Origin: a virus
Taxonomy: Duplodnaviria > Caudoviricetes
Strand: one strand, 5' to 3'
Virus record (IMG/VR): IMGVR_UViG_3300005259_000074
Location: 64,001-128,000 of that record
DNA: 64,000 nucleotides
The notes under the pieces are model-generated. The model did not search any database. It was given only the letters and a program-made list of their open reading frames with translations, and was not told the DNA's origin. Position 1 is the stretch's first letter. Every line of letters starts with the position of its first letter. Both the position numbers and the translations under genes were made by a program. Below, piece after piece: positions 1 through 64,000 of this stretch.

Positions 1-52
1 TGCTTTCAAAGATGCCGAGGGTTGGTGCTTCATCACGGAGGATTTCTCCTGA

Positions 53-265
53 TCATATCTCGTCCATCTTGTCGATAGCGTCGGCCTCGGCGTGCGCTAG
101 AGAAGATGCGCACATAGTGCGAGCTGGATCACCGCGGTGGATGAAGAAAGACACACACTTACCGTCTTTGATGTCAGGTTGGAAGAACTCGCAATCTCTT
201 CCGTCAGGAGATTCGCAGAAATAGCGGTAGAATCCCCAAGATCGTTTTTTGACGCACGCAGTCAT
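53..265 (-). CDS. Cys-rich miniprotein, acidic-hydrophobic C-tail family
   Basis: C..CEFF..C..C pattern, ends KMDEI; overlap-coupled to 262..465. Confidence 0.85.
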   Translation of the reverse strand: MTACVKKRSWGFYRYFCESPDGRDCEFFQPDIKDGKCVSFFIHRGDPARTMCASSLAHAEADAIDKMDEI

Positions 266-465
266 AATTCCTCTAGTTGTTCTAGCGCTATCATCTCTCT
301 GTTGTTGCAGATCTCCCCGTCACATGAAAAATACGTGCACACCGGATAATCGAGGTCTCTGTTGGGTTTGTACCCGGTACAGTTGCGAGCTCGCCCTCTG
401 ATGAGACACTTCCACTCACCTAATTGTGGGTATGCGTAAAAGAATATCTCCGCGTAGTCTTTCAT
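262..465 (-). CDS. Cys-rich miniprotein, C-tail family
   Basis: ends QLEEL; 4-nt overlaps on both sides. Confidence 0.85.
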   Translation of the reverse strand: MKDYAEIFFYAYPQLGEWKCLIRGRARNCTGYKPNRDLDYPVCTYFSCDGEICNNREMIALEQLEEL

Positions 466-710
466 ATCGCCTCCAGACGAGACAACACGTCACAGTCGCG
501 GTGCGCTTTTCCCGATAGACAGTGCATTATGTCTGGGTTGTACCCGCACTCGTAAAAAGAAGGGCGAAGTCGGGAGTGGAACACCCTCCCAGGTTCGAAG
601 TACTTACACCGTTCTTGGCCACTCGCTAGACCACAGAGGTATTCGCCGTCGTATTTCCTGCAGTAGTTTGTTGATTTAGTGCTCGTGTTGTCCACAGTGG
701 CCTCCATCAC
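462..710 (-). CDS. Cys-rich miniprotein, C-tail family
   Basis: NYC..C..CKYF..C..C, ends RLEAI. Confidence 0.85.
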   Translation of the reverse strand: MMEATVDNTSTKSTNYCRKYDGEYLCGLASGQERCKYFEPGRVFHSRLRPSFYECGYNPDIMHCLSGKAHRDCDVLSRLEAI

Positions 711-722
711 GTTTAGATTCGA

Positions 723-956
723 TCATATGCCCTCTATCTTCATGAGTAGTCTAGCGTCCGGTGATACACACTCGTACTTACCAAACAACGGTTCATACAC
801 AGCATTGGCGCATATATCCAGATCTTCATTCTGTCGTAAGAAACCGGAGCACTGTCTCATAGTCTTGTACCGAGGAGAACACACTCCGACACTAGAAATT
901 CCGCCACACAATATTGTGCTACCACCATCTGAGTACATTAGACACTCATTCATCAT
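723..956 (-). CDS. Cys-rich miniprotein, C-tail family
   Basis: NEC..C..C..C, ends KIEGI. Confidence 0.85.
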   Translation of the reverse strand: MMNECLMYSDGGSTILCGGISSVGVCSPRYKTMRQCSGFLRQNEDLDICANAVYEPLFGKYECVSPDARLLMKIEGI

Positions 957-970
957 TACATCATCCTAGT

Positions 971-1936
971 TCACAAGTTGTCGATGCTAGAGTAGATACC
1001 GATGTCGAGGATATTTCTCAAGCAGGGGTCACACAGAGCCGCTTCCATGGGCATCCTGTGGGTCTCCTTGTCTTCGAAGAACTCAGTCAAGTCTTTTGGA
1101 GCGCCGCACATGAAGCATGTTGGAATCGGATCTACTATGATCCTCTCTTTCATCTCTTGACACAGAGTCTGCAAACTTTTCTCATACAAGCGTTCAAAAG
1201 TAGACACGCCACTGAACATCTTGTGACCGATGTCTTTCTTCTTAAAAACGCACATTTTACAGTACTTATCGTCTCCACCGCATATTCTGTCTATCAAATG
1301 GCACGGAGTCGTCTGCTGTATCACGCTGGAACTGAGAGCTATGTGATCCTTCTTCGTCTTTGCAAATGGCTGCAACACTGGAAAACACGCTTCGCAGAAC
1401 CTCTGATAGCTGGCTCCGGCGAACTTGAACTCAGCTTGATCGTCCCAACACGATTTCTTTCTATGACAGTTCTCCCATTTATCATACTGAGTCCGCTCTA
1501 CTAGCCCCCTAAGCACCTTTGACATCGACACATCGGCAAATGGAATGCCCGACATGTTGAAGCTCTCTCCGTCGAATTCTATCTGGAGTTTGTCCCTTCC
1601 AGTGCGACGGACTCCTTTGACACCCCGGTCCTGGTCTGAGAAATGGTCATTCATGCTTGCGTTGCAAGCTACGACATCACCGACTTTCGCTATGCGCGTG
1701 TTACAACCACTGGAAGGAAAGCAGAAGTTGTTCGCCGACAACGACAGTGCGATATTGGCGTCTATGGGAAGATCGAACATGTCGTTTATCGCGTCTAAGA
1801 ACTGTAGTTCTTCGTCAGATATGGGATTACGAGACAAGATGAGCTCTGCAGCTAAAGCTGGCATGCTCCTACTGCCCAAGTCTACTACGAATGACGTCGT
1901 AGAGCTGTTGCTGACGAATCCTCTCCTCGTCTTCAT
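971..1936 (-). CDS. NSSSSS-leader family protein with Cys-rich C-terminal region
   Basis: start moved to ATG 1936 (ATGA overlap, GGAGGAG SD); MKTRRGFVSNSSTTSFVV; CxxC pairs; ends IDNL. Confidence 0.85.
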   Translation of the reverse strand: MKTRRGFVSNSSTTSFVVDLGSRSMPALAAELILSRNPISDEELQFLDAINDMFDLPIDANIALSLSANNFCFPSSGCNTRIAKVGDVVACNASMNDHFSDQDRGVKGVRRTGRDKLQIEFDGESFNMSGIPFADVSMSKVLRGLVERTQYDKWENCHRKKSCWDDQAEFKFAGASYQRFCEACFPVLQPFAKTKKDHIALSSSVIQQTTPCHLIDRICGGDDKYCKMCVFKKKDIGHKMFSGVSTFERLYEKSLQTLCQEMKERIIVDPIPTCFMCGAPKDLTEFFEDKETHRMPMEAALCDPCLRNILDIGIYSSIDNL

Positions 1937-2145
1937 ATCTCCTCCAGGTTCTGAGTCAGTATCGCATCGTAGTTGAGACATTTCTGATCTAACGAAAAAT
2001 CGTCATCTGTTATCTGTCCTGTCTTAAAATTTGAGGAAAAGATGCAAGCGTACATGACGTTCTTCGGGCATTGCTGTGGGCATGGCATCGACATTATATC
2101 GTGATAACAACGATATTCTCCACTGTCGTCTTTCCTGCAGTGCAT
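1933..2145 (-). CDS. Cys-rich miniprotein, C-tail family
   Basis: ends NLEEI. Confidence 0.85.
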   Translation of the reverse strand: MHCRKDDSGEYRCYHDIMSMPCPQQCPKNVMYACIFSSNFKTGQITDDDFSLDQKCLNYDAILTQNLEEI

Positions 2146-2146
2146 T

Positions 2147-2395
2147 CTATATCCCCTCCATCTTCATATCGGCCAACCTATCTGCGACAGCTTCGGGACA
2201 CCTGCCCCCGTGGAACTCAGCTCGGATGTCTTCGTACATACAGGTACCTACCAGAGCCGCTGATTCTTTGAAGTTCGCGCACTTTCGCTGGTAGTCGCGG
2301 CGATCTAAGCAATAATACCCTCCGCAGATCCACTTAGACCAAGCAAACTTCGACCTGGTGTTCTCCCTGCATAAGTTAGATTTGACACCGCTCAT
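2147..2395 (-). CDS. Cys-rich miniprotein, C-tail family
   Basis: NLC.., ends KMEGI. Confidence 0.85.
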   Translation of the reverse strand: MSGVKSNLCRENTRSKFAWSKWICGGYYCLDRRDYQRKCANFKESAALVGTCMYEDIRAEFHGGRCPEAVADRLADMKMEGI

Positions 2396-2649
2396 ATGTT
2401 GTCCAGTTTCATCTCTATTTCCGCGTCTTCAAGGGCCGCTTTGCACACGCACACTCTCATGCCGAACCACTCGCGAGGTCCTTGATGGGAGAATCTGCAC
2501 TTATCGTATTCTCCCTCGCGCGGTTTGAAGAACTCACACGCTGACACATCGATATACTCACCAGATCCTCTCATTTGGGTCCCAGGACTCTGGCACATCC
2601 CGTACATTCCCTCGTCATTCCGGTGTATCCAGCATAAGTTAGTCATCAT
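2392..2649 (-). CDS. Cys-rich miniprotein, C-tail family
   Basis: NLC..CEFF..CVC, ends KLDNI. Confidence 0.85.
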   Translation of the reverse strand: MMTNLCWIHRNDEGMYGMCQSPGTQMRGSGEYIDVSACEFFKPREGEYDKCRFSHQGPREWFGMRVCVCKAALEDAEIEMKLDNI

Positions 2650-2903
2650 ATCTCCTCCAACTTCGATGCGATATAACTGTCGGCCCTCGCTTCTTTAGAA
2701 TTGCAGTATGCGTACCCTCTCATGTAGTACGCGCAGATATTCTCCTTACCTTCTAGAGATGCGTAGACACACGCTTGGAACTCCCTGACTGGACCTCTTA
2801 GGTGCGAATCCGCGGCATAGTATTCCTTTTTGTACTTAGCAGTGCAGGAATAAGAGTCCGCACCATATCTATCATCATTAAACTTACAGTAGTTAGACTT
2901 CAT
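2646..2903 (-). CDS. Cys-rich miniprotein, C-tail family
   Basis: start moved to MKSNYCK (ATGA overlap); ends KLEEI. Confidence 0.85.
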   Translation of the reverse strand: MKSNYCKFNDDRYGADSYSCTAKYKKEYYAADSHLRGPVREFQACVYASLEGKENICAYYMRGYAYCNSKEARADSYIASKLEEI

Positions 2904-3154
2904 ACATCCTCCAACTTCGAGATGCTCACTCTGTCCCAGCGCGCTGCCTGACACTCGCAGCGGCAGCTGACAGGATCGTAGTACGTGCACACCCCATAGA
3001 GCTGGGAATCAGTTTCGTAGAAGTCACACGGTTTCTGGATCTTGACTATAGCGCGTTCCATGACGAGGTGGTTCCTGTCTTTCTCGTCGACAAACACGCA
3101 GTAGCACTCGTCTTCTGACTTCACGTACGTGCAAGCGTTGTACTCTTCTCTCAC
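2900..3154 (-). CDS. Cys-rich miniprotein, C-tail family
   Basis: CDFY..C..CRCEC, ends KLEDV. Confidence 0.85.
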   Translation of the reverse strand: MREEYNACTYVKSEDECYCVFVDEKDRNHLVMERAIVKIQKPCDFYETDSQLYGVCTYYDPVSCRCECQAARWDRVSISKLEDV

Positions 3155-3402
3155 AGCTCCTCCATCTTCATTATCACCGCTGCATCAGGATGTTGGCACC
3201 TGCTGTAGTACTCCCGGGAGTTCACATCTGTCTTGTCGATGTGTTCGTGGTGCCCTCTGCGGTAGCGGCATAGCTTGTACTCCTGGTCGGCGAACATTAC
3301 ACCGCTGGATAGGCGGCTGATCTCGAACATCTCGCACTCAGCTTGTGGCCAACCGTGGTCTTTGCACACTGCGATCTCGTCGATGAACTTACACAAGTTC
3401 AT
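3151..3402 (-). CDS. Cys-rich miniprotein, C-tail family
   Basis: start moved to MNLCK; ends KMEEL. Confidence 0.85.
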   Translation of the reverse strand: MNLCKFIDEIAVCKDHGWPQAECEMFEISRLSSGVMFADQEYKLCRYRRGHHEHIDKTDVNSREYYSRCQHPDAAVIMKMEEL

Positions 3403-3611
3403 AAGTCCTCTATCTTCTCTGTTATTTTCAAGTCTTCCCAAGCTTCTACGCTGATACAAGTGGCTGGACACTTCCGATGTCGGCAGTCGAACCACTTTCC
3501 ATCCGCCCTGTCGAAGTACTTACACATGCTCATGAGTTCCCACGCAGTGCAGGTGTACTTGCGTTCGATTTCGTGTCTGGCGCAGAAGTTGACTTTGATT
3601 TCTTCGTTCAT
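3399..3611 (-). CDS. Cys-rich miniprotein, C-tail family
   Basis: start moved to MNEEIKVNFC; ends KIEDL. Confidence 0.85.
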   Translation of the reverse strand: MNEEIKVNFCARHEIERKYTCTAWELMSMCKYFDRADGKWFDCRHRKCPATCISVEAWEDLKITEKIEDL

Positions 3612-3892
3612 ATCTTCTCGATGGCTCTGGTCAGCAGTTCGTCCGTCATCGCGTCTCCGTTCAGACATATGACGTACCCGATGTCCCTCGCGTAAGAGTA
3701 GATGCAATCCTTAGAGCAGTTCTTTCCTTTCATGAATGCGCTGTATTTGCAGTATCTGTCTGGAGGCATCCCGGTGCTGTAATGGTCTTCGTATTCTTCG
3801 ACGGAGATGTTCCTACCGACACACATGAACTCATCGTCGACTGAGACGCACAAGTTGTCTCCTCTGCTGTAAGGATTTGACCTCATGTTCAT
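3608..3892 (-). CDS. Cys-rich miniprotein, C-tail family
   Basis: NLC..CKYS..C, ends AIEKI. Confidence 0.85.
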   Translation of the reverse strand: MNMRSNPYSRGDNLCVSVDDEFMCVGRNISVEEYEDHYSTGMPPDRYCKYSAFMKGKNCSKDCIYSYARDIGYVICLNGDAMTDELLTRAIEKI

Positions 3893-4104
3893 AATTCCTC
3901 TAGTTTCTCAGCAAGTAATGCATCTGTATGTGCATCTTCACAAATACATGTAAAGAAACTGTTGTACATGCACGATGAATTCCACAATCTTCGTTTGAAA
4001 TAAGTACAATCTCGCTGTTCATCAGTGTACTCACAAGAGAACCTCAAACTATACTCTCGTGGTACCATCATCAAACGAATTAACTTGCACTTGTTCTCCT
4101 TCAT
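3889..4104 (-). CDS. Cys-rich miniprotein, C-tail family
   Basis: MKENKC..CTYF..CIC, ends KLEEL. Confidence 0.88.
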   Translation of the reverse strand: MKENKCKLIRLMMVPREYSLRFSCEYTDEQRDCTYFKRRLWNSSCMYNSFFTCICEDAHTDALLAEKLEEL

Positions 4105-4310
4105 AACTCTTCTATCTTTGCGTTGACTTCAGCCTCCTCTTGAGCTGTCTTGTGATTGCAGTACTCATCGTATTCTCCGCTGGTGAATTTACACCATCTT
4201 GAAGAACTACTGTCAAAGTACTTGCACTTCCAGTTGATGTCGTCGGTGCAATAGAATCTCTCAGAAGTTTTATTGTAGTTGAGCATCTTCACACACTTGT
4301 TTTCCTTCAT
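4101..4310 (-). CDS. Cys-rich miniprotein, C-tail family
   Basis: start moved to MKENKCVK; ends KIEEL. Confidence 0.88.
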   Translation of the reverse strand: MKENKCVKMLNYNKTSERFYCTDDINWKCKYFDSSSSRWCKFTSGEYDEYCNHKTAQEEAEVNAKIEEL

Positions 4311-4519
4311 AGCCTTTCCATCACCTCCACCGCCTGTGATTCTCGCTGTGCTGAGTAGCTCCTGCAGTACTCGTTGTGCTCTCCATCCGACTCGCGGCAA
4401 CAGTGGCGGTAGTCCCTGTAGTCGGGTGCGTAGTAGTCGCAGGGTTTCCCGCGTAATCGATAGCAGTAGAAATACCACTTTCCATTTACTACGACACTGT
4501 GACATCCATTCTTCTTCAT
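4307..4519 (-). CDS. Cys-rich miniprotein, C-tail family
   Basis: CDYY..CC..C, ends VMERL. Confidence 0.85.
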   Translation of the reverse strand: MKKNGCHSVVVNGKWYFYCYRLRGKPCDYYAPDYRDYRHCCRESDGEHNEYCRSYSAQRESQAVEVMERL

Positions 4520-4737
4520 ATCTTATCTAGTCCTATGCCTATCTTAGCTTCGTCGCACTTACAGAGTCTTCCGACCCCTGTGATGAATAATTTTCCGGCG
4601 TATATGCACATCCCGCGGCACTTTAGCTTCTTGCTCCGGACGTAGTAGTCGCACTCTGTCGCCCGACCTTTCGCGCGAGTCAAGTAATTGGTGCAGTACG
4701 TCCTGCCATCAGTTTCATTCAACCGACACATGTTCAC
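4516..4737 (-). CDS. Cys-rich miniprotein, C-tail family
   Basis: MNMC..CDYY..CKC, ends GLDKI. Confidence 0.85.
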   Translation of the reverse strand: MNMCRLNETDGRTYCTNYLTRAKGRATECDYYVRSKKLKCRGMCIYAGKLFITGVGRLCKCDEAKIGIGLDKI

Positions 4738-4738
4738 G

Positions 4739-4963
4739 TCATATCTCCCACATTCGGACGTCTATCAGCGCTTCTCTGTTGGTACACCTACACGACACTC
4801 TGCTGAGGCGGTCCACCTGTTTGCTGTGGACGCACGCGTTGGGGAATTCCCCATCTTCGCTGAAGTAGCAGCACTCCTTAGGATCAATGAGCATCACCGG
4901 AGCTCCACACATCAGAGATTCATCGTTCATGTTCTTCCACAGGAGACTTCTGACGTCACGCAT
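4739..4963 (-). CDS. Cys-rich miniprotein, C-tail family
   Basis: CCYF..C..CRC, ends RMWEI (variant tail). Confidence 0.8.
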   Translation of the reverse strand: MRDVRSLLWKNMNDESLMCGAPVMLIDPKECCYFSEDGEFPNACVHSKQVDRLSRVSCRCTNREALIDVRMWEI

Positions 4964-4964
4964 G

Positions 4965-5207
4965 TCACAGCCCTCTCATCTTCAGCTCTAACAGTGCTTC
5001 ATCACTAGTGCACATGCGAAAAGGAAGAGTACTATCTATGTTCTTCCCGTACTCGCACACGTTGTCGTAGATCAAATAGTGCCTGTCCATCTCTTCATTA
5101 CAGCATCGCTCGAAGTAATCGCAGGTGGTTTGTTCAACGTTGCTACTGCTGATTATCGCGCCGCACAAGTGAGGACCGTCCTCGTTAGTTGAAAGGCAGT
5201 AGTTCAC
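4965..5207 (-). CDS. Cys-rich miniprotein, C-tail family
   Basis: MNYC..CDYF, ends KMRGL (variant tail). Confidence 0.82.
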   Translation of the reverse strand: MNYCLSTNEDGPHLCGAIISSSNVEQTTCDYFERCCNEEMDRHYLIYDNVCEYGKNIDSTLPFRMCTSDEALLELKMRGL

Positions 5208-5422
5208 AGCTCCTCCATCTGTTTGTCTAATATAGCGTCTTTACAGAAGCAGGTGTAAGTAGTGTTAGAACTTGGGGTCTCGTATCCTTCGTATGCGCAC
5301 TTGCGAGTCCCGTCTTTCCACGATAACATATTGTTGAGTTGGTAGAAATCGCATACTAACCTAGAAGATGTGATCCACCCGCAAGTCGCTTTCCCATTTT
5401 CAGATATGTGACAGTAGTTCAC
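5204..5422 (-). CDS. Cys-rich miniprotein, C-tail family
   Basis: GTG start via GTGA overlap; ends ILDKQMEEL. Confidence 0.85.
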   Translation of the reverse strand: MNYCHISENGKATCGWITSSRLVCDFYQLNNMLSWKDGTRKCAYEGYETPSSNTTYTCFCKDAILDKQMEEL

Positions 5423-5646
5423 AACTCCTCCAGTTTCAGGTCCATCTTCAGCGACGGACAGCAACATACCACAGTAAAATTCGAATAAGGAAGACAAAGC
5501 GCGTACTTACACGGTTGTCTGTGGTTCAACAAGTTGACTCTATTGATGACTTCGCAGTAATCGCAGAGTTCTATGCCGCGAGCGGAGTCGTAGCACCCCG
5601 AAGTACATCGGTACACACCGGCTGACTCGTAGCATGCTATCTTCAT
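5419..5646 (-). CDS. Cys-rich miniprotein, C-tail family
   Basis: start moved to MKIAC; ends KLEEL. Confidence 0.85.
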   Translation of the reverse strand: MKIACYESAGVYRCTSGCYDSARGIELCDYCEVINRVNLLNHRQPCKYALCLPYSNFTVVCCCPSLKMDLKLEEL

Positions 5647-5882
5647 AGTTCCTCCATCGCCCTCTCCAGCTTGGCTTCTACACAAGAACACTGGAAATTC
5701 CTGTTACCGACTTCTTCTGCATGCTTACAAAAATCAGCGACTCGCTTCCTTTCGAAGAACTTGCAGTCCCTTTCTTCTCCGTCGTGAATCGGCAGCGTTG
5801 GTGGGAACCGCTTCAGATCGTAATCGTGGAACACGTGCCTGTGGCATTCCCCACTGGAAGAACACAAGTTGTGCAGTATCAT
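5643..5882 (-). CDS. Cys-rich miniprotein, C-tail family
   Basis: NLC..CKFF..CSC, ends AMEEL. Confidence 0.85.
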   Translation of the reverse strand: MILHNLCSSSGECHRHVFHDYDLKRFPPTLPIHDGEERDCKFFERKRVADFCKHAEEVGNRNFQCSCVEAKLERAMEEL

Positions 5883-6088
5883 AGATCCTCCACTGCGTTG
5901 TCCATCTGAGCGTCTTTACACGAGCAGAACACGTGACACGAGTCACTGGTGTCTGCGTGCACGCAGACTGGCCTCAACATGAAGGTAGAAACACCACCTA
6001 GGTCATCGTAGTACTCGCATTCATGATTCTTCATAGCGAGCAGCATGCAGTAGTACTTTCCATTTATCGCTTTAGAGCAGGCGTTCAT
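5879..6088 (-). CDS. Cys-rich miniprotein, C-tail family
   Basis: start moved to MNACS; ends AVEDL. Confidence 0.85.
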   Translation of the reverse strand: MNACSKAINGKYYCMLLAMKNHECEYYDDLGGVSTFMLRPVCVHADTSDSCHVFCSCKDAQMDNAVEDL

Positions 6089-6375
6089 AGTTCCTCTATG
6101 TTGAATTCGACTGCCGCGCTGAGGATTGCATCGCAACTGCTGCACCTATTCATCATCTTCCAGCCTATGTCGGAAGAGACGTCTACTTCGAAAGCGCACC
6201 CTAAGTAGGTCACGTACTTGATGTGGGTTGAAGATGGTTGTTCTACCGCTTTTTTCCGAGAAAAGGGATCGAATTCACATGGTTGAGATAATATGTTTTT
6301 CGCCATCTCGTGTCGCTTAGTGCAGTAAGCCACTCGCGTGGTGTTTTCGCGCTCTATCTTGCAGTAGTTCATCAT
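6085..6375 (-). CDS. Cys-rich miniprotein, C-tail family
   Basis: NYC..CEF, ends NIEEL. Confidence 0.85.
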   Translation of the reverse strand: MMNYCKIERENTTRVAYCTKRHEMAKNILSQPCEFDPFSRKKAVEQPSSTHIKYVTYLGCAFEVDVSSDIGWKMMNRCSSCDAILSAAVEFNIEEL

Positions 6376-6572
6376 AACTCTTCCATCTGTTTGTCTAGTA
6401 TAGCTTCTTTGCTATTGCACAGAGCAGCCGTACCTCTTAGATTTTCGTACATACACCTCTGTATCATCTTACTGAAGATTTCTCCTGGTTCATAGTATAC
6501 ACACTCACAACTACCTAATATAGTTTGACAGTAATAAGTCTTATCGATCAGAACGCACTTGTTGTCTTTCAC
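6372..6572 (-). CDS. Cys-rich miniprotein, C-tail family
   Basis: MKDNKC..CVYY, ends ILDKQMEEL. Confidence 0.85.
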   Translation of the reverse strand: MKDNKCVLIDKTYYCQTILGSCECVYYEPGEIFSKMIQRCMYENLRGTAALCNSKEAILDKQMEEL

Positions 6573-6775
6573 AACCTCTCCAACGCATATGACAGCTTAG
6601 CTTCTTTCGCCGCTTCTTCGCAATAGCACTGGTGCCCGTGGCAGTGGAGACAGCCGTTCTTGTCATCGCCACGAGACACGAAGTACTTGCACTCCTCTGC
6701 AGCCATGTCAAAGAACTCTGACTTGCGCCAGCACATCTCCCTTTTTACAGAGCACATGTTGATTAAACGTTTCAC
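6569..6775 (-). CDS. Cys-rich miniprotein, C-tail family
   Basis: CKYF..C..CYC, ends ALERL. Confidence 0.85.
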   Translation of the reverse strand: MKRLINMCSVKREMCWRKSEFFDMAAEECKYFVSRGDDKNGCLHCHGHQCYCEEAAKEAKLSYALERL

Positions 6776-6993
6776 AATTCCTCCAGCACGTCGGCAATTG
6801 GGTCTGTTGCAGCGATAGCGACGGGATTTTTACACACTCTAATGTTGGGGTTCGATTTAAGTATCCCGGCGAACTGACACCAAGACTTGTGGGACTTCTT
6901 GAAGAACTTACATCCATCCCACATCGACATTCCAGATAGTGAAACGCACTTCCATCCAGCGACCCGGTCGTACTTACACATGTTAGTCTTCAT
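6772..6993 (-). CDS. Cys-rich miniprotein, C-tail family
   Basis: MKTNMC..CKFF, ends VLEEL. Confidence 0.85.
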   Translation of the reverse strand: MKTNMCKYDRVAGWKCVSLSGMSMWDGCKFFKKSHKSWCQFAGILKSNPNIRVCKNPVAIAATDPIADVLEEL

Positions 6994-7199
6994 ATCTCTT
7001 CAATCTTCGCTGCGGTGATGGCTTCTTCGCAAGTGCACAACTTCATGCGCCTAACTCCAGATAAATTCTCGTATATTAACGTCTTCGTGTGTGCGCACAT
7101 TACCCACCACGTAGTGGGATTCCGATAGTCGCACGCCCCTCGCGAAGTCAGATTGACACACAATGCTCTACCTTCTTCGTCTATTTTACAGTGGTTCAT
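6990..7199 (-). CDS. Cys-rich miniprotein, C-tail family
   Basis: MNHC..CDY..CTC, ends KIEEI. Confidence 0.85.
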   Translation of the reverse strand: MNHCKIDEEGRALCVNLTSRGACDYRNPTTWWVMCAHTKTLIYENLSGVRRMKLCTCEEAITAAKIEEI

Positions 7200-7588
7200 A
7201 TGTCTTTTATCTTAGCTTCGAGACACGCCGGCTCACAACGACACACATAACCGCTAGATATCTGTACGCTAAACTTGCACTTCTCCAGACTCATGTCTGA
7301 GTACTCACACTGACTCATCGAGTAGAAACCAGTCCCAAGACACACGAACGCGTCTCCAGCAGCTTCGCAGAGGGTGTAATCGCACTTGTGCTCTTCTTCA
7401 GAGAACTTTATGGCTGTTCCACACTTGCATACGTACCGAGAGTCCCTGTGCCACTCTGCATAAAAGCACTTGTTGCAACCGGTATCTTGCTGCACGTAGT
7501 GGACGCACTCCTTCTGTCCAGCGTCTTTGACACTACAGTAGTTGCCAGTCTCGTTCCTGACGCACAAGTTGTTTGGGAGCTCCAACAA
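7196..7588 (-). CDS. Double-domain Cys-rich protein, C-tail family
   Basis: two tandem Cys units each ending VCxC; one tail KIKDI; TTG start uncertain. Confidence 0.8.
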   Translation of the reverse strand: MLELPNNLCVRNETGNYCSVKDAGQKECVHYVQQDTGCNKCFYAEWHRDSRYVCKCGTAIKFSEEEHKCDYTLCEAAGDAFVCLGTGFYSMSQCEYSDMSLEKCKFSVQISSGYVCRCEPACLEAKIKDI

Positions 7589-7609
7589 ATTTCATCCTTC
7601 GTTTACTAT

Positions 7610-7637
7610 AATCTACACCACAATTGACATTTGTAAA
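7610..7637 (-). promoter_or_regulatory. Putative sigma70-type early promoter for the leftward array
   Basis: TTTCCC-TTTACA-16nt-TAGATT, same core as promoters at 18419 and 30040. Confidence 0.55.
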
Positions 7638-7662
7638 GGGAAATCTGAGAAAAATTTCTATT

Positions 7663-7691
7663 TTGACTCCGGCATCCATTTCGCCTAGTAT
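7663..7691 (+). promoter_or_regulatory. Putative sigma70-type promoter for the rightward array
   Basis: TTGACT-17nt-TAGTAT upstream of AGGAGG SD and GTG 7712. Confidence 0.5.
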
Positions 7692-7711
7692 TCTACTGGA
7701 AAGGAGGACTC

Positions 7712-8008
7712 GTGAAGAAGTTATTGTTGACTCCGGAAGAAGACGCCGTGTTAGATGAGGCGTTCACTCGGATAGCTGATGTCCTAGAAGTCGCAGTATG
7801 CTCGTGCGATCCCGAAGTCGAGAGCGACGAGGGTACTCGTAGAAAAATTGATCGAGTGCTCCAATGGTTTGTCGCAGAGGGGTTCTTCTTGGGCTTCATC
7901 TCTCGTGTATTAGAAGAAGAGAGAATTTACGCCAACGGAGTGTATCTAGCACCGATAGAAGTGACTATAATGTTCGAAAGCGGAGCGACAATAGTCGATA
8001 AAATATGA
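7712..8008 (+). CDS. Hypothetical acidic protein with family-like tail
   Basis: strong SD; ends IVDKI; lacks the Cys pattern. Confidence 0.8.
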   Translation: MKKLLLTPEEDAVLDEAFTRIADVLEVAVCSCDPEVESDEGTRRKIDRVLQWFVAEGFFLGFISRVLEEERIYANGVYLAPIEVTIMFESGATIVDKI

Positions 8009-8307
8009 TCATGGGGTTAGACTACATCTACTTAGAACGGGGGAGGGGACCTGCGTACAGCATCTTCGATAAGAAGATGAAGTGTCTTGGTCTCTCAGGT
8101 AAGTCTATCCCAGGGTGCAAGTTCTATGTCAGAAAGAAGAAGCTCATCCCCTTCTTGGTACTCAAACTACTGCAAGTGAAGGAGGAAGATCGGTGCACTC
8201 CTTTCGAAGTGGGTGACCTAGCCGACATCACCTGCGAGTTCCACAGAGAGAAAAACACTTGTGAAAATCCCGAAGTCAAACTGGAGTTTGCCCTAGAAGA
8301 GGTATGA
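8005..8307 (+). CDS. Cys-rich miniprotein, C-tail family
   Basis: CKFY..C..C..C, ends ALEEV. Confidence 0.82.
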   Translation: MIMGLDYIYLERGRGPAYSIFDKKMKCLGLSGKSIPGCKFYVRKKKLIPFLVLKLLQVKEEDRCTPFEVGDLADITCEFHREKNTCENPEVKLEFALEEV

Positions 8308-8540
8308 CTGTGTTGAAAAGTAAGCGCGAGAGCTTGTGTAAGATTGGAGATGGGTACTATTCGTGCAACTTTGAGTTCAGATTCTTTGACGACTGCGTCC
8401 ACTTTGAACATCTCGACAAAAGGCACATTCCAGGCGTCTGTAAATTCTTTAGGTCAGTCGTAGACACTAACACTATGAAGCTGAGATGCATATGCTCGTG
8501 TCTCGAAGCGGCGGCCGCCGCTGAATTGGAGAACTTGTGA
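8304..8540 (+). CDS. Cys-rich miniprotein, C-tail family
   Basis: CVHF..CKFF..CICSC, ends ELENL. Confidence 0.85.
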   Translation: MTVLKSKRESLCKIGDGYYSCNFEFRFFDDCVHFEHLDKRHIPGVCKFFRSVVDTNTMKLRCICSCLEAAAAAELENL

Positions 8541-8761
8541 GCGAGAACTTCTGCCGGCTCAGAGAGACAGGATACGAGTGTGTTGGCTGTGCTGTCTACA
8601 ACAATGGTGGGTTAGGTTGCACATTCAGGAAATCCGCACTTGGGTCGCAGTGTTCATTCGTCCGAGTTGATGTCGTCGAGCTGTCAGAATGCAAACATGT
8701 CATGTTCTACCACTGCGGGAGTAGAGACGCTCAGATCGAAGCTAAACTCGAGGAAGTCTGA
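8537..8761 (+). CDS. Cys-rich miniprotein, C-tail family
   Basis: NFC.., ends KLEEV. Confidence 0.85.
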   Translation: MSENFCRLRETGYECVGCAVYNNGGLGCTFRKSALGSQCSFVRVDVVELSECKHVMFYHCGSRDAQIEAKLEEV

Positions 8762-8997
8762 TGATCTTGAAGAACATGTGTCAAACGTATTTCAACGATG
8801 GAGTGGGAATGCTAGGCGGAATTTGTCCGCTCAAGGTGAATGATACTGGGTGTGTTCATTTCATAGCGTTCGTCGACGTTAATAAGAACATCTATTGCAT
8901 GCACTTAGGAGTCGCTGGCAACTGCTACTGCTCTAAAGCGATCAGAGAGAACACCACTCCTGACATGAGAACACTCCAAATTCTAGAGGAAATGTGA
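8761..8997 (+). CDS. Cys-rich miniprotein, C-tail family
   Basis: NMC..CVHF..CYC, ends ILEEM. Confidence 0.85.
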   Translation: MILKNMCQTYFNDGVGMLGGICPLKVNDTGCVHFIAFVDVNKNIYCMHLGVAGNCYCSKAIRENTTPDMRTLQILEEM

Positions 8998-9218
8998 TGG
9001 AAAACTGCTGCGTCCCTAATAGAGACGGAACATTCAAGTGCACTGCGTACGCTCCCATATCAGGCAACCACTGCAGGGTGTGCAAGTACTACGAGTCATG
9101 GTACTTGATGTACTTCGGAGAGTGTAAACACCTCTGGAGGACTAACGCAGGATCGCTCACTCGCTGCGAGTGCACTAACGAGTGGGCGCGCATCGGAGAG
9201 GCAATGGAGGAGATATGA
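8994..9218 (+). CDS. Cys-rich miniprotein, C-tail family
   Basis: NCC..CKYY..CEC, ends AMEEI. Confidence 0.85.
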   Translation: MMENCCVPNRDGTFKCTAYAPISGNHCRVCKYYESWYLMYFGECKHLWRTNAGSLTRCECTNEWARIGEAMEEI

Positions 9219-9709
9219 GCATTCCCAAATCGACGCTGCGCATCGACGTATACGACACGCACAGACGGGTCCCGGTTGAACTGATCGATCCCATGTGCGA
9301 GCAGATGGTGCAACTAGAAGAAGAGGGTATGCTGTTGACCAACAAGTTGGGCATCACGCCCGGGCGTCTATTCTCCGCTGAGTCGTTCAGGAGTGATGAA
9401 TTTGGTCTGACTGCTCCCGAAGATTCGGTGTTCTTCGCGCTGATGGACGATCGCGTGCTGGCGGGATACTCTCTGTACAGGCACAACGCAGGCAGGTTGA
9501 GGATAAGTGCGCTGTACGTCGTCCTAGAGTACCGGGGACGAGGGAACGGCCGCAGATTGCTAGAGTGCGTGTTGGCCCACATCGAGGAACACTATCCGTG
9601 TTCCAGCGTGGAGATCGGAGTCATCGCTAACAACACCCGAGCTCTGAAGTTGTACGAAGACTTAGGTTTCACAGTCCCGACTCACTACACGTTCATGAGA
9701 TCGAAATGA
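9215..9709 (+). CDS. GNAT-family acetyltransferase
   Basis: LYVVLEYRGRGNGRRLL acetyl-CoA motif A and NTRALKLYEDLGF motif B; start moved to ATGA overlap. Confidence 0.88.
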   Translation: MSIPKSTLRIDVYDTHRRVPVELIDPMCEQMVQLEEEGMLLTNKLGITPGRLFSAESFRSDEFGLTAPEDSVFFALMDDRVLAGYSLYRHNAGRLRISALYVVLEYRGRGNGRRLLECVLAHIEEHYPCSSVEIGVIANNTRALKLYEDLGFTVPTHYTFMRSK

Positions 9710-9942
9710 ACTGCTGCCGCATACTCAGAGCGATAGAACCGTGCGAAGAGTACCCTCGTGGGGAGATTGAGACGTCCTGTGGTGCCGAAGATGATTTCAG
9801 GTCGTGTGAGCACGCCTTTCTAGCTGAAAATGATAGGTGCATGCACTGGTGTTTAGGGTACGACAGCTGTCGGTGTCATCAAGCTATCATAGATAATCTG
9901 CCAAGAGACATCAAAATTTGGTTGAAATTAAACGACATATGA
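9706..9942 (+). CDS. Cys-rich miniprotein, C-tail family
   Basis: MNCC..CRC, ends KLNDI. Confidence 0.85.
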   Translation: MNCCRILRAIEPCEEYPRGEIETSCGAEDDFRSCEHAFLAENDRCMHWCLGYDSCRCHQAIIDNLPRDIKIWLKLNDI

Positions 9943-10196
9943 AAACTAACGAATGTTTATATGTTATATTCTTAAACGGAAGAGGCGGGTATTGGTGCAA
10001 TGCAGCTCTCGCGCATAGCGCCGTCAGCAAAGAAGTGACTTTCAACGGTTGGATAGAGCGAATGAACCACTGCGAGGGTTTCTCACTAGAAGAGGGAAAC
10101 ACTTTCTGCAAGTACTTCAAGGAGAAGGAGACGACGTGCACTCACCGAAGATTGAGAAAAGAAGCTCGCCTCCTTTACAAATTAGAAGAACTGTGA
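9939..10196 (+). CDS. Cys-rich miniprotein, C-tail family
   Basis: start moved to MKTNEC; ends KLEEL. Confidence 0.85.
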   Translation: MKTNECLYVIFLNGRGGYWCNAALAHSAVSKEVTFNGWIERMNHCEGFSLEEGNTFCKYFKEKETTCTHRRLRKEARLLYKLEEL

Positions 10197-10315
10197 CGAG
10201 AGAGGAAGAGATCATCGATGAATGTATGATGACTTTGCTAAAAGAAGCTTTCGCAAAGGCGATAGATGAAATTACAAGTGATATGGAAGCAGATGATAGA
10301 CTAGAAAAGTTATGA
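10193..10315 (+). CDS. 40-aa acidic peptide with family tail
   Basis: GTGA overlap; ends RLEKL. Confidence 0.6.
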   Translation: MTREEEIIDECMMTLLKEAFAKAIDEITSDMEADDRLEKL

Positions 10316-10319
10316 CGAC

Positions 10320-10598
10320 TCACTTGACAGTGATGATTGACTCTACTGAGTTCTCTTTATAGGATTTGACTACTTCGACACCCGCTGCTCTAAGAGCTTT
10401 CTCAGCACTCTGGGCCTGTTTGGTGAGCACGTATAGGTCTAGCGTGTCATCATCTTCATTGGGAAGAGGACGACGAGTGAGGTATCTCTTGATGACTTCT
10501 TCGGGTGTTCTGTTCTGCTTGTTTTCTATCAGAGCAGTCTCAGCGATGGCAGCCATGATAGACTCGACCATCTTCTTATTCACCAGATCTTGGCTCAT
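10320..10598 (-). CDS. Hypothetical late protein, possible internal head protein
   Basis: ATGA overlap with 10595..10966; I-A-E and L-I-E candidate cleavage sites. Confidence 0.7.
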   Translation of the reverse strand: MSQDLVNKKMVESIMAAIAETALIENKQNRTPEEVIKRYLTRRPLPNEDDDTLDLYVLTKQAQSAEKALRAAGVEVVKSYKENSVESIITVK

Positions 10599-10966
10599 TT
10601 CCACTTCCTAGCTATTGTTCTTCCAGCGCTATCTTTAGTCTGCAGTATCCTGTTGGCTCTAGCATCAGACGCAGATGTTCTAGCGCTCCCATAGTTGGTC
10701 TTATAATGTTCTTTCAACCACTTGATCAAGAACATCGTAGGACCGTCTTTAAAAGTAGGAAATGCTGCTTTGACTTCGTCTTCCAATTTCACTCCTCTAG
10801 ACTTGCTGTCGACAATCAACTGCACAGCGCCTCTAATGTCGTCATCAGAAGGAAGTGAAGTTGCGATCGCGCTGAACTTGTCTTTCACCGCTTTGACAGC
10901 CTCTTCTTTCGCGTGAGGCACATCCATGCCGATGATAGCCTCATACAACTCTTGAAACTTACTCAT
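10595..10966 (-). CDS. Hypothetical late protein with MSKFQELYE N-terminus
   Basis: N-terminus shared with 35441, 53516, 54382. Confidence 0.8.
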   Translation of the reverse strand: MSKFQELYEAIIGMDVPHAKEEAVKAVKDKFSAIATSLPSDDDIRGAVQLIVDSKSRGVKLEDEVKAAFPTFKDGPTMFLIKWLKEHYKTNYGSARTSASDARANRILQTKDSAGRTIARKWK

Positions 10967-11199
10967 TTTTTAGGTCCATTTTTAATTAAGATGCTTTCTA
11001 TGTGTTTGAGTAATTCAGCGCGCTCAGCTTCTTCGACGTTTGGACGGGCGTCAAAGCTCCACTTCTTCCAGAAATCAGCGAGCTGCTTCTCGATCCTGAC
11101 GAATTCCGGGTCTGTCACTGGAGTCAGCTTCTTAGGCGAGTTCTGTTGGTGAAATGAACTCTCACTCAAGAGCTTCGCATATGCTGCTTTGATCCTCAT
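10963..11199 (-). CDS. Hypothetical late protein
   Basis: coupled ORF; LLSE candidate cleavage site. Confidence 0.75.
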   Translation of the reverse strand: MRIKAAYAKLLSESSFHQQNSPKKLTPVTDPEFVRIEKQLADFWKKWSFDARPNVEEAERAELLKHIESILIKNGPKK

Positions 11200-11432
11200 T
11201 TTTTTGCTGACTCACAAGCTTTCCACCCAGCTCTAAACGCATTCTTGAACATTTGAATTTCTTCATCAGCATACGCGTCTTTGAATTTCTTCAAGTATTT
11301 TTCGAGTGCAGCTGTATCGACTGCTTCAGCAATGATTTCACCTTTGGGTTCAACTGGATCTTTGACCTCTAGCATCGCCTTGAGGACGCCTCTGTCCCCC
11401 GAGTAGTTGTTGCCTGCTATAACTGTCCTCAT
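11196..11432 (-). CDS. Hypothetical late protein
   Basis: first gene behind TAAATA at 11537; IIAE candidate cleavage site. Confidence 0.75.
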   Translation of the reverse strand: MRTVIAGNNYSGDRGVLKAMLEVKDPVEPKGEIIAEAVDTAALEKYLKKFKDAYADEEIQMFKNAFRAGWKACESAKK

Positions 11433-11536
11433 GATATCGTTTCCTTCACGTTTTTTCGTGTTTAAATTTTCCGCGAACTAAATAAGATGATCATCTTATT
11501 TCAGAATTCCACCGTGGATTTCTTCACGTTCCTGTC

Positions 11537-11569
11537 TATTTACACATTTCTCGCATCTAATGATAAATA
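11537..11569. promoter_or_regulatory. Back-to-back T4-type late promoters (TAAATA)
   Basis: TAAATA on - at 11537-11542 and on + at 11564-11569, facing divergent late genes. Confidence 0.65.
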
Positions 11570-11643
11570 ACTTCAGTACGCGAGAGGCGATTCGGACCCC
11601 TCGCTTTTCTATACACCGATCTCTAAACAAGTGAGGATCAAAA

Positions 11644-13794
11644 ATGGCATCTGTAAGCACACTTGGGGCACCCGGCGTCGCTATCAGGGAGATAGACCTC
11701 TCGCAGGTCGCTCCGGCGATACAGGGGACATACTGCCTCGTTCCGGGTTTCACCGACCAGGGTCAAGAATTAGAACCCCTGGTGATCAACACGACCGACG
11801 ACTACACCGCCACATATGGTGAGCCAACTAACGAAGCCGAACGCTACCACTACTACGCTTCGCAGTCAGTCCTCTCCAACGGCGGCACGCTGATCGTCGC
11901 GAAGCTTCCCTACAACAACGTCATCAGCAAGAACTACAAGTTCGTCGGGCTGAACGTGGACACTGGGACTGCTATCACCACTGCCGCTCCGGCGTATCTT
12001 CGTCCTTTGACAGGCTCTACCTACGGTTTCACGAAGTATGCGGCGATAACAGCGTCTTCTGCGACTAACATGGCGACCAGCGGTTACGACCAGATCGTCG
12101 CTGGTGGAGACTTCCCGACTGTCGCTTCGTCTTACGACTTCGTGGTGATCGACGACTCCAAGTCGAGGATCAGTGGTCCCGCTTCTAACGAAGGCATATT
12201 CGTAGCGATCGTAGATCCTTACGACGCGATGAACGTCCAACGTGCTCTCCCGAGTCCGTCCGACGATGACGTCATGGACTGCATAGAGGGTATCAGCTAT
12301 CCAGCTGGAATAGCTCTCAGCGCTTTCATGACTCCCCTCACAGGAGAGTACAAAGGATCTTCTCTCTCAGAAGATGTCGCGAGACAGTTCCCAACTATCG
12401 TTTACGAGACAGGCGGCAACAAGCTCAATCCAGAGTACAGCCAGTACCTCGGACTCGTAGTCTGCAGGATATTCACCGACTCCAACTCTCAAGGCTTGCT
12501 CAATGCTAGCATCTTGGAGGCGTTCGTCGGCAGCATTCACAAAGGCAAGAGGGACTCTATCACCGGTCAGTCTGTCTACTTAGGCGACTTGGTCAACGCT
12601 GGCTCTAAGTACATCAAGTTCTACAGGAACGAGACGCTCGCATCTCTCTTCCCAGTGGACTCAGACACAACTGTGATAGATAAGTCTAGCTCAACTTATC
12701 CGCTCCTCGGGTTCACCGACGCAGAGAGTGTGAAGCTCGTCCAGGGCACACAGGTCGTGACTAACCTCAACCTCGCTTTCGCCAAGATCAGCAACCTCGA
12801 CGAGATGCAGGTCGACGTAGTAGTCGACGCCGGCGTGTCTACTATCGCTCAGTTCTGCGACGACACGACTTCCGGCTCGCTGTTCGACCCGGTGCTGGAC
12901 GCAGACTCCGGCGACGTCCCTCCGATCACCTCTTCTACGGCGATCGCGACTTGGTGGAGTGTCGTGACTGCGATGGAGCAGTTCTGCAGCAAGACCCGCA
13001 AGGACTGCATGGCGATCGTAGACGTCCCGAGGAACTTAGTCCTCCAGGGGAACTCGAAGCTCATCAGGAAGACTGCGCCTAACAACACGTTCGGCAACAC
13101 CATCGCACCGTGTCTGAGGTTCGTCACGGGTCTGAACAGCTCGTACGCAGCGATGTACTCCGACTGGTTCTACGCACTCGACACCTACTCCGGCACGCAG
13201 TTCTGGATGCCCCAGACTTGCAAGGTCGGTGGAGTGTACTGCTTCAACGACTCGGTCGGGAACATCTGGGACGCGCCAGCAGGTCTCAACCGCGGCGTCG
13301 TATCGGGAGTCGTGGACCTGGCTTTCAACCCAGGACAGAATACCGACGACGTGCAGCTCTACAGCAAGAGCATCAACTACGCAAGGAAGTACCAGCTAGA
13401 TGGGTTCATCGTAGAGGGCCAGAAGACAACGCAGGCAAAGAACAGCGCATTCGACAGGGTCAACGTGCGCAGGCTCTTCCTCAGGTTGGAGAGGCTCACG
13501 AGAGCTGTCGCCCGTTATTTCGTATATGAACCCAATAACTTGTTCACTCGCCGTCGGTTGGTAGACACACTCAAGCCAACGTTCAACGCGTTTAAGGCTG
13601 CTGGCGGTCTGTACGACTACCAAATCCTGTGTTCTGAAAAAAATAACACGGCAGAAGTTATTGACCGTAACGAGATGAAAGTGGCAGTTCTCCTCAAGCC
13701 AGTTCGCACCGCGGAAATGATTGAGGTAGATTTTGTAGCAACACGCACGGACGCTAACTTCGAGGAGATCATCCAGCAGGTGACAGCCGTCTGA
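11644..13794 (+). CDS. Tail sheath protein (T4 gp18-like)
   Basis: PGVAIREIDLS N-terminus, WDAPAGLNRG, FDRVNVRRLFL, KPVRTAEMI..FVATRT. Confidence 0.96.
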   Translation: MASVSTLGAPGVAIREIDLSQVAPAIQGTYCLVPGFTDQGQELEPLVINTTDDYTATYGEPTNEAERYHYYASQSVLSNGGTLIVAKLPYNNVISKNYKFVGLNVDTGTAITTAAPAYLRPLTGSTYGFTKYAAITASSATNMATSGYDQIVAGGDFPTVASSYDFVVIDDSKSRISGPASNEGIFVAIVDPYDAMNVQRALPSPSDDDVMDCIEGISYPAGIALSAFMTPLTGEYKGSSLSEDVARQFPTIVYETGGNKLNPEYSQYLGLVVCRIFTDSNSQGLLNASILEAFVGSIHKGKRDSITGQSVYLGDLVNAGSKYIKFYRNETLASLFPVDSDTTVIDKSSSTYPLLGFTDAESVKLVQGTQVVTNLNLAFAKISNLDEMQVDVVVDAGVSTIAQFCDDTTSGSLFDPVLDADSGDVPPITSSTAIATWWSVVTAMEQFCSKTRKDCMAIVDVPRNLVLQGNSKLIRKTAPNNTFGNTIAPCLRFVTGLNSSYAAMYSDWFYALDTYSGTQFWMPQTCKVGGVYCFNDSVGNIWDAPAGLNRGVVSGVVDLAFNPGQNTDDVQLYSKSINYARKYQLDGFIVEGQKTTQAKNSAFDRVNVRRLFLRLERLTRAVARYFVYEPNNLFTRRRLVDTLKPTFNAFKAAGGLYDYQILCSEKNNTAEVIDRNEMKVAVLLKPVRTAEMIEVDFVATRTDANFEEIIQQVTAV

Positions 13795-13812
13795 CTAGGC
13801 TGAAAGTTCACC

Positions 13813-13847
13813 GAGAGGGAGTGGAGAAATTCACTCCCTCTCTTTTT
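13813..13847 (+). terminator. Rho-independent terminator after the sheath gene
   Basis: 11-bp stem GAGAGGGAGTG/CACTCCCTCTC followed by a T-run. Confidence 0.85.
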
Positions 13848-14049
13848 GTATGTTTCTTTTGAGTCTAAAAAGCGATTCTTAAAACCTTCGTCAAAGTGTT
13901 TATTGGACGAAGACAACTTCTCCACCGCGCCCGTCGCCCATGATCTCATGTTTCTTCTGGTACGACGGCAACTGCCAATGAGACTTGTGACCGAGTGCTG
14001 GCATCTTTTCAGGACCCCTGGCGAGCAATTCCTTGCCGGTGTTTCTATA

Positions 14050-14283
14050 TTACAGTGAATCTAAGCTGTATTCTATCGCAGCTTCCGCGATAGCATCTTC
14101 GCACTTGCATATGCGAAGCGAGAACTCTCGGAAATGACAGTGAGTTACTTTCCTCGCGAGGAAGATGCGCTCTTCCATCTTTTTGTAGAAGACGCATTCT
14201 TTTTCGCGGCTAGTATCACAGACGAAGATGTGATCTGGAGCGTGTGCCACGCTGTCCTCTCTAGAGCACATGTTAGTCTTCAT
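14050..14283 (-). CDS. Cys-rich miniprotein, C-tail family
   Basis: start moved to MKTNMC; ends SLDSL-TAA with no coupled downstream gene. Confidence 0.85.
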   Translation of the reverse strand: MKTNMCSREDSVAHAPDHIFVCDTSREKECVFYKKMEERIFLARKVTHCHFREFSLRICKCEDAIAEAAIEYSLDSL

Positions 14284-14501
14284 ATATTCTCCAGGGTTAA
14301 AACACACAACGCATCTGTCCTAGCGTCTTCACTTTCACAAGCGTAAATGAATTGCATGTTTTTGCACCACCAACTAGACGAACTGTCTTCTGGTTTTTCG
14401 TAGTACTTACATCTTTTCACGCTCGACATGCTGCAGTCGCATAAGAAACTCCTCTGACCACCGCGATCGTCGATGCGACAATAGTTCTCTTTAGTCTTCA
14501 T
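14280..14501 (-). CDS. Cys-rich miniprotein, C-tail family
   Basis: NYC..CKYY, ends TLENI. Confidence 0.85.
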   Translation of the reverse strand: MKTKENYCRIDDRGGQRSFLCDCSMSSVKRCKYYEKPEDSSSSWWCKNMQFIYACESEDARTDALCVLTLENI

Positions 14502-14782
14502 AGTTCTTCAATCTTTCTCAGCGCCCAGTACTCGTCTCTCATCGCTTCTTCTATAGTGAAGTTCATGCACCTCCGGAATTTTCCTTGGTACTTGTGGTGT
14601 ATGCACCAACCGCTCTTGTCATTTTCTCTGAAAGCGCAGTCTTCGATATCCATTGGACTCTCACAACCCAATGTGATGTACACCTTTTCATTCTGAGTGA
14701 CATCCCATGTAAAAGCGCTGACGCTTATGTTAGTCTTATTACCCAAGCAAGACGTAGTCTTCCACTGTTCGGTGTCTTTCAC
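14498..14782 (-). CDS. Cys-rich miniprotein, C-tail family
   Basis: ends KIEEL. Confidence 0.85.
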   Translation of the reverse strand: MKDTEQWKTTSCLGNKTNISVSAFTWDVTQNEKVYITLGCESPMDIEDCAFRENDKSGWCIHHKYQGKFRRCMNFTIEEAMRDEYWALRKIEEL

Positions 14783-15000
14783 AACAATTCCAATCTGTAC
14801 TGCAGTTCGGCTTCTGGATACATTTCCTCATTCCCACAACGCATCCAACGATCGTCGACTCCGTAGAATATACACCGTCTCATTCCATCTTCAAGATCTT
14901 CAATGTATCCAATGCAATGCTCTTGGTCTTTGGGCGTATCATATGCTGCGCACTCTTTGTTGCCATATTTGTCAATACAGCATAGATTTTTCTTCTTCAT
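14779..15000 (-). CDS. Cys-rich miniprotein, C-tail family
   Basis: NLCC.., ends RLELL. Confidence 0.85.
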   Translation of the reverse strand: MKKKNLCCIDKYGNKECAAYDTPKDQEHCIGYIEDLEDGMRRCIFYGVDDRWMRCGNEEMYPEAELQYRLELL

Positions 15001-15245
15001 ATGTCTTCTAACTTCATCTCAGCGATTTTCATTGGAAGCCACACGCTGATTATAGTCGGATGATGACATATTTCTTCATATCTTACACACATATCACAGT
15101 GCCCTCCGTCTAACCGCTTCATCGCCCCGTACTGGCACAGGTGATTCTGCTCGCCGCTACTGCATATAGCCCGGTCTTCATCGAAGAGCACTGTGAAGAA
15201 GTTCTCGATGTCTCTCATGATGTCGTCATCGGTCACATCTTTCAC
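14997..15245 (-). CDS. Cys-rich miniprotein, C-tail family
   Basis: ends KLEDI. Confidence 0.85.
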   Translation of the reverse strand: MKDVTDDDIMRDIENFFTVLFDEDRAICSSGEQNHLCQYGAMKRLDGGHCDMCVRYEEICHHPTIISVWLPMKIAEMKLEDI

Positions 15246-15457
15246 AGCTGTTCTAACCTCAAGTCCACTGAAGCGTCGGCTATAGCTGCTTCACAGTGAC
15301 ACTCTCTCAATCCATTCTCCCTGAACTTACACGAACGATGATGCACAGTGATCTTTTCGTAGAACACACAGTAATCCTCGTTCCCGATGTCACACGCGAA
15401 GAAACCATCAGAAGGATCTAACCAGAATACCTCCCAAAAGCACATGTTTCTTTTCAC
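15242..15457 (-). CDS. Cys-rich miniprotein, C-tail family
   Basis: NMC..CVFY..CHC, ends RLEQL. Confidence 0.85.
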   Translation of the reverse strand: MKRNMCFWEVFWLDPSDGFFACDIGNEDYCVFYEKITVHHRSCKFRENGLRECHCEAAIADASVDLRLEQL

Positions 15458-15666
15458 AGTTCTTCTATCTTCTTTCTGACGTCCTCTTCCAGATGAACGT
15501 CGATGCTTCTACAATATCCACCTTCCCTGTGCACACAGCTAAGTCTGTTGAAGAACAGCCCTCTTACGTAGAACTCGCACTTCAGCTCATCTTCCTCTTC
15601 TGTTGCACTGCACCAGTAGAGGTATTTCCCGAAGAACGGCTGCAACGAGCGAAAGCAGTTGTTCAC
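15454..15666 (-). CDS. Cys-rich miniprotein, C-tail family
   Basis: GTG start via GTGA overlap; ends KIEEL. Confidence 0.85.
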   Translation of the reverse strand: MNNCFRSLQPFFGKYLYWCSATEEEDELKCEFYVRGLFFNRLSCVHREGGYCRSIDVHLEEDVRKKIEEL

Positions 15667-15893
15667 AGAGACCTCATTTTGGCGTCTACTATCGCATCTC
15701 TGTTCTTGCACAGCGATTCTACAACAAGCACACTGAGGATCATGGATATGTGTAAGTGAATGCATCCAAATGCTTTATCATCATCTCCTTCAAAATATTG
15801 ACAAGGTGGTGTCGTCTTAGAAGTATATGTACACCTATAGAACTCCTCTCCAGTCTTATCTATTGTCCATATCTCGCACATGTTGTCTCTCAT
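15663..15893 (-). CDS. Cys-rich miniprotein, C-tail family
   Basis: start moved to MRDNMC; ends KMRSL (variant). Confidence 0.82.
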   Translation of the reverse strand: MRDNMCEIWTIDKTGEEFYRCTYTSKTTPPCQYFEGDDDKAFGCIHLHISMILSVLVVESLCKNRDAIVDAKMRSL

Positions 15894-16129
15894 ATGTTGT
15901 CTAACGCTGATTCGGCTAGTGCGACCGAGTTGGTGCACTCTTGTCCTTGTCCGCGTGACTTCACATATATGCATCCATTCCAACACGATTCCCATGTATG
16001 AGGATCAGCTTCCGGAGCACACTTGAAGTGTATGCAAAGATTAATGCACATATTAGTCTTTGCATTAGTAACTATCTGTCTAAGGCACTTTCCCCCGACG
16101 ACGCAGTTGTTCTTCAAGTAAACTCTCAT
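15890..16129 (-). CDS. Cys-rich miniprotein, C-tail family
   Basis: ends ALDNI. Confidence 0.85.
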   Translation of the reverse strand: MRVYLKNNCVVGGKCLRQIVTNAKTNMCINLCIHFKCAPEADPHTWESCWNGCIYVKSRGQGQECTNSVALAESALDNI

Positions 16130-16323
16130 AGTTCCTCGATCTTTCGCTCTATCACTGCATCTTTACTCTTACATCGCCCCCAGCGACGCCAATGAGCGCA
16201 ACACGCGTCTTCTTTTCCGCACTCGTAATAATGGCACAGCAGCATCTCGTACACTGTTGAAGTATCACAGAAGTACTTTTTGTTTCGCTCTATACACAAG
16301 TTCTTCTTCTCAAGGTCTTTCAT
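16126..16323 (-). CDS. Cys-rich miniprotein, C-tail family
   Basis: NLC..CHYY, ends KIEEL. Confidence 0.85.
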   Translation of the reverse strand: MKDLEKKNLCIERNKKYFCDTSTVYEMLLCHYYECGKEDACCAHWRRWGRCKSKDAVIERKIEEL

Positions 16324-16535
16324 ATGCTGTCTAACTTAAAAATACTCTGTGATTCTCTCCACGCTTCTTCATTAGCGCACCAGAAAGAAAATTTAAAACG
16401 CTTATTGTGACCGCATAGGTAGGTAGTCTGGTACTTGCATCGCATGCCAGTGTAGCTGTAATTCATCCGCACGAAGAACTTACACTGACTGCTAGTACAT
16501 ACTCTATCCGCAGAGCACCTGTTATTCTTAGTCAT
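16320..16535 (-). CDS. Cys-rich miniprotein, C-tail family
   Basis: CKFF.., ends KLDSI. Confidence 0.85.
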   Translation of the reverse strand: MTKNNRCSADRVCTSSQCKFFVRMNYSYTGMRCKYQTTYLCGHNKRFKFSFWCANEEAWRESQSIFKLDSI

Positions 16536-16542
16536 GATACTT

Positions 16543-16791
16543 TTAGATGTCCTCCATCTTCGCCGCCGTGAGTGCTTCGGAGTTCCAGCACTTGTTCACG
16601 TCAAATTCTCCTTCTTTCTCGTGGTGGGCGCAGGCTGGCGTGATGTCTCTGAGGTTTATGCTATGCTTGTAGAATGTGCAGAAGCGTTCGAAAGATGAAT
16701 TGATGGTCATACAAGCACCGTCTACGTGGCAGCAGTTCAATTTCTCGTCGAGTGCGTTTAGATCTTTTGTAAAAGAGATGAGTGGAATCAT
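16543..16791 (-). CDS. Cys-rich miniprotein, C-tail family
   Basis: NCC..CTFY, ends KMEDI-TAA without overlap. Confidence 0.85.
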   Translation of the reverse strand: MIPLISFTKDLNALDEKLNCCHVDGACMTINSSFERFCTFYKHSINLRDITPACAHHEKEGEFDVNKCWNSEALTAAKMEDI

Positions 16792-17024
16792 AGTTCCTCT
16801 ATCTTAGTGTCGAGGAGTGCTTCACTGCACGTGCAGTGAGGTATAGACACGCTGTTGGGATCTCTGATCATCGTCCTCCAACGGCACTGGTTGTCAGCTG
16901 ACTCTCCAAAATAAAAACAAGTGCTGTACATATGACCGGGTGAAAGACACCACCCTTCAGGTGTGCAGAAGTTGAATCCACTGGTCCTCCGCAGTTCTGC
17001 TACGAATTCGTCTACGTCTGTCAT
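16788..17024 (-). CDS. Cys-rich miniprotein, C-tail family
   Basis: NFC..CFYF..CTC, ends KIEEL. Confidence 0.85.
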   Translation of the reverse strand: MTDVDEFVAELRRTSGFNFCTPEGWCLSPGHMYSTCFYFGESADNQCRWRTMIRDPNSVSIPHCTCSEALLDTKIEEL

Positions 17025-17233
17025 AGTAGTTCCATCTCGATAGATAAGATAGCGTCTTTGTCGCTGCAGGCGTATACGTCCGATGAGACGCTGTCATCTG
17101 CGATGCGATGTCCCAAGCACATCAACAGCTCTTTGTCTAACTTAAAGAAAGGGCACTTATCCTCATCTTCGAAGCCGTTAGCAGTGCACTGGTAGTCCCC
17201 ATTATCAGACCTAGCTATCACGTCACTCGTCAT
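17021..17233 (-). CDS. Cys-rich miniprotein, C-tail family
   Basis: start moved to MTSDV; CPFF; ends EMELL. Confidence 0.8.
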   Translation of the reverse strand: MTSDVIARSDNGDYQCTANGFEDEDKCPFFKLDKELLMCLGHRIADDSVSSDVYACSDKDAILSIEMELL

Positions 17234-17729
17234 CTTGTATGTAGGTGAACTGCCTCCCCGGTCCAGACGATCGCATGTCAGCTTCTGCTCCTCCATCTTC
17301 GTCGCTGAACGTCATGTAGTACACGTCATTACCAATGAACTTCTTCGAGATCTCTCTCGATATGATGTTGTACCCCAGGCACATGATGAGGGCCTTCTCT
17401 TCGTCGGTGTCGTACGTGTCATCGACGTCTATGATCTTTGAGATAGTGTCATGTTCTTTGTTGATGACATCGCGCAGCAATTTATCGATGTCATTGTGTG
17501 ATCTCCTAGACAGAGTAGTTGCATTGTCGTTGTACTTGACTCTCGACACCAGCGCATGCGCGACTCCGATAGCGCTAGCCGAGACATTCGCGAGTTCTTG
17601 GTCGATCACAGGGCGCTCGTCTTCACTGCACTGGTCCAGCAGTTTATTGCGTTCTTTTGGGTCTTTCGGAATGACCACTATGAACGAGGAAGAACTGCTG
17701 TTCGAGACGAATCCATTTCGAATCTTCAT
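17223..17729 (-). CDS. NSSSSS-leader family protein
   Basis: MKIRNGFVSNSSSSSFIVV N-terminus. Confidence 0.88.
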   Translation of the reverse strand: MKIRNGFVSNSSSSSFIVVIPKDPKERNKLLDQCSEDERPVIDQELANVSASAIGVAHALVSRVKYNDNATTLSRRSHNDIDKLLRDVINKEHDTISKIIDVDDTYDTDEEKALIMCLGYNIISREISKKFIGNDVYYMTFSDEDGGAEADMRSSGPGRQFTYIQDDE

Positions 17730-17950
17730 ATGTCTTCTATCCTCTTTGTCAAGTTGAATTCTTTCAATAGAGTGTCGAGCAGATCCTCACTAGCGCAGTA
17801 CTTCTTGCGTTTCAACGTGAAAGAGTCTTCGCACGCCTTCTTGTTCCCTTTCCAGAACTCACACTTACCTTTGTCAGTCGCGAGACACTCAGCTGGATTG
17901 TTCACAGCATCCCACTTGTCCTTCGCGTCAGTCTTTGCTGCGTGTTTCAT
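17726..17950 (-). CDS. Cys-containing miniprotein, C-tail family
   Basis: CEFW..C..C, ends RIEDI. Confidence 0.82.
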   Translation of the reverse strand: MKHAAKTDAKDKWDAVNNPAECLATDKGKCEFWKGNKKACEDSFTLKRKKYCASEDLLDTLLKEFNLTKRIEDI

Positions 17951-18255
17951 CAGACATCCTCTAACTTGAGATTAATTGCAGCCTCTCTGCTGGTGCAGAC
18001 TACTATGTCTACCGTACCGCTAGAACCGCTGATCATCCTACTACCGTGCCACAGCTGAGACCAGCGACATGCCGTAGAGAACCTCCACTTATCCGAAGTG
18101 ACGATAGTCGAATGCGTCTTCTTGTAGAAAGAGCACTTGGTCATCTGCTCGTAGTTCTTACAGCTGCACCACCAGCGGTCAGCCATCCACTTCGTGTTAG
18201 CAGACGTTCTAGACCCATCGTACTTCTTACAGAAAGAACTCTTGTCTCTCGGCAT
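17950..18255 (-). CDS. Cys-rich miniprotein, C-tail family
   Basis: CSFY.., ends KLEDV; AGGAG SD. Confidence 0.85.
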   Translation of the reverse strand: MPRDKSSFCKKYDGSRTSANTKWMADRWWCSCKNYEQMTKCSFYKKTHSTIVTSDKWRFSTACRWSQLWHGSRMISGSSGTVDIVVCTSREAAINLKLEDV

Positions 18256-18413
18256 CGGAACTCCTGACTTCTGAAATTTTTCTATCTATACCTCGAGATG
18301 GCGAGGCGCTATACCTTATTATAAAGGGAATTGGACGCGTCACTGTATCATAATTCCACGTAAGTCATTGGTACTGAGTGAATTAAAAGAAAATGTGAAA
18401 AATATGCCAGCAT

Positions 18414-18499
18414 TTTCCTTTACATCTGTGTAGAATGGTTGTATATTAGACTCCATTAGGGGAACCAACACGGCTCCCACCAAACGGAGAATGGCAATG
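18414..18499 (+). promoter_or_regulatory. Early promoter plus leader cassette (copy 1)
   Basis: TTTACA(18419)-17-TATATT(18442), CCATTAGGGGAAC, GGAGA SD; paralog of 30034..30122. Confidence 0.8.
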
Positions 18500-18817
18500 A
18501 AAAAGATCACGTCGACAATCCTCGAGAACTCGATGATCGGAATTTTCGTCCAGAAGGGTGTCCCTGCGAGCTGCGGTGCTCGGATGTTCAACAAGACGGC
18601 GGACACCTTCACGTTTGGCAAGGGCTTCTTCTACAGCAATGGGATGACTGCCGAGACATTTGCGGCGAAGGTATTGCTGGACCTCCGCACCTCTGGATAC
18701 ACCGTCGAGAGGCTCGACTGCGGCCAGCATGGGGCGCCTTTCCACGGCGGTGCCGACCGCTTCCAGAGCAAGAACAGCTTCTTCTGGGTCGTATGTAACG
18801 TCACCAAGAACGCTTGA
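18497..18817 (+). CDS. Hypothetical early protein
   Basis: first gene after the promoter; start set by alignment to the 30120 cassette. Confidence 0.8.
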   Translation: MKKITSTILENSMIGIFVQKGVPASCGARMFNKTADTFTFGKGFFYSNGMTAETFAAKVLLDLRTSGYTVERLDCGQHGAPFHGGADRFQSKNSFFWVVCNVTKNA

Positions 18818-18826
18818 GAGGGAGAT

Positions 18827-19045
18827 ATGAAACAGAGATTCTTGTATCTGCTAGTAAGGGAGATGGGAACGCCTCCTAACATAATAAATGCCTTTCCTTT
18901 CGCGAGCGAAGCGGAGCGCGACCAGAAGATCGCAGAGTACCTCGAAGATGACCCGGAACTCAACATCGCGAAAGTGGACACGACTCCCGACAACATGTGG
19001 ATCACCCCGGTCAACCACACCATGTTGAAAAGGAAGAACACATGA
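18827..19045 (+). CDS. Hypothetical protein
   Basis: GAGGGAG SD; coupled to next gene. Confidence 0.75.
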   Translation: MKQRFLYLLVREMGTPPNIINAFPFASEAERDQKIAEYLEDDPELNIAKVDTTPDNMWITPVNHTMLKRKNT

Positions 19046-19347
19046 CACACATCGAGATAGCCGTCGCCGATGACGTCGACCCGAATGTTAAGAAGACTGT
19101 CGGCCACCTCATGGCCGACAAAGACTTCATGAAGATGATCACCGGCATCCGCTCCGTAGGCTCTTCGTGCGTTTTTTTCTTCACGAAGAAAAGCCACAAG
19201 AGCGTAGACAGAGCGATTGCTCTTGCAAAACTGCAAGTCACGGGCGAGGTCGACGTCAGAGACAACGTGTTCGACTGGGGGATCAAACTGGTCAAACGCT
19301 TTCCGGTAGCTCTTGCATCAAAAATTCAAACGAAAGGTCAATTCTGA
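19042..19347 (+). CDS. Hypothetical protein
   Basis: start moved to ATGA overlap (MTHIE). Confidence 0.75.
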   Translation: MTHIEIAVADDVDPNVKKTVGHLMADKDFMKMITGIRSVGSSCVFFFTKKSHKSVDRAIALAKLQVTGEVDVRDNVFDWGIKLVKRFPVALASKIQTKGQF

Positions 19348-19348
19348 C

Positions 19349-19465
19349 ATGGAAGTCTTCATATTTCTTATGTTAGTTTTCATAGCATGCAATCTCCCGA
19401 ATACTTCACGAATAGAAGGTCAGTTAGATAAAATAATCAGACTGTTAGAAGAGAAGAACAAGTGA
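19349..19465 (+). CDS. 38-aa putative membrane peptide
   Basis: MEVFIFLMLVFIAC hydrophobic N-terminus; fills the gap; below ORF-track cutoff. Confidence 0.55.
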   Translation: MEVFIFLMLVFIACNLPNTSRIEGQLDKIIRLLEEKNK

Positions 19466-19498
19466 ACAATACTAGTAAGTGAGAAGATAGGGGTGTAA

Positions 19499-19876
19499 GT
19501 GAGAGACAAGAGTTCGATGGAGTTCTTCTTTAAAGGCGCGCGCGTAGTGTGCACGTTGACAGACTCTATCATGTCATTCTCAATGGAGGACCAGACTAGA
19601 CACACTATCACGAACAACTTAGAAGAGATATACCGCACGTCTATTCCCCATCTACCGATCACCAACATAAAGGAATTCCTCGTCGGCATGCTTAACAAGA
19701 AGAGGGCAATCATCTACAGAGATTCTGATGGCACTTGGAACGTAGTCTTCCACGGTGGCGAAGAGTGGAAATCTCTGGTTGACAAGCTAGTGCCGGAGTG
19801 GGTTGCGACGGATCTGCCGACAGAAGATGTTGCTATGAGAGAGGCGATGTGTCGCATAAAACTAGAAGGACTGTGA
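19499..19876 (+). CDS. Hypothetical protein carrying the family tail
   Basis: non-family fold ending IKLEGL. Confidence 0.78.
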   Translation: MRDKSSMEFFFKGARVVCTLTDSIMSFSMEDQTRHTITNNLEEIYRTSIPHLPITNIKEFLVGMLNKKRAIIYRDSDGTWNVVFHGGEEWKSLVDKLVPEWVATDLPTEDVAMREAMCRIKLEGL

Positions 19877-19989
19877 AATTGCTGTCAACTTACATAGAGA
19901 TGCGCAACAGCGGTTTCGCCCTGAGTGACGTCTACGGAATGACAGGGGACCCTTTCGACGAAGAAGACATAGAACACCCAGTAATATAG
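19873..19989 (+). CDS. 38-aa hypothetical peptide
   Basis: GTGA overlap; fills the gap. Confidence 0.5.
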   Translation: MKLLSTYIEMRNSGFALSDVYGMTGDPFDEEDIEHPVI

Positions 19990-20004
19990 ACAAAGGAGAT
20001 TGAT

Positions 20005-20700
20005 ATGAGAAGAGAATTCGCGATCGTCAGGAAAGTTAAGGTGATCGACTGCGAGGGGAACGAGAAAAACGTCGAGTACTTCTCCGTCATCGGTGGAGCG
20101 AAGGCGACGAAGGAGATCCTCGAGAAGTGGCTCAAGCCCGAGTACGACCCAGTGCTCGAAGAGGCGATGATGCCCATCGCCAACCTCAACGAGCGCAACG
20201 AGGAGGTCGCCAGAGGCCGGGAGAACGGCCCGGTGACTGTCACCACCACGGTCGACGAGTTGGGAGGCGAGGAGAACATCTCCGCATCTGAACTGGACAG
20301 GGTCGCTGCGGAAGACTGCGGGGAGGAAGACTGCGGCTCCTGCAACACTCCTTCGTGCCACGCTCCGAAGAGCAAGACAGAAGAAGCCGAAGAAGAGCCG
20401 ATGCCCAACCCCTCTCGCGAGTTCGCCGAGCAGAAGCTCGACGCCATCGTCAACATGGCAGAGTTCTTCAACACCCTCGCGAAGATCGCGAAGGAGATCA
20501 AAGAGACCGCTAAAGAAGACGACTTCGAAGCTGCTCTTCGCGTGAAGGGCTCATTCTACGACATCGACCAGGCACTGGGCGAACACCCGGAAGTCCCAGT
20601 GCTCACCAAACTCGATTTGAAGAAAGTCAACCGCTGGTTCAACGAGATAGCGGCGGACCTATTGCAAGTCCCGATGAAACCGGAAGAAGAGGAAAAATGA
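20005..20700 (+). CDS. Acidic hypothetical protein
   Basis: AAGGAG SD; CxxC..C..H cluster in an acidic linker. Confidence 0.85.
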   Translation: MRREFAIVRKVKVIDCEGNEKNVEYFSVIGGAKATKEILEKWLKPEYDPVLEEAMMPIANLNERNEEVARGRENGPVTVTTTVDELGGEENISASELDRVAAEDCGEEDCGSCNTPSCHAPKSKTEEAEEEPMPNPSREFAEQKLDAIVNMAEFFNTLAKIAKEIKETAKEDDFEAALRVKGSFYDIDQALGEHPEVPVLTKLDLKKVNRWFNEIAADLLQVPMKPEEEEK

Positions 20701-20957
20701 TACTGCTGGCGCTCATAGGATTCGTAGTAATGATATGCGTGATCTTGTACATGCTGTTGTTCTTGATAGCGCTGATACCCAACACCATGTTCTTCGCTAG
20801 CTATCCAGGAGTTTCCATCTGTGTCGTCCTACGTGAAGGATTCAAGAGCGCCAGGGGTTTCGGAGACATAGCTCTGATGGCATTAATCGCATTTACCAGC
20901 ATTCCGCTGATCATCCTACAAGCAATCGGAACACCTTTCGCATCTAAAGATGAGTGA
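20697..20957 (+). CDS. Putative membrane protein
   Basis: 2-3 long hydrophobic segments. Confidence 0.75.
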   Translation: MILLALIGFVVMICVILYMLLFLIALIPNTMFFASYPGVSICVVLREGFKSARGFGDIALMALIAFTSIPLIILQAIGTPFASKDE

Positions 20958-20969
20958 CATAGAGATACT

Positions 20970-21206
20970 ATGAAATCCCCATACAATACGTATGTTCATC
21001 CATATGGGACTTTCATAACCTGTAAAGTACCTCCGGATGAACAGTGCACACACGCATGTAAGTACTTTGGATGTAGAAATGAATATCTTCCAGTAACTTT
21101 GAAATATGCTGGACAATGCCGGCACTTCTCGTGGTCGAACAGCGAGTGCATGAATCCAGATGTCAGGAAAGAAGTGAAATTGGTAGAGGAGATGGAACTA
21201 ATTTGA
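20970..21206 (+). CDS. Cys-rich miniprotein, C-tail family
   Basis: CKYF..C..C, ends EMELI. Confidence 0.85.
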   Translation: MKSPYNTYVHPYGTFITCKVPPDEQCTHACKYFGCRNEYLPVTLKYAGQCRHFSWSNSECMNPDVRKEVKLVEEMELI

Positions 21207-21424
21207 ATATCAAAGATGAAACGTACTACGGCTTCACATACAATCCCCGGTGGAAAGCTGATTGCAAGAACGGTATCCACCTCTGGGACGAGGTGCTGTC
21301 TGCGGACGGACACTATCTAGTGTGTGATGAGTGCCAGTTGATGATACGCATCGAGAGCAAAGCGGTAGACCGCTCGTACGAAGAGCCAGAGTACTCGCTC
21401 AACAAGAAACTGGAGGAGATATGA
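21203..21424 (+). CDS. Small Cys/His protein, C-tail family
   Basis: TTGA overlap; C..H..CxxC; ends KLEEI. Confidence 0.75.
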   Translation: MNIKDETYYGFTYNPRWKADCKNGIHLWDEVLSADGHYLVCDECQLMIRIESKAVDRSYEEPEYSLNKKLEEI

Positions 21425-21681
21425 ATGCCCCACGTTCGTGCTGCAAGAGGATAAACGGACGCTTCTTGTGCTACCGCTACGCCGTCCCGGAAGCAGTGTG
21501 CGCGTATTTCTTGCACAAACCGGGTGTTCATGATGACCCTAAGTTAGTGCCATCTAGATGCGAATTCGCGTTAGATCCAGCTATTACAGGCACTTCTACC
21601 AAAGGACTGATCACGATAGAAATCTTCGGAGAGTGCTTCAACGACGAGGCGAAGCTGTTAGCTGAGCTGGAGGAGATATGA
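21421..21681 (+). CDS. Cys-rich miniprotein, C-tail family
   Basis: start moved to MNAPRSCC; ends ELEEI. Confidence 0.85.
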   Translation: MNAPRSCCKRINGRFLCYRYAVPEAVCAYFLHKPGVHDDPKLVPSRCEFALDPAITGTSTKGLITIEIFGECFNDEAKLLAELEEI

Positions 21682-21935
21682 ACGGCTGCGAGATTATAGT
21701 CTGTGACACTGGAGATGCTTGGGCAAACTGCAGGACATCGACGGAGAGCAATCTGATAGAGACTATGTGTGAGTTCTTTAAAGATACTTCAAACACGTAT
21801 CCACAGTGTGTCTACAACAAAAAGTTCCCGCAGTGTACTTGTATCACGGCGATAGAGAAAGCTTGTGCACAGCAGGGGATAGACACCTCGGTCATATGGA
21901 ACTCCATAGCAGAAGAAAAATTGGACGACATATGA
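21678..21935 (+). CDS. Cys-rich miniprotein, C-tail family
   Basis: CEFF..CTC, ends KLDDI. Confidence 0.85.
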   Translation: MNGCEIIVCDTGDAWANCRTSTESNLIETMCEFFKDTSNTYPQCVYNKKFPQCTCITAIEKACAQQGIDTSVIWNSIAEEKLDDI

Positions 21936-21936
21936 C

Positions 21937-22164
21937 ATGACAACACCGTCGACAAGAAACAACCAGTGCGTAGTAACGAAGCAGACGGGTGGAACATTCT
22001 ACAAGTGCGTCGACAACAGATTTCCCTTTCAATCTGCGTGTTCGTTCTTTGTGCTGTATCTTTCTCTGTACAAATGCAAGTACTATGAGTCACAATGCGG
22101 CAATTGCACCAACAAAAAAGCGATGAGAGACGCACTCGCAATGAAGAGATTGGACGACTTATGA
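21937..22164 (+). CDS. Cys-rich miniprotein, C-tail family
   Basis: CSFF..CKYY, ends RLDDL. Confidence 0.85.
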   Translation: MTTPSTRNNQCVVTKQTGGTFYKCVDNRFPFQSACSFFVLYLSLYKCKYYESQCGNCTNKKAMRDALAMKRLDDL

Positions 22165-22406
22165 GCCAGAAGAAGAACTTCTGCGTCTGGAAAGACACTA
22201 CCGACGTGATCGGCCTCAGCTACTCTTATGCTAGGTGTGAGGCGTCTTTAAATATGTGGAGACATCAGACGGAATGCGCATTTTTCGTCCCAAAACTCAA
22301 ATGGTCAGACTCTTGTCTATTCTTCGCGTTCGACGAACTTCCAACGTGTTTGTGTAGCGCTGCTATCAGTGAATCACAACTCATGAAGAAGATAGAAGAC
22401 ATATGA
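22161..22406 (+). CDS. Cys-rich miniprotein, C-tail family
   Basis: start moved to MSQKKNFC; ends KIEDI. Confidence 0.85.
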   Translation: MSQKKNFCVWKDTTDVIGLSYSYARCEASLNMWRHQTECAFFVPKLKWSDSCLFFAFDELPTCLCSAAISESQLMKKIEDI

Positions 22407-22621
22407 AGAAAAACATGGGTGTGATAGTTGAGAGCAAAGCTACGAACACAGAGGAACTACTGTGCATTGCGATATCTGACTTCTTTGAAACGGAGTGCAA
22501 GTTCTATTCACAGTCTGAAGGTGAATTCCGAATATGTAAGCACGCTTTAGATTCTCACTTCTGTGCATGTGCAGAAGCTAAAATGGACGCACTGACAGAT
22601 AAGAGGATGAACCAGAAATGA
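22403..22621 (+). CDS. Cys-rich miniprotein, atypical tail
   Basis: CKFY..C..CAC; ends KRMNQK. Confidence 0.82.
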   Translation: MKKNMGVIVESKATNTEELLCIAISDFFETECKFYSQSEGEFRICKHALDSHFCACAEAKMDALTDKRMNQK

Positions 22622-22920
22622 GTGTGGACTATATGAGATCCTACAGGTTAGACATGGAGAATAACCGAAAACGTAAGAAGACGTTGGAACCGATGCAGAA
22701 CTTCTGCAAGGTGTACGAAGAGCTCAACACCGTCACTAGAAAAGTCGACACTGCGCAGAAGACTTGCGCCGCGCCGTCTAACCAAGCGTACCGCTGCACG
22801 TTCTTCAAGTTCAAGTGTCATGACACATGCGAGTACATGGAGTGGTCTGATGAGTTAGACTGCACTAACAAAGAAGCGTACAGAGATGCGATGACGAACG
22901 AGAAGTTAGAGCAGATATGA
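22618..22920 (+). CDS. Cys-rich miniprotein, C-tail family
   Basis: NFC..CTFF, ends KLEQI. Confidence 0.85.
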   Translation: MSVDYMRSYRLDMENNRKRKKTLEPMQNFCKVYEELNTVTRKVDTAQKTCAAPSNQAYRCTFFKFKCHDTCEYMEWSDELDCTNKEAYRDAMTNEKLEQI

Positions 22921-23144
22921 CTGGCTGCAAACTCATCAACAATAGCACCGTGAATTCGGACGGCTTTCCAGTGTGCGGCATAGATATGAACTCGCAGAGC
23001 CTGTCGACATGCGATCACTACACGAGGTACATGGGTTACAACGGTCGACACACGTGTTCCAATTATGATCGGAAGTACAGAGAGTGTCTCAACGAAGAAG
23101 CGATAAAGGAAGCGAAATTAGACAGACGATTGGAGAACTTGTGA
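22917..23144 (+). CDS. Cys-rich miniprotein, C-tail family
   Basis: CDHY.., ends RLENL. Confidence 0.85.
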   Translation: MTGCKLINNSTVNSDGFPVCGIDMNSQSLSTCDHYTRYMGYNGRHTCSNYDRKYRECLNEEAIKEAKLDRRLENL

Positions 23145-23205
23145 AACGACTGGAGAACGTCACTATCGCGGGCACCCGTTCACTAGTCTTTCCGCGGTAT
23201 ATGAT

Positions 23206-23388
23206 ATGTCTTCACAGGATAAAGTACTCGTGTGGCAGTACGAGTGTCGTGACAATATGATAGAGGAGAACGTTAAGTCTATGATTGACAACCGCCGTTC
23301 GTGCAAATACGTGAGGCTGCTGTCCAATAACGACGTATTCTGTATTCACGAAGAAGCAACACTACAAAGAAGACTGGAAGAACTATGA
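23206..23388 (+). CDS. Cys-containing miniprotein, C-tail family
   Basis: C..CKY..C, ends RLEEL; coupled to radical SAM gene. Confidence 0.8.
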   Translation: MSSQDKVLVWQYECRDNMIEENVKSMIDNRRSCKYVRLLSNNDVFCIHEEATLQRRLEEL

Positions 23389-24458
23389 ACACTGAGATTA
23401 TGAGGCTCTGGCACCGCGCAGTTAAAGATGGGAAGATTAAGGAGAATGAAAACTTCAAGATCTTGTTCTCACCGGAATACAACTTCGCTTTCGACAAGCG
23501 CACAGGCATGTTCGCTCGCTGGGGGAAGACTCTCGAAGAAGACCCTCAGTGGAGTCCCTACGGTCCGGAGATTGCTGACATAGAGATATCTGCAGGTGAG
23601 TGCTCGTCTCGGTGCGCGTTCTGCTACAAGGGGAACGGCGACCATTCCGGCAGAGCCAACAACATGTCTCTCGACACGTTCAAGAAGCTGTTCAGCAAGC
23701 TCCCGAAGACCGTCACACAGATCGCCTTCGGCATATGCGACGTCACCACTAACGAGGACTTCTTTTCCATCATGGAGTACTCGAAGTCGAACGGCGTCAT
23801 CCCGAACTACACATGCAACGGGCACTTCGTGACTGACGGAGTCGCCATGGCCACAGCAGCTCTCTGCGGCGCAGTGGCTGTGTCAGTCGTCGACAAGCAG
23901 CTCAGCTACGACGCCATCAAGAAGTTCACAGATGCTGGGATGAAGCAAGTGAACATACACGCCCTACTCAGCGAAGAGACCTACGACAAGTGCATGGGCA
24001 TCGTAGACGACATGGCGACTGACCCTCGCTTAGCTAAAATGAGGGCTATAGTGTTCCTCCAGTACAAGCACAAGAATCCGAAGTCTCCGTTCCACTCGAT
24101 GATAGACAAGGTGAAGTACCAGAAGTTGGTCGCGCACTGCCAGCGGAGGGGGATTAACTTCGGCTTCGACTCATGCTCCGCAAACCTCTTCGTCGAGAGC
24201 ATGGAGGGACATCCTCAGCTAGACCAGTTTAAGTCCGTCTCAGAGCCATGTGAGAGTGGAGTATTCAGTTCCTATATCAATTGGGAGGGAAAGTTCTTCC
24301 CGTGCAGCTTCTGCGAGAACGTGAAAGACTGGAAAGAAGGACTGGATGCAGTCAACTGCGAGGACTTCTTAAAAGACGTGTGGATGCATCCTCGTGTGCA
24401 GGAGTTCCGCGCTAGACTACTGGATAACAAACGCAATTGCTTGATGTACAACATATAA
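23385..24458 (+). CDS. Radical SAM protein with SPASM/twitch-like C-terminus
   Basis: CSSRCAFC (CxxxCxxC); C-terminal CESG..YINWEGKFFPCSF. Confidence 0.93.
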   Translation: MNTEIMRLWHRAVKDGKIKENENFKILFSPEYNFAFDKRTGMFARWGKTLEEDPQWSPYGPEIADIEISAGECSSRCAFCYKGNGDHSGRANNMSLDTFKKLFSKLPKTVTQIAFGICDVTTNEDFFSIMEYSKSNGVIPNYTCNGHFVTDGVAMATAALCGAVAVSVVDKQLSYDAIKKFTDAGMKQVNIHALLSEETYDKCMGIVDDMATDPRLAKMRAIVFLQYKHKNPKSPFHSMIDKVKYQKLVAHCQRRGINFGFDSCSANLFVESMEGHPQLDQFKSVSEPCESGVFSSYINWEGKFFPCSFCENVKDWKEGLDAVNCEDFLKDVWMHPRVQEFRARLLDNKRNCLMYNI

Positions 24459-24466
24459 GGAGACCT

Positions 24467-24721
24467 ATGAAAGAACAGAGTAAGACAACAGATGCTGTAA
24501 AGACTGTCACTATTCCAATGTCACTAGTCAACGACATCAACCACGCTCTCTTTGAAGCAGATATTGCGATGACTGAGTTCTGGCAAGTGCAGGAGAAGCG
24601 CTTCGCCAAAGAAGAATTCACTAAGCGAGCGGTGTTAGGCGCTCTGACGGACAAGATCCTCTTCATGAAAGCCGCTAAAGAAAAATTGGAAGAAGCTGCT
24701 ATCACACAGCGCCGAGGATGA
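24467..24721 (+). CDS. Hypothetical helical protein
   Basis: AGGAG SD; start moved to MKEQS. Confidence 0.75.
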   Translation: MKEQSKTTDAVKTVTIPMSLVNDINHALFEADIAMTEFWQVQEKRFAKEEFTKRAVLGALTDKILFMKAAKEKLEEAAITQRRG

Positions 24722-25191
24722 CGATGAAGACGTACTTCAGTGACGAACTACTCCCAACTGACTTCGACGGAAGTGTATTCCTCGCTGGACCGACTCCGCG
24801 AGACCGCGCTCTCAAGTCATGGAGGCCAATGGCAGTAGAGATGTTGACCTTCGGCGGCACCTTCAAGAAGTGTTTCATTCCAGAGAGAAAAGATTGGAAA
24901 GTTGGATTCGACTACATAGACCAAGTGGAATGGGAGCTCGAAGCGCTCGAGAAGTGCTCCGTCATATTGTTCTGGGTTCCACGAGACATTAAGACTATGC
25001 CAGCATTCACGACGAACGTTGAGTTCGGGATGTTCGTGCGAGACTCGAGGAGCGTGTACGGCCGCCCTCCCAATGCAGAGAACTGTAGATACCTCGACTA
25101 CGTGTACAAAAAGTTCAGAGGGCTCCGCCCGGCAGTTAACTTGCAGATACTCGTGTCTAGCGCTGAGAACACTATGGTGAACTCGTGTTGA
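24718..25191 (+). CDS. Nucleoside 2-deoxyribosyltransferase-like protein
   Basis: VFLAGPTPR, QVEWE, ILFWVPRDIKTMPAFTTNVEFG motifs. Confidence 0.85.
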   Translation: MTMKTYFSDELLPTDFDGSVFLAGPTPRDRALKSWRPMAVEMLTFGGTFKKCFIPERKDWKVGFDYIDQVEWELEALEKCSVILFWVPRDIKTMPAFTTNVEFGMFVRDSRSVYGRPPNAENCRYLDYVYKKFRGLRPAVNLQILVSSAENTMVNSC

Positions 25192-25625
25192 CGTCAATAA
25201 GGCTGGCTGAGGTATTGATCAACCCTCCGTATAAATTCGAGCGCCATAATTTGTACTCCGTGTGCTCTATAGAAGACACCTCAGTCAATCTGATATGGAT
25301 GTGGAAACCAGAAGACGTCGCGACGGTGCAGCGTGCGTGGTTAGAAGATGTGATATCGCTCTATGATAGCGGCGTATTCGCCGAGGAGAGACGGCAGATT
25401 TTCAGATCTTGGTTCGAAGACTCAAAGTGTAGAGTCGGTTGCATATACAGCATCTCGAATGCACTTTCTTCTAGGTACGAGAATGACCTCAAAGAGCTAG
25501 GCTCAAGGTTGTCTTGCATAGACATCGCTGGATATGAGTGGAGAGAGTACTTTTACGCTGCTGACGAGAGAGGAAGAAAATTCTTGCAAGAAGCAGAGAT
25601 CATGGCAAAACTAGAACTGTTGTGA
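25185..25625 (+). CDS. Hypothetical protein carrying the family tail
   Basis: non-family fold ending AKLELL. Confidence 0.78.
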   Translation: MLTSIRLAEVLINPPYKFERHNLYSVCSIEDTSVNLIWMWKPEDVATVQRAWLEDVISLYDSGVFAEERRQIFRSWFEDSKCRVGCIYSISNALSSRYENDLKELGSRLSCIDIAGYEWREYFYAADERGRKFLQEAEIMAKLELL

Positions 25626-25658
25626 AGTATATTATCAAGAACTTTGAGAGGACGAAAG

Positions 25659-26111
25659 ATGAAAGTTAGAGTCGGGTTCGTCAGCAACAGCAGCTCTAGC
25701 AGTTTCGTAGTGTCAGGACCCGGAGAGTTGATCCTCGAGAACACTCTCGTCGGCAAAATCTATGTTATCGGAGCTAATGGTAAGAGAGAGTTCGGCTGGG
25801 AGAGAGAACGGACTTTTGATTTTGATTCGAAGGTTAACTGGGCAGCAATGCAGGCGATGTACTCTCCAGACGACTTGCTCGAGATGAAGATGTACATGCT
25901 GGAGAACGTCATCAAAGAGCACATGGGAGCGGCCCACGTGGATATCTCGTTGCAGATCGATGATTACGACAAACCTGGGTACGGCTACATAGACCACCAG
26001 TCGACTTCATCAGAAGACGATAGTTTCTTAGAGATATTTGAGTCGGAACAACAGCTGAAGGAGTTCCTGTTCTGCCCGAAGAACTACATACAAGGTGGAA
26101 ATGACAACTGA
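25659..26111 (+). CDS. NSSSSS-leader family protein
   Basis: MKVRVGFVSNSSSSSFVV; GYIDHQS; ends GGNDN; start moved to 25659. Confidence 0.88.
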   Translation: MKVRVGFVSNSSSSSFVVSGPGELILENTLVGKIYVIGANGKREFGWERERTFDFDSKVNWAAMQAMYSPDDLLEMKMYMLENVIKEHMGAAHVDISLQIDDYDKPGYGYIDHQSTSSEDDSFLEIFESEQQLKEFLFCPKNYIQGGNDN

Positions 26112-26120
26112 GGAGACAGC

Positions 26121-26474
26121 ATGAAGTTCAGAGATGGTTTCGTCAGCAATTCGTCCAGCAGTTCTTTCGTCGTGTTCGGCGTCAAGCTGAGCGCTAGAAA
26201 GTTGGGCGAAGAAGACTACTTCATCAGCAGCATCGCAGAAGACATCGGTTGCTACGACGAAGATGGGATGGCGATACTCCTAGGAAATGATGACATCTAC
26301 TTCGGGAAGATACTCGCAGAGGGAGAAGACGACTTGACTGAGAGCGAGACATCAGCAAGAGAATTAGCTGACCTCGAAGAGAGCATCGTCGACAACCTCA
26401 AGAAAGTGCTGAAGAAAGACAAGCAGAACATGAAAATGACGGTCAAGCTCTACACGGGGCAGAGATCATGCTGA
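26121..26474 (+). CDS. NSSSSS-leader family protein
   Basis: MKFRDGFVSNSSSSSFVV; GAGGAG SD. Confidence 0.88.
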   Translation: MKFRDGFVSNSSSSSFVVFGVKLSARKLGEEDYFISSIAEDIGCYDEDGMAILLGNDDIYFGKILAEGEDDLTESETSARELADLEESIVDNLKKVLKKDKQNMKMTVKLYTGQRSC

Positions 26475-26487
26475 CGGGAGATGCAGA

Positions 26488-26859
26488 GTGAAGACTAGAG
26501 ACGGATTCATCAGCAACAGCAGCTCTTCGAGCTTCGTCGTAGTGCTTTCACCGAAGTTCAACATCGATAAGTTCATCGATGAGAACTACGAGAAGAATCC
26601 AGACACTGACGAGGAGCTCGTTTTTGCGGAAGAAGCTCTCTCGAGGTCTGAGTTGGTGGATGTCATCAAACAGATAAGAAGTGGAAAAATCATCTACGAA
26701 AATGACTGCGACTACGGCATCTACGTCAGCCTCCAAGAAAAACTGAAAGATTTCGTGATAGTTGAGAATGAAATTGGACCAGACGAGGGACACATCCTCG
26801 GCTTGAAGATGACCGAACTAGAGAGACAACTCAAAAAGATAAAGGAATACGGAGTATGA
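26488..26859 (+). CDS. NSSSSS-leader family protein
   Basis: GTG start; KTRDGFISNSSSSSFVV. Confidence 0.88.
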   Translation: MKTRDGFISNSSSSSFVVVLSPKFNIDKFIDENYEKNPDTDEELVFAEEALSRSELVDVIKQIRSGKIIYENDCDYGIYVSLQEKLKDFVIVENEIGPDEGHILGLKMTELERQLKKIKEYGV

Positions 26860-27188
26860 AGGTCAGGAATGGTTTCGTGTCGAACAGCAGCTCTTCGAGC
26901 TTCTGCATCTACGGGTTCCGCATCGACGAGCACGACTACGAGCTGCGCGGGCAGATCGAAGAGTGGATATCTAAGAACGTGGGGAACCGCGGGTGGACGA
27001 TTTCCAGTGGTCCCGGTGGAGAGGCCATCTACTGCGGCCGCGACTTCACCACTATCAAAGATGACGAGACAGGCGCTCAGTTCAAGAAGTCGGTCGCGGA
27101 CGCCGTCGAGAAGATGACTGTCGAGCTGGGACTCCCGGAAGATTGCAAGACACTTTCCTCATTCGAAGAAGGCTGGTACGACGGCTGA
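26856..27188 (+). CDS. NSSSSS-leader family protein
   Basis: MKVRNGFVSNSSSSSFCIY; ends EEGWYDG. Confidence 0.88.
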   Translation: MKVRNGFVSNSSSSSFCIYGFRIDEHDYELRGQIEEWISKNVGNRGWTISSGPGGEAIYCGRDFTTIKDDETGAQFKKSVADAVEKMTVELGLPEDCKTLSSFEEGWYDG

Positions 27189-27235
27189 CCCATCCGTCGG
27201 TAATATAGACAGCGAACAAACGAGAACGGAGCACA

Positions 27236-28159
27236 ATGGAAAAGAGAGAACTCTGGGTAGACAAACACGCCCCACCGACTCTCGATGACATGGTCATCGA
27301 CAGCGACATGAGGAAGATGTTCGAAGAGTACGTCAAGCAGAAGACGATCCCCAACATGCTGCTCGCCGGAAGACAGGGAACTGGAAAGAGCACGTTGGCT
27401 CATGCATTAGCCCACGACATCGGTGCGACAGTGCTCTACGTCAATGCTGGATACGAGTCAGGCATTGAAGTCATAAGGACTAAGGTCAAAGACTTCTGCG
27501 ATGCTTTCGCTTTCGGCGGTGCACTCAAAGTCGTGATATTAGATGAGGCGGACGCTCTATCAGGTCAGGGTGGTGGAGGGAACGGCGCCAGCGCTCAGGG
27601 AGGTCTCAGAAACCTCATTGAAGAGGCGTCTGATGACACTCGCTTCATCATGACGTGTAACTACGTGAACAAGATAATTCCCGCACTACAATCACGCTGC
27701 ACGCCTATAAAGGTCAAGTTTACCGTAGAAGACGTGATGCGGAGAGTCGTGAAGATACTGAAAGCCGAGAAGGTGAAGTTCGACGCAGACACCCTAACGG
27801 CATTCACCGCTAGGATCGTCAAGAAGAAGTTCCCAGACGTCAGGTCGATCATCAACTGCTTGGAGCAGTGGAGCATATCCGGAGAGCTGAAAGACGGAAA
27901 AGCTACTGATGACCAAGCTGGCGATGAAGTGGTGAATAAGATACTCGCTTTTGGGACTATGAGAGAAGCTCGCGAGTGGTGGATATCGAACGAAGAGGCG
28001 TTCGCGTCTGACTACGAAGCGCTAGCGTCTAAGGTGTTCGACGCGCTAGAAGACCCGAAGAAGCAGCTCGCTGTGGCCGAGGGGATGTACCGCATGGCGG
28101 TCTGCCTCGACAAGGAGATCCAGTTCGCAGCGATGGTTTACCAACTCAAGGGATCGTGA
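27236..28159 (+). CDS. Clamp loader AAA+ subunit (T4 gp44 / RFC small subunit-like)
   Basis: WVDKHAP, Walker A GRQGTGKS, Walker B ILDEAD, SRC motif. Confidence 0.95.
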   Translation: MEKRELWVDKHAPPTLDDMVIDSDMRKMFEEYVKQKTIPNMLLAGRQGTGKSTLAHALAHDIGATVLYVNAGYESGIEVIRTKVKDFCDAFAFGGALKVVILDEADALSGQGGGGNGASAQGGLRNLIEEASDDTRFIMTCNYVNKIIPALQSRCTPIKVKFTVEDVMRRVVKILKAEKVKFDADTLTAFTARIVKKKFPDVRSIINCLEQWSISGELKDGKATDDQAGDEVVNKILAFGTMREAREWWISNEEAFASDYEALASKVFDALEDPKKQLAVAEGMYRMAVCLDKEIQFAAMVYQLKGS

Positions 28160-28160
28160 C

Positions 28161-28649
28161 ATGTCAAACAGCACTGCCGGTGTTCCGCAGTCTACTTCTA
28201 TGTTGACAGCAGAGAACTTGTGCAGCAGCCGCGCATCGATAGATTCCCTACATGTCAATAAATCTTTGAACGCAAACACCGCTCAGATATCATGCGACAA
28301 TGTGGACATTGACATGTCAAATTCAAATTTGAGGATGTCTGGTGGAATTTTAAACATGTTGAATACATCTGTGTTTATTTCTGAGTCAATGAATCTGCAC
28401 TTTGGAAAACTGCATATCAGATCGGTCGATGGACTACCCAATGATGTACTGCCATGCAAGGAGATCTCCGATTGCGAGATATTTAGAGGGTCAACGTTAA
28501 TTGTCTCTTATGACAGCATAGTCCACATGGCGTTCACACCGTTCTGCTACCATTGCACTCACTTTAATCCAGACAGAATAGACTTTAAGAAGAAAATAGC
28601 AGATCACTACAAAGACGCCGAAGCCAACAAGAAGTTAGAATCTATCTGA
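28161..28649 (+). CDS. Hypothetical protein carrying the family tail
   Basis: C-terminal CYHC; ends KKLESI. Confidence 0.7.
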   Translation: MSNSTAGVPQSTSMLTAENLCSSRASIDSLHVNKSLNANTAQISCDNVDIDMSNSNLRMSGGILNMLNTSVFISESMNLHFGKLHIRSVDGLPNDVLPCKEISDCEIFRGSTLIVSYDSIVHMAFTPFCYHCTHFNPDRIDFKKKIADHYKDAEANKKLESI

Positions 28650-28661
28650 CATGGGTGTAAG

Positions 28662-28901
28662 ATGGAACACATAGATATAAAAGAACACTGTGAACCGGTG
28701 TATTCATCTAGTCATCCACCGTACTTGCACTGCAAATACCAGAACGAGTTTTCCGAAAGAATGTACCGGTGTCCGATGTTTGAATCATCTTTCGTCGACA
28801 AAAATTTCTGCTACTGGTTCATTGCGAGAGATCGTGGAGAGTGCCGGACCCCATCCGCGCTGAAGGAACTAGAAGTAGATGAGAAGATGGACAGCATATG
28901 A
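28662..28901 (+). CDS. Cys-rich miniprotein, C-tail family
   Basis: C..C..CPMF..C..C, ends KMDSI. Confidence 0.85.
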   Translation: MEHIDIKEHCEPVYSSSHPPYLHCKYQNEFSERMYRCPMFESSFVDKNFCYWFIARDRGECRTPSALKELEVDEKMDSI

Positions 28902-29143
28902 GGATGACGTTCAAATATCATAAACACGGAGACCGCCGTACTGTCAAGAAGTTCATATGGTGGCCTATGATACTGATGCTAGACCCACCGAAGAACGGTT
29001 CTCTCGAACGGGGTGATGTGCAGATGCGGTGGTTGGAGTACACTTACGTCACTCAGCTGTACCTCATTAGCGGAAAAGGATCTCACTGGATAGACTTTTG
29101 TTGGGGTGACGCTGCGTTAGAAAGAGCTCTTGATGACCTCTAG
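28898..29143 (+). CDS. Hypothetical protein carrying the family tail
   Basis: KKFIWWP..RWLE; ends ALDDL-TAG. Confidence 0.78.
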   Translation: MRMTFKYHKHGDRRTVKKFIWWPMILMLDPPKNGSLERGDVQMRWLEYTYVTQLYLISGKGSHWIDFCWGDAALERALDDL

Positions 29144-29772
29144 CACTTGGAGTACTTGGAGACACCTGCTCTCCGTCTCTTTATCTTCTCGAAAGCGTTC
29201 GCATAGTCGTGAGCGTCATCATAGTCCCAGTTCTCTACTGCCATTTGGACTATCTCGCGGTACTCATGCTCTTCTATGAACGGCCTTTCTGCTTCTAAGA
29301 TCTTGTCGTCTATGATGATCAAGTTCTTCTGCCCGACGTAGTCGTACACCAGACCGTGACCACCGTACTTGAAGTTGGGATCGAACAGCCGTCTGACTTT
29401 CTGTCCGTCGACTAGAGATATCTCGAAGTCGCCTCTAGTGATCTTCATGCCGACTAGAAGACCACATGCGTTGACTCTTGGAACGAGGCCACTCTCTGGC
29501 TGACGCATTGCAACTTTGGCTTCTTCGTAGTCCTTCCCACTCCTCATTAGTTCACGCATCTTAGTATACGTCTCGATGAAGAAGTCAGCTTCATCAGCGT
29601 ATATCTTATCTAGCCACAGTCTTCCCACTGGTACTATCGGGTTCATATCGTGGTCAGCCAGACCGGAGAAATCTATGTCGAGAGTGTTCCTGATGTGGTA
29701 GCCGTCTACTAACTCCAAGTTCCTGCTGACGGAAAAGTAAGCTTTATTTATGTGGAAAGAAGAAGGGTTCAT
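29140..29772 (-). CDS. Hypothetical protein with zincin-like HExxE...H motif
   Basis: VDG..R..F..GGH, HEYRE, DAHDYA. Confidence 0.8.
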   Translation of the reverse strand: MNPSSFHINKAYFSVSRNLELVDGYHIRNTLDIDFSGLADHDMNPIVPVGRLWLDKIYADEADFFIETYTKMRELMRSGKDYEEAKVAMRQPESGLVPRVNACGLLVGMKITRGDFEISLVDGQKVRRLFDPNFKYGGHGLVYDYVGQKNLIIIDDKILEAERPFIEEHEYREIVQMAVENWDYDDAHDYANAFEKIKRRRAGVSKYSKC

Positions 29773-29969
29773 TCGCCAGCTCCTGGAAAGTCGGGTAGGT
29801 CTAACTTCTCGTGCGAGTAGTCCGTCGGGTCAGCAGTCAACCTATTGCACTCTCTATTCCAGCAAACCGAGCACAACTTCTGCTCGTTCAGCTTGCTGGG
29901 ACGGCGGACGTTGCACTGCAAACCGCAGCGCTGGCATATCTGCATCCTGATGTTGTACCGGTTCTCCAT
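29769..29969 (-). CDS. Small zinc-finger protein
   Basis: CQRC and CSVC pairs; start moved downstream of TAAATA (29975-29980). Confidence 0.7.
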   Translation of the reverse strand: MENRYNIRMQICQRCGLQCNVRRPSKLNEQKLCSVCWNRECNRLTADPTDYSHEKLDLPDFPGAGE

Positions 29970-30033
29970 GTCTCTATTTATCATTTCAGAAACATCTCGT
30001 TGATAATTAACGACTTAGAAGAAATAATGCGAG

Positions 30034-30122
30034 TTTCCCTTTACAAGCCCACTATTTGGTTGTATATTGATTACCATTAAGGGAACTTAACACGGGCTTC
30101 CGCCAAATGGAGAACGGAAATG
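30034..30122 (+). promoter_or_regulatory. Early promoter plus leader cassette (copy 2)
   Basis: TTTACA(30040)-17-TATATT(30063), CCATTAAGGGAAC, GGAGA SD. Confidence 0.8.
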
Positions 30123-30431
30123 AAAGCAAGAACGAAGCGAGACCTCGAGATCGACCTCGACGTCATGACCAACCAGTACAACGAGGCGATGAAGAGGGCG
30201 AACGCGGCTGAAGCAAAACTTGCTCAGTGCACGAAGTACGCGGTCCTCCAACTCTGTCCCGCATATCCCACACTCGAAGACTTGAAAGGGGCAGAATGCG
30301 AGGCCGAGCAGGCGGACGTCAGAGACACCAAAGAAGACGCCAATATTCTTGCTCGCTATCGGAATGCCGTCAGCGTCACTGAAAATTACATCATCGCCGA
30401 AGTCTTCAACGGCAAATTCACCGGAAAGTGA
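30120..30431 (+). CDS. Hypothetical early protein
   Basis: first gene after the promoter cassette. Confidence 0.8.
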   Translation: MKARTKRDLEIDLDVMTNQYNEAMKRANAAEAKLAQCTKYAVLQLCPAYPTLEDLKGAECEAEQADVRDTKEDANILARYRNAVSVTENYIIAEVFNGKFTGK

Positions 30432-30742
30432 GATACGCAATGGAGCAGACACTCAGGAAGTACTGCGATAAGACGGATTTTGGCATCATCCGTAAGACGA
30501 TAGCCGAGGTCGGAGCCCTCCACGGTTTCGGACATGGGACGGGAAAGATCTACTCGGTCCGTAAAGCGCTGGAAGACGCCAGCATACAGCCACCGCCGGT
30601 AGAATCTCTCGACGCCCTCATAGCGGTCGCCATCAACATCATTCGCGACACGGACCACGAACTGGCAGCTCGGTTCCAGAGCTACGACCTAGACGAGATC
30701 ACCACCGACGAATTCACCAAGAACATGAGGGACGGAAAGTGA
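30428..30742 (+). CDS. Hypothetical protein
   Basis: GTGA-coupled ORF. Confidence 0.75.
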   Translation: MRYAMEQTLRKYCDKTDFGIIRKTIAEVGALHGFGHGTGKIYSVRKALEDASIQPPPVESLDALIAVAINIIRDTDHELAARFQSYDLDEITTDEFTKNMRDGK

Positions 30743-31155
30743 AGACAGAAAACGTGCTGACTTTGCTCAAGAAGGTGGGGACTCCTGATGACGTGCTCAA
30801 TAAGATGAGGCTCGACATACTGAGTGACGGCGTTGAACCAGTCTTAGAGGGCTTCTTGGAGAAATTGAACCACGACGAGATCAAAAAACTCTGTTCTTCC
30901 ATCCGGACTTCTTACAGAGGCACGGTCAATTTCATACCGATTATCATCACAATGTTGAAAAACTTCTCGTCAGCCTACCCTGATCTGGACATGCGAGTTC
31001 TCATCGAGAAGACTGAGCGCGCGCGCGATAAAAAGGAATTTTTGAAAGAATTGCGCGAGGTAATGAACTTACCTCTTCAAGACAAAGCAAAGAATGACGC
31101 CGCTCGTCGGAAGTTCTTGTCTGAGCACTTCGCGAACATAATGAATGAAGAGTAG
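30739..31155 (+). CDS. Hypothetical helical protein
   Basis: GTGA-coupled ORF. Confidence 0.78.
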   Translation: MKTENVLTLLKKVGTPDDVLNKMRLDILSDGVEPVLEGFLEKLNHDEIKKLCSSIRTSYRGTVNFIPIIITMLKNFSSAYPDLDMRVLIEKTERARDKKEFLKELREVMNLPLQDKAKNDAARRKFLSEHFANIMNEE

Positions 31156-31158
31156 GAT

Positions 31159-31380
31159 GTGGTGAAGCGGGAAAACGAGTGTTTCGACGTGGACGATCAC
31201 TGGGACGATGAAGTGAACAACTGTGGTTGTCGTTTCGATAAGAGGTTCTCCCGCTGCCTATTCTACTCGCCAGAGGATGCGGTGTACGACGACTGTAGGT
31301 GGTTTGACGGTTATAGGTACTGCCGAAACCCAGAAGCGATACGCAACAAGAACTTATACAGAGCGATTGACGAAATATGA
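31159..31380 (+). CDS. Cys-rich miniprotein, C-tail family
   Basis: NEC..CLFY..C..C, ends AIDEI. Confidence 0.85.
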   Translation: MVKRENECFDVDDHWDDEVNNCGCRFDKRFSRCLFYSPEDAVYDDCRWFDGYRYCRNPEAIRNKNLYRAIDEI

Positions 31381-31598
31381 TGACCACTAAAAAGAACATG
31401 TGTTGCGATACTGATGACGTCTTAGGAGGTATGCAGAACTGGTGCGCTGCTACGTCTAGAGGACACCTACAATCGGAGTGCAAGTTCTATGGAAAACTTG
31501 CAACTGGATCGTGCTACTGGCGAGACAGATCTGCAATGTGCACTAACCCACTGGCGATAGAAGACAAAGACCTGACTAACGCACTGGAGAAAATATGA
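31377..31598 (+). CDS. Cys-rich miniprotein, C-tail family
   Basis: NMCC..CKFY, ends ALEKI. Confidence 0.85.
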   Translation: MMTTKKNMCCDTDDVLGGMQNWCAATSRGHLQSECKFYGKLATGSCYWRDRSAMCTNPLAIEDKDLTNALEKI

Positions 31599-32014
31599 AC
31601 ACTAGGAGGACGACAGTGGAATCTCACATGAAAGCGACTAGCAAGATGCTAGCAAAGAGGCTGAACAAGACGGCAGAGCTCGCCGAAGACCTCAGGAAGG
31701 AACGCGACATCCTCAGAAGGGGACTGCTCCTGTCGCTCTTGCTGTCCGTCAAGTGGTCTACGAACAAGAAGTCCAACTTCGACCGGCGGAACTCGTGGGA
31801 GGCCAAGATAGGCAGAGAAGCTATCCCGAGGACTGACCTCCGGAAACACGAGACGTTCGGCTACGACTCCGATAGACACGAGGAGACTTCGAAGACTCAC
31901 GTCTTCGTGTGGACTCAGTGCGCTGACGAAGACGGGATCGTGCTCGTCTGCTCTGACATCTCCAGCGAAAAGAAAGTGCGCGCTATTCTCCGACAGCACT
32001 TGGAAGACCTCTGA
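31595..32014 (+). CDS. Hypothetical protein carrying the family tail
   Basis: non-family fold ending HLEDL. Confidence 0.78.
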   Translation: MNTRRTTVESHMKATSKMLAKRLNKTAELAEDLRKERDILRRGLLLSLLLSVKWSTNKKSNFDRRNSWEAKIGREAIPRTDLRKHETFGYDSDRHEETSKTHVFVWTQCADEDGIVLVCSDISSEKKVRAILRQHLEDL

Positions 32015-32238
32015 TGTCAGAGAAGGAGAACATGTGCAAGGCGTATTTCAGGCAGCCCTTTCGACACGTGTACGGTAGGTGCAGCGGGGCGATCGCTGCG
32101 AAGAACTACTCTGAGTGTAAGTTCTTCTGCGCGAATTCTCAGCGTCCCAACAAGTGTTGCTTCAACGACCTCAGCAACTGCTACAACAAAGCAGCCATAA
32201 AGGACAACATGCTAGAAGAAAAGCTCAACGATCTCTAA
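32014..32238 (+). CDS. Cys-rich miniprotein, C-tail family
   Basis: NMC..CKFF..CC..C, ends KLNDL-TAA. Confidence 0.85.
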   Translation: MSEKENMCKAYFRQPFRHVYGRCSGAIAAKNYSECKFFCANSQRPNKCCFNDLSNCYNKAAIKDNMLEEKLNDL

Positions 32239-33835
32239 GTCCATCTCTCATCGCGCGCAACTCCTTCAGCTCCTTCAACCAGGCCGCTAACTGCTGGTGG
32301 TCCTTAGCGCAGCCAGATATCTCCCTCGACTTCTCGTCGCAGTGGTTTATAGCCTCGTCTAAGGTGATGGGGATGCTGTCGATCGCCATCTTCTTCTTTT
32401 TCATCATCTTGAACGAGAGCTTCGCCGTCCCGGGGTACTTCGGAGAGCCGGCGAAGTAGAACTGGAAGAATGCGTCCTCGAAAGTGCAGACTCTGAACTT
32501 CACGTCAGTCTTCGAGAGATTGATGTACACCTGCAGCACGTCTATCGAAGTCATCACCTTGTTCAAGAAAGCGATCATGGATTCGTCTTTGTTGAACGTC
32601 TGGTATATCTTGGTTGCGAGAGGAGCTGAGAACAGCCCGCGGGCGTCGAGAGACTTGTCTTTCATGACGAACCGGATAGTCTCCTCGGTGACCGCGCTTG
32701 GGATCTTGTCGAGCCAGTTAGTTCTGAGGAACTCGACGGTCTCCTCTTCTCCCATCTCCCGCATCCAGTCTCTGATGCCCCTGTTGGTGAGGTTCTCGAA
32801 GTCGAGGCTCTCAGTCTTCTCGTGGTTCTTGAGGTCAGCCCACTCGCTCAGCTTCAGCTCGTCACCCATCTCGAACATCCCCGAGATAGCCGGAGAATTG
32901 TGCATCATAGATATCATGTCGGCTGCGCGCTGCTCTGCCGGTGTCAGGCACTTGAACTTCTGCATGGCTTCGTAAACTGACTTGATAGACGGCGCAGCTC
33001 CGTCTTTAGACTTCGCGCTGACTCCGCGTTGCTCGTTGTCGACCATGACGTAGAAGTCGACGAGTGGTTCGTTCGCTGCCACGGGGAACTTGACGCTGTC
33101 GACCCCCCTGTTGTGCATCATCCAGTGAGCGCTCAGCACCTCGCCGAAGTCTTTGGCTATGACTCCCATGTCTGGGTCAGCCATCGGCTCTGCCAGCTTC
33201 TTCAGCTCTTCTCCGAACTCGATCGCGCTCGAGTTGGTCGCGACTACGTCTACGAGGCCCTTCAGCAGCGGTAAGAACTTGACGTAGTCTCTGTTAGACT
33301 TCTCCAGTGATGTTCTCGCAGCCTCGTAGACACGCTCGCTGAAGGTCGGCTTGTCCATCCACTGGTCGTCCTTTGCTATGCCTAGGGATGCTGGAGTGAG
33401 CTGTTTCGGCCTTATAGAAGACCCAGCTTTCTTAGCTTCTCTGAGGTTAGTTATGACGACCGTCGCGCCCTTCGGTATCTTCTTCTCGATGAGCCCATTC
33501 CTCACTCCTCGCTGGACGCAGAAGTCGTCCTCTAGGGTGAACGCGTACGACACGTAAGTAGACGACACAGAAGTGTCTTTGACGCAAGTCGCGCGAAATG
33601 GGGTTCCCGTCTCGGCGTCTACGAGAGACGAGACCACTACTTCTACGGTGCCAGGCTCCATCTTTATGCGAGCTGCTCCGTGCTTGTTGAGGTTGTCCAT
33701 GTCGTAGACGGTGTAAGAGGGGTGCGGCTTGTTACCGCGGCGGATCAGGCCCTTCTGCTTAGCGAGAGCGTCCTTAAAGTAGCTCAAGTGCTTCTCGGAC
33801 TCGCTTCGGGACACAGGAATAGCTGGAGCTTTCAT
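32225..33835 (-). CDS. Large protein with putative PD-(D/E)xK nuclease-like core
   Basis: FGEVL..FP..NEPLVDF..VSAKSKDGAAPS spacing resembles a restriction-endonuclease fold. Confidence 0.7.
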   Translation of the reverse strand: MKAPAIPVSRSESEKHLSYFKDALAKQKGLIRRGNKPHPSYTVYDMDNLNKHGAARIKMEPGTVEVVVSSLVDAETGTPFRATCVKDTSVSSTYVSYAFTLEDDFCVQRGVRNGLIEKKIPKGATVVITNLREAKKAGSSIRPKQLTPASLGIAKDDQWMDKPTFSERVYEAARTSLEKSNRDYVKFLPLLKGLVDVVATNSSAIEFGEELKKLAEPMADPDMGVIAKDFGEVLSAHWMMHNRGVDSVKFPVAANEPLVDFYVMVDNEQRGVSAKSKDGAAPSIKSVYEAMQKFKCLTPAEQRAADMISMMHNSPAISGMFEMGDELKLSEWADLKNHEKTESLDFENLTNRGIRDWMREMGEEETVEFLRTNWLDKIPSAVTEETIRFVMKDKSLDARGLFSAPLATKIYQTFNKDESMIAFLNKVMTSIDVLQVYINLSKTDVKFRVCTFEDAFFQFYFAGSPKYPGTAKLSFKMMKKKKMAIDSIPITLDEAINHCDEKSREISGCAKDHQQLAAWLKELKELRAMRDGLRDR

Positions 33836-33910
33836 AGAAGTTCCCTTTCAAGTTGGATTCAAAGGCACTATCGTAGCGTCACACATTTCATCGGAATGAA
33901 GTGAAGACCA

Positions 33911-34516
33911 TCAGACGATGCACTCTCGCATCTTGTCGAAGGTATCCTTCTTGAGGCCGGGCATCACTCTAGAGGTAGTCTGGTAGTCGCCGTCTCTCAC
34001 CAGAGACCTGACTCTAGTCGCCGACACCCTAGACACCACTACTTCTCCGGACTCGTCGATGAGGGCCCCTGAGGTCTCGACGTCTCTGTCTAGCAGTTTG
34101 ACTGTGACGTACCCGTCCATCAGCGGAGGGTAGAGCGTCGCCTGCTTCTTGTACGAGTCGAACCTGTCGGAGCCGCAGTAGACCTCTGTCAGCTCGTAAC
34201 CGCGGTCCCTCAGCTTGTCTAAGATTACATCGAGGGCGGCGTTCTGGAAGACTTCGACGCAGACCACGTTAGCTGGCGCTACTTCGGAGATGATCTCTCT
34301 CTGAAGAGATTCGCTGAGGGGATTCTTCTGAGGATCGGGATTCTTCCCTCTGATCAGGCCCACGACTACGGGAAGTTGTGAAGCTGTCATGAGGTTCTTG
34401 TGCCCTATGTGGAGGGGCTGGAACCGGCCGAGGACCAGAGCGACTCTGGTGTGTTTCGGACGGGGGTTCTTAGGATTGCGGTAGCCGTAAGACGTCTCTG
34501 TCACCATTGCACTCAC
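33911..34516 (-). CDS. HIGH-motif cytidylyltransferase/adenylyltransferase
   Basis: GRFQPLHIGH, NPL, CGSDR, SATRVR. Confidence 0.9.
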   Translation of the reverse strand: MSAMVTETSYGYRNPKNPRPKHTRVALVLGRFQPLHIGHKNLMTASQLPVVVGLIRGKNPDPQKNPLSESLQREIISEVAPANVVCVEVFQNAALDVILDKLRDRGYELTEVYCGSDRFDSYKKQATLYPPLMDGYVTVKLLDRDVETSGALIDESGEVVVSRVSATRVRSLVRDGDYQTTSRVMPGLKKDTFDKMRECIV

Positions 34517-34646
34517 TCTTTACATTCGCTCATTCGTCTCGCTGGGCGTCAGCGAGCTCGGGTGTCTCCTTGGTAGTTCTTCGTGTCGTTCTCAGTCTTG
34601 TTGGTTCGTCACGCTAGAATACCCCGTGCCTCCACCGTCTTTAGAC

Positions 34647-34675
34647 AAAAATAGCGGGACTTGTGATCCCGCTAT
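34647..34675 (-). terminator. Rho-independent terminator
   Basis: ATAGCGGGA/TCCCGCTAT stem followed by a T-run on the - strand. Confidence 0.75.
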
Positions 34676-34701
34676 CGTCGTCAGAATGTGAAGTTATTTC
34701 T

Positions 34702-34800
34702 TTATTTCGAACTTGTTTCCGTTTCAACTTTGTGTATTACTTGATCAGCTTTGTTGAACGACGATAGAGTGCTCTCGTAAAGCTCTTCGAACTTGCTCAT
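34702..34800 (-). CDS. 32-aa ORF made of the MSKFEEL leader and little else
   Basis: MSKFEELYESTLSSFNKADQVIHKVETETSSK; 25 nt identical to the start of gene 53516. Confidence 0.55.
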   Translation of the reverse strand: MSKFEELYESTLSSFNKADQVIHKVETETSSK

Positions 34801-34858
34801 ATAATCATTCTTTCAGTTATTCTTTACTGCCGACCCACTCGTATGAGCCGTACTTAGC

Positions 34859-35005
34859 TTACAACCGCCAGTCGTCAGCTAGCTTATTCAACTCCTCCTC
34901 CTCCTCCTCGGGGATGTCGAACTTCTTCCTCATCCCCTTGCACGCCAACTCATCGAAAGCGATATCTTCACGAAGCTGTTCATCACTTCTTCCATTTATC
35001 TTCAT
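34859..35005 (-). CDS. 48-aa acidic peptide
   Basis: MKINGRSDEQLREDIAFDELACKGMRKKFDIPEEEEEELNKLADDWRL; fills the gap. Confidence 0.5.
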   Translation of the reverse strand: MKINGRSDEQLREDIAFDELACKGMRKKFDIPEEEEEELNKLADDWRL

Positions 35006-35441
35006 CAGCTTCTATGTAAGGGTAGAACTCCTTCGTGAATGCGTTTTTGGCTATCAATTTGTGAGTGTCATCCAATTTCTCATGAGCATCAACCAATTTG
35101 TGGAAGTACTGACCCATCGAGACGATGTCGTCCATAGTCTGCCTCGGAATCATGTTAGACTTATCAGCTTTTCTCCGATACTTGCTAGCATCCTTCCAAG
35201 TGTCTTTCATCTCATCATCAGAATCTATGACATTCTTCACGTGTTCTACATCTTTAGGATTTATCTTCTCGAACTTCCCACTGACTTTTCTGAATTCTGG
35301 AGCGCCAGCTTCTCTACCGTAGAGACCTCTGCCTAACGAGTGAGTGCCGTCTGGCCCCTTCTTTTCGGAGTTCTCGTAGTGCTCGTGAAAACTGTCGCGG
35401 CGTTGGACTATGCTCTCAACTAATTCTTCGAACTTGCTCAT
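34983..35441 (-). CDS. Putative internal head protein (MSKFEEL leader plus GPDGTH module)
   Basis: shared N-terminal motifs; downstream of late promoter. Confidence 0.82.
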   Translation of the reverse strand: MSKFEELVESIVQRRDSFHEHYENSEKKGPDGTHSLGRGLYGREAGAPEFRKVSGKFEKINPKDVEHVKNVIDSDDEMKDTWKDASKYRRKADKSNMIPRQTMDDIVSMGQYFHKLVDAHEKLDDTHKLIAKNAFTKEFYPYIEADEDKWKK

Positions 35442-35451
35442 GTCATCCCTT

Positions 35452-35853
35452 TCAGTCTGAGAAGTCTTCTACCGAGCCAACTTCCTTAATGCGCTTCAGC
35501 ATCTTGTCGTCGAACACCTTCTTAGCAGAAGCGGCGTCTTCTATCTTGACGTTAACTACGATCGTGTCGTGCTCGACGTCCACTTCTATCTCAGCCCACT
35601 TCTCCAGAGGCTCTTTGCCTCCGGACTTGCGGAACTCAGCCTCTTCATCGGGCTTCATCTTCTTGAACTTGGCTTTCTCGTCCATGTAGCTCTTGTGGAA
35701 GTCCCTCTTGAGCTGGTTGACGTGAGCACGCAAATCGGAGACGATAGCTTTGGTGTCGGTTTCGTCTTTCTTGAGGACGACGGAGAACTCAGACATCTCG
35801 TCCAGACGGTTTCCCAGCAAAAACTCTCTGACAGCTGATTCAAAAAATTTCAT
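35452..35853 (-). CDS. Hypothetical late protein, possible internal head protein
   Basis: TAAATA at 35880-35885; start moved to MKFFE with GAGGGA SD. Confidence 0.78.
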   Translation of the reverse strand: MKFFESAVREFLLGNRLDEMSEFSVVLKKDETDTKAIVSDLRAHVNQLKRDFHKSYMDEKAKFKKMKPDEEAEFRKSGGKEPLEKWAEIEVDVEHDTIVVNVKIEDAASAKKVFDDKMLKRIKEVGSVEDFSD

Positions 35854-35889
35854 GTATGATTCCCTCATTTACTTTGTTTTATTTATCGC

Positions 35890-36435
35890 TCAGAAGCTCC
35901 GTTTCGCCACTAATATGTCGTCTTTCTCGTAGCCGTCTTCGAACGTGTAGGAGAACGCCTCTCCAAACACCTGCTCCAGGGCGCTCATTATGCCAGCTTC
36001 GTCGACCATGTTCCACTGTGGTATTCCACCCCTCCGGAAGTACCGGAAGTCATCGACCATGATCGTGTGGTCCCTACGATCCGGGTGTTTGGCTATCGCG
36101 CGGATCTCGGACAACACGGGGCAGCTGTCCGCGATGGGCTTTGGATCTATCGGGCTGTACGAGAAGTGGGAGTCGAGCCAGAAAGTAGCGGGGCCGGAGA
36201 ACCTAGAAAGCATGTCGGGCACACACTGAGAGCTGTCTCCGAAGAACAGAGACACCTGTGGGTAGTCTGCGAACTTCTTCTGGCACTTTCCGAACTTTAT
36301 CATGTTGCACTCGACGCTGTACGCCCGCTTGAAACCGCATTCCAGGGCCAGAGACACAGCTTCCCCCTCGCTGGTCCCAGTCTCGAAGAACACCGGGCTC
36401 ACGTACTTCTGCAGGACTTCTCTCGTCAACGGCAT
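35890..36435 (-). CDS. SAM-dependent methyltransferase-like protein
   Basis: FFETGT..G, SVE, GDS, FWLDSH, IMVDD motifs. Confidence 0.82.
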   Translation of the reverse strand: MPLTREVLQKYVSPVFFETGTSEGEAVSLALECGFKRAYSVECNMIKFGKCQKKFADYPQVSLFFGDSSQCVPDMLSRFSGPATFWLDSHFSYSPIDPKPIADSCPVLSEIRAIAKHPDRRDHTIMVDDFRYFRRGGIPQWNMVDEAGIMSALEQVFGEAFSYTFEDGYEKDDILVAKRSF

Positions 36436-36438
36436 CGC

Positions 36439-37314
36439 TCATCCCTCCTCTATGATCTTCAACAGATCTCTCGCTCTAGCGGCTACGGTGTGCCGCGCGG
36501 CGACTAAGTCTCTCGCGTTCTTCCCGACAGTCTTCCAAGCATCAGACTCTATCAGAGCGTCGATCTGTTCTAGCGATCTTATCTTACAGCAGGTGACACC
36601 GTCTTCGAAACCCAGCTCTCCCAGCTTCGCCATGTCGAACGTGATTATAGCAGCTCCGGCAGCTGCAGCTTCAAAGTACTTCGGCGGCACTAACCTATCG
36701 AAGACTCCACCCGAAGCGTAGTACTTAGCTGACGCTAACGCTCTCTCGTACTCGTCGGTGGTCAGCGCGTAGTTACCGAAAGTAGACGAGCACGACACCA
36801 CCGATTTCGGAAACTTCTTAGTCGCCACGTATTGGCTCACGATCCTCCTCAGGGGGTAGTTGTGGTTGACGCAGCCCGAGCACATGACCGACACGTCTCT
36901 GTCGGGGTTCCACTCTGGGACGCTCTCGACGAACCACGGTATGAAAGCGCACTTGATCCCCAAGTCTGATGCAAAAGCCTCGAAGTCTCTCGGGACTTCC
37001 TGCAGGAAGCACACTAAGTTGGGGCGGACTAACTTCGTCCAAGATTTCAGTTGAGACTCGTAATAGTCGCTGACAAACGTGTAGACGTACTCGGCGGGGC
37101 GGTGCTTCGGGACTGCATACAGCTGACAGTACGCTATGTCGTAGAACTCTCTCGGGACTTCGTACTCCTCGCACAGACGGTCCGAGCTGATCGGGTGCGG
37201 CGTTACGCTTGTACTCATCGCTCTCGGAAGAGCTGTGGCAATGCCCGTCTCCCAGAATTTGAAGTGGTCTGACTCACTCGCAGGTAAGTAGAAAGAAGCA
37301 ATGTGCAGATCCAT
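36439..37314 (-). CDS. Glycosyltransferase (GT-B, CgeB-like)
   Basis: G..N..YPLR, KYFEAAAAGA, HTVAARA; TAAATA at 37339-37344. Confidence 0.82.
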   Translation of the reverse strand: MDLHIASFYLPASESDHFKFWETGIATALPRAMSTSVTPHPISSDRLCEEYEVPREFYDIAYCQLYAVPKHRPAEYVYTFVSDYYESQLKSWTKLVRPNLVCFLQEVPRDFEAFASDLGIKCAFIPWFVESVPEWNPDRDVSVMCSGCVNHNYPLRRIVSQYVATKKFPKSVVSCSSTFGNYALTTDEYERALASAKYYASGGVFDRLVPPKYFEAAAAGAAIITFDMAKLGELGFEDGVTCCKIRSLEQIDALIESDAWKTVGKNARDLVAARHTVAARARDLLKIIEEG

Positions 37315-37714
37315 CGTTAGTTCCTCGGTTGAGCGAACTATTTACACGCATTTTTGAGTTCAAAATCCGGGTGCTGGATGATGATTCGCTCTCAGATGTG
37401 GTTCAACGTGGGGCAGATCACTACTAGCGGTCTGCGCCTCTGGAAACACGCGTACGCCACTCGAGACCGTGTGCGGTGATCTCCGTGCGATCTACTCGCT
37501 GACACTCTAAATGAAATCTAGAGGAGACTGTGAATTATCTGTAGATGAAAAATCCACCAGTTCAAAAATCTTCTTCTGAGCGGTATATTCAAGAGTTAAT
37601 CCGTTGGACGGTAAAGAATAGAGGAATTGAAATAGTATTAGTATCATTAAGAGATCGAGAGTACAGAACTACTGAATATTGATTTGGAGATACAGATTCG
37701 CGAAAAATCACGAG

Positions 37715-38353
37715 TCAGTTGAATACTGACGATGCCTGCTCAGAGTGCGAGACTAATTTTACTGACGCTATCATCGGCATGCACCACGTCCAAACTCGGT
37801 GTCTGCGGTAGACTTCTTCAAGCTCTCCGTACTTGTCGGCGTCGATCTTCTTCTCGCACAGTACCTTTCCCAACGACGCTCTGACGTTGTCGTTAGCGCC
37901 GGAGAATGGCGTCCAGTCCAGCTTGACTAATGTGTCGGTGGTGACCACGGGTAACGACGTGGTCTGCGTTACGGTCTGCCAGGTGATCACGTGGTCTAAG
38001 TGGCCGTACTCTCCGAACATGTTGTGGGTGAACACGCAGTCGCAACCGACAGACATAGACGTGATGTTCTTCGATATCTCCGAGAGGATGTCGCTGCGGA
38101 GGCCGTTCCTGTGGTTGACCTTCGCGAACTCGGAGTCGAAGGGGAGCACTCTGCGGTCAGCAGCTCTTATCCCGACTCTGTCGCACACTTCGAAGAGAGC
38201 GTCTTTCCTGTGCGCGCACCACTTCCTAACTGGGTTGTTCTCGTCGCTGGAGCACACTAAGATGCGCTTCTCCACCGTCGGGTCTAACAGCACGGCTGCG
38301 CCGAATATCAGCTCGTCGTCGGGATGAGACACTACGACTAAGACTCTAGACAC
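37715..38353 (-). CDS. PIG-L family deacetylase
   Basis: VVSHPDDELI, FTHN..GEYGHLDH. Confidence 0.88.
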   Translation of the reverse strand: MSRVLVVVSHPDDELIFGAAVLLDPTVEKRILVCSSDENNPVRKWCAHRKDALFEVCDRVGIRAADRRVLPFDSEFAKVNHRNGLRSDILSEISKNITSMSVGCDCVFTHNMFGEYGHLDHVITWQTVTQTTSLPVVTTDTLVKLDWTPFSGANDNVRASLGKVLCEKKIDADKYGELEEVYRRHRVWTWCMPMIASVKLVSHSEQASSVFN

Positions 38354-38365
38354 TAACGCACCTCG

Positions 38366-38680
38366 TCAGGAGTTCAACTTCTTCCACGCCGGCTCTGATG
38401 TCCCCTCGTCGAACCTAGCCAGCTCGAGGAGAGCGTACGATATCGTCAGTTCTGCCAACTCAGCGTCTCTGCAGGTGACTAATGCCGCTGGATCCATCTC
38501 GGGGTCGCCGTAGCAGTTGCACGCGAGAATTTTGCCCGCTTCTTCTGCGTCGAAGAACCGCTTGCTGGATGTCAGCGGACACCTGACTACGGAGCACTCG
38601 CAACTGGCTACGATTATCTCGGGATATCCGCACAGAGACATCCAGAGACACGATAAGAATCTGAACAGCTTGAACGCCAT
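38366..38680 (-). CDS. Hypothetical Cys-containing late protein
   Basis: GAGGAGG SD; TAAATA at 38705-38710. Confidence 0.72.
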   Translation of the reverse strand: MAFKLFRFLSCLWMSLCGYPEIIVASCECSVVRCPLTSSKRFFDAEEAGKILACNCYGDPEMDPAALVTCRDAELAELTISYALLELARFDEGTSEPAWKKLNS

Positions 38681-38727
38681 CGTGAGTCCTCCTCGGTGAC
38701 CGATTATTTACGGTTCCCGAGTCGGAA

Positions 38728-39300
38728 TCACTCCTCGAGTGCTGCTATGAAGTCGAGCGCCTGTACGACGTTGTTCGGGTGGAACACCCAGCGCTTGCCG
38801 CTGACTGACTCGAACCACTGTCTAGCTGTGTTAGTCTTCAGCTCCTTAGACATCGCTTGCCAGTCGGCGACCATCTCGGCGACGGCTTCTACTGGCATCT
38901 CGCGGACTTTTATCATCTTCTCTAGGCGATCGCGGTTCTTCGGGTCGAACACTATCGGGTCCTCGCTGTACGACTCAGGGTGGTGCCTGTTGTTGACCAC
39001 GTGGTGCAGCGTAGCGGCCCTTATAGACTCCTGGAGGTCAGCTGGGATAGCCAGGGGTGTGCCCTCGCGCTTGTTCTTGTACATCCAGTTGACCCACACG
39101 TAAGGTTCCTTCTCCTCTGCGTCGTTCAGCTTGCTGAAGTCGTGCATCCTCGGCATGTTGTCCAAGCCGAACTCGGCTGCCAGTTGCTGGTAGAACTCCT
39201 CGACGTACCCGATGTGCATCTTAGTGCGCGCGTCCGAGTATTTCTGCATCTCCGGTGTGATCTTCAAGTTCAGCGCTTCCATCATCTCTTCGAAAAGCAT
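38728..39300 (-). CDS. HD-like domain protein (DUF5662-type)
   Basis: H..V, HDFSK, HHVVNNRHHPE, EMVADW. Confidence 0.8.
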   Translation of the reverse strand: MLFEEMMEALNLKITPEMQKYSDARTKMHIGYVEEFYQQLAAEFGLDNMPRMHDFSKLNDAEEKEPYVWVNWMYKNKREGTPLAIPADLQESIRAATLHHVVNNRHHPESYSEDPIVFDPKNRDRLEKMIKVREMPVEAVAEMVADWQAMSKELKTNTARQWFESVSGKRWVFHPNNVVQALDFIAALEE

Positions 39301-39321
39301 GATTTCTATTTCCTCTCTGTG

Positions 39322-40188
39322 TTAAAGATCTACGAAATTATCGTAGATCATTGTCTCATAGTTGGTGATTATTAGTTCGTTCAACGCTAGACTATCTTTC
39401 CCATATTTGACTCCTCGACGAGAGTTAATCTTCTGTATGTAGAAATCATAGTATATTTTCTCTATGAAGTCGTCTCCTTCTATGTAAGAATTGCTGATCA
39501 TTGCCGAACATTTTTCGTGTCTTTTCAGACATTTCATCAACCTCAAGTGATCTTCAGGTGAAAATCCGCTTGCGTTATAAGAATCGAACGTCTTATAGTA
39601 CGGTGGATCGCAGTAGATGAATGCTCCATCATCGGCGTGTTTGTCTATGACCGTCTCAAAATCTTCATTCAATATCTCGATACATTCGAACATCGATGAT
39701 AGTTTCCTGATATTGTCTTCTTTAAATATCGTCTCAGATAAATGAGCTCTGTATGAAGAGTTGAACTCCCCTTTTGAGTTGAATCTGAACAATCCACAAT
39801 AACACGTCTTATTTAAAAACATTACTAAAGACGAACTAGCGATGATGTCTTCTTTTTTCAGAGAGTTGAATTCTCTCTTCTTAGAGTTGTAGAATTCGCG
39901 TTTGGATTCTAACGTCCCGCATGCATAGTATTCGTCTCGCAGCTCACGCAATGCGGATATCAGCTCTTCTTTAGAATCTCTTATAGCTATGTAACACGAG
40001 ATTAACATCTTGTTCTTATCGGAGACGACTATTTTTTGAGGATGATACTTTTCTACCACGTCTAATAACACTGAACCAGCTCCGACAAATGGTTCTATAT
40101 AAATGTCTATCTTCTCAGGAAAGTGTTCTCTGAGTTTTGGAAGAAGCTTTCTCTTTCCTCCTAACCACTTTAAAAACGGTTCTGGCAT
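39322..40188 (-). CDS. dam: DNA adenine methyltransferase (D12 class)
   Basis: LKWLGGK, EPFVGAGSV, FNSKGEFN, YCDPPY. Confidence 0.93.
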   Translation of the reverse strand: MPEPFLKWLGGKRKLLPKLREHFPEKIDIYIEPFVGAGSVLLDVVEKYHPQKIVVSDKNKMLISCYIAIRDSKEELISALRELRDEYYACGTLESKREFYNSKKREFNSLKKEDIIASSSLVMFLNKTCYCGLFRFNSKGEFNSSYRAHLSETIFKEDNIRKLSSMFECIEILNEDFETVIDKHADDGAFIYCDPPYYKTFDSYNASGFSPEDHLRLMKCLKRHEKCSAMISNSYIEGDDFIEKIYYDFYIQKINSRRGVKYGKDSLALNELIITNYETMIYDNFVDL

Positions 40189-40194
40189 ATTGTT

Positions 40195-40548
40195 CTAGAG
40201 TATCTCCAATGTGTAGTCTAATTCTTTGTCTTCCACGAGTTCGCGTGCGTTCACCAGAGTGCATATCCTGATGTGCATGTTTTTCAATCCGGTATCATAC
40301 AGGTGTTGGTGTTCACAACCCACAAATTCTTGGAACTATGAGGAGAACTACGACAGCAATACCTCCACGATTCACCAGCACCGGCTTGACATTCCACTAG
40401 GTTAGCTGCCAGCGTCTTCTCCTCAGCCGCGGCTAGTCCTTCAGTGTTGGGGGTAGTGCTTCTTGAAGTAGTCGTTAGTAAACAACGTCCCGTAGTACTA
40501 GTACCCGCTGTAGTACTTATTGTCAGACATCTCTTATTTTTCTTTCAT
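40195..40548 (-). pseudogene. Probable frameshifted C-tail family member
   Basis: 3' segment 40195-40323 ends KELDYTLEIL; Cys-bearing upstream segment lies in the adjacent frame. Confidence 0.4.
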
Positions 40549-40737
40549 CTCCTCGAGTTGTTTCTTCAGCTTCTCTACCAGCATTCCATTTTCGCACCAG
40601 TCTTCACAGAACAGCTCTCGACAGTGGCAGTAGTACTCCTCGAGCGCTCCTATGCATTCAGACAGCGCTGCTTTGACTCGCTCAGTCCTCCGGAATCTCT
40701 CCTCATCGGGACACATCCATGTCGGTCTGTTCTTCAT
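40534..40737 (-). CDS. Small Cys-containing hypothetical protein
   Basis: ATGA-coupled; ends QLEEMKEK. Confidence 0.7.
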   Translation of the reverse strand: MKNRPTWMCPDEERFRRTERVKAALSECIGALEEYYCHCRELFCEDWCENGMLVEKLKKQLEEMKEK

Positions 40738-40904
40738 CTTTCGTCTCTCAAGAGCCTTTCGAGTTTCTCGATAGTGTCTTCATCCCAACCTCGCTCTCTG
40801 ACTGATTGCAGGCGTTCTTGGATCATGCCTTCGGTGATGGTGAATTTCTTCCCTCGACAGGCTCTCAACTTGCGTTTGACACTCCTGTTGGTGTTGTGCT
40901 TCAT
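40734..40904 (-). CDS. 56-aa basic hypothetical protein
   Basis: ATGA overlaps on both sides; below track cutoff. Confidence 0.65.
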   Translation of the reverse strand: MKHNTNRSVKRKLRACRGKKFTITEGMIQERLQSVRERGWDEDTIEKLERLLRDER

Positions 40905-41080
40905 TCTCTTCCACCATCACACCTGTCTTCTAGTGGGCAGTCGGCCGGAAAACATAGCAGATCTTCACACGACATCTCACTTTCGCGCCGAGAGCAGATG
41001 TGTTCACCCCTCCAGCTCATTATGTTGACTTCGCGAAATGGGCATTTCGCGGGAGATTCGATTGTGTATATCTTAGACAT
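40901..41080 (-). CDS. 59-aa Cys-rich hypothetical protein
   Basis: CPFRE..C..C..FPADCPL; below track cutoff. Confidence 0.65.
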   Translation of the reverse strand: MSKIYTIESPAKCPFREVNIMSWRGEHICSRRESEMSCEDLLCFPADCPLEDRCDGGRE

Positions 41081-41090
41081 TCACTCTTCT

Positions 41091-41291
41091 TCAGCAGGGT
41101 TTGACGCCCTTCAAGCTCTTGGCTATCTTAGAGCACTCGGGACACGTCGGCTTTCCTCCTGCAGACTCCCACCCGAAGTCGTCTACCGAGTTCCACTTGT
41201 GGCCGCACACGGTGTAGTCGTCCCACGCTTCGTTGACGACGTGCACTATCCCATCAGCGGGGTTCTTGATCAACTTCAGTTTGCTCTTCAC
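41091..41291 (-). CDS. Small zinc-finger protein
   Basis: H..CG..CPEC. Confidence 0.75.
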   Translation of the reverse strand: MKSKLKLIKNPADGIVHVVNEAWDDYTVCGHKWNSVDDFGWESAGGKPTCPECSKIAKSLKGVKPC

Positions 41292-41310
41292 GTGTAAAGA
41301 CCCCTTATGT

Positions 41311-41604
41311 TTACTCTATTCTTTTCACTCTGTCTACCGAGATGGGCACAAAGACTGAGAACTGCCAACACACCATTCCTTCAGGTGGGTCAAACCCATA
41401 GTTATCTACATGGCTCCCTATTCCCTTTGGCTCGTACTCGACCTCTAGCAGCACTACTCCGAAGCTCTTAGGGAAGGGCTCCGGACTTAGGTAGGTATAT
41501 CTGTATGACGTATGCCCTCTCCTAGGAGTTGGTATTCCCCATAGCACACCCTCGGCTTGTATCTTCTTCCAATTCTCTTCTGTCGTGCGGTGGTAGAACT
41601 TCAT
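41311..41604 (-). CDS. Putative ADP-ribosyltransferase-fold protein
   Basis: N-terminal YHRT..I..EG.L and YTYLS resemble H-Y-type ART/Tpt1 proteins. Confidence 0.55.
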   Translation of the reverse strand: MKFYHRTTEENWKKIQAEGVLWGIPTPRRGHTSYRYTYLSPEPFPKSFGVVLLEVEYEPKGIGSHVDNYGFDPPEGMVCWQFSVFVPISVDRVKRIE

Positions 41605-42290
41605 GTTCTACCCTCTAGATAGTGCCTCTTGACGCTATCGTGCCCGGTGTGCAGTATGATCTCGTTCCCACACCCGATGTCTTTCTCGCACACGCAGAAC
41701 TGCGGAGGAAGCGTGTAAGCAGCGAACTCAGTGTTCCACATAGCCCTCCACATAGCAGTTGGCCCTCTCACCGGAGTATTCTCCATGATGGTAAGATACT
41801 CTTCGAGGACTCTTCTAGATTGGTCGTGACAAGTGTTGAATGCTATCGGTGACATGTTCACTGCGTAGCCGCACCCCATCGCTTCTAACAGACCGTCGGA
41901 GTCGGCGCCGACCGTGTTGTCGACCGACACTAAGTGCCTAGCGTTAGCTGGGACTAGCAGGCCGAACTGCTCTGCTAAGTACAGCAGCGATCTGACTCTC
42001 ACCGCATCTACTACTAGCATGTCTGTGTCTACTGCGATCGCTACGTCAGCTTTAGACTCCGCGAGTCCTTTGACTTTGTAGTAGTCGTTGCACCGCCAGC
42101 CGTACCTGGGGTGAGCTCTGTCGTAAGGAGGAATGGCCGTCTTGACGTTGAACTCGGGAGGTCCGTCTCCGAAGTCGTCGGTGTACAGCGTCCAAGACGC
42201 TTCCGGAAAAGCGCTCTTGAAGCTGCTGAAAGACGGTTCGAACGAAGTTGCCCTCCCTCCGAACTGAGCCATCACGAACTCGACTCTCAC
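41601..42290 (-). CDS. Glycosyltransferase-like protein (GT-A)
   Basis: DTD (DxD) motif and late H; similar to the neighbouring gene. Confidence 0.7.
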   Translation of the reverse strand: MRVEFVMAQFGGRATSFEPSFSSFKSAFPEASWTLYTDDFGDGPPEFNVKTAIPPYDRAHPRYGWRCNDYYKVKGLAESKADVAIAVDTDMLVVDAVRVRSLLYLAEQFGLLVPANARHLVSVDNTVGADSDGLLEAMGCGYAVNMSPIAFNTCHDQSRRVLEEYLTIMENTPVRGPTAMWRAMWNTEFAAYTLPPQFCVCEKDIGCGNEIILHTGHDSVKRHYLEGRT

Positions 42291-43048
42291 GCGTTCACCA
42301 CTTCTTTCAGTCTTCCCTTGTAGTGTAAGACTATCACGTCCGGGTCGTTCACCGCTCTGCGGATCTCCATCGAAGCCCTGTCGAAGCTCTGTGGGTCGCG
42401 CTGCTCGACCGATGGGCAGTAGTTGTACCCAGGTCCCAGGTCAGCTAGAGATATGTCGCCTGGCGTCTTCCCAGTCTTGACGTAGTCCTCCCATACTGCG
42501 CAGAAGAAGTCTTGCTCGGAGAACCACTCTAAGTGCAGAGGGTGGTTGAACTTGCGGCGGAACTTGACGTAGGGCTCCCACGTGGGGGTCTTCATCTGCT
42601 CTAGGTAGAACTTTAAGAAATCGCGAGTCTTAGCGTTCCACCTGAACGCCTCAAAACCGGTGTTTATGACGTACCAGTACTTGTAGTGGCGAGTCGTGAC
42701 AGCCCAGTCGAAGTCCATCTTGAAGCAAGAAGTGACGTCTCTCTTCGCTATCATGTCTGTGTCCATCGTCACAACGCGGTCTCCGACTTTAAGATCGAGA
42801 TCGCTGAGGGTGGATATCTTATCATAAGTCGGGAACTCCGACTTCTCGTAGTGCTTCCACGTCATCATACCCGGGTAGTTCTCGGATATCTCGGCGGCGA
42901 ACTCACCTCTGGAGTCGTCCCAAGCTTCTCCTGCCGCGTGGAACACCATCGTCACGTCTTTCGGCACGTTAGACAGCACGGACCTGACCATCGACTTAGT
43001 CATCGAGTCTATCTTCTTGTCGAATATGCAGTGTACTAACGTCTTCAT
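42287..43048 (-). CDS. Glycosyltransferase (GT-A, GT8-like)
   Basis: KI..L, MDTDMI, INTGF, SEQDF, YN, VLHYKG. Confidence 0.85.
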   Translation of the reverse strand: MKTLVHCIFDKKIDSMTKSMVRSVLSNVPKDVTMVFHAAGEAWDDSRGEFAAEISENYPGMMTWKHYEKSEFPTYDKISTLSDLDLKVGDRVVTMDTDMIAKRDVTSCFKMDFDWAVTTRHYKYWYVINTGFEAFRWNAKTRDFLKFYLEQMKTPTWEPYVKFRRKFNHPLHLEWFSEQDFFCAVWEDYVKTGKTPGDISLADLGPGYNYCPSVEQRDPQSFDRASMEIRRAVNDPDVIVLHYKGRLKEVVNA

Positions 43049-43935
43049 TTCTTTCCGTTCATCGTCGTCTCGAACATGTATTTAAACGATTCGACTTTGA
43101 CGTCCCACGACCAGCTCACCATCTTAGCGCTGACTTGTCTGCCGATGAACTCCCTGCGGGAGGAGTCGTCCATCTTCAGGTCGGCCAGCACATCTGCGAA
43201 AGCCTTGGCGTCTCTGTCGACTAAGAACTCTTCACTGACCATCTCGGCGGCAGCTCCGACTCGCGTCGACACTACCGGAGTCCCGCACGCCATCGCCTCC
43301 ATCGTCGGGTTGTTCTGCCCCTCTGATGCGGAAGCTATGCACAGCACGTCCAGACTCCTGTAGAAATCGGCCATCTCGTCTCGAGACAGCTTCTCCGCGT
43401 ACTTCAGCTCACAACCGGCTACTTCACATGCGCGCTTGACGACGTCGAATCCCTTGTCCCCACCTGATCTGGGGTTTCCCGCGACTCCGACTACCAGGCC
43501 GGAGTCTCTCCAGATGCGTTCTCCGACGTTGAATACCCTTAAGTCTATCCCGTGTTGGACGAGTAACACGCTGGGATCGACTTTTGCGAACTCGTCTTGG
43601 TGAGCTCTACACACCACGTGGAACACAGATGCTCGGTCTTTTACGTATCTGGCATAGTGTTTGTCGGCACCTTCGTTCTTCCAGGAGAACTCGCACCTTA
43701 TCCCAACGCACGTCTTGTCTCGTGGGACCGGTGGATTCCTCTCGAAGAGCCTAGTGTCCATCACGTAGACGCAGTCGAAAGCATCGTAGAACTTGGGATC
43801 TTTAGGAAATCCTATGTCTCTGTAAACGCACTGAGTCTCGTATTCCGGAGTCAACCGCTTCGATATCTCCCTCCTGTGGGAGTCGAACACCCAAGACGGT
43901 GTGTCAGCTAGGAACAAGAGTTTCTTCACACTCAC
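43045..43935 (-). CDS. Glycosyltransferase family 4 (GT-B)
   Basis: LDVLCIASASEGQNNPTMEAMACGTPVVSTRVG. Confidence 0.92.
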   Translation of the reverse strand: MSVKKLLFLADTPSWVFDSHRREISKRLTPEYETQCVYRDIGFPKDPKFYDAFDCVYVMDTRLFERNPPVPRDKTCVGIRCEFSWKNEGADKHYARYVKDRASVFHVVCRAHQDEFAKVDPSVLLVQHGIDLRVFNVGERIWRDSGLVVGVAGNPRSGGDKGFDVVKRACEVAGCELKYAEKLSRDEMADFYRSLDVLCIASASEGQNNPTMEAMACGTPVVSTRVGAAAEMVSEEFLVDRDAKAFADVLADLKMDDSSRREFIGRQVSAKMVSWSWDVKVESFKYMFETTMNGKK

Positions 43936-44357
43936 CTCAACTTCAGCTCTGCCATCTTCAACTCAGTCAGGTCTTCGAACTGGTCTGCTTCTGCTTCCAG
44001 AGCTCTCCCGAAGAGTGGGAGTCTGCGCAAAGAGTACTTGAAGAAGCCCATGCGCTTCAGCTGGAGCATGTGAGTCATCTCGTGGATGAGGACCTTCACC
44101 ATCATGCCTCGTTGACCTCGGAAGTCTGCTAAGAAGATAGTGTCAGGTTGGCTCGCGCAGAAACAGCCCAGAGTTGCGCCGTCGTCAGCCATGTGCGGGC
44201 ACCAGTACACGTCGATGGCCGCTATGTCTATCTCAGCATGGTCTCTGAACCTCGAGTCTGACGCGAACACCGCTGAGCAAGTCCTGGTGAAGTATCCTAG
44301 TTCTTCGATGTCTATGTGGTATGCGCCTCTGGTGTAGAAGTACGAGGGGAAGATCAC
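43932..44357 (-). CDS. HExxH zinc metallopeptidase-like protein
   Basis: LIHEMTHMLQ plus downstream EAEA. Confidence 0.8.
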   Translation of the reverse strand: MIFPSYFYTRGAYHIDIEELGYFTRTCSAVFASDSRFRDHAEIDIAAIDVYWCPHMADDGATLGCFCASQPDTIFLADFRGQRGMMVKVLIHEMTHMLQLKRMGFFKYSLRRLPLFGRALEAEADQFEDLTELKMAELKLR

Positions 44358-45634
44358 TTCTTGCTCCCGTTGACCGAGAACTTCTTCGGCAGCTTATTGT
44401 TCCACGCTGAGAACGTGGTCCTGTCGACGACTTTGACTGTGTTCTTCGGCGTGATTATCACGAAACCCTCTCCTGGAGTAGGTTCTAGTGTGCCATCAGG
44501 TGTCCTGATGAACGTCTTCCAATCGCCGGCTCTTGTGTTGGCCAGCGCTCTGTGTATGGTGTTCTTCATCTGTATCATCTTATAGTACACGTCGAACAGG
44601 TTTCTGAACGACTCCCTGTGGCTCTCTACGACACCTACCCACTTGTCGAGTTTCTCCATCTTCGAGAGTTTGACTTTCTCAGTCTTCACTTTATCAGCTT
44701 CTCGTTTCCAGTAAGTGGTGAAAGCTGCGACTAGCTCTGAGCACAGTCCATCTGCGTCTATCGGTTCTCCCCTGAGAGCGGCTCCGAATATCCCCATGTC
44801 AGCTCTGTCTTTCAGCTGGGAGTTGGCGAACACCTTCATCCGTTCTGTGAACTCTGGCAGGGTATCTATCACTCTGTACAGCTTTTTGACAGTTTTCTCG
44901 TGTCGCGTAATGGTGTCAGCCGCGTGTCCTAACAGGACTCGATGCTCGGACATGTATGCGTCTCTGGCGTATATTTCAGGCACGTTATTGAGGCTCTCTA
45001 CTATGGCGCCGACGCCTCTGTCAGACTGTTTCCACACGATGTCGTCTTCCCAACCCATCTCCTCATCTTCTCCGTCGCATTCAACTTGCTCTATCTCCAA
45101 GTCGTAAGCGGTGTGCACAACTCCTCCGAGTCTGGAGTTCATAACCCTGTAGAAAGACGGGTCATCATAGGTGACGGCGTACGTTATGGTGTTGGGAGAG
45201 AACAAGATGTGTCCCACACCGTCAATCTTCTCGTAAGTCTTATCTTCCTCGGTGAACATCAAGTCCATCTGATAAGCTTCGCCTGGAGACAGCTTCAGTC
45301 TTCCCTTCAGTTGTTCGAACAGCGCTCTCACCTGTTTCCTAGGCCCCGTTGGGATTATCATCCTGTCAACGTCAGAGATCTTCTTTATCAGTCGACCAGA
45401 GCTCATTGCGGACTTAGTGCCGACGAAGAACTTCTCGTCTGTGGGGTCCACTCCAAATACCAGAGCTGGAGCGCCATCGTACTTTTGAGTTATGCGCACA
45501 CCATTCCATGTAGACAGTCTAGATGCGATATCAATAAATGCGCAGATGCCGGCGGCCCCGAGTTCTATCGCGAGGTCGTCGAGGTGGGACAAGTGAGTTA
45601 TCGCGGCTTTGCCGCTGGTGTCGGAGGCTCTCAT
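44354..45634 (-). CDS. DUF6267-like protein with KxDG motif
   Basis: THLSHLDD, KYDGAPALVFG, FFVGTKS, FSPNTITY, PGEGFV..VKVVDR..FS. Confidence 0.8.
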   Translation of the reverse strand: MRASDTSGKAAITHLSHLDDLAIELGAAGICAFIDIASRLSTWNGVRITQKYDGAPALVFGVDPTDEKFFVGTKSAMSSGRLIKKISDVDRMIIPTGPRKQVRALFEQLKGRLKLSPGEAYQMDLMFTEEDKTYEKIDGVGHILFSPNTITYAVTYDDPSFYRVMNSRLGGVVHTAYDLEIEQVECDGEDEEMGWEDDIVWKQSDRGVGAIVESLNNVPEIYARDAYMSEHRVLLGHAADTITRHEKTVKKLYRVIDTLPEFTERMKVFANSQLKDRADMGIFGAALRGEPIDADGLCSELVAAFTTYWKREADKVKTEKVKLSKMEKLDKWVGVVESHRESFRNLFDVYYKMIQMKNTIHRALANTRAGDWKTFIRTPDGTLEPTPGEGFVIITPKNTVKVVDRTTFSAWNNKLPKKFSVNGSKK

Positions 45635-45645
45635 GACACGTCCTG

Positions 45646-47277
45646 TCAGCTGAGTTTTGCGAGTTCCTTGGTGAAGCCCTCAGATATCGACAAGTTCAGC
45701 GCGAAATTGCTAGACCCGATGGGTTTCTCCCTTATCTCGAGGTCGGCTATCTCGACAACTTTCTTATCGTTGCCCATAGAATACACTATGACTGGGCGGC
45801 CGAGCCTCCCCTTCGCTACTTTCAGGTGCTCTCTGATGTCGTTCATGTCGTCGGTGCCGAACATCTTCGCGCACGCTGCTTGGTCGAACACCTTGTCACC
45901 TATGATCATTGTCTCGCGTCCAGTGGCGACAGACTTGATGGGGAACTCGTCTCTGACGCTGTCTAGTAGACCAGTGACCATCTGGTGGTTGCTCATTATC
46001 GCCTTCGTCGCAGCTTCTTGGAACAACCGCCTGTCGTTGATCACGTCTTTGACCACGGCTCGGGCTTCAGGTGTCTTGAGTTTCGCAGCTACGCTGAGCA
46101 GCGCGGCGCTGTCTTTAGCGGATATGGCGATCACTTTGGACTCGTCGTTCTTGCTCTTCAAGCTGTCCAGCAGCTCCAAGTCAGCTTTGTTCTTTATCTT
46201 CTTCTCGACCGCAGCTGCTATCTCGGGAGTCGAGAACAAGTTAGCCAGCTTCTTGTTCAGCTTGCTCTTGTACGCGACTTTGTTGATCTCCTCTGGCTCT
46301 CCGCCGTGGGGGAAGACCCCTTTGACGAGCGTGTCGAACCAGCCGTTCTTGAAGTTCGTGTAGTCGTCTTTCTTCAGAGACACTTCGTGCACTTCTACGA
46401 GGCCGTCTTTGTCGACAGTCTTGATGAAAGCGTCAGTAGAGCTCTCGGCGTCATCGTAGTCCATGCCCAGTGCGTTGACGTCTTCTCTGGCGTCCCAAGC
46501 CGCTGCGACGATCTCTTTGCCCTTGAAAGCTTTGAGCACCGCTCTCCGGTTCTTCTCCGCAGCGTCCACCCAGGACTCGTCAATAGCACACTCCTGACCA
46601 GAGGTGGTCATCTCTTTCACTCGGGCCTTAATGTCGTGGAAGAACTTCTTAGCACGCGGAGCGTCCATAGTGCACGACATTAACGACATCAGCTCTCCAG
46701 TCCTCGACTTGAGAGAACCAGCTCCGGTGTCAGTCTTCTCGGTATAGAAACTCATGCTCTTGTGGCGTTTGTCGCTCTTGAGGTCGGTGTTCAGCATCCT
46801 ATCTATGATCTGATCGTACTTCTTCGGGTACTTTCCACCGCTGTCTGGACCATCTAAGCGGAACCTCTTGAAGTTAGATAGCACTTCTCGTCTCGTGTAG
46901 AACTTTTTGTCGTCGTGGTCGCGGAGGTCTTCTTTGAAAGCTTTCTCACCCTCGTGTCCAGTCGGAGACTGTGTGACCTGCTTCTTCGGCTTCAGCTGTC
47001 GAGCAGGAGACGTCACGACGAAGCCGTCTTCGTGGTCTGACGTAGCCAGCACGTCGTTAGCTCTGGACTTAGACGGAGGTCGTTCTTTCGCTACTTTATT
47101 GAGTTCTTTTAACGTGGGACGATCTTTATCCGTAACTTTCTTGAATTTTCCATCAACTTTCCTGTAGAGAGCGATGCCTTCTTCTTTGCCGTACCATCCG
47201 CCGCCTAAGTGGTGAGTGCCCTCCGGACCAGTGTCTAGCACTGTCTCAGCTAAGTACAACAAATAGTTAAACTTCAC
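45646..47277 (-). CDS. Putative internal head protein: GPEGTH module plus PD-(D/E)xK-like core
   Basis: MKFNYLLYLAE leader; GPEGTHHLGGGWYG; GELMS..STDAF..EVSLKK. Confidence 0.75.
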   Translation of the reverse strand: MKFNYLLYLAETVLDTGPEGTHHLGGGWYGKEEGIALYRKVDGKFKKVTDKDRPTLKELNKVAKERPPSKSRANDVLATSDHEDGFVVTSPARQLKPKKQVTQSPTGHEGEKAFKEDLRDHDDKKFYTRREVLSNFKRFRLDGPDSGGKYPKKYDQIIDRMLNTDLKSDKRHKSMSFYTEKTDTGAGSLKSRTGELMSLMSCTMDAPRAKKFFHDIKARVKEMTTSGQECAIDESWVDAAEKNRRAVLKAFKGKEIVAAAWDAREDVNALGMDYDDAESSTDAFIKTVDKDGLVEVHEVSLKKDDYTNFKNGWFDTLVKGVFPHGGEPEEINKVAYKSKLNKKLANLFSTPEIAAAVEKKIKNKADLELLDSLKSKNDESKVIAISAKDSAALLSVAAKLKTPEARAVVKDVINDRRLFQEAATKAIMSNHQMVTGLLDSVRDEFPIKSVATGRETMIIGDKVFDQAACAKMFGTDDMNDIREHLKVAKGRLGRPVIVYSMGNDKKVVEIADLEIREKPIGSSNFALNLSISEGFTKELAKLS

Positions 47278-48296
47278 AGTATCTCTCCGTTCATGATGTT
47301 ACCACTCAGGTCTCCGCTCAGAGTCTCCAAGTAGAAGTCGTAGTAATCTAGCGTCGACATGCCCTTTGGAAAATACCCCGTGTCATTCACCAGAAGGAGG
47401 TCTCCATCAGTGGTCGTCAAGAACTGCGGATCGCCTGAGAGGGGGGCAGGCCCTGACACCAGACCTGAGACGGTCCCTGACACGTCACTCCAATATCCCG
47501 AGAGGCCGGCGGATATCGGGAGGAAGTCCCACGCGTCTAACTTTATGAGGCCGCATATGATTGCTCCCTCATACTGGGAGAACGTTGTGGTCATAGGCAC
47601 TGTGTACCAGCGGTCCAGCATGTAGTTCTCTCCGACGGTCAGTAAACCAGGAGCGAAGTTGATGCGCTTTATTAGTGGTGTCGAGTCTCCGAGAGCGTCT
47701 GGGTCTGCTCCCATCCCTGGAAATATCCAAGTCTTATATGTGAACTGGGTGTTGGCGATTATCCTGTAAGGGTCGTTCTCGGTGACCTCTTCTGGCCAGT
47801 CCACTTGTAAGTCTCCGTCCCACACCACTTGGGACTTGATGTTCTTAGTCGGTTGCTTGGGGTGTGGCCAGACCACGTAGAAGTCTGGGTTGCAGAAAGG
47901 TATGAAGTTCGACACTATCTGGTCGAGATCGCTGTGGGTCTTAGTCACTATCGAGAGTGTGAAACCTATGTTCATCGGTACTGGAGAGTTCTTTATCAGC
48001 TGTGGGAGGCCGTCTGACGTCCCCTGGTAACGCAGCCTCTGCTGTAAGTCGTATGCCCGGGTGTTGTCTCTGGTCATGGAGTTCACCGAGAGCGTGATCA
48101 GCGGTATCTTCAGCGTCTTATCTCTGTTCTCTAGTGACTTGAGGACGCGGTCGCGCTGGCCGAACACACACGGGACCTTTATCAGCTCTTGCACGACGTT
48201 CTTGTTGTCGCGGCGGTCTATCACTATCGACGAGAAGACGTCTAACAGCTGAGCGGTGCTGGTCCTAAACTCTGCATTGTAAGAGCGGTACTTCAT
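47274..48296 (-). CDS. Tail completion / sheath stabiliser (T4 gp15-like)
   Basis: F..I.IDRRD, KVPCVFG, VPMNIGFTLSI, DQIVSNFIPFCNP. Confidence 0.88.
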   Translation of the reverse strand: MKYRSYNAEFRTSTAQLLDVFSSIVIDRRDNKNVVQELIKVPCVFGQRDRVLKSLENRDKTLKIPLITLSVNSMTRDNTRAYDLQQRLRYQGTSDGLPQLIKNSPVPMNIGFTLSIVTKTHSDLDQIVSNFIPFCNPDFYVVWPHPKQPTKNIKSQVVWDGDLQVDWPEEVTENDPYRIIANTQFTYKTWIFPGMGADPDALGDSTPLIKRINFAPGLLTVGENYMLDRWYTVPMTTTFSQYEGAIICGLIKLDAWDFLPISAGLSGYWSDVSGTVSGLVSGPAPLSGDPQFLTTTDGDLLLVNDTGYFPKGMSTLDYYDFYLETLSGDLSGNIMNGEIL

Positions 48297-48321
48297 TTGG
48301 AAAACTCCGGAAGTTGCTCTC

Positions 48322-48357
48322 TATTTATGGCGCATTGGCGCCCAACGCGTGTAAATA
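48322..48357. promoter_or_regulatory. Back-to-back T4-type late promoters (TAAATA)
   Basis: TAAATA on - at 48322-48327 and on + at 48352-48357. Confidence 0.7.
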
Positions 48358-48428
48358 CTAACGGCCGAGTTGGCCTATCGTGCAACAGTGTCAGTGACAT
48401 AGAGTTCAAATTAAGAGGAAACGACTGC

Positions 48429-51400
48429 ATGGCTATCATAGGTACCTGGACCTCGAACAACACCCAGCTGTTCGGCGGCATAAAGCGGTTCTCTCACGCG
48501 CAAGCGGAAGCCGGCAACTACAAGCTTCCAGTCTTTGACGAAGTGAAGAGAGACTCCGACGTAGTCTCAGACATGAGCGTTATTGACAAGTACTTCAAGA
48601 ACATGCAGGAGCGAGAGACGTCTGGCGCTTACTGGGATTCTACTTCGTTCGGAAAGTTCTTGTACGCTTCGATCTCGACCAACAAACCAACTAGAGTTGG
48701 CAGCTATCGCCGCATGGCGATGTTCCCGGAGGTCGGAGACGCTATCGACGAGATCTGCGACAACGCGATGGCGTTCGATGAAAACAATAAGATAGTCGCG
48801 TTTAAGCTCAACCGTAAGTTCGACGCCGCGGCCGAGAAGGAGATCAACGCCGCTGCCGAAGAGTACTTGAACTTGTTCAACTTCGAGTCTAACATGTTCG
48901 AGATCATGCGGCAGCTCGTAGTAGAGGGCGAAGTCTGCTGGGAGAACATCATATCCAAAGACCACCCGGACGCGGGCGTCATCGGCATCAACCCCATCCC
49001 ATGCGAGACTTATGATTTCGCTATCGACACTAAAGCTAATAAAAAGACTGGAATAATCATCAACATAGCTTCCTCTGACCAGTCTGCCGACAACAAAGAG
49101 GGCACTGGCAAGAACAACAATAACAAGCGCGTTGTCGGCAACATGTCAGTTGAAACGCTGTCTAGCATAAACAACTTGAGCTCCTACGAGAAGATTAAGA
49201 ACGGTGAAGTGTGCTACATGCCGTTCGAACAGGTGACCTATGCCAACACCGGGCTCATATCTTTCGACGGTCTGATGGTGTACCCCGTGCTGGAGAGGGC
49301 TAGGAAGGCTTACAACCAGCTGTCACTCATCGAAGACTCCATAATCATATACCGTCTCGTCCGCGCTCCGGAGCGCTACGTGTTCAACGTGGACACGGGG
49401 ACTGCTTCTAGGTCTAGGGCCGAACAAGAGGTCCTCAAGATGATGAAGCGGTACAACACCAAGAAGGTGTACAACCCCTCGACGGGGACGACGACGAACG
49501 AGTACGATCCCTGCCTGCTTCTCGAGTGTCTTTCGATGAACACTGGAGTTCCTCTGCTCGACGGAAGAACTCTAACTATCTCTCAGATATCTGACGAAAT
49601 GAACGGTGGAAAGCAACTCTGGGCTTACAGCTTCGATCCTGAGACTGGTAAGTTCGCCCCAGGTAAGATCAGCTGGGCTGGAGTCACGAGAAAAGACGCT
49701 GAAGTGATGAAGATCACTTTCGACAACGACAAGACGATGACAGTCACGCCCGACCACAAGTTCCCGGTATGGGGCAAAGGCAAAGTCGAAGCTAAAGACC
49801 TCGTGATCGGCGACAGCATGATAGCGTTCAACAGGAAAAAAGAGAAGATCACCGCTGAGAAGAATGACTACGAAATGATATACGATCACGCTTCGCAGAA
49901 GTGGATATACACCCACCAGGCTGTCGCAGACTACTTCAAAGGCACGCTGTGTGAGCAATACGTATGGGACGAGGAGAATTTCTCCAAGAACAAGCGCTTC
50001 TCCGTCAGACACCACAAGAACTACGATAAGTCAATGAAAGCCGCGTGGAAGCGTTCGGACAGCATTCGATCTGCTCTCAAGAAGTACAACGATGAAAAAT
50101 GGGCTGATCCTAAGAATAGAGAAAGACTTTCGGCGTGGTACAGCTTCAAGCCTTCTAAGTTGATATTCGACCGCATCACTACCGCAATTGCCGATAAAAG
50201 ATTGGCGTTCATCGATGAAGTAGTAGAATTCTGCAATTCTGATGAGCTGTGCGCAGCTGAATACTCCAGGGTACACACAAGCGTCCACACCGTCGGCGAG
50301 AAGATCAGCAGACAGTACTTGATGATGCTCTCCAAGAATTTTGGATTCGACTCCTTCAGAAGCCTGATCAGAGAGTTCAATCCAACTGCGAAGTTCGTCA
50401 ACCAGAGGACGCTCGATCGTGCTAGACTTCAGAAAAAGTTCGTCTACACGCACGACATGCTCAAGATGCTGATAGACACCGTCAAGGCCAACAGAGACAT
50501 CAAGATGAAGGAATGCGCGGTCATCCTCAAAAATGATCAGCGGTTCATGGAATTGATGGATGAAGCCAACGGTGACAACTCGCAGTACAAGAGAGAAAAA
50601 TTCGGTTGGGGGCACGTGCAGAGCCTCGTTCACTCTTTTGGATACGAAGATTTCAGGTTGTTCCGCAAAGAACTTCAGAACCACAACCACCGCGTAGTGA
50701 AGATCGAGTACCTCTCTCAGAGAGAAGACACTGGCACGCTGGTCATCGACGGAGACAACGAGTTCCACGACTATCACACGTTCGCCACTGATGCTGGAGT
50801 TGCGACATGTAACAGTTTCTGGTTCAGCAAGCCCGCTGGAAGCACTGGAACCACTGTCGACACGTTGTCATCCAGCGTCAACCTCGGCGAGATGAAGGAC
50901 TTAGACTACTTCCTCAGGAAGTTGTACGTCTCTCTCAAGATACCCTACAACAGGTACGCACAGCCGGAGATCAACATCCAACGTGGCGAGCAGATCAACT
51001 ATGAAGAGTATCGCTTTGCGAAGTTCATCATGCGCTTACAGCAGTGCCTCGCAAAGGGCCTCGCCAATGGGCTCATATCTCACCTCCGCTTAAGAGGAGT
51101 CTGGGACCGCTTGAAGTTGCGCAACAGAGATTTCATCGTCCAGTTCACTCCTCCGACCTCGTTCGACATATACGAATCACAGAAGCGCCTCCAACTCATG
51201 ACGGAGCGCTACTCGCTGATGGCGCAGTACCAAGAGATGTCCAAGACTCTCCTCCAGAAGAAGTACCTCGGGTGGACCGAGATAGACGTCGAGGAGAACT
51301 GGCGCTTCCTAGAGGAAGAGCAAATAAAAGCAGCTAAGATCCGCTGGAAGACCATGCAGATAGAGCAGACGGGTAAGGTCGGAAAACCAGGCACAGACCC

Positions 51401-51599
51401 TTACGCTTCCCAGGTCGTGGGTGCCGAGGGTCAGTCTCCAGAAGGACAACAGGGGCAGGAAAACGTGATCCAACCGTCTTCAAGCCAGAGTCAGCCCGGC
51501 CAGTACCCCGGTCTTCCACCTCCGCTACAGGACCACGAGGACGACCAGCAAGGACAAATTAAAGACGATGAGGAAGGGGACGAGAGAGATGTTGAATAA
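48429..51599 (+). CDS. Portal protein (T4 gp20-like) containing an intein
   Basis: YRRMAMFPEVGDAIDEI, EDSIIIYRLVRAPERYVFNVDTG, NLGEMKDLDYF.RKLY.SL.IP; start moved to 48429 (GAGGAA SD). Confidence 0.95.
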   Translation: MAIIGTWTSNNTQLFGGIKRFSHAQAEAGNYKLPVFDEVKRDSDVVSDMSVIDKYFKNMQERETSGAYWDSTSFGKFLYASISTNKPTRVGSYRRMAMFPEVGDAIDEICDNAMAFDENNKIVAFKLNRKFDAAAEKEINAAAEEYLNLFNFESNMFEIMRQLVVEGEVCWENIISKDHPDAGVIGINPIPCETYDFAIDTKANKKTGIIINIASSDQSADNKEGTGKNNNNKRVVGNMSVETLSSINNLSSYEKIKNGEVCYMPFEQVTYANTGLISFDGLMVYPVLERARKAYNQLSLIEDSIIIYRLVRAPERYVFNVDTGTASRSRAEQEVLKMMKRYNTKKVYNPSTGTTTNEYDPCLLLECLSMNTGVPLLDGRTLTISQISDEMNGGKQLWAYSFDPETGKFAPGKISWAGVTRKDAEVMKITFDNDKTMTVTPDHKFPVWGKGKVEAKDLVIGDSMIAFNRKKEKITAEKNDYEMIYDHASQKWIYTHQAVADYFKGTLCEQYVWDEENFSKNKRFSVRHHKNYDKSMKAAWKRSDSIRSALKKYNDEKWADPKNRERLSAWYSFKPSKLIFDRITTAIADKRLAFIDEVVEFCNSDELCAAEYSRVHTSVHTVGEKISRQYLMMLSKNFGFDSFRSLIREFNPTAKFVNQRTLDRARLQKKFVYTHDMLKMLIDTVKANRDIKMKECAVILKNDQRFMELMDEANGDNSQYKREKFGWGHVQSLVHSFGYEDFRLFRKELQNHNHRVVKIEYLSQREDTGTLVIDGDNEFHDYHTFATDAGVATCNSFWFSKPAGSTGTTVDTLSSSVNLGEMKDLDYFLRKLYVSLKIPYNRYAQPEINIQRGEQINYEEYRFAKFIMRLQQCLAKGLANGLISHLRLRGVWDRLKLRNRDFIVQFTPPTSFDIYESQKRLQLMTERYSLMAQYQEMSKTLLQKKYLGWTEIDVEENWRFLEEEQIKAAKIRWKTMQIEQTGKVGKPGTDPYASQVVGAEGQSPEGQQGQENVIQPSSSQSQPGQYPGLPPPLQDHEDDQQGQIKDDEEGDERDVE
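49527..50813 (+). mobile_element. Intein (429 aa) in the portal protein
   Basis: starts CLSMNT, block B VTPDHKF, ends HTFATDAGVATCN before S+1; flanks rejoin as LLE/SFWF. Confidence 0.9.
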
Positions 51600-52713
51600 G
51601 TTCGAGATGCTCTGCGCCGGTATAGTGTTAGAAGGAGTCGACCCAGTCCCTTATCCGCTAGAAGTCAGCGAGAAGGGAAAATTGGCCGTCGACAGCCTGA
51701 ACAAGGGCATCGAAGACAAGATGATCCTTAACCCAGTCTTCCAAGACGCTAAGTCTCGTCTGAACAACAACATAGAGCTCATAACTTGGCACAACGGCAA
51801 CGTGCTCGGGCCAGAAGGCATGTACAACGTGGCGTACCGCGTAGACGCTATCCCTCACGGACTGCGAGACGTCCCCAAAGCTATCAAAGGACTCAAGACC
51901 ATAGTCGATTCACCAGAGCTCCCCGCGAAATTCACCAATTTCAACGCCAATTTTAGTGAGGAATGGGCAAGGACGAACTGGATCGCCCTGCGAGATGGGA
52001 TGCGGAAGTACTTGAAGATACTCGAGTCTTGGCTACCTGTGATCAAGATGCTAGACGAACTGAAACCTCTGATAGTCAAGGGTAGGCAGCCGAACCCCAA
52101 CGCAGTCCCATCGTTCCAACCTCAGAAGGCCGACCCAGCTACTGAGAAGATAGTGGTAGACGTGCTGAACCAGCTCGCGGCCCCTCTGAAACCGAAAGTG
52201 GTAGAGACTCTCGTCGCGCAAGACGAGAAGTACGTCAAGCGGTTCCAGGAGTCCGGTCTCCCAGTCAGCTACAACGACATTCGCAAGTTCTTCAAGAACG
52301 ACATCGAAGCTATGAAGGTAGTCGACTCGTGCTTGAACCCCGCTGCGACGGCCATCATCCCCAACTACAGAGACAAACTGACACAGTCCGCGACGAGATC
52401 TGTCAACGACATGGTCACTAGGTTCATCAGCAAGAACGTGGAGAAGATAGCGCCTCTGCTAGCTCGCAAGCAGGGTTCTGAAGCCAGAGTGCTCCACGGC
52501 AACCTCGATGGGATAGGTTTCAGCGGAGAGATCTCGTTCAAGTTCAACGACGGCACTAGCTTCGTAGTCAGGAACAAAGTAGTCATGAAGTACACCGCGA
52601 TGCAGCAGCAGTTCCTGCAGTTCCCGACGACTTTCCACAACGTGGTGTTCCCAGACGGCTCTAAGAAAGCGATGCAGTCTGAAGAGCAGATGCACAAAGA
52701 CTGGCTGAAGTGA
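51589..52713 (+). CDS. Hypothetical protein between portal and protease (possible internal head protein)
   Basis: MLNKFEML leader, IVLE/G candidate cleavage site; C-terminal QFPTTFHNV.FPDG motif. Confidence 0.82.
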   Translation: MLNKFEMLCAGIVLEGVDPVPYPLEVSEKGKLAVDSLNKGIEDKMILNPVFQDAKSRLNNNIELITWHNGNVLGPEGMYNVAYRVDAIPHGLRDVPKAIKGLKTIVDSPELPAKFTNFNANFSEEWARTNWIALRDGMRKYLKILESWLPVIKMLDELKPLIVKGRQPNPNAVPSFQPQKADPATEKIVVDVLNQLAAPLKPKVVETLVAQDEKYVKRFQESGLPVSYNDIRKFFKNDIEAMKVVDSCLNPAATAIIPNYRDKLTQSATRSVNDMVTRFISKNVEKIAPLLARKQGSEARVLHGNLDGIGFSGEISFKFNDGTSFVVRNKVVMKYTAMQQQFLQFPTTFHNVVFPDGSKKAMQSEEQMHKDWLK

Positions 52714-52776
52714 AGATCCACACGAGTCTACGATAAATATGTCAACGCATTCAACTAAGCACACAGGAGGCTGATA

Positions 52777-53514
52777 ATGCCGGCTGAAATCATAGCTAGC
52801 GGACTGAAACTGCTGACGGAGACTCTCTATACAGACGTAGACATCGAGACCATCGTCGAGCAGAAGAACCCGAACGAAGCGAAGTTCCTCAAGATCAGAG
52901 GACCTTACATCGTCTCCGAGAAGCGGAACATCAACGGGCGCACCTACTCCCGCTCTCTGATGGAGAGCTCGGTCGCAGAGTGGAAGAAAGAGTGGCTCGA
53001 CACGAAACGCTCTTACGCTGAGCTGAACCACCCGGACTACATCAAAGTCGACCCAAAGAACGCGTCCGACCTCATCGTCGCGCTAGAACAGCAGGGCGAC
53101 ATGTGGATTGGCGAGTCGATCGTCCTGTGCAGCGACTTCGCCCACAACATCAAGGGCACTATGAACGGAGACACCCTGGCAGCGCTGATCCAGCACGGCG
53201 GTAAGATCGGCAAGTCGACCCGCGGCGTCGGCCAGATCAGCGAAGACAAGCGCGTAGACAAGATCTACAAGCTCATAACGGTCGACACCGTGGTAGACCC
53301 ATCTGGCCCTGGGTGCATGGTCGACGGGATACTCGAGAGCAAGGAGTTCCTCATCACCGCGCACGGCGACATCATGGAGAACGCGATCAACAAGTTCGCT
53401 TCGTCTGTGGCTAACATACCGTCTCACTCTGTGAAGACGGACATCGGCAGGGAGTACGTAGTCTCGCTGTTCGACAAGTTCATAATTGACATTAATTCTA
53501 AGAGGAGCATCTGA
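52777..53514 (+). CDS. Prohead core protease (T4 gp21-like)
   Basis: NINGRTY, YAELNHP, GKSTRGVG, TVDTVVDPS; TAAATA at 52734-52739. Confidence 0.93.
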   Translation: MPAEIIASGLKLLTETLYTDVDIETIVEQKNPNEAKFLKIRGPYIVSEKRNINGRTYSRSLMESSVAEWKKEWLDTKRSYAELNHPDYIKVDPKNASDLIVALEQQGDMWIGESIVLCSDFAHNIKGTMNGDTLAALIQHGGKIGKSTRGVGQISEDKRVDKIYKLITVDTVVDPSGPGCMVDGILESKEFLITAHGDIMENAINKFASSVANIPSHSVKTDIGREYVVSLFDKFIIDINSKRSI

Positions 53515-53515
53515 C

Positions 53516-54334
53516 ATGGGTAAGTTCGAAGAGCTTTACGAGAGCATCACCGACGATCTGATTTCAGAAGGGAAAGAAAATGCCGGTCTGATGGGTCCTG
53601 ACGGAACTCACAGCATTGGACAGGGTTTCTACGGTCACCACATCGGCGAAGCTATGTTCAAGAAGGCCGGAGGCAAGTTCGTGAAAGTTAATAAGGGTGA
53701 AGGACCGTCTGACGAGCATTCAGGACACAAGAAATTGCTCGCTCAAACCGCAGCAATCGGGGAAGACGACTGGGCCGCGCGTCATAAAATCTACCAACTC
53801 GTCGGAAAAGCTGACGCTCACACTCTGCATAAATTAGCTGATCACAAAAATTTTAATGTTCGGCAAGCAGTTGCTAGCAGCTCCGAAACGCATCCCGACA
53901 CGCTGCGAAAGTTAGCTGACGATAAAAATGAACACGCGCGGAGAGAAGTTCTTATGAATCCTAAGACACCACAAGACGTGCTAAGGAAAGCTGCTAAACA
54001 TCACAGTCAGTACGTTCGATATTACGTAGCAGGGAATCCCAATGCGCATCCTGACGATCTACACAACTTAGCTAATGAGAAAAGTCATCATACAAGAAGT
54101 GAGGTCGCAAGCAATCCTAATACCAGTGAAAAGACTCTTTTGAAATTGGCCGACGACACGAATAATATCGTGAAAACTAACGTGGCTGACCACCCCAACG
54201 CTACTGAAAGAGTGTTGAACGCACTTTTAAAACATAAGAGAGAGGGGAACCAGGACCTAAGTCATGGAAACGTCGAGTTTGCTGTGGATATAGCCAGAAA
54301 GAAACTCAAGAAGAAACTTGAGAAGAAAGATTAA
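53516..54334 (+). CDS. Putative internal head protein with LRV-like repeats
   Basis: MGKFEELYES leader, GPDGTH module, repeats of L..LA.D....VR..VA.NP.T. Confidence 0.85.
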   Translation: MGKFEELYESITDDLISEGKENAGLMGPDGTHSIGQGFYGHHIGEAMFKKAGGKFVKVNKGEGPSDEHSGHKKLLAQTAAIGEDDWAARHKIYQLVGKADAHTLHKLADHKNFNVRQAVASSSETHPDTLRKLADDKNEHARREVLMNPKTPQDVLRKAAKHHSQYVRYYVAGNPNAHPDDLHNLANEKSHHTRSEVASNPNTSEKTLLKLADDTNNIVKTNVADHPNATERVLNALLKHKREGNQDLSHGNVEFAVDIARKKLKKKLEKKD

Positions 54335-54343
54335 GATATATTA

Positions 54344-54363
54344 GGACGGGAACGTTCCCGTCC
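54344..54363. repeat. Perfect 20-bp palindrome
   Basis: GGACGGGAACGTTCCCGTCC in the intergenic gap. Confidence 0.8.
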
Positions 54364-54381
54364 GCAAATTCGAGGAGAAAC

Positions 54382-54858
54382 ATGAGTAAATTCGAAGAAC
54401 TCTGCGAGAGCATCCTGTCGGAAGCGAAAGCTGCTGACAAGGAAGTCAAAGGTAGGAACTCCAAGGGCCAACTGCGGGGTCCCGAAGGTACTCACTCTCT
54501 CGGCGGCGGCTTCTACGGTAAGAACAAGGGCGAAGCTGAGTACAGGAAGGTCGACGGAAAGTTCGAGAAGATAGACTCCACCACTCACCACATAGACCTA
54601 GACATCGCCGACGAGCGCGGCTTACTCCGAAATAAGAATAAACTGCCTTTCAAGCATATTGTCAAGGTCAAGCAGCACGGGCCAGGCGGCGGGAACCCGG
54701 TCTACAGGTTCGCAGCAGACAGACACACGCTGCACCGCTACATACACAAGCACTACGCGAACGACGCAGAAGAAGCCAGAGAGCTGATGAACAGCGCGAA
54801 GAAGTCTTCCGACGACGAGCTGAAAGAGCTCAAGAAGATGGAGAAAGCCGAGCATTGA
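54382..54858 (+). CDS. Putative internal head protein (MSKFEEL leader plus GPEGTH module)
   Basis: GAGGAG SD; ILSE/A candidate cleavage site. Confidence 0.85.
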   Translation: MSKFEELCESILSEAKAADKEVKGRNSKGQLRGPEGTHSLGGGFYGKNKGEAEYRKVDGKFEKIDSTTHHIDLDIADERGLLRNKNKLPFKHIVKVKQHGPGGGNPVYRFAADRHTLHRYIHKHYANDAEEARELMNSAKKSSDDELKELKKMEKAEH

Positions 54859-55130
54859 CGGTCGAGAACCTTCTAACGTTGAAGAAAAGACCCATGTGGC
54901 AGCTGTACTTATCTAACTGTCTAGTATTAAACGGTTGGACTGCTACTGTGTTTAACAACGGTGATGTCAGGCTGAGAAAGAAGTTCGGCGTCGGTAAAGG
55001 GGAACACGAGTTGACTATAAGTCTTAAGACTACTGTGATATCTAGAGAGATGTTCGTAGATGCTCTGAAGAGGTTCTGCGACCGCTCAGACCCCGAGAAT
55101 GTAGTTGACAAGTTCTCTGGAGTCGTTTAA
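54855..55130 (+). CDS. Hypothetical protein
   Basis: TTGA overlap. Confidence 0.65.
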   Translation: MTVENLLTLKKRPMWQLYLSNCLVLNGWTATVFNNGDVRLRKKFGVGKGEHELTISLKTTVISREMFVDALKRFCDRSDPENVVDKFSGVV

Positions 55131-55148
55131 CAACTCGGAGGACTCTAC

Positions 55149-56204
55149 ATGGCGTCATCGAATCTCCTGCAGAACTTCTACTCGAAGTTCGGAGCGTCTG
55201 GAGCGAAGGGGAAGAACACCGATCCCCACTTCAACTTCTCTCGTAACTATCTCTGCGCAATGTCGTTCTCGTTCCCAAAGGGAATCCCCTTCCCGACCGA
55301 GTACACACTGCAAGACATAACACTGATGTCTCAAGCTGTCAACACCCCGGACATCGAGCTGTCGGGCGTAGAGCGCGAGTCGACAGTCGAGATCAAGAAC
55401 TTGGGCGGTTCGTGGACAGGCGTCGGCGAAGTCAACGTACAACCGGTAGACAACACGTTCAACATATCTCTCATCGACACCGTCAGACCGGTGCACGAGA
55501 TGTTCTTCCTCCCGTGGTTGAAGTACGTCGTAGAGGCCAACCGCCGTCCACCTGATTCAGAAGTGGGCAGTGGAGGTACAGACCAAGAGTACCCGTTCGC
55601 TCGCGCGGTCCTCCACCTCATGTTCTTCAACAACATCAGTAGTCCGAGTCTAGCTCTAGACAGCGACGTAGCTCTCGAGTACATCATAGACGGAGTGTTC
55701 CCCGTAGAGATAGAGAACCGTAAGATGGCGTACGGCGAACAGCAGAAACTGGTCAGGGACGTGAAATTCGCGTTCAACCGCATAGATTGTGTGACTCTTC
55801 CCAACGTCAACAAAGTTACAGAGGGGCTGTCGTACGCAACTCCCGCCGTCATCGAGGCGCCGATAGCACTAACTCCTCCAGCTAAAATCGTAGTTGAAGC
55901 TCCTAAGAAAGAGCAGACTCAGCCCACTACTCCCCCAGTGAACATAGTAGCTCCGCCAGATCAGACACTCAGACATTTCATCACTGTAGAACCGCAGACC
56001 GTGGTAGGGATAGATTTGTTGGGTGGTATAGCTGCTGCTGGCGCAGCTGGAATGGCCGGAGCTGGAGCCAGAGGAATTGCTTCTGCGGGTCTCAGAGGAG
56101 CTGTCAACGCCCAAGAAGTAGTAGTCGTCACCGACACCGTCGGTGGACGTGGGAGTCCAGCTGCCTCGGTAGATGCCTTCGGAAACATCATCAGATTCCG
56201 CTAA
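55149..56204 (+). CDS. Tail-tube-fold protein (gp19/gp54-like) with low-complexity extension
   Basis: QAVNTPD, FNISLIDT, W..Y, Y.I.GVFP.EI, V.FAFN; Pro/Ala/Gly-rich tail. Confidence 0.72.
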   Translation: MASSNLLQNFYSKFGASGAKGKNTDPHFNFSRNYLCAMSFSFPKGIPFPTEYTLQDITLMSQAVNTPDIELSGVERESTVEIKNLGGSWTGVGEVNVQPVDNTFNISLIDTVRPVHEMFFLPWLKYVVEANRRPPDSEVGSGGTDQEYPFARAVLHLMFFNNISSPSLALDSDVALEYIIDGVFPVEIENRKMAYGEQQKLVRDVKFAFNRIDCVTLPNVNKVTEGLSYATPAVIEAPIALTPPAKIVVEAPKKEQTQPTTPPVNIVAPPDQTLRHFITVEPQTVVGIDLLGGIAAAGAAGMAGAGARGIASAGLRGAVNAQEVVVVTDTVGGRGSPAASVDAFGNIIRFR

Positions 56205-56246
56205 TTCCCCACCTAATAAATAGATCTAAACACGGAGGCCTCACGC

Positions 56247-57074
56247 ATGAAGTCAGATGTTCTAGTCAAATTGTTGAAAGAGTCTAATGGTTCCCACGTG
56301 TACGATGTGTGGGTTCCATCTATGAAACGCACAGTCAAATTCTTACCGCTAACCGTTGGACAGCAAAAGACCATCAGCAAACTCGCGATGGACGTGTCTT
56401 CAACTAAGATAGAAGACGAAATGACATATCGTCTGCAGAAGAAGGACGTCATAGTATCGCTTGCTACCGAAATGTTAGACGAAGCGGCACTCACAGAAAT
56501 AGACGCGATCGCGATATCCGCAGCAATCAGACGCTCTAATGTGATGGCTCCGCTGAAGATGACGATGAAGTGCGACTGCGGGGAAGAGATGGGTTTCGTC
56601 GTCGATTTTGATTCGATCATCACGAAGTGCAAAGAATTCAATTTCAAAGACGTTGAAGTAGAGAAAGTCATACAAGACAAGAAGTGGAAGATAATCCTCG
56701 GAGACGCGACGTTCGATGACTCTATCAGCTATAAGAACTTACAAGCGATGTACAGAGAAGAAGGAGCTGAACGTTTAGTGATAGACGTCGAAAAGTTCCA
56801 ATTCATGGATTGGCCGGCGCAGTTCATCAAGAGGGTGTTCGTGGACGACGAAGAAGTGGAAGACATCCCAACGATGAGCTTGTTCGACAAGATAGGCTTC
56901 TTCATCAGCGCTCCACAAGAAGTGTGGTTCGGCGAGGGGAACGTACTAGACGCCTGCATGGCCAACTTCAACCAGAAGTACTACGGAGACTTGCTGTTCC
57001 AAGACGTTGTCTGCCCTAAGTGTAAGAAGACGCACAAGGGGGTCGTCTCCTATGACAGTTTTTTTACGCTATGA
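56247..57074 (+). CDS. Baseplate hub / tail chaperone (T4 gp26-like)
   Basis: VKFLPLTVGQQK, CDC and CPKC zinc ligands, ends DSFF; TAAATA at 56217-56222. Confidence 0.82.
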   Translation: MKSDVLVKLLKESNGSHVYDVWVPSMKRTVKFLPLTVGQQKTISKLAMDVSSTKIEDEMTYRLQKKDVIVSLATEMLDEAALTEIDAIAISAAIRRSNVMAPLKMTMKCDCGEEMGFVVDFDSIITKCKEFNFKDVEVEKVIQDKKWKIILGDATFDDSISYKNLQAMYREEGAERLVIDVEKFQFMDWPAQFIKRVFVDDEEVEDIPTMSLFDKIGFFISAPQEVWFGEGNVLDACMANFNQKYYGDLLFQDVVCPKCKKTHKGVVSYDSFFTL

Positions 57075-57241
57075 GAGACGGAGATGCATCGATGCTGATG
57101 TCTCTGTACCAGAGGGACATGTTCTTGAAAAAACACGGTTTCTCGGTGCAAGAGATGAATGCTCTTCCGATGGCGGAGATCACGACATACGAAGCTATGA
57201 TAGTGTCAGAGCTCGTAGAGCAGTCTAAGCAAAAGAATTGA
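57071..57241 (+). CDS. gp51-like small chaperone ORF
   Basis: LY...F...GFS..EM..LP..E...Y pattern; lies between gp26-like gene and tape measure. Confidence 0.7.
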   Translation: MRDGDASMLMSLYQRDMFLKKHGFSVQEMNALPMAEITTYEAMIVSELVEQSKQKN

Positions 57242-57253
57242 GAGGAATGGCTG

Positions 57254-60016
57254 ATGGCGGGGATGACAAACGTGGGTGAAACTGGCACTGGTGGAGACTT
57301 CAAGACGATAGAGAAGTCTCTGAACGAGTTGTCAAAGTCTCTCAAAGAGACTGGTAAGACCATCCGCGAGGATTCTCGAAAGAGAGCTGAAGCAACTCTT
57401 CCTCGGCGAGAACACAGAGATGACACCTCAATCAGAGATGACATCGACAAGTCAATAAGGTTCTTCTCGGAGAAGATAGACAAACTTGCGACCACCTCGG
57501 AAGCATTGGCGAACTCTATCGAAGAGATAGAGAGGTCAAAAGATCTTCCAACGCGTCTGCTAGCTAACATAAAGTCGGGTACTCCTGAGTATGCTCCGTT
57601 CAAAAATAGAGAAGCGGAACTGAGCAAGAGGATAAAAGACGCCGACAGGCAGTTAGAGTCTCTCCGAAGAGAGCGCGTAGCTAACGAGAAGTTCCAAGAA
57701 GAACTCACGAAACTGATAGAACTCCAACAAGGACAGATGGAAGCGCCGGGAGGTAAGACTTCCAACGCAATGTACAACAAGTTCTCCGCACTGGGAGAGA
57801 CTGTTCCAGGCAACGTCAAAGCGCAAATGTTCCTTCAAGCGAAGGGTCTCAGAGCTGCGATGAAAGACATTGGCACCCCAAGAGATGCCATTTCTAATCA
57901 GATGAAGCAGATCCAGGACAAGATCGACCGTAACATGGACTTAGCGTTCCGCGGGGCATCTACCGGAAAAGACGAGAAAGGTCGTTTCCGCAGATTGACG
58001 ACGCTTGCGATGAACGATGCAAGACAGCTATTAGACCTCCAGAAGCTCAAGACTAAGCAAGATTCCGACTTCAAGATGCTCAAAGACCGAGTCGAAAAAG
58101 AGAAGGGGCAATTCGCCAACATACTCGATACGCTGTACGGTCCAGCAGTCAATCCAAAGCTCAGAGTGCGCGAAGACTTGTTGAAGAAGCTCAATGAGAA
58201 CATGGAAGACTTGACAGACAATATCGACGACCTCAAGACTAACCTCAAAGAGGCTGAATTATCTGAAAAGATAGCAGGGCTCCGTCGAAAGACAGAGAGG
58301 AGTTGGGTGTTGAACCCCGCTGAGATGCTGTCGAAGACGATCGGCAAGTATAAGGACAAAGCCATAGCTGCTACTCTCGGTGGACTGGGTAAAGTGACTG
58401 GACTTAGCGCGTTGACTGCTAAGAGCCAATTGATAACAGCTGAACAAGAGGAAGAGGAGTTCGCTGAGAGTCGTCAAGAGAGACAGGCTAGTAAACACAT
58501 TCGCTCTAGAAAACGCGAGCTCGAGCGCGAGCAATCGCGCATGGAAGCGACTGCTGATGAACTCGACGAGACTGTCACCAACATTGAAGAGATAAACGAC
58601 GAACTGAGAGAAGTCAAGAAGCACTTTGAAGACGTGTACAGCATCGCTGGCATCAAAAAGGACCTAGCAGACATCCTTCCAGAAGCTGCAACTCCTGTTA
58701 TGACCGAGAAGTACAGGAATAAGATAAAGACATTCAGAGGTAAGATCAATGCTGCTGGGACTGCCACGTCTGGCATCTCAGCTAACGATGCGCGGACTCG
58801 TGAAGAGAAGGCTGACAGAGTTCAAGAAGGCATAGAAGATGGAATTAATACTTTAGTAGACCTCGCGAAGAAAGAGCACAAGACCGAGAAAGCTAAGGAG
58901 AAGGGCGAGACTAAAGCATCATCTGGAATGGGGCTGACTGCGCTAGCTCTGGGGCTAGTCCAAGGCGTAGCTGGCTACGAAGCCGCTAAAGTCGCCAAAC
59001 TGTGGTCATTCGCGAGCAAGATACCGGGGATGGCGAAGCTCGCCGCGCCAATGAAAACGATGATGTCGAGCAAACTAGCGCCCATCATCACAGGAGGGCG
59101 TGAAATTACTGCAGCTGCTAAGACTGGTCTTGGAGGGATAGCGAAGCTTGGAGGCATGGGTGTCAAGGCTGCGTTAGGTGCCGAGACTGGAGCGAAAGCT
59201 CTCGGGTGGGGCGCTAAAGGACTCTCAATGATCAAGGGAGCTGCTACTTCCAAAATATCATCAGTCCTTGGAACTGCTGGCAAAGTGGCAGGGGGCGTCG
59301 CGAAAGTGATGCCAATCATCGACGTGTTAGGACTCGCTTATGGTGGCTACAAAGGCGCAACGATGGACGATAAGTCTAAGCAAGCTGAGATAGAGAGGTT
59401 GCGCCAAGCTAACAGCACATTCTCTGGGGGTCTGTGGGAAGCTACGAAGACGTTCTTCAACCCAGTACAGCAAGGGAAGAACATTGCTCTAGCTGCCAGA
59501 GAAGGTGGTGGATTAGTCAGCGATCTCTATAAGAACCACATGGATGGAATAGCCGTCATGAAGAAGACGACTGCTCTCAAAGAGAGACAAATAAAGCACC
59601 TCCAGGACATGGGAGCTTCGGACTCCGACATTTCAGCTCTTCGAGGAGCGGCACTTGAGAACGACGACCTATTCCAGAAGAAGTACCGCGAGATACTGAT
59701 GAAGAACAAAGACGCTGAGAAAGAAACTGCTAAAGCGTCCGCGGTGCCTCCAGCTAGCGCGGCAGAAGCACTGAGGAAAGCAACTGATATCGACTCGAAA
59801 GAAGTAGAAAAAGCTACCGATGCTGTCAAGACTTCTCCACAAGCTGCGAGAGATAAAGCGATTGCTGATGCCATGAACAGGGGATTTGAGATGGTCGCTG
59901 ACACTATTGTGAAAAATAAGCCAGTCGTAACTACTATTGTTCCCAAAGGGAGCCCTCCTAGAGACAGCCGATACCCAGTGTTGAGTTCTGCTCTGCCGTC
60001 GGGTGCGGGAAACTGA
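57254..60016 (+). CDS. Tape measure protein
   Basis: 920 aa coiled-coil with Ala/Gly/Lys-rich segment; position after the chaperones. Confidence 0.82.
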   Translation: MAGMTNVGETGTGGDFKTIEKSLNELSKSLKETGKTIREDSRKRAEATLPRREHRDDTSIRDDIDKSIRFFSEKIDKLATTSEALANSIEEIERSKDLPTRLLANIKSGTPEYAPFKNREAELSKRIKDADRQLESLRRERVANEKFQEELTKLIELQQGQMEAPGGKTSNAMYNKFSALGETVPGNVKAQMFLQAKGLRAAMKDIGTPRDAISNQMKQIQDKIDRNMDLAFRGASTGKDEKGRFRRLTTLAMNDARQLLDLQKLKTKQDSDFKMLKDRVEKEKGQFANILDTLYGPAVNPKLRVREDLLKKLNENMEDLTDNIDDLKTNLKEAELSEKIAGLRRKTERSWVLNPAEMLSKTIGKYKDKAIAATLGGLGKVTGLSALTAKSQLITAEQEEEEFAESRQERQASKHIRSRKRELEREQSRMEATADELDETVTNIEEINDELREVKKHFEDVYSIAGIKKDLADILPEAATPVMTEKYRNKIKTFRGKINAAGTATSGISANDARTREEKADRVQEGIEDGINTLVDLAKKEHKTEKAKEKGETKASSGMGLTALALGLVQGVAGYEAAKVAKLWSFASKIPGMAKLAAPMKTMMSSKLAPIITGGREITAAAKTGLGGIAKLGGMGVKAALGAETGAKALGWGAKGLSMIKGAATSKISSVLGTAGKVAGGVAKVMPIIDVLGLAYGGYKGATMDDKSKQAEIERLRQANSTFSGGLWEATKTFFNPVQQGKNIALAAREGGGLVSDLYKNHMDGIAVMKKTTALKERQIKHLQDMGASDSDISALRGAALENDDLFQKKYREILMKNKDAEKETAKASAVPPASAAEALRKATDIDSKEVEKATDAVKTSPQAARDKAIADAMNRGFEMVADTIVKNKPVVTTIVPKGSPPRDSRYPVLSSALPSGAGN

Positions 60017-60053
60017 AGTAAATAGTTCTAGAACAACTCCGCGGAGATCTTTA

Positions 60054-61253
60054 ATGGCCAGCAACACTAACCAGCAGTCAACTAGCATCTCTGGACCGGG
60101 AGACGTCAGGTACGAGCTGACATTCAGGAGCGGCAAAGGAGCTGCGACCCCATCGACTAACGTGCAGAACGGCACGACTGCTGCCAACACTAACACAGCT
60201 TACAGTATCAATGACTACACATGGGCTCAGGGATTTGGAGATGGAAGAGCTTTCGGCTCTACGTCAGATCTAGGTCTCGCTGTTCCGAAGTTGATATGCA
60301 CCGAGTTCCAACCGACTAGGACATTCGGATGGAACACCCTCTTGGGTGAGACGCTGAACTCACTGACGGGATTCCTCGGTGGTTTAGGTGGAGGTTGGGG
60401 TGAAAAAGCGGCTGGAGTACTGACCGATAAGATAGTGTTCAACCCTCAGACATTTTTGAACTCCTATGCGCAAGGTGGTGGGAAGTCTGCGCTGGGCACT
60501 GAGAGCATGACGTTCATCAAGCAACTATTCACTGGCATATACCTAAAATCGTACGAACTTCCCTATTTTGGGAAGACGTTCATCAATGCCGACACATCAG
60601 ATTCGTGGTCGGTCGGTGGTTCTGACGTCGCGATAGGCACCACTGCGAGCAAATTCTTAGAGGAAAGGTACTCGATAAACTTCCCGATGGTGCCCGTGTG
60701 GAACCACGGTAAAGACAACTATCTTAACTTCGATTTCGACTTCTATCTCATCAATACAAGCGTAGACTCGCTAGTCAGTAACTTCAAGTTCTTGACGGCC
60801 TTCGCCTCTGGCAACTTTTGGGTGCAGTTGGGCATGGTGCAGCAGTCCCCTAACGTATGGGACATACAAGTGCCGGGTCGGTTCCACATATACTTCGCAG
60901 CGATGGGAGTGAAAGTCGAGTACGCTGGTAAGACGCGCTTGAGCTCGGCTGCTACTAACAAGCTGAACGGCTCCGGGTCATACAGCCTCCCATCTGACAT
61001 GTTGTTCCCAGATGCTTACCACGTGGAGATAACTGTGAAATCTTTCACGCCGAACAACTTCAACTGCTTCTTGGAGTACTTCAAGAACGGAGACAAGGTG
61101 ACGGTGGGCGACTCTACGACTACTATCGGCAACGTCAAGTCCGGACAGCAGGTCACATCGCTAGACCCGAACAAAGCTGCGGTGAATACCCTCATCAACA
61201 CGACGGGGTCAACTGATCTCGTCAACCAAGCTAGAAAAATGATGAACAAGTGA
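60054..61253 (+). CDS. Baseplate tail-tube cap-like protein (gp48-like)
   Basis: YELPY, FDFYL.N, P..W.I..PG, PDAY.V.IT..S..PN; start moved to 60054 after TAAATA at 60019. Confidence 0.7.
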   Translation: MASNTNQQSTSISGPGDVRYELTFRSGKGAATPSTNVQNGTTAANTNTAYSINDYTWAQGFGDGRAFGSTSDLGLAVPKLICTEFQPTRTFGWNTLLGETLNSLTGFLGGLGGGWGEKAAGVLTDKIVFNPQTFLNSYAQGGGKSALGTESMTFIKQLFTGIYLKSYELPYFGKTFINADTSDSWSVGGSDVAIGTTASKFLEERYSINFPMVPVWNHGKDNYLNFDFDFYLINTSVDSLVSNFKFLTAFASGNFWVQLGMVQQSPNVWDIQVPGRFHIYFAAMGVKVEYAGKTRLSSAATNKLNGSGSYSLPSDMLFPDAYHVEITVKSFTPNNFNCFLEYFKNGDKVTVGDSTTTIGNVKSGQQVTSLDPNKAAVNTLINTTGSTDLVNQARKMMNK

Positions 61254-61257
61254 AAAC

Positions 61258-61620
61258 ATGCAAGTATCAGATCTAGTCACACTGAGCCAGTACAACTTCG
61301 CGAACATATTCGACGTCGCGAAGAACTCCGACGGGAACTACGGGTTCGTCATCAACAAGTCGGTGTACATCCCCAATCCAGATATGATGTACACCACGTA
61401 CTACACCAACTACACAGTAGAGGTGAACGACACCTGGCCGCTGATCAGCTACAAGACCTACGGCACTACTGAGCTGTGGTGGTTGGTGTGCAAGACTAAC
61501 CAAGTGATAGATGCTACGGTGTCTCCCAATCCCGGAGACATCATACGCCTCCTGACTAAGGAGATAGCACAGGGCATTCTCAACTCGATGCAGAACGTCG
61601 GGCAAGTGGTGGAGAGCTGA
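61258..61620 (+). CDS. Baseplate wedge LysM-like protein (gp53-like)
   Basis: YTV..NDTWPLISYK.YGT.ELWWLVC..N. Confidence 0.88.
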   Translation: MQVSDLVTLSQYNFANIFDVAKNSDGNYGFVINKSVYIPNPDMMYTTYYTNYTVEVNDTWPLISYKTYGTTELWWLVCKTNQVIDATVSPNPGDIIRLLTKEIAQGILNSMQNVGQVVES

Positions 61621-62888
61621 TGATCAGTCCAAACATACAGCTGAACGACGACAAGTACTTCCGGGAAATAGTCATCGGGCGCATGAAAGATGACACTACT
61701 AACACAGTCTTTGACAAGTTAGTAGTGCCAGACGACTCCGTACACAACATGACGCTGACAACAGACGTAGCAGAACCCTACCCGACGCTGACTATCACCG
61801 TAGCAGACCCGGACGGGGGTAAGAGCGTGCCGAAGTACCAGCCAGACGGTTACAGCGTCATCCAGCTGACTTTCTCCTACTATGACACCTCTTCTAACAA
61901 GCCTTACACGATGCAGCACCGGTTCGTCATAACTAACTGCGAGATAGTCAGCAGGACCAACGAAGAAGCTATATTCCTACTGACGGCTGTCACATTCTAC
62001 TACCCAATACTGAACGCGAGAGTGGCTTACGCCGACCAGAACGACACCTCTTGCACAAGGCACATACAGAGCCTCTTGAAGACGGTCGGTCTCCCTGTCG
62101 CTGCGCCCGCTGGGTTCAACCACTCTTCTAGGAAGATGCCCTTTACGTCTACGGCCAACGACACCGTTATGGCAAACGTCAACTTCTTACTAAAGCACTC
62201 GAACACCGCTGACACAGGGATATACTGGCTCTGCTTCAACATGCTAGACAACCAGTACAGCGTAGTGTCGCTCAAAGACCTGTTCAAGTCTAAACCGCTG
62301 TACTTCAACGCGACTACCGTCGGCACTAAGCACGGCTTTAGCTCTATGGAAGCCCTGTCGGACGCCGAGCGGACTAATAACTACATCGGTGGAGTAGAGA
62401 TGTACGACTTCGCCAGCCAGACTACGGTACACAACTTCGACTACGCTACGCGCACATGGAACCCCAACGTGTATCCGACTAAGAGGATCCGTCAGTTCTT
62501 TCCTCGAAGTCCAGACTTACAAGACAGGATAGTCGACCACCTAGTCGTGAACGTCCCTAGCTCTTACACGCGCAAGGGGGCTAAGTTCGAGATACAGCGC
62601 GCAAACACCACGGAACAGATGCTGGGAGACAGAGTCGACAAAGTGCTGCGCTACGGAGACGTGCTGCAGCTAGATGTCAGGGGTTTCATAGCGAGAGACG
62701 TCGGACAGCTCTTCGTGGTGTCGGCCAGCAGAGACGACGACGCCAACTTCAAGAAGTTCTCGGGTGTCTACGCTATCACCAGGGTGTACAGCACGTGGAC
62801 AAGGGGCATATACAACCAGAACTTGAGCTTGGTCAGAGTGCAAAAACCATCGTACTACTTGCAGAGCGGCAGCATCGGCGCTAACTGA
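61620..62888 (+). CDS. Baseplate hub protein (gp27-like)
   Basis: position; L.VRG...RDVGQ, KFSG.Y.ITRV. Confidence 0.72.
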   Translation: MISPNIQLNDDKYFREIVIGRMKDDTTNTVFDKLVVPDDSVHNMTLTTDVAEPYPTLTITVADPDGGKSVPKYQPDGYSVIQLTFSYYDTSSNKPYTMQHRFVITNCEIVSRTNEEAIFLLTAVTFYYPILNARVAYADQNDTSCTRHIQSLLKTVGLPVAAPAGFNHSSRKMPFTSTANDTVMANVNFLLKHSNTADTGIYWLCFNMLDNQYSVVSLKDLFKSKPLYFNATTVGTKHGFSSMEALSDAERTNNYIGGVEMYDFASQTTVHNFDYATRTWNPNVYPTKRIRQFFPRSPDLQDRIVDHLVVNVPSSYTRKGAKFEIQRANTTEQMLGDRVDKVLRYGDVLQLDVRGFIARDVGQLFVVSASRDDDANFKKFSGVYAITRVYSTWTRGIYNQNLSLVRVQKPSYYLQSGSIGAN

Positions 62889-62891
62889 TCT

Positions 62892-62899
62892 TATAAATA
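62892..62899 (+). promoter_or_regulatory. T4 late promoter, full consensus TATAAATA
   Basis: exact match 30 nt upstream of ATG 62929. Confidence 0.75.
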
Positions 62900-62928
62900 A
62901 CGAGAACCAACTAACGGAGCGAATTGAC

Positions 62929-63219
62929 ATGTCTAAACGCAACGAATTCTTGAAGATCTACGAGAACGTTCGCATGAGCGATGAACAGAAACCCATGACA
63001 GAGAGCGTTGAGAGAGAATTGCAAGCTAAGTGTGTGGCGTCAGCGAAATCTCTGAATGACGCTGAACGCGTGTTGCAGAAAGCTATCGACATCGCTTCGA
63101 AAGAAGTCAAGAAAGACGCGACTCTCGGAGACGTCGTGGGCGACCTCGTAGCAGCTAAGGAAACTCTCGTCAAGCTGGTCAAAGACATCAACGACATCGA
63201 GACTAAGCTCGTAGGGTAA
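62929..63219 (+). CDS. Small helical late protein
   Basis: own late promoter and hairpin; MTE/S candidate cleavage site. Confidence 0.78.
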   Translation: MSKRNEFLKIYENVRMSDEQKPMTESVERELQAKCVASAKSLNDAERVLQKAIDIASKEVKKDATLGDVVGDLVAAKETLVKLVKDINDIETKLVG

Positions 63220-63236
63220 AACTGATTCTTCACAGG

Positions 63237-63257
63237 GCGGGGAGTGATCCCCGCTTT
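63237..63257 (+). terminator. Putative terminator hairpin
   Basis: GCGGGGA-GTGA-TCCCCGC plus short T-tract. Confidence 0.55.
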
Positions 63258-63287
63258 CTCAGTCTGTAGCGAAGATAAATACTATCG

Positions 63288-64000
63288 ATGAGCGACAAAG
63301 TAACAGTTCCCTACTACGGCAACTTCAGGGGGATAGTCATCTCTAACGACGATCCGCTTGTCAAAGGTCGTCTGAAGATATTTGTCCACGGCGTCTACCC
63401 AGAAGACTTCAAGGACAAGCCGGGAAAGCTCCCGTGGGCTGAGCCTGCTATGCCACTGGGTGGAGGCAGTTGGACCAACGAGAACTCCGGGATGAACTCC
63501 GAGACTGGGGTGACTACTATCCCCCATGCCGGGAACTCCGGATCTAATGGCGCGATACTATGGGTCTTCTTCGAACAGGGACAAGCTCAACGTCCTGTGT
63601 ACTTCGCTGCGTGTCAAGGCGGAGACGGTTGGCTCAGCGAGCACAAAAACCAACACGTCATGAAGACAGATAACGTCACCGTGAGGATCGACGAGAACCC
63701 GTCTCTTCCGACGGCTGTCAACCCAGCTCTGGTGTTCAAGTTCAGCTACGTCAAGACGCAAGTGGATTCTAATGGGACTAACTCTACCGTCAACCAGGAG
63801 TCTAGGCAGTTCAGCTCGTACGAAGCTGGAGAAGCTTGGATAGGGACTGTCGAATCAGCGTTAGAGGTGAACCAGAACATAACGTGGGACTGGGTGAGGC
63901 TGGCAGATTCTGGAGTCGAGAGGTCGTCGTGTAAGTTCGACAGTTACAACTCGAAGAACACCGCAGTCTCCATAGGCGACGACTCCAAGAGCCAGATGCC
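63288..64000 (+). CDS. Baseplate central spike (gp5/VgrG OB-fold), runs off the window
   Basis: FRGIVISNDDP..KGRLKIFVHGVY, LPWAEP, WVFFEQG...RPVYFA; TAAATA at 63276-63281. Confidence 0.9.
   Translation, partial: MSDKVTVPYYGNFRGIVISNDDPLVKGRLKIFVHGVYPEDFKDKPGKLPWAEPAMPLGGGSWTNENSGMNSETGVTTIPHAGNSGSNGAILWVFFEQGQAQRPVYFAACQGGDGWLSEHKNQHVMKTDNVTVRIDENPSLPTAVNPALVFKFSYVKTQVDSNGTNSTVNQESRQFSSYEAGEAWIGTVESALEVNQNITWDWVRLADSGVERSSCKFDSYNSKNTAVSIGDDSKSQM

Follow-up and report, generated by a model that had tools for sequence, protein, structure and literature searches.

A recurrent C-terminal tail on Cys miniproteins and unrelated accessory proteins of a T4-like phage

The window (the whole 64,000-nucleotide stretch analysed, part of the 262-kb genome of a T4-like phage) carries arrays of Cys-miniprotein genes, along with genes for enzymes, virion components and proteins lacking the Cys scaffold (Table 1). 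The miniproteins, 65-100 aa long and numbering about 110 paralogs in the genome, align on invariant cysteines and on a constant C-terminal tail, with hypervariable loops between the cysteines. An earlier note on this DNA had drawn attention to proteins that end in the same tail without having the scaffold; every terminus it listed was found, its coordinates being those of gene starts on the + strand and of gene ends on the - strand. The 125-aa protein in this set has no Pfam or PHROG family match. The 162-aa protein occupies the position of T4 gp62, yet shows no detectable gp62 similarity.

Table 1. Genes and arrays of the window, with the C-terminal residues and stop codon of individual products.
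Feature	Position	Strand	C-terminus	Remarks
Array of about 28 Cys miniprotein genes	53..7585	-		mostly ATGA/GTGA overlaps; nearly all end K-h-E-[ED]-h
321-aa ORFan	971..1936	-	IYSSIDNL-TGA	no Cys-family HMM match
98-aa protein, 2 Cys	7712..8008	+	GATIVDKI-TGA	ATGA overlap with next gene
Cys miniprotein array	8005..10196	+		broken by untagged GNAT gene, 9215-9709 (ends FMRSK)
40-aa ORF, weak gene call	10193..10315	+	ADDRLEKL-TGA	last in its + strand run
Tail sheath	11644..13794	+		untagged; virion-gene control
Cys miniprotein array	14050..18255	-		
Cys-family member	14050..14283	-	IEYSLDSL-TAA	uncoupled; last in its array
Cys-family member	16543..16791	-	TAAKMEDI-TAA	called downstream gene 76 nt off
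125-aa protein, 2 Cys	19499..19876	+	CRIKLEGL-TGA	
Cys miniprotein array	21099..23388	+		last member ATGA-overlaps start of radical SAM/SPASM gene
Radical SAM + SPASM enzyme, phrog_7293	23385..24458	+	LMYNI	untagged; candidate reader/modifier of the family
146-aa protein	25185..25625	+	IMAKLELL-TGA	AAA CTA GAA CTG TTG, no SD core; next start at least 18 nt off
gp44-type clamp loader	27236..28159	+	QLKGS	untagged
162-aa protein	28161..28649	+	ANKKLESI-TGA	starts 1 nt past clamp-loader gene
81-aa protein, 1 Cys	28898..29143	+	LERALDDL-TAG	codons GCT CTT GAT GAC CTC
139-aa protein, 2 Cys	31595..32014	+	LRQHLEDL-TGA	
Cys-family member	32014..32238	+	LEEKLNDL-TAA	

Scanning the whole genome for the pattern [LIVM]-[DEN]-x-[LIVM]-stop identified 158 carriers among 463 predicted proteins, about a third of the total. 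The gene set came from an ORF caller made for this analysis, and a few of its short calls, such as the 40-aa ORF in Table 1, are perhaps not genes. The carriers comprise 100 of the 110 Cys-family members and 58 other proteins, about 40 of which lack the Cys scaffold. As the earlier note proposed, the tail is not confined to the Cys scaffold: no relation to the family can be detected for 40 or more of its carriers, "unrelated" meaning here that BLAST and HMM searches gave no match; the small ones among them could be family members that have lost their cysteines. The recommended comparison of C-terminal with internal positions gave a clear result: the motif ends 40 of the 306 non-Cys proteins (13%), while internally it occurs at 1.2% of positions (binomial p = 2e-28). 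It occurs in 17 of 1886 shadow ORFs used as control (0.9%) and is spelled in the overlap frame of 1.7% of 172 non-coding leaders. All carriers are fast-evolving accessory genes, while core enzymes and virion proteins are without the tail. Consistent with the note, the GNAT, radical SAM/SPASM and clamp-loader proteins are untagged. Its statement that all virion genes lack the motif holds for the structural block except for one of the 62 genes, a match at chance level.

The similarity reaches beyond the four positions of the search pattern. The tail is a module of approximately 11 residues, [DE]-x-x-h-x-x-K-h-E-[DE]-h-COOH, found on proteins whose bodies measure between 67 and 402 aa and show no detectable similarity to one another. 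A profile built from the family tails matched the exact C-terminus of 26 of the 306 non-Cys proteins and only 11 of 60,273 internal positions, a 466-fold enrichment; inside family bodies it matched 1 of 7,383 positions. Furthermore, the 40 non-Cys proteins, picked solely on positions -4, -3 and -1, carry K at -5 in 20 cases and E or D at -11 in 28, and have I, L or A at -8, matching the Cys-family pattern. Positions -5, -8 and -11, all of them outside any Shine-Dalgarno (SD) sequence, are co-conserved in unrelated proteins. In the structure model of the Cys family the tail is helical (residues 70-83, pLDDT above 90, pTM 0.72). This confident prediction suggests that, within the family, the tail may belong to the fold itself instead of being a free peptide.

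The DNA encoding the tail often overlaps signals for translation of the next gene. Eighty-five of the 158 tagged genes overlap the following start by 4 nt, and 13 more are spaced from it by -1 or +1. As at translationally coupled junctions, the E/[ED] codons supply GGAG/GAGG 3-5 nt ahead of the start: 57 of the 85 coupled genes (67%) have an SD 4-mer within their final 18 nt, with a spacer of 2-5, whereas the spacer peak in free leaders is 5-8. A bias towards G is confined to coupled genes, GAG accounting for 68% against 50% in uncoupled genes and the -4 codon ending in G in 62% against 35%. Unlike what such junctions call for, the peptide spans 11 residues, more than the SD covers, and is kept by uncoupled genes that have no SD. 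In the uncoupled tagged genes GAG and GAA are used 17:17, a ratio equal to the genome-wide mean, and ATC, CTC and GTT are among the codons in last position. The peptide is retained, under relaxed codon usage, in 28 robustly uncoupled genes, of which 15 are non-Cys; most of them have no SD core there (AAG ATC GAA GAC ATC is one example). What stays invariant in the tail is the middle base of the codon (T at -4 and -1, A at -3), the first and third bases being variable. Of four genes cited by the note as having the motif without a downstream overlap, three are indeed uncoupled: that at 14050, and those starting at 28898 and 32014, each convergent with its next gene. The gene at 16543 was left out of the robustly uncoupled set because an ORF of 71 codons, starting with ATG but absent from the annotation, begins 7 nt past its stop.

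These data bear directly on the view that the tail is purely a by-product of SD sequences and ATGA/GTGA overlaps, its peptide being unselected. The number of overlapping genes and the frequency of SD cores among them speak for this view. However, when codons were sampled under the constraints of an [AG]TGA overlap and an SD core at spacer 3-9, the motif was expected in 1.2-1.5% of cases; under the same constraints, it is observed in 33 of 34 family genes (97%) and in 7 of 31 non-Cys genes (23%). The non-coding leaders give a similarly low figure, and the uncoupled genes and the invariant second codon positions likewise argue against it. The by-product reading thus fails the permutation test that the earlier note had set as its own refutation, and we give it hardly any credence. 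Fifty-six untagged genes with ATGA overlaps solve the coupling problem by other sequences. Nonetheless, selection at the nucleotide level contributes, since the tail is twofold commoner in coupled than in uncoupled non-Cys genes (22% versus about 10%) and synonymous change is lower in the last five codons (31%) than in gene bodies (43%). The latter comparison, also suggested by the note, and the G-biased codons of coupled genes indicate that SD selection is real too. With coupled genes being SD-biased, synonymous change reduced and the peptide kept in uncoupled genes, the tail is dual-coded, as peptide and as SD.

Conservation in other phages was also considered. About 68 of 78 Cys-family members from other phages end in the tail. 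On the contig of a relative, L021, both partners are tagged in 33 of 40 pairs of syntenic orthologs, the bodies of which are 49% identical (median); between the two phages, identity reaches 100% for the tail tube and 93% for the helicase. The L021 ortholog of the 321-aa ORFan (54% identical) retains the tail as IYAGIDNL. Overall, orthologs are 63% identical in the tail and 52% in the body, so that tail residues drift nearly as fast and only the residue class is kept. A 280-aa DenV-like glycosylase shows that the tail can be an add-on: orthologs at 64% and 52% identity have it, the 44% ortholog does not, and none of 116 distant homologs does; the enzyme thus occurs with and without its final ~8 residues. 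Together with the retention of the peptide in uncoupled genes and the co-conservation at -5, -8 and -11, this gain and loss upholds the claim of a portable element acting at the protein level. The data support the conclusion that the peptide is under selection and portable, and not merely an SD/overlap by-product. A loose, near-terminal similarity to the tail is present in T4 e.3/e.4.

What the peptide is selected for can be explained in several ways. One explanation dispenses with a common reader: SD and overlap constraints would have fixed L/M-E-E/D, C-terminal helices would then have been built around it, and the tail would outlast uncoupling because folds have come to depend on it, its sharing being due to family descent or to convergence on a good coupling cassette. 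The confident modelling of the helix as part of the miniprotein is in keeping with this, as are the conservation of residue class rather than identity, the twofold enrichment in coupled genes and their SD-biased codons. In addition, unrelated small proteins on the phage contig L018 carry a different tail that spells an SD, ALAGKE[TD]x, a hint that tails of this sort may arise from coupling itself. Yet an SD combined with an overlap would yield the motif only about 1.2% of the time, and the 56 overlapping genes have found other solutions. The 11-residue pattern on dissimilar bodies, including positions outside the SD, its strict register and terminal enrichment, and the occurrence of the DenV-like enzyme with and without its last residues also speak against an entrenched structural helix, and we hold this explanation to be somewhat unlikely. 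Less likely still is a phage modifying enzyme or protease as the reader. In one version the radical SAM/SPASM enzyme or the GNAT would recognise the tail as a follower peptide, on the logic of prochlorosin-like libraries; in another the tail would be a degron or an anti-degron cap, with the extra ClpP-like or C39 peptidases or proteases of the host as its readers. The layout is of RiPP type, with a constant tail, a variable Cys core and a radical SAM/SPASM gene ATGA-coupled to a family member. A GNAT gene lies within the arrays both here and in a relative's contig, and the Lys at -5 is conserved. The resemblance to prochlorosin-type libraries, in which one promiscuous maturase serves many precursors that combine a constant recognition region with a hypervariable core containing Cys, includes the large paralogous family with its single constant region and its hypervariable loops, and the radical SAM/SPASM and GNAT genes in the arrays. 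Here, by contrast, the constant region is found at the C-terminus and spans just 11 aa, a folded structure is predicted for the proteins, which sets them apart from typical RiPP precursors, and the tag also occurs on large unrelated proteins, those of 280-400 aa being atypical as RiPP substrates. Moreover, about 170 enterobacterial T4-like phages besides Citrobacter phage Miller have homologs of the radical SAM enzyme (~40% identity), and in Miller, the one context inspected, neither the Cys family nor a shared tail surrounds the gene, so that maturase and precursor family do not co-occur there.

As for proteolysis, tagged genes adjoin those of a stand-alone C39 peptidase and of a ClpP-like protease, the latter distinct from the gp21-type prohead protease, although the best scores of the ClpP-like protein are to head-maturation protease models. 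The tail resembles ssrA-type degrons (targets of ClpXP, ClpAP, Tsp and FtsH) in its extreme C-terminal position, its portability and its aliphatic last residue. Known degrons of this type end in non-polar residues (LAA), and acidic residues at -2 and -3, as in LDD variants, block recognition by ClpXP. Family tails do not have three non-polar residues at the end, E or D being present at -3 in 98% and at -2 in about 59%; given these acidic positions, the tail might just as well act as a cap that stabilises the protein. A further candidate is a gp45-like sliding clamp: the tail would be this lineage's version of the T4-family clamp epitope and would tether about 150 accessory proteins to the clamp. 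In T4, the C-termini of gp43, gp55 and gp33 bear a common epitope, hydrophobic and acidic and freely interchangeable, SLDFL[FYL] (PMC2988020); this ending was also read directly in the T4 tails. In both systems a short, portable hydrophobic and acidic peptide with an h-[DE]-x-h core lies at or near the C-terminus of unrelated proteins. The phage encodes a gp45-like clamp (genome positions 197552-198295), DNA-related proteins occur among its carriers, namely the DenV-like enzyme and the product of the gene at the gp62 position, and its own polymerase ends in EEVSDINSL, which aligns with T4 EEKASLDFLFG and loosely fits the motif. The polymerase match is within chance, however, about 4 random matches being expected among 306 proteins; the gp55 homolog has a T4-like SADFF 17 residues from its end rather than K-h-E-E-h, and a gp33 homolog was not found in this phage. 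The tail is helical, contains no aromatics and closes exactly with K-h-E-[ED]-h, as opposed to S-L-D-F-L-[FYL], and there are three carriers in T4 versus about 158 here. About 150 competitors for three clamp pockets are hard to rationalise, and we regard the clamp as a very improbable reader.

Our main reading is that the tail is a selected, portable C-terminal module, probably a docking or recognition element read by one partner; we assign it a probability of roughly 0.5. The module is an amphipathic helix of ~11 residues that has to lie at the very C-terminus, and in overlapping arrays its h-E-[ED] codons are recruited as xTG-GAG-GAx to provide the SD 3-5 nt ahead of the next ATGA/GTGA start, one sequence thus doing two jobs. 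The helix and its free C-terminal end would be recognised by a single putative partner, which may assign the tagged class a shared fate in which its members are tethered, modified, turned over or shielded from turnover.

More tentatively, and with the odds against it, the tail might be a proteome-wide address through which one phage or host hub reads the free C-terminal helix on about 150 fast-evolving accessory proteins and sets their location or lifetime. A sliding clamp, a protease/unfoldase and a modifying enzyme are examples of such hubs. If the address reading is true, then in each array gene the same 15 nt would serve both as the translation signal of the neighbouring gene and as the address of the gene's own protein.

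The phage is a distant T4-type myovirus. Its record (262,470 bp, GC 48.7%, classed as a provirus by IMG/VR and 97% complete by CheckV; the window covers bases 64001-128000) encodes a gp43-type DNA polymerase, a gp44-type clamp loader, a gp55 homolog and a gp21-type prohead protease, and its tail sheath shares only ~29% identity with its counterparts in cyanophage and Vibrio T4-like phages. Megablast against GenBank phages gave no match and no close relative; the relatives found in IMG/VR (56% sheath identity) are short contigs without tagged ORFs. A search of sequencing runs listed no RNA run, the sole match being a small share of one wastewater metagenome. The proteins of the record are registered on a 313,637-bp contig, and about 51 kb of the original contig therefore lie outside it. 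As the record carries no annotation, genes were called with a model of dicodon log-likelihood, Shine-Dalgarno (SD) sequences and start codons and then chosen by interval scheduling, which yielded 463 genes at 92% coding density. All tag counts rest on this caller, which overlooked some small downstream ORFs and made a few very short calls that are doubtful.

The motif [LIVM]-[DEN]-x-[LIVM]-stop closes 158 of the 463 proteins. The HMM of the Cys-miniprotein family was built on sequences deprived of their last 8 residues and is thus blind to the tail; it recognised 110 proteins, 100 of them tagged, while 58 tagged proteins fell outside its set. With 47 further Cys-rich proteins set aside, the other proteins number 306, of which 40 (13%) carry the tag; at internal positions the motif has a frequency of 1.2% per position (binomial p = 2e-28). 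Among shadow ORFs that were not called as genes, 0.9% (17/1886) finish with the motif. Tagging declines with size, from 139/271 below 130 aa to 14/126 at 130-299 aa and 5/66 at 300 aa or more. The observation of the earlier note is confirmed and lies far beyond chance. Every C-terminus quoted there was found in the called genes (the coordinates used denote the start of a gene on the + strand and the end of one on the - strand), and the GNAT, the radical SAM/SPASM enzyme and the clamp loader are without the tag, as claimed. So are the virion genes: a single match among the 62 genes of the structural block, in a 42-aa ORF, is the chance level. Literature searches found neither the family nor the tag described.

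The tag does sit on proteins with no detectable relationship to one another. All-against-all BLASTP of tail-trimmed bodies left 118 tagged proteins as singletons, and 20 tagged proteins searched against Pfam, PHROGs or NCBIfam matched no family save Pyr_excise, on a DenV-like protein. The idea that large tagged proteins are hidden family fusions was discarded, the family HMM finding domains in only two proteins above 115 aa, both true tandem duplications. Judged by its homologs, the DenV-like protein is the clearest case of the tail as an add-on, the enzyme existing with and without it. This 280-aa protein combines the Pyr_excise (T4 DenV) domain with a C-terminal extension ending IRKVLDSI. 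Full-length orthologs end RRVLENI (64% identical) and NKILQDI (52% identical), a 44% ortholog ends ~8 residues earlier (…GCSNERTD), and the motif is absent from 116 of 116 more distant homologs, T4 DenV ending GKAIYA. The enzyme domain is modelled confidently; the extension has a pLDDT of 40-66 and a short terminal helix at residues 272-278. Recent grafting of tails as DNA copies was rejected: pairwise nucleotide identity is only 52% in the final six codons and 36% for codons -12 to -7, while the best cross-family pair (26/36 nt) lies within chance. As a separate observation, the tagged gene starting 1 nt after the clamp-loader gene, at the position of T4 gp62, has no detectable gp62 similarity, and phmmer of its product against PDB sequences gave no usable match; its tail DNA has 24 of 26 nt in common with a family member.

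The DNA at tagged gene ends follows the consensus AAg-aTG-GAg-GA.-aTA-TGA, with a 4-nt overlap with the next start in 85 genes. L/M-E-[ED] is spelled xTG-GAG-GAx and therefore places a GGAGGA SD sequence 3-5 nt before the overlapping ATG/GTG, so that the motif might be a mere by-product of initiation signals. SD and overlap constraints do not explain the tail peptide. The non-coding leaders of 172 start codons, read in the overlap frame, contain the motif 3 times (1.7%). Among 400,000 six-codon tails sampled from genome codon usage, those with an [AG]TGA overlap and an SD core (spacer 3-9) carry it in 1.2% of cases (1.5% with a 5-mer core), as opposed to 33 of 34 family members and 7 of 31 non-Cys proteins when the phage's own overlapping genes that have an SD core are counted. 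ATGA overlaps are also found in 56 untagged genes whose ends vary (e.g., GGEAIT, KEILA, GPKK). Together, the two null frequencies and the untagged ATGA genes therefore argue against the alternative named in the earlier note, namely a motif frequency fully explained by SD plus overlap.

Motif persistence at genes lacking downstream coupling was likewise borne out. There are 43 tagged genes with no start within 15 nt downstream, and 28 of them, including 15 non-Cys, are robustly uncoupled after a check for unannotated overlapping ORFs. Most of the robustly uncoupled tails are without any SD core (AAG ATC GAA GAC ATC; AAA CTA GAA CTG TTG; GCT CTT GAT GAC CTC). Codons vary as the earlier note had described: GAG:GAA at position -3 is 17:17 in uncoupled genes, equal to the genome mean, and 49:23 in coupled ones; codon -4 ends in G in 35% and 62%, respectively; and the last codon, NTA or NTG in coupled genes, includes ATC, CTC and GTT in uncoupled genes. 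Tagged genes have an SD core in their last 18 nt in 67% of cases when coupled and 40% when uncoupled. The bases that do not vary are the middle ones of their codons (T at -4 and -1, A at -3), the signature of an amino-acid class and not of an RNA motif. Peptide and SD constraints both being real, the tail is dual-coded: it serves as a coupling signal and is at the same time a portable peptide module, under selection and strictly C-terminal.

Searching 1.84 billion representative proteins with a profile retrieved 111 family members, of which 78 are not from this genome, and ~68 of these 78 are tailed. Samples containing relatives are ERZ1426829, JGI 3300033121 and the GROS21 metagenomes. The 14.7-kb JGI contig L021, from another phage, is collinear with part of the genome. 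Its tail tube is 100% and its helicase 93% identical, whereas 35 tagged orthologs have a median identity of 49% (range 30-85%); this contrast in rates points to selection on the miniprotein family that is either strongly diversifying or relaxed. Both members are tagged in 33 pairs, and the three discordant pairs are one residue apart. In the synonymous-site comparison that the earlier note had called for, codons for identical amino acids differ at 31% of sites in the last five codons versus 43% in the bodies, a reduction consistent with an added RNA-level constraint in these mostly coupled genes. The tail is little more conserved in its exact residues (63% identity) than the body (52%); it is the residue class that is conserved. 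A second, different lineage-specific tail was seen in another phage (contig L018), where several unrelated small proteins end ALAGKE[TD]x-stop (TLAGKETI, ALAGKDAL, TLAGKETK, ALSGKDGER) and the tail spells an AAGGAG SD sequence. Among the e.2-e.5 tails of T4 itself, no more than a loose resemblance close to the terminus, F-[VI]-x-x-C-[RK], is visible, in e.3 and e.4.

The module extends beyond the defining residues. Non-Cys tagged proteins, chosen on positions -4, -3 and -1 alone, also have K at -5 (20/40), I/L/A at -8 and E/D at -11 (28/40). At these three positions the relative entropies are 1.4 bits, as in the family, and ~0.1 bit in untagged proteins. The resulting pattern, [DE]-x-x-h-x-x-K-h-E-[DE]-h, is an amphipathic helix: over the final 11 residues, the helical hydrophobic moment averages 1.36 in tagged non-Cys proteins and 0.91 in untagged ones. 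With the threshold set to 10 bits, a log-odds profile made from the last 11 residues of the family matches the exact C-terminus of 26/306 non-Cys proteins versus 11/60,273 internal positions, a 466-fold enrichment, and 1/7,383 positions within family bodies. In two-domain Cys-scaffold fusions, one in this phage and one on contig L015, the tail of the first, internal domain is missing in both.

The main rival to a tail recognised by a common partner is a structural helix that has become entrenched and has no such reader. An AlphaFold2 model of a family member (44-paralog alignment; pLDDT 83.7, pTM 0.72) has beta-hairpins and then, at residues 70-83, a C-terminal helix whose pLDDT is >90; fold searches with it in pdb, afdb_clusters and pdb_via_wide gave no match (best VIA Z = 2.1). 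The tail might plausibly serve as an address, a degron or a handle for an enzyme. One candidate reader is the sliding clamp. The clamp-binding C-termini of T4 gp43, gp55 and gp33 are highly similar, hydrophobic and acidic, and freely interchangeable (PMC2988020). The T4 ends read SLDFL[FYL]; the C-terminus of the phage DNA polymerase, EEVSDINSL, aligns with the gp43 tail EEKASLDFLFG, with a motif match within chance, and the gp55 homolog retains SADFF, which lies 17 residues before its C-terminus. The genome probably encodes a gp45-like clamp, judging from Atlas feature similarity only. Searches of the genome with gp45 Pfam models and the T4 gp45 and gp33 proteins found no match, phmmer of the clamp candidate against PDB sequences gave no usable match, and a predicted complex of three clamp copies with a miniprotein scored 0.00, the partner being poorly folded, a score that speaks neither for nor against the clamp.

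Other candidate readers for a recognised tail are enzymes. The radical SAM/SPASM enzyme (phrog_7293) and the GNAT are located inside the arrays, and a GNAT also occurs in a relative's array. Radical SAM homologs (~40% identical) are found in ~170 Klebsiella, Enterobacter, Citrobacter and Cronobacter T4-like phages; around that of phage Miller, the one context inspected, there is no Cys family or shared tail, which weakens the case for a dedicated reader in this enzyme. Besides its prohead protease the phage encodes one of the ClpP family; this protease and a stand-alone Peptidase_C39 protein adjoin tagged ORFans of 371 and 402 aa (226-228 kb). The best scores of the ClpP-like protein are with head-maturation protease models.

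A conserved intergenic promoter-like element, TTCCCTTTACAT-N12-15-(G)TTATATTAGA, is present in ~13 copies, often directly behind an uncoupled tagged gene and ahead of tagged arrays, and is probably the early promoter of this phage. A strict sigma-70 consensus scan gave 1 match versus 1.7 expected. Elsewhere, four consecutive paralog-like genes (150, 117, 123 and 110 aa) are untagged, three having weak N-terminal phrog_7397 matches and the 117-aa gene none.

Coordinates of the features discussed (genome, whole record)
Feature	Coordinates	Strand
Region collinear with L021	genome 55.6-69.4 kb	
DNA polymerase, gp43-type	genome 213163-215757	-
DenV-like protein	genome 215796-216638	-
gp55 homolog	genome 218161-218712	
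Probable gp45-like clamp	genome 197552-198295	
ClpP-family protease	genome 226066-226704	+
Peptidase_C39 protein	genome 227604-228197	-
Prohead protease, gp21-type	window 52777-53514	
Radical SAM/SPASM enzyme	window 23385-24458	
Tagged gene after clamp loader	window 28161-28649	
Family member with similar tail DNA	genome 46220-46480	
Two-domain Cys-scaffold fusion	window 7196-7585	-
Two-domain Cys-scaffold fusion	L015 2229-2621	
Untagged paralog-like genes	window 25659-27188	
ALAGKE[TD]x tails	L018 (JGI 3300063113) 7161-9430	
Promoter-like element	genome 41568, 47319, 63317, 82419 (window 18419), 160657, 161340, 183642, 258629	+
Promoter-like element	genome 258493, 235017, 230905, 160589, 24357	-

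Accessory ("early", ORFan) proteins are the largest group of phage gene products whose function is unknown, and the tail is a simple annotation marker for this gene class in related metagenomic phages. Because coupled and uncoupled copies coexist in one genome, the peptide and ribosome-binding-site constraints can be separated, and the phage is a clean natural example of dual coding. If a selected C-terminal module is common to a third of the proteome, one pull-down with an 11-residue peptide could reveal a hub through which more than 150 unknown proteins act or undergo modification or clearance.
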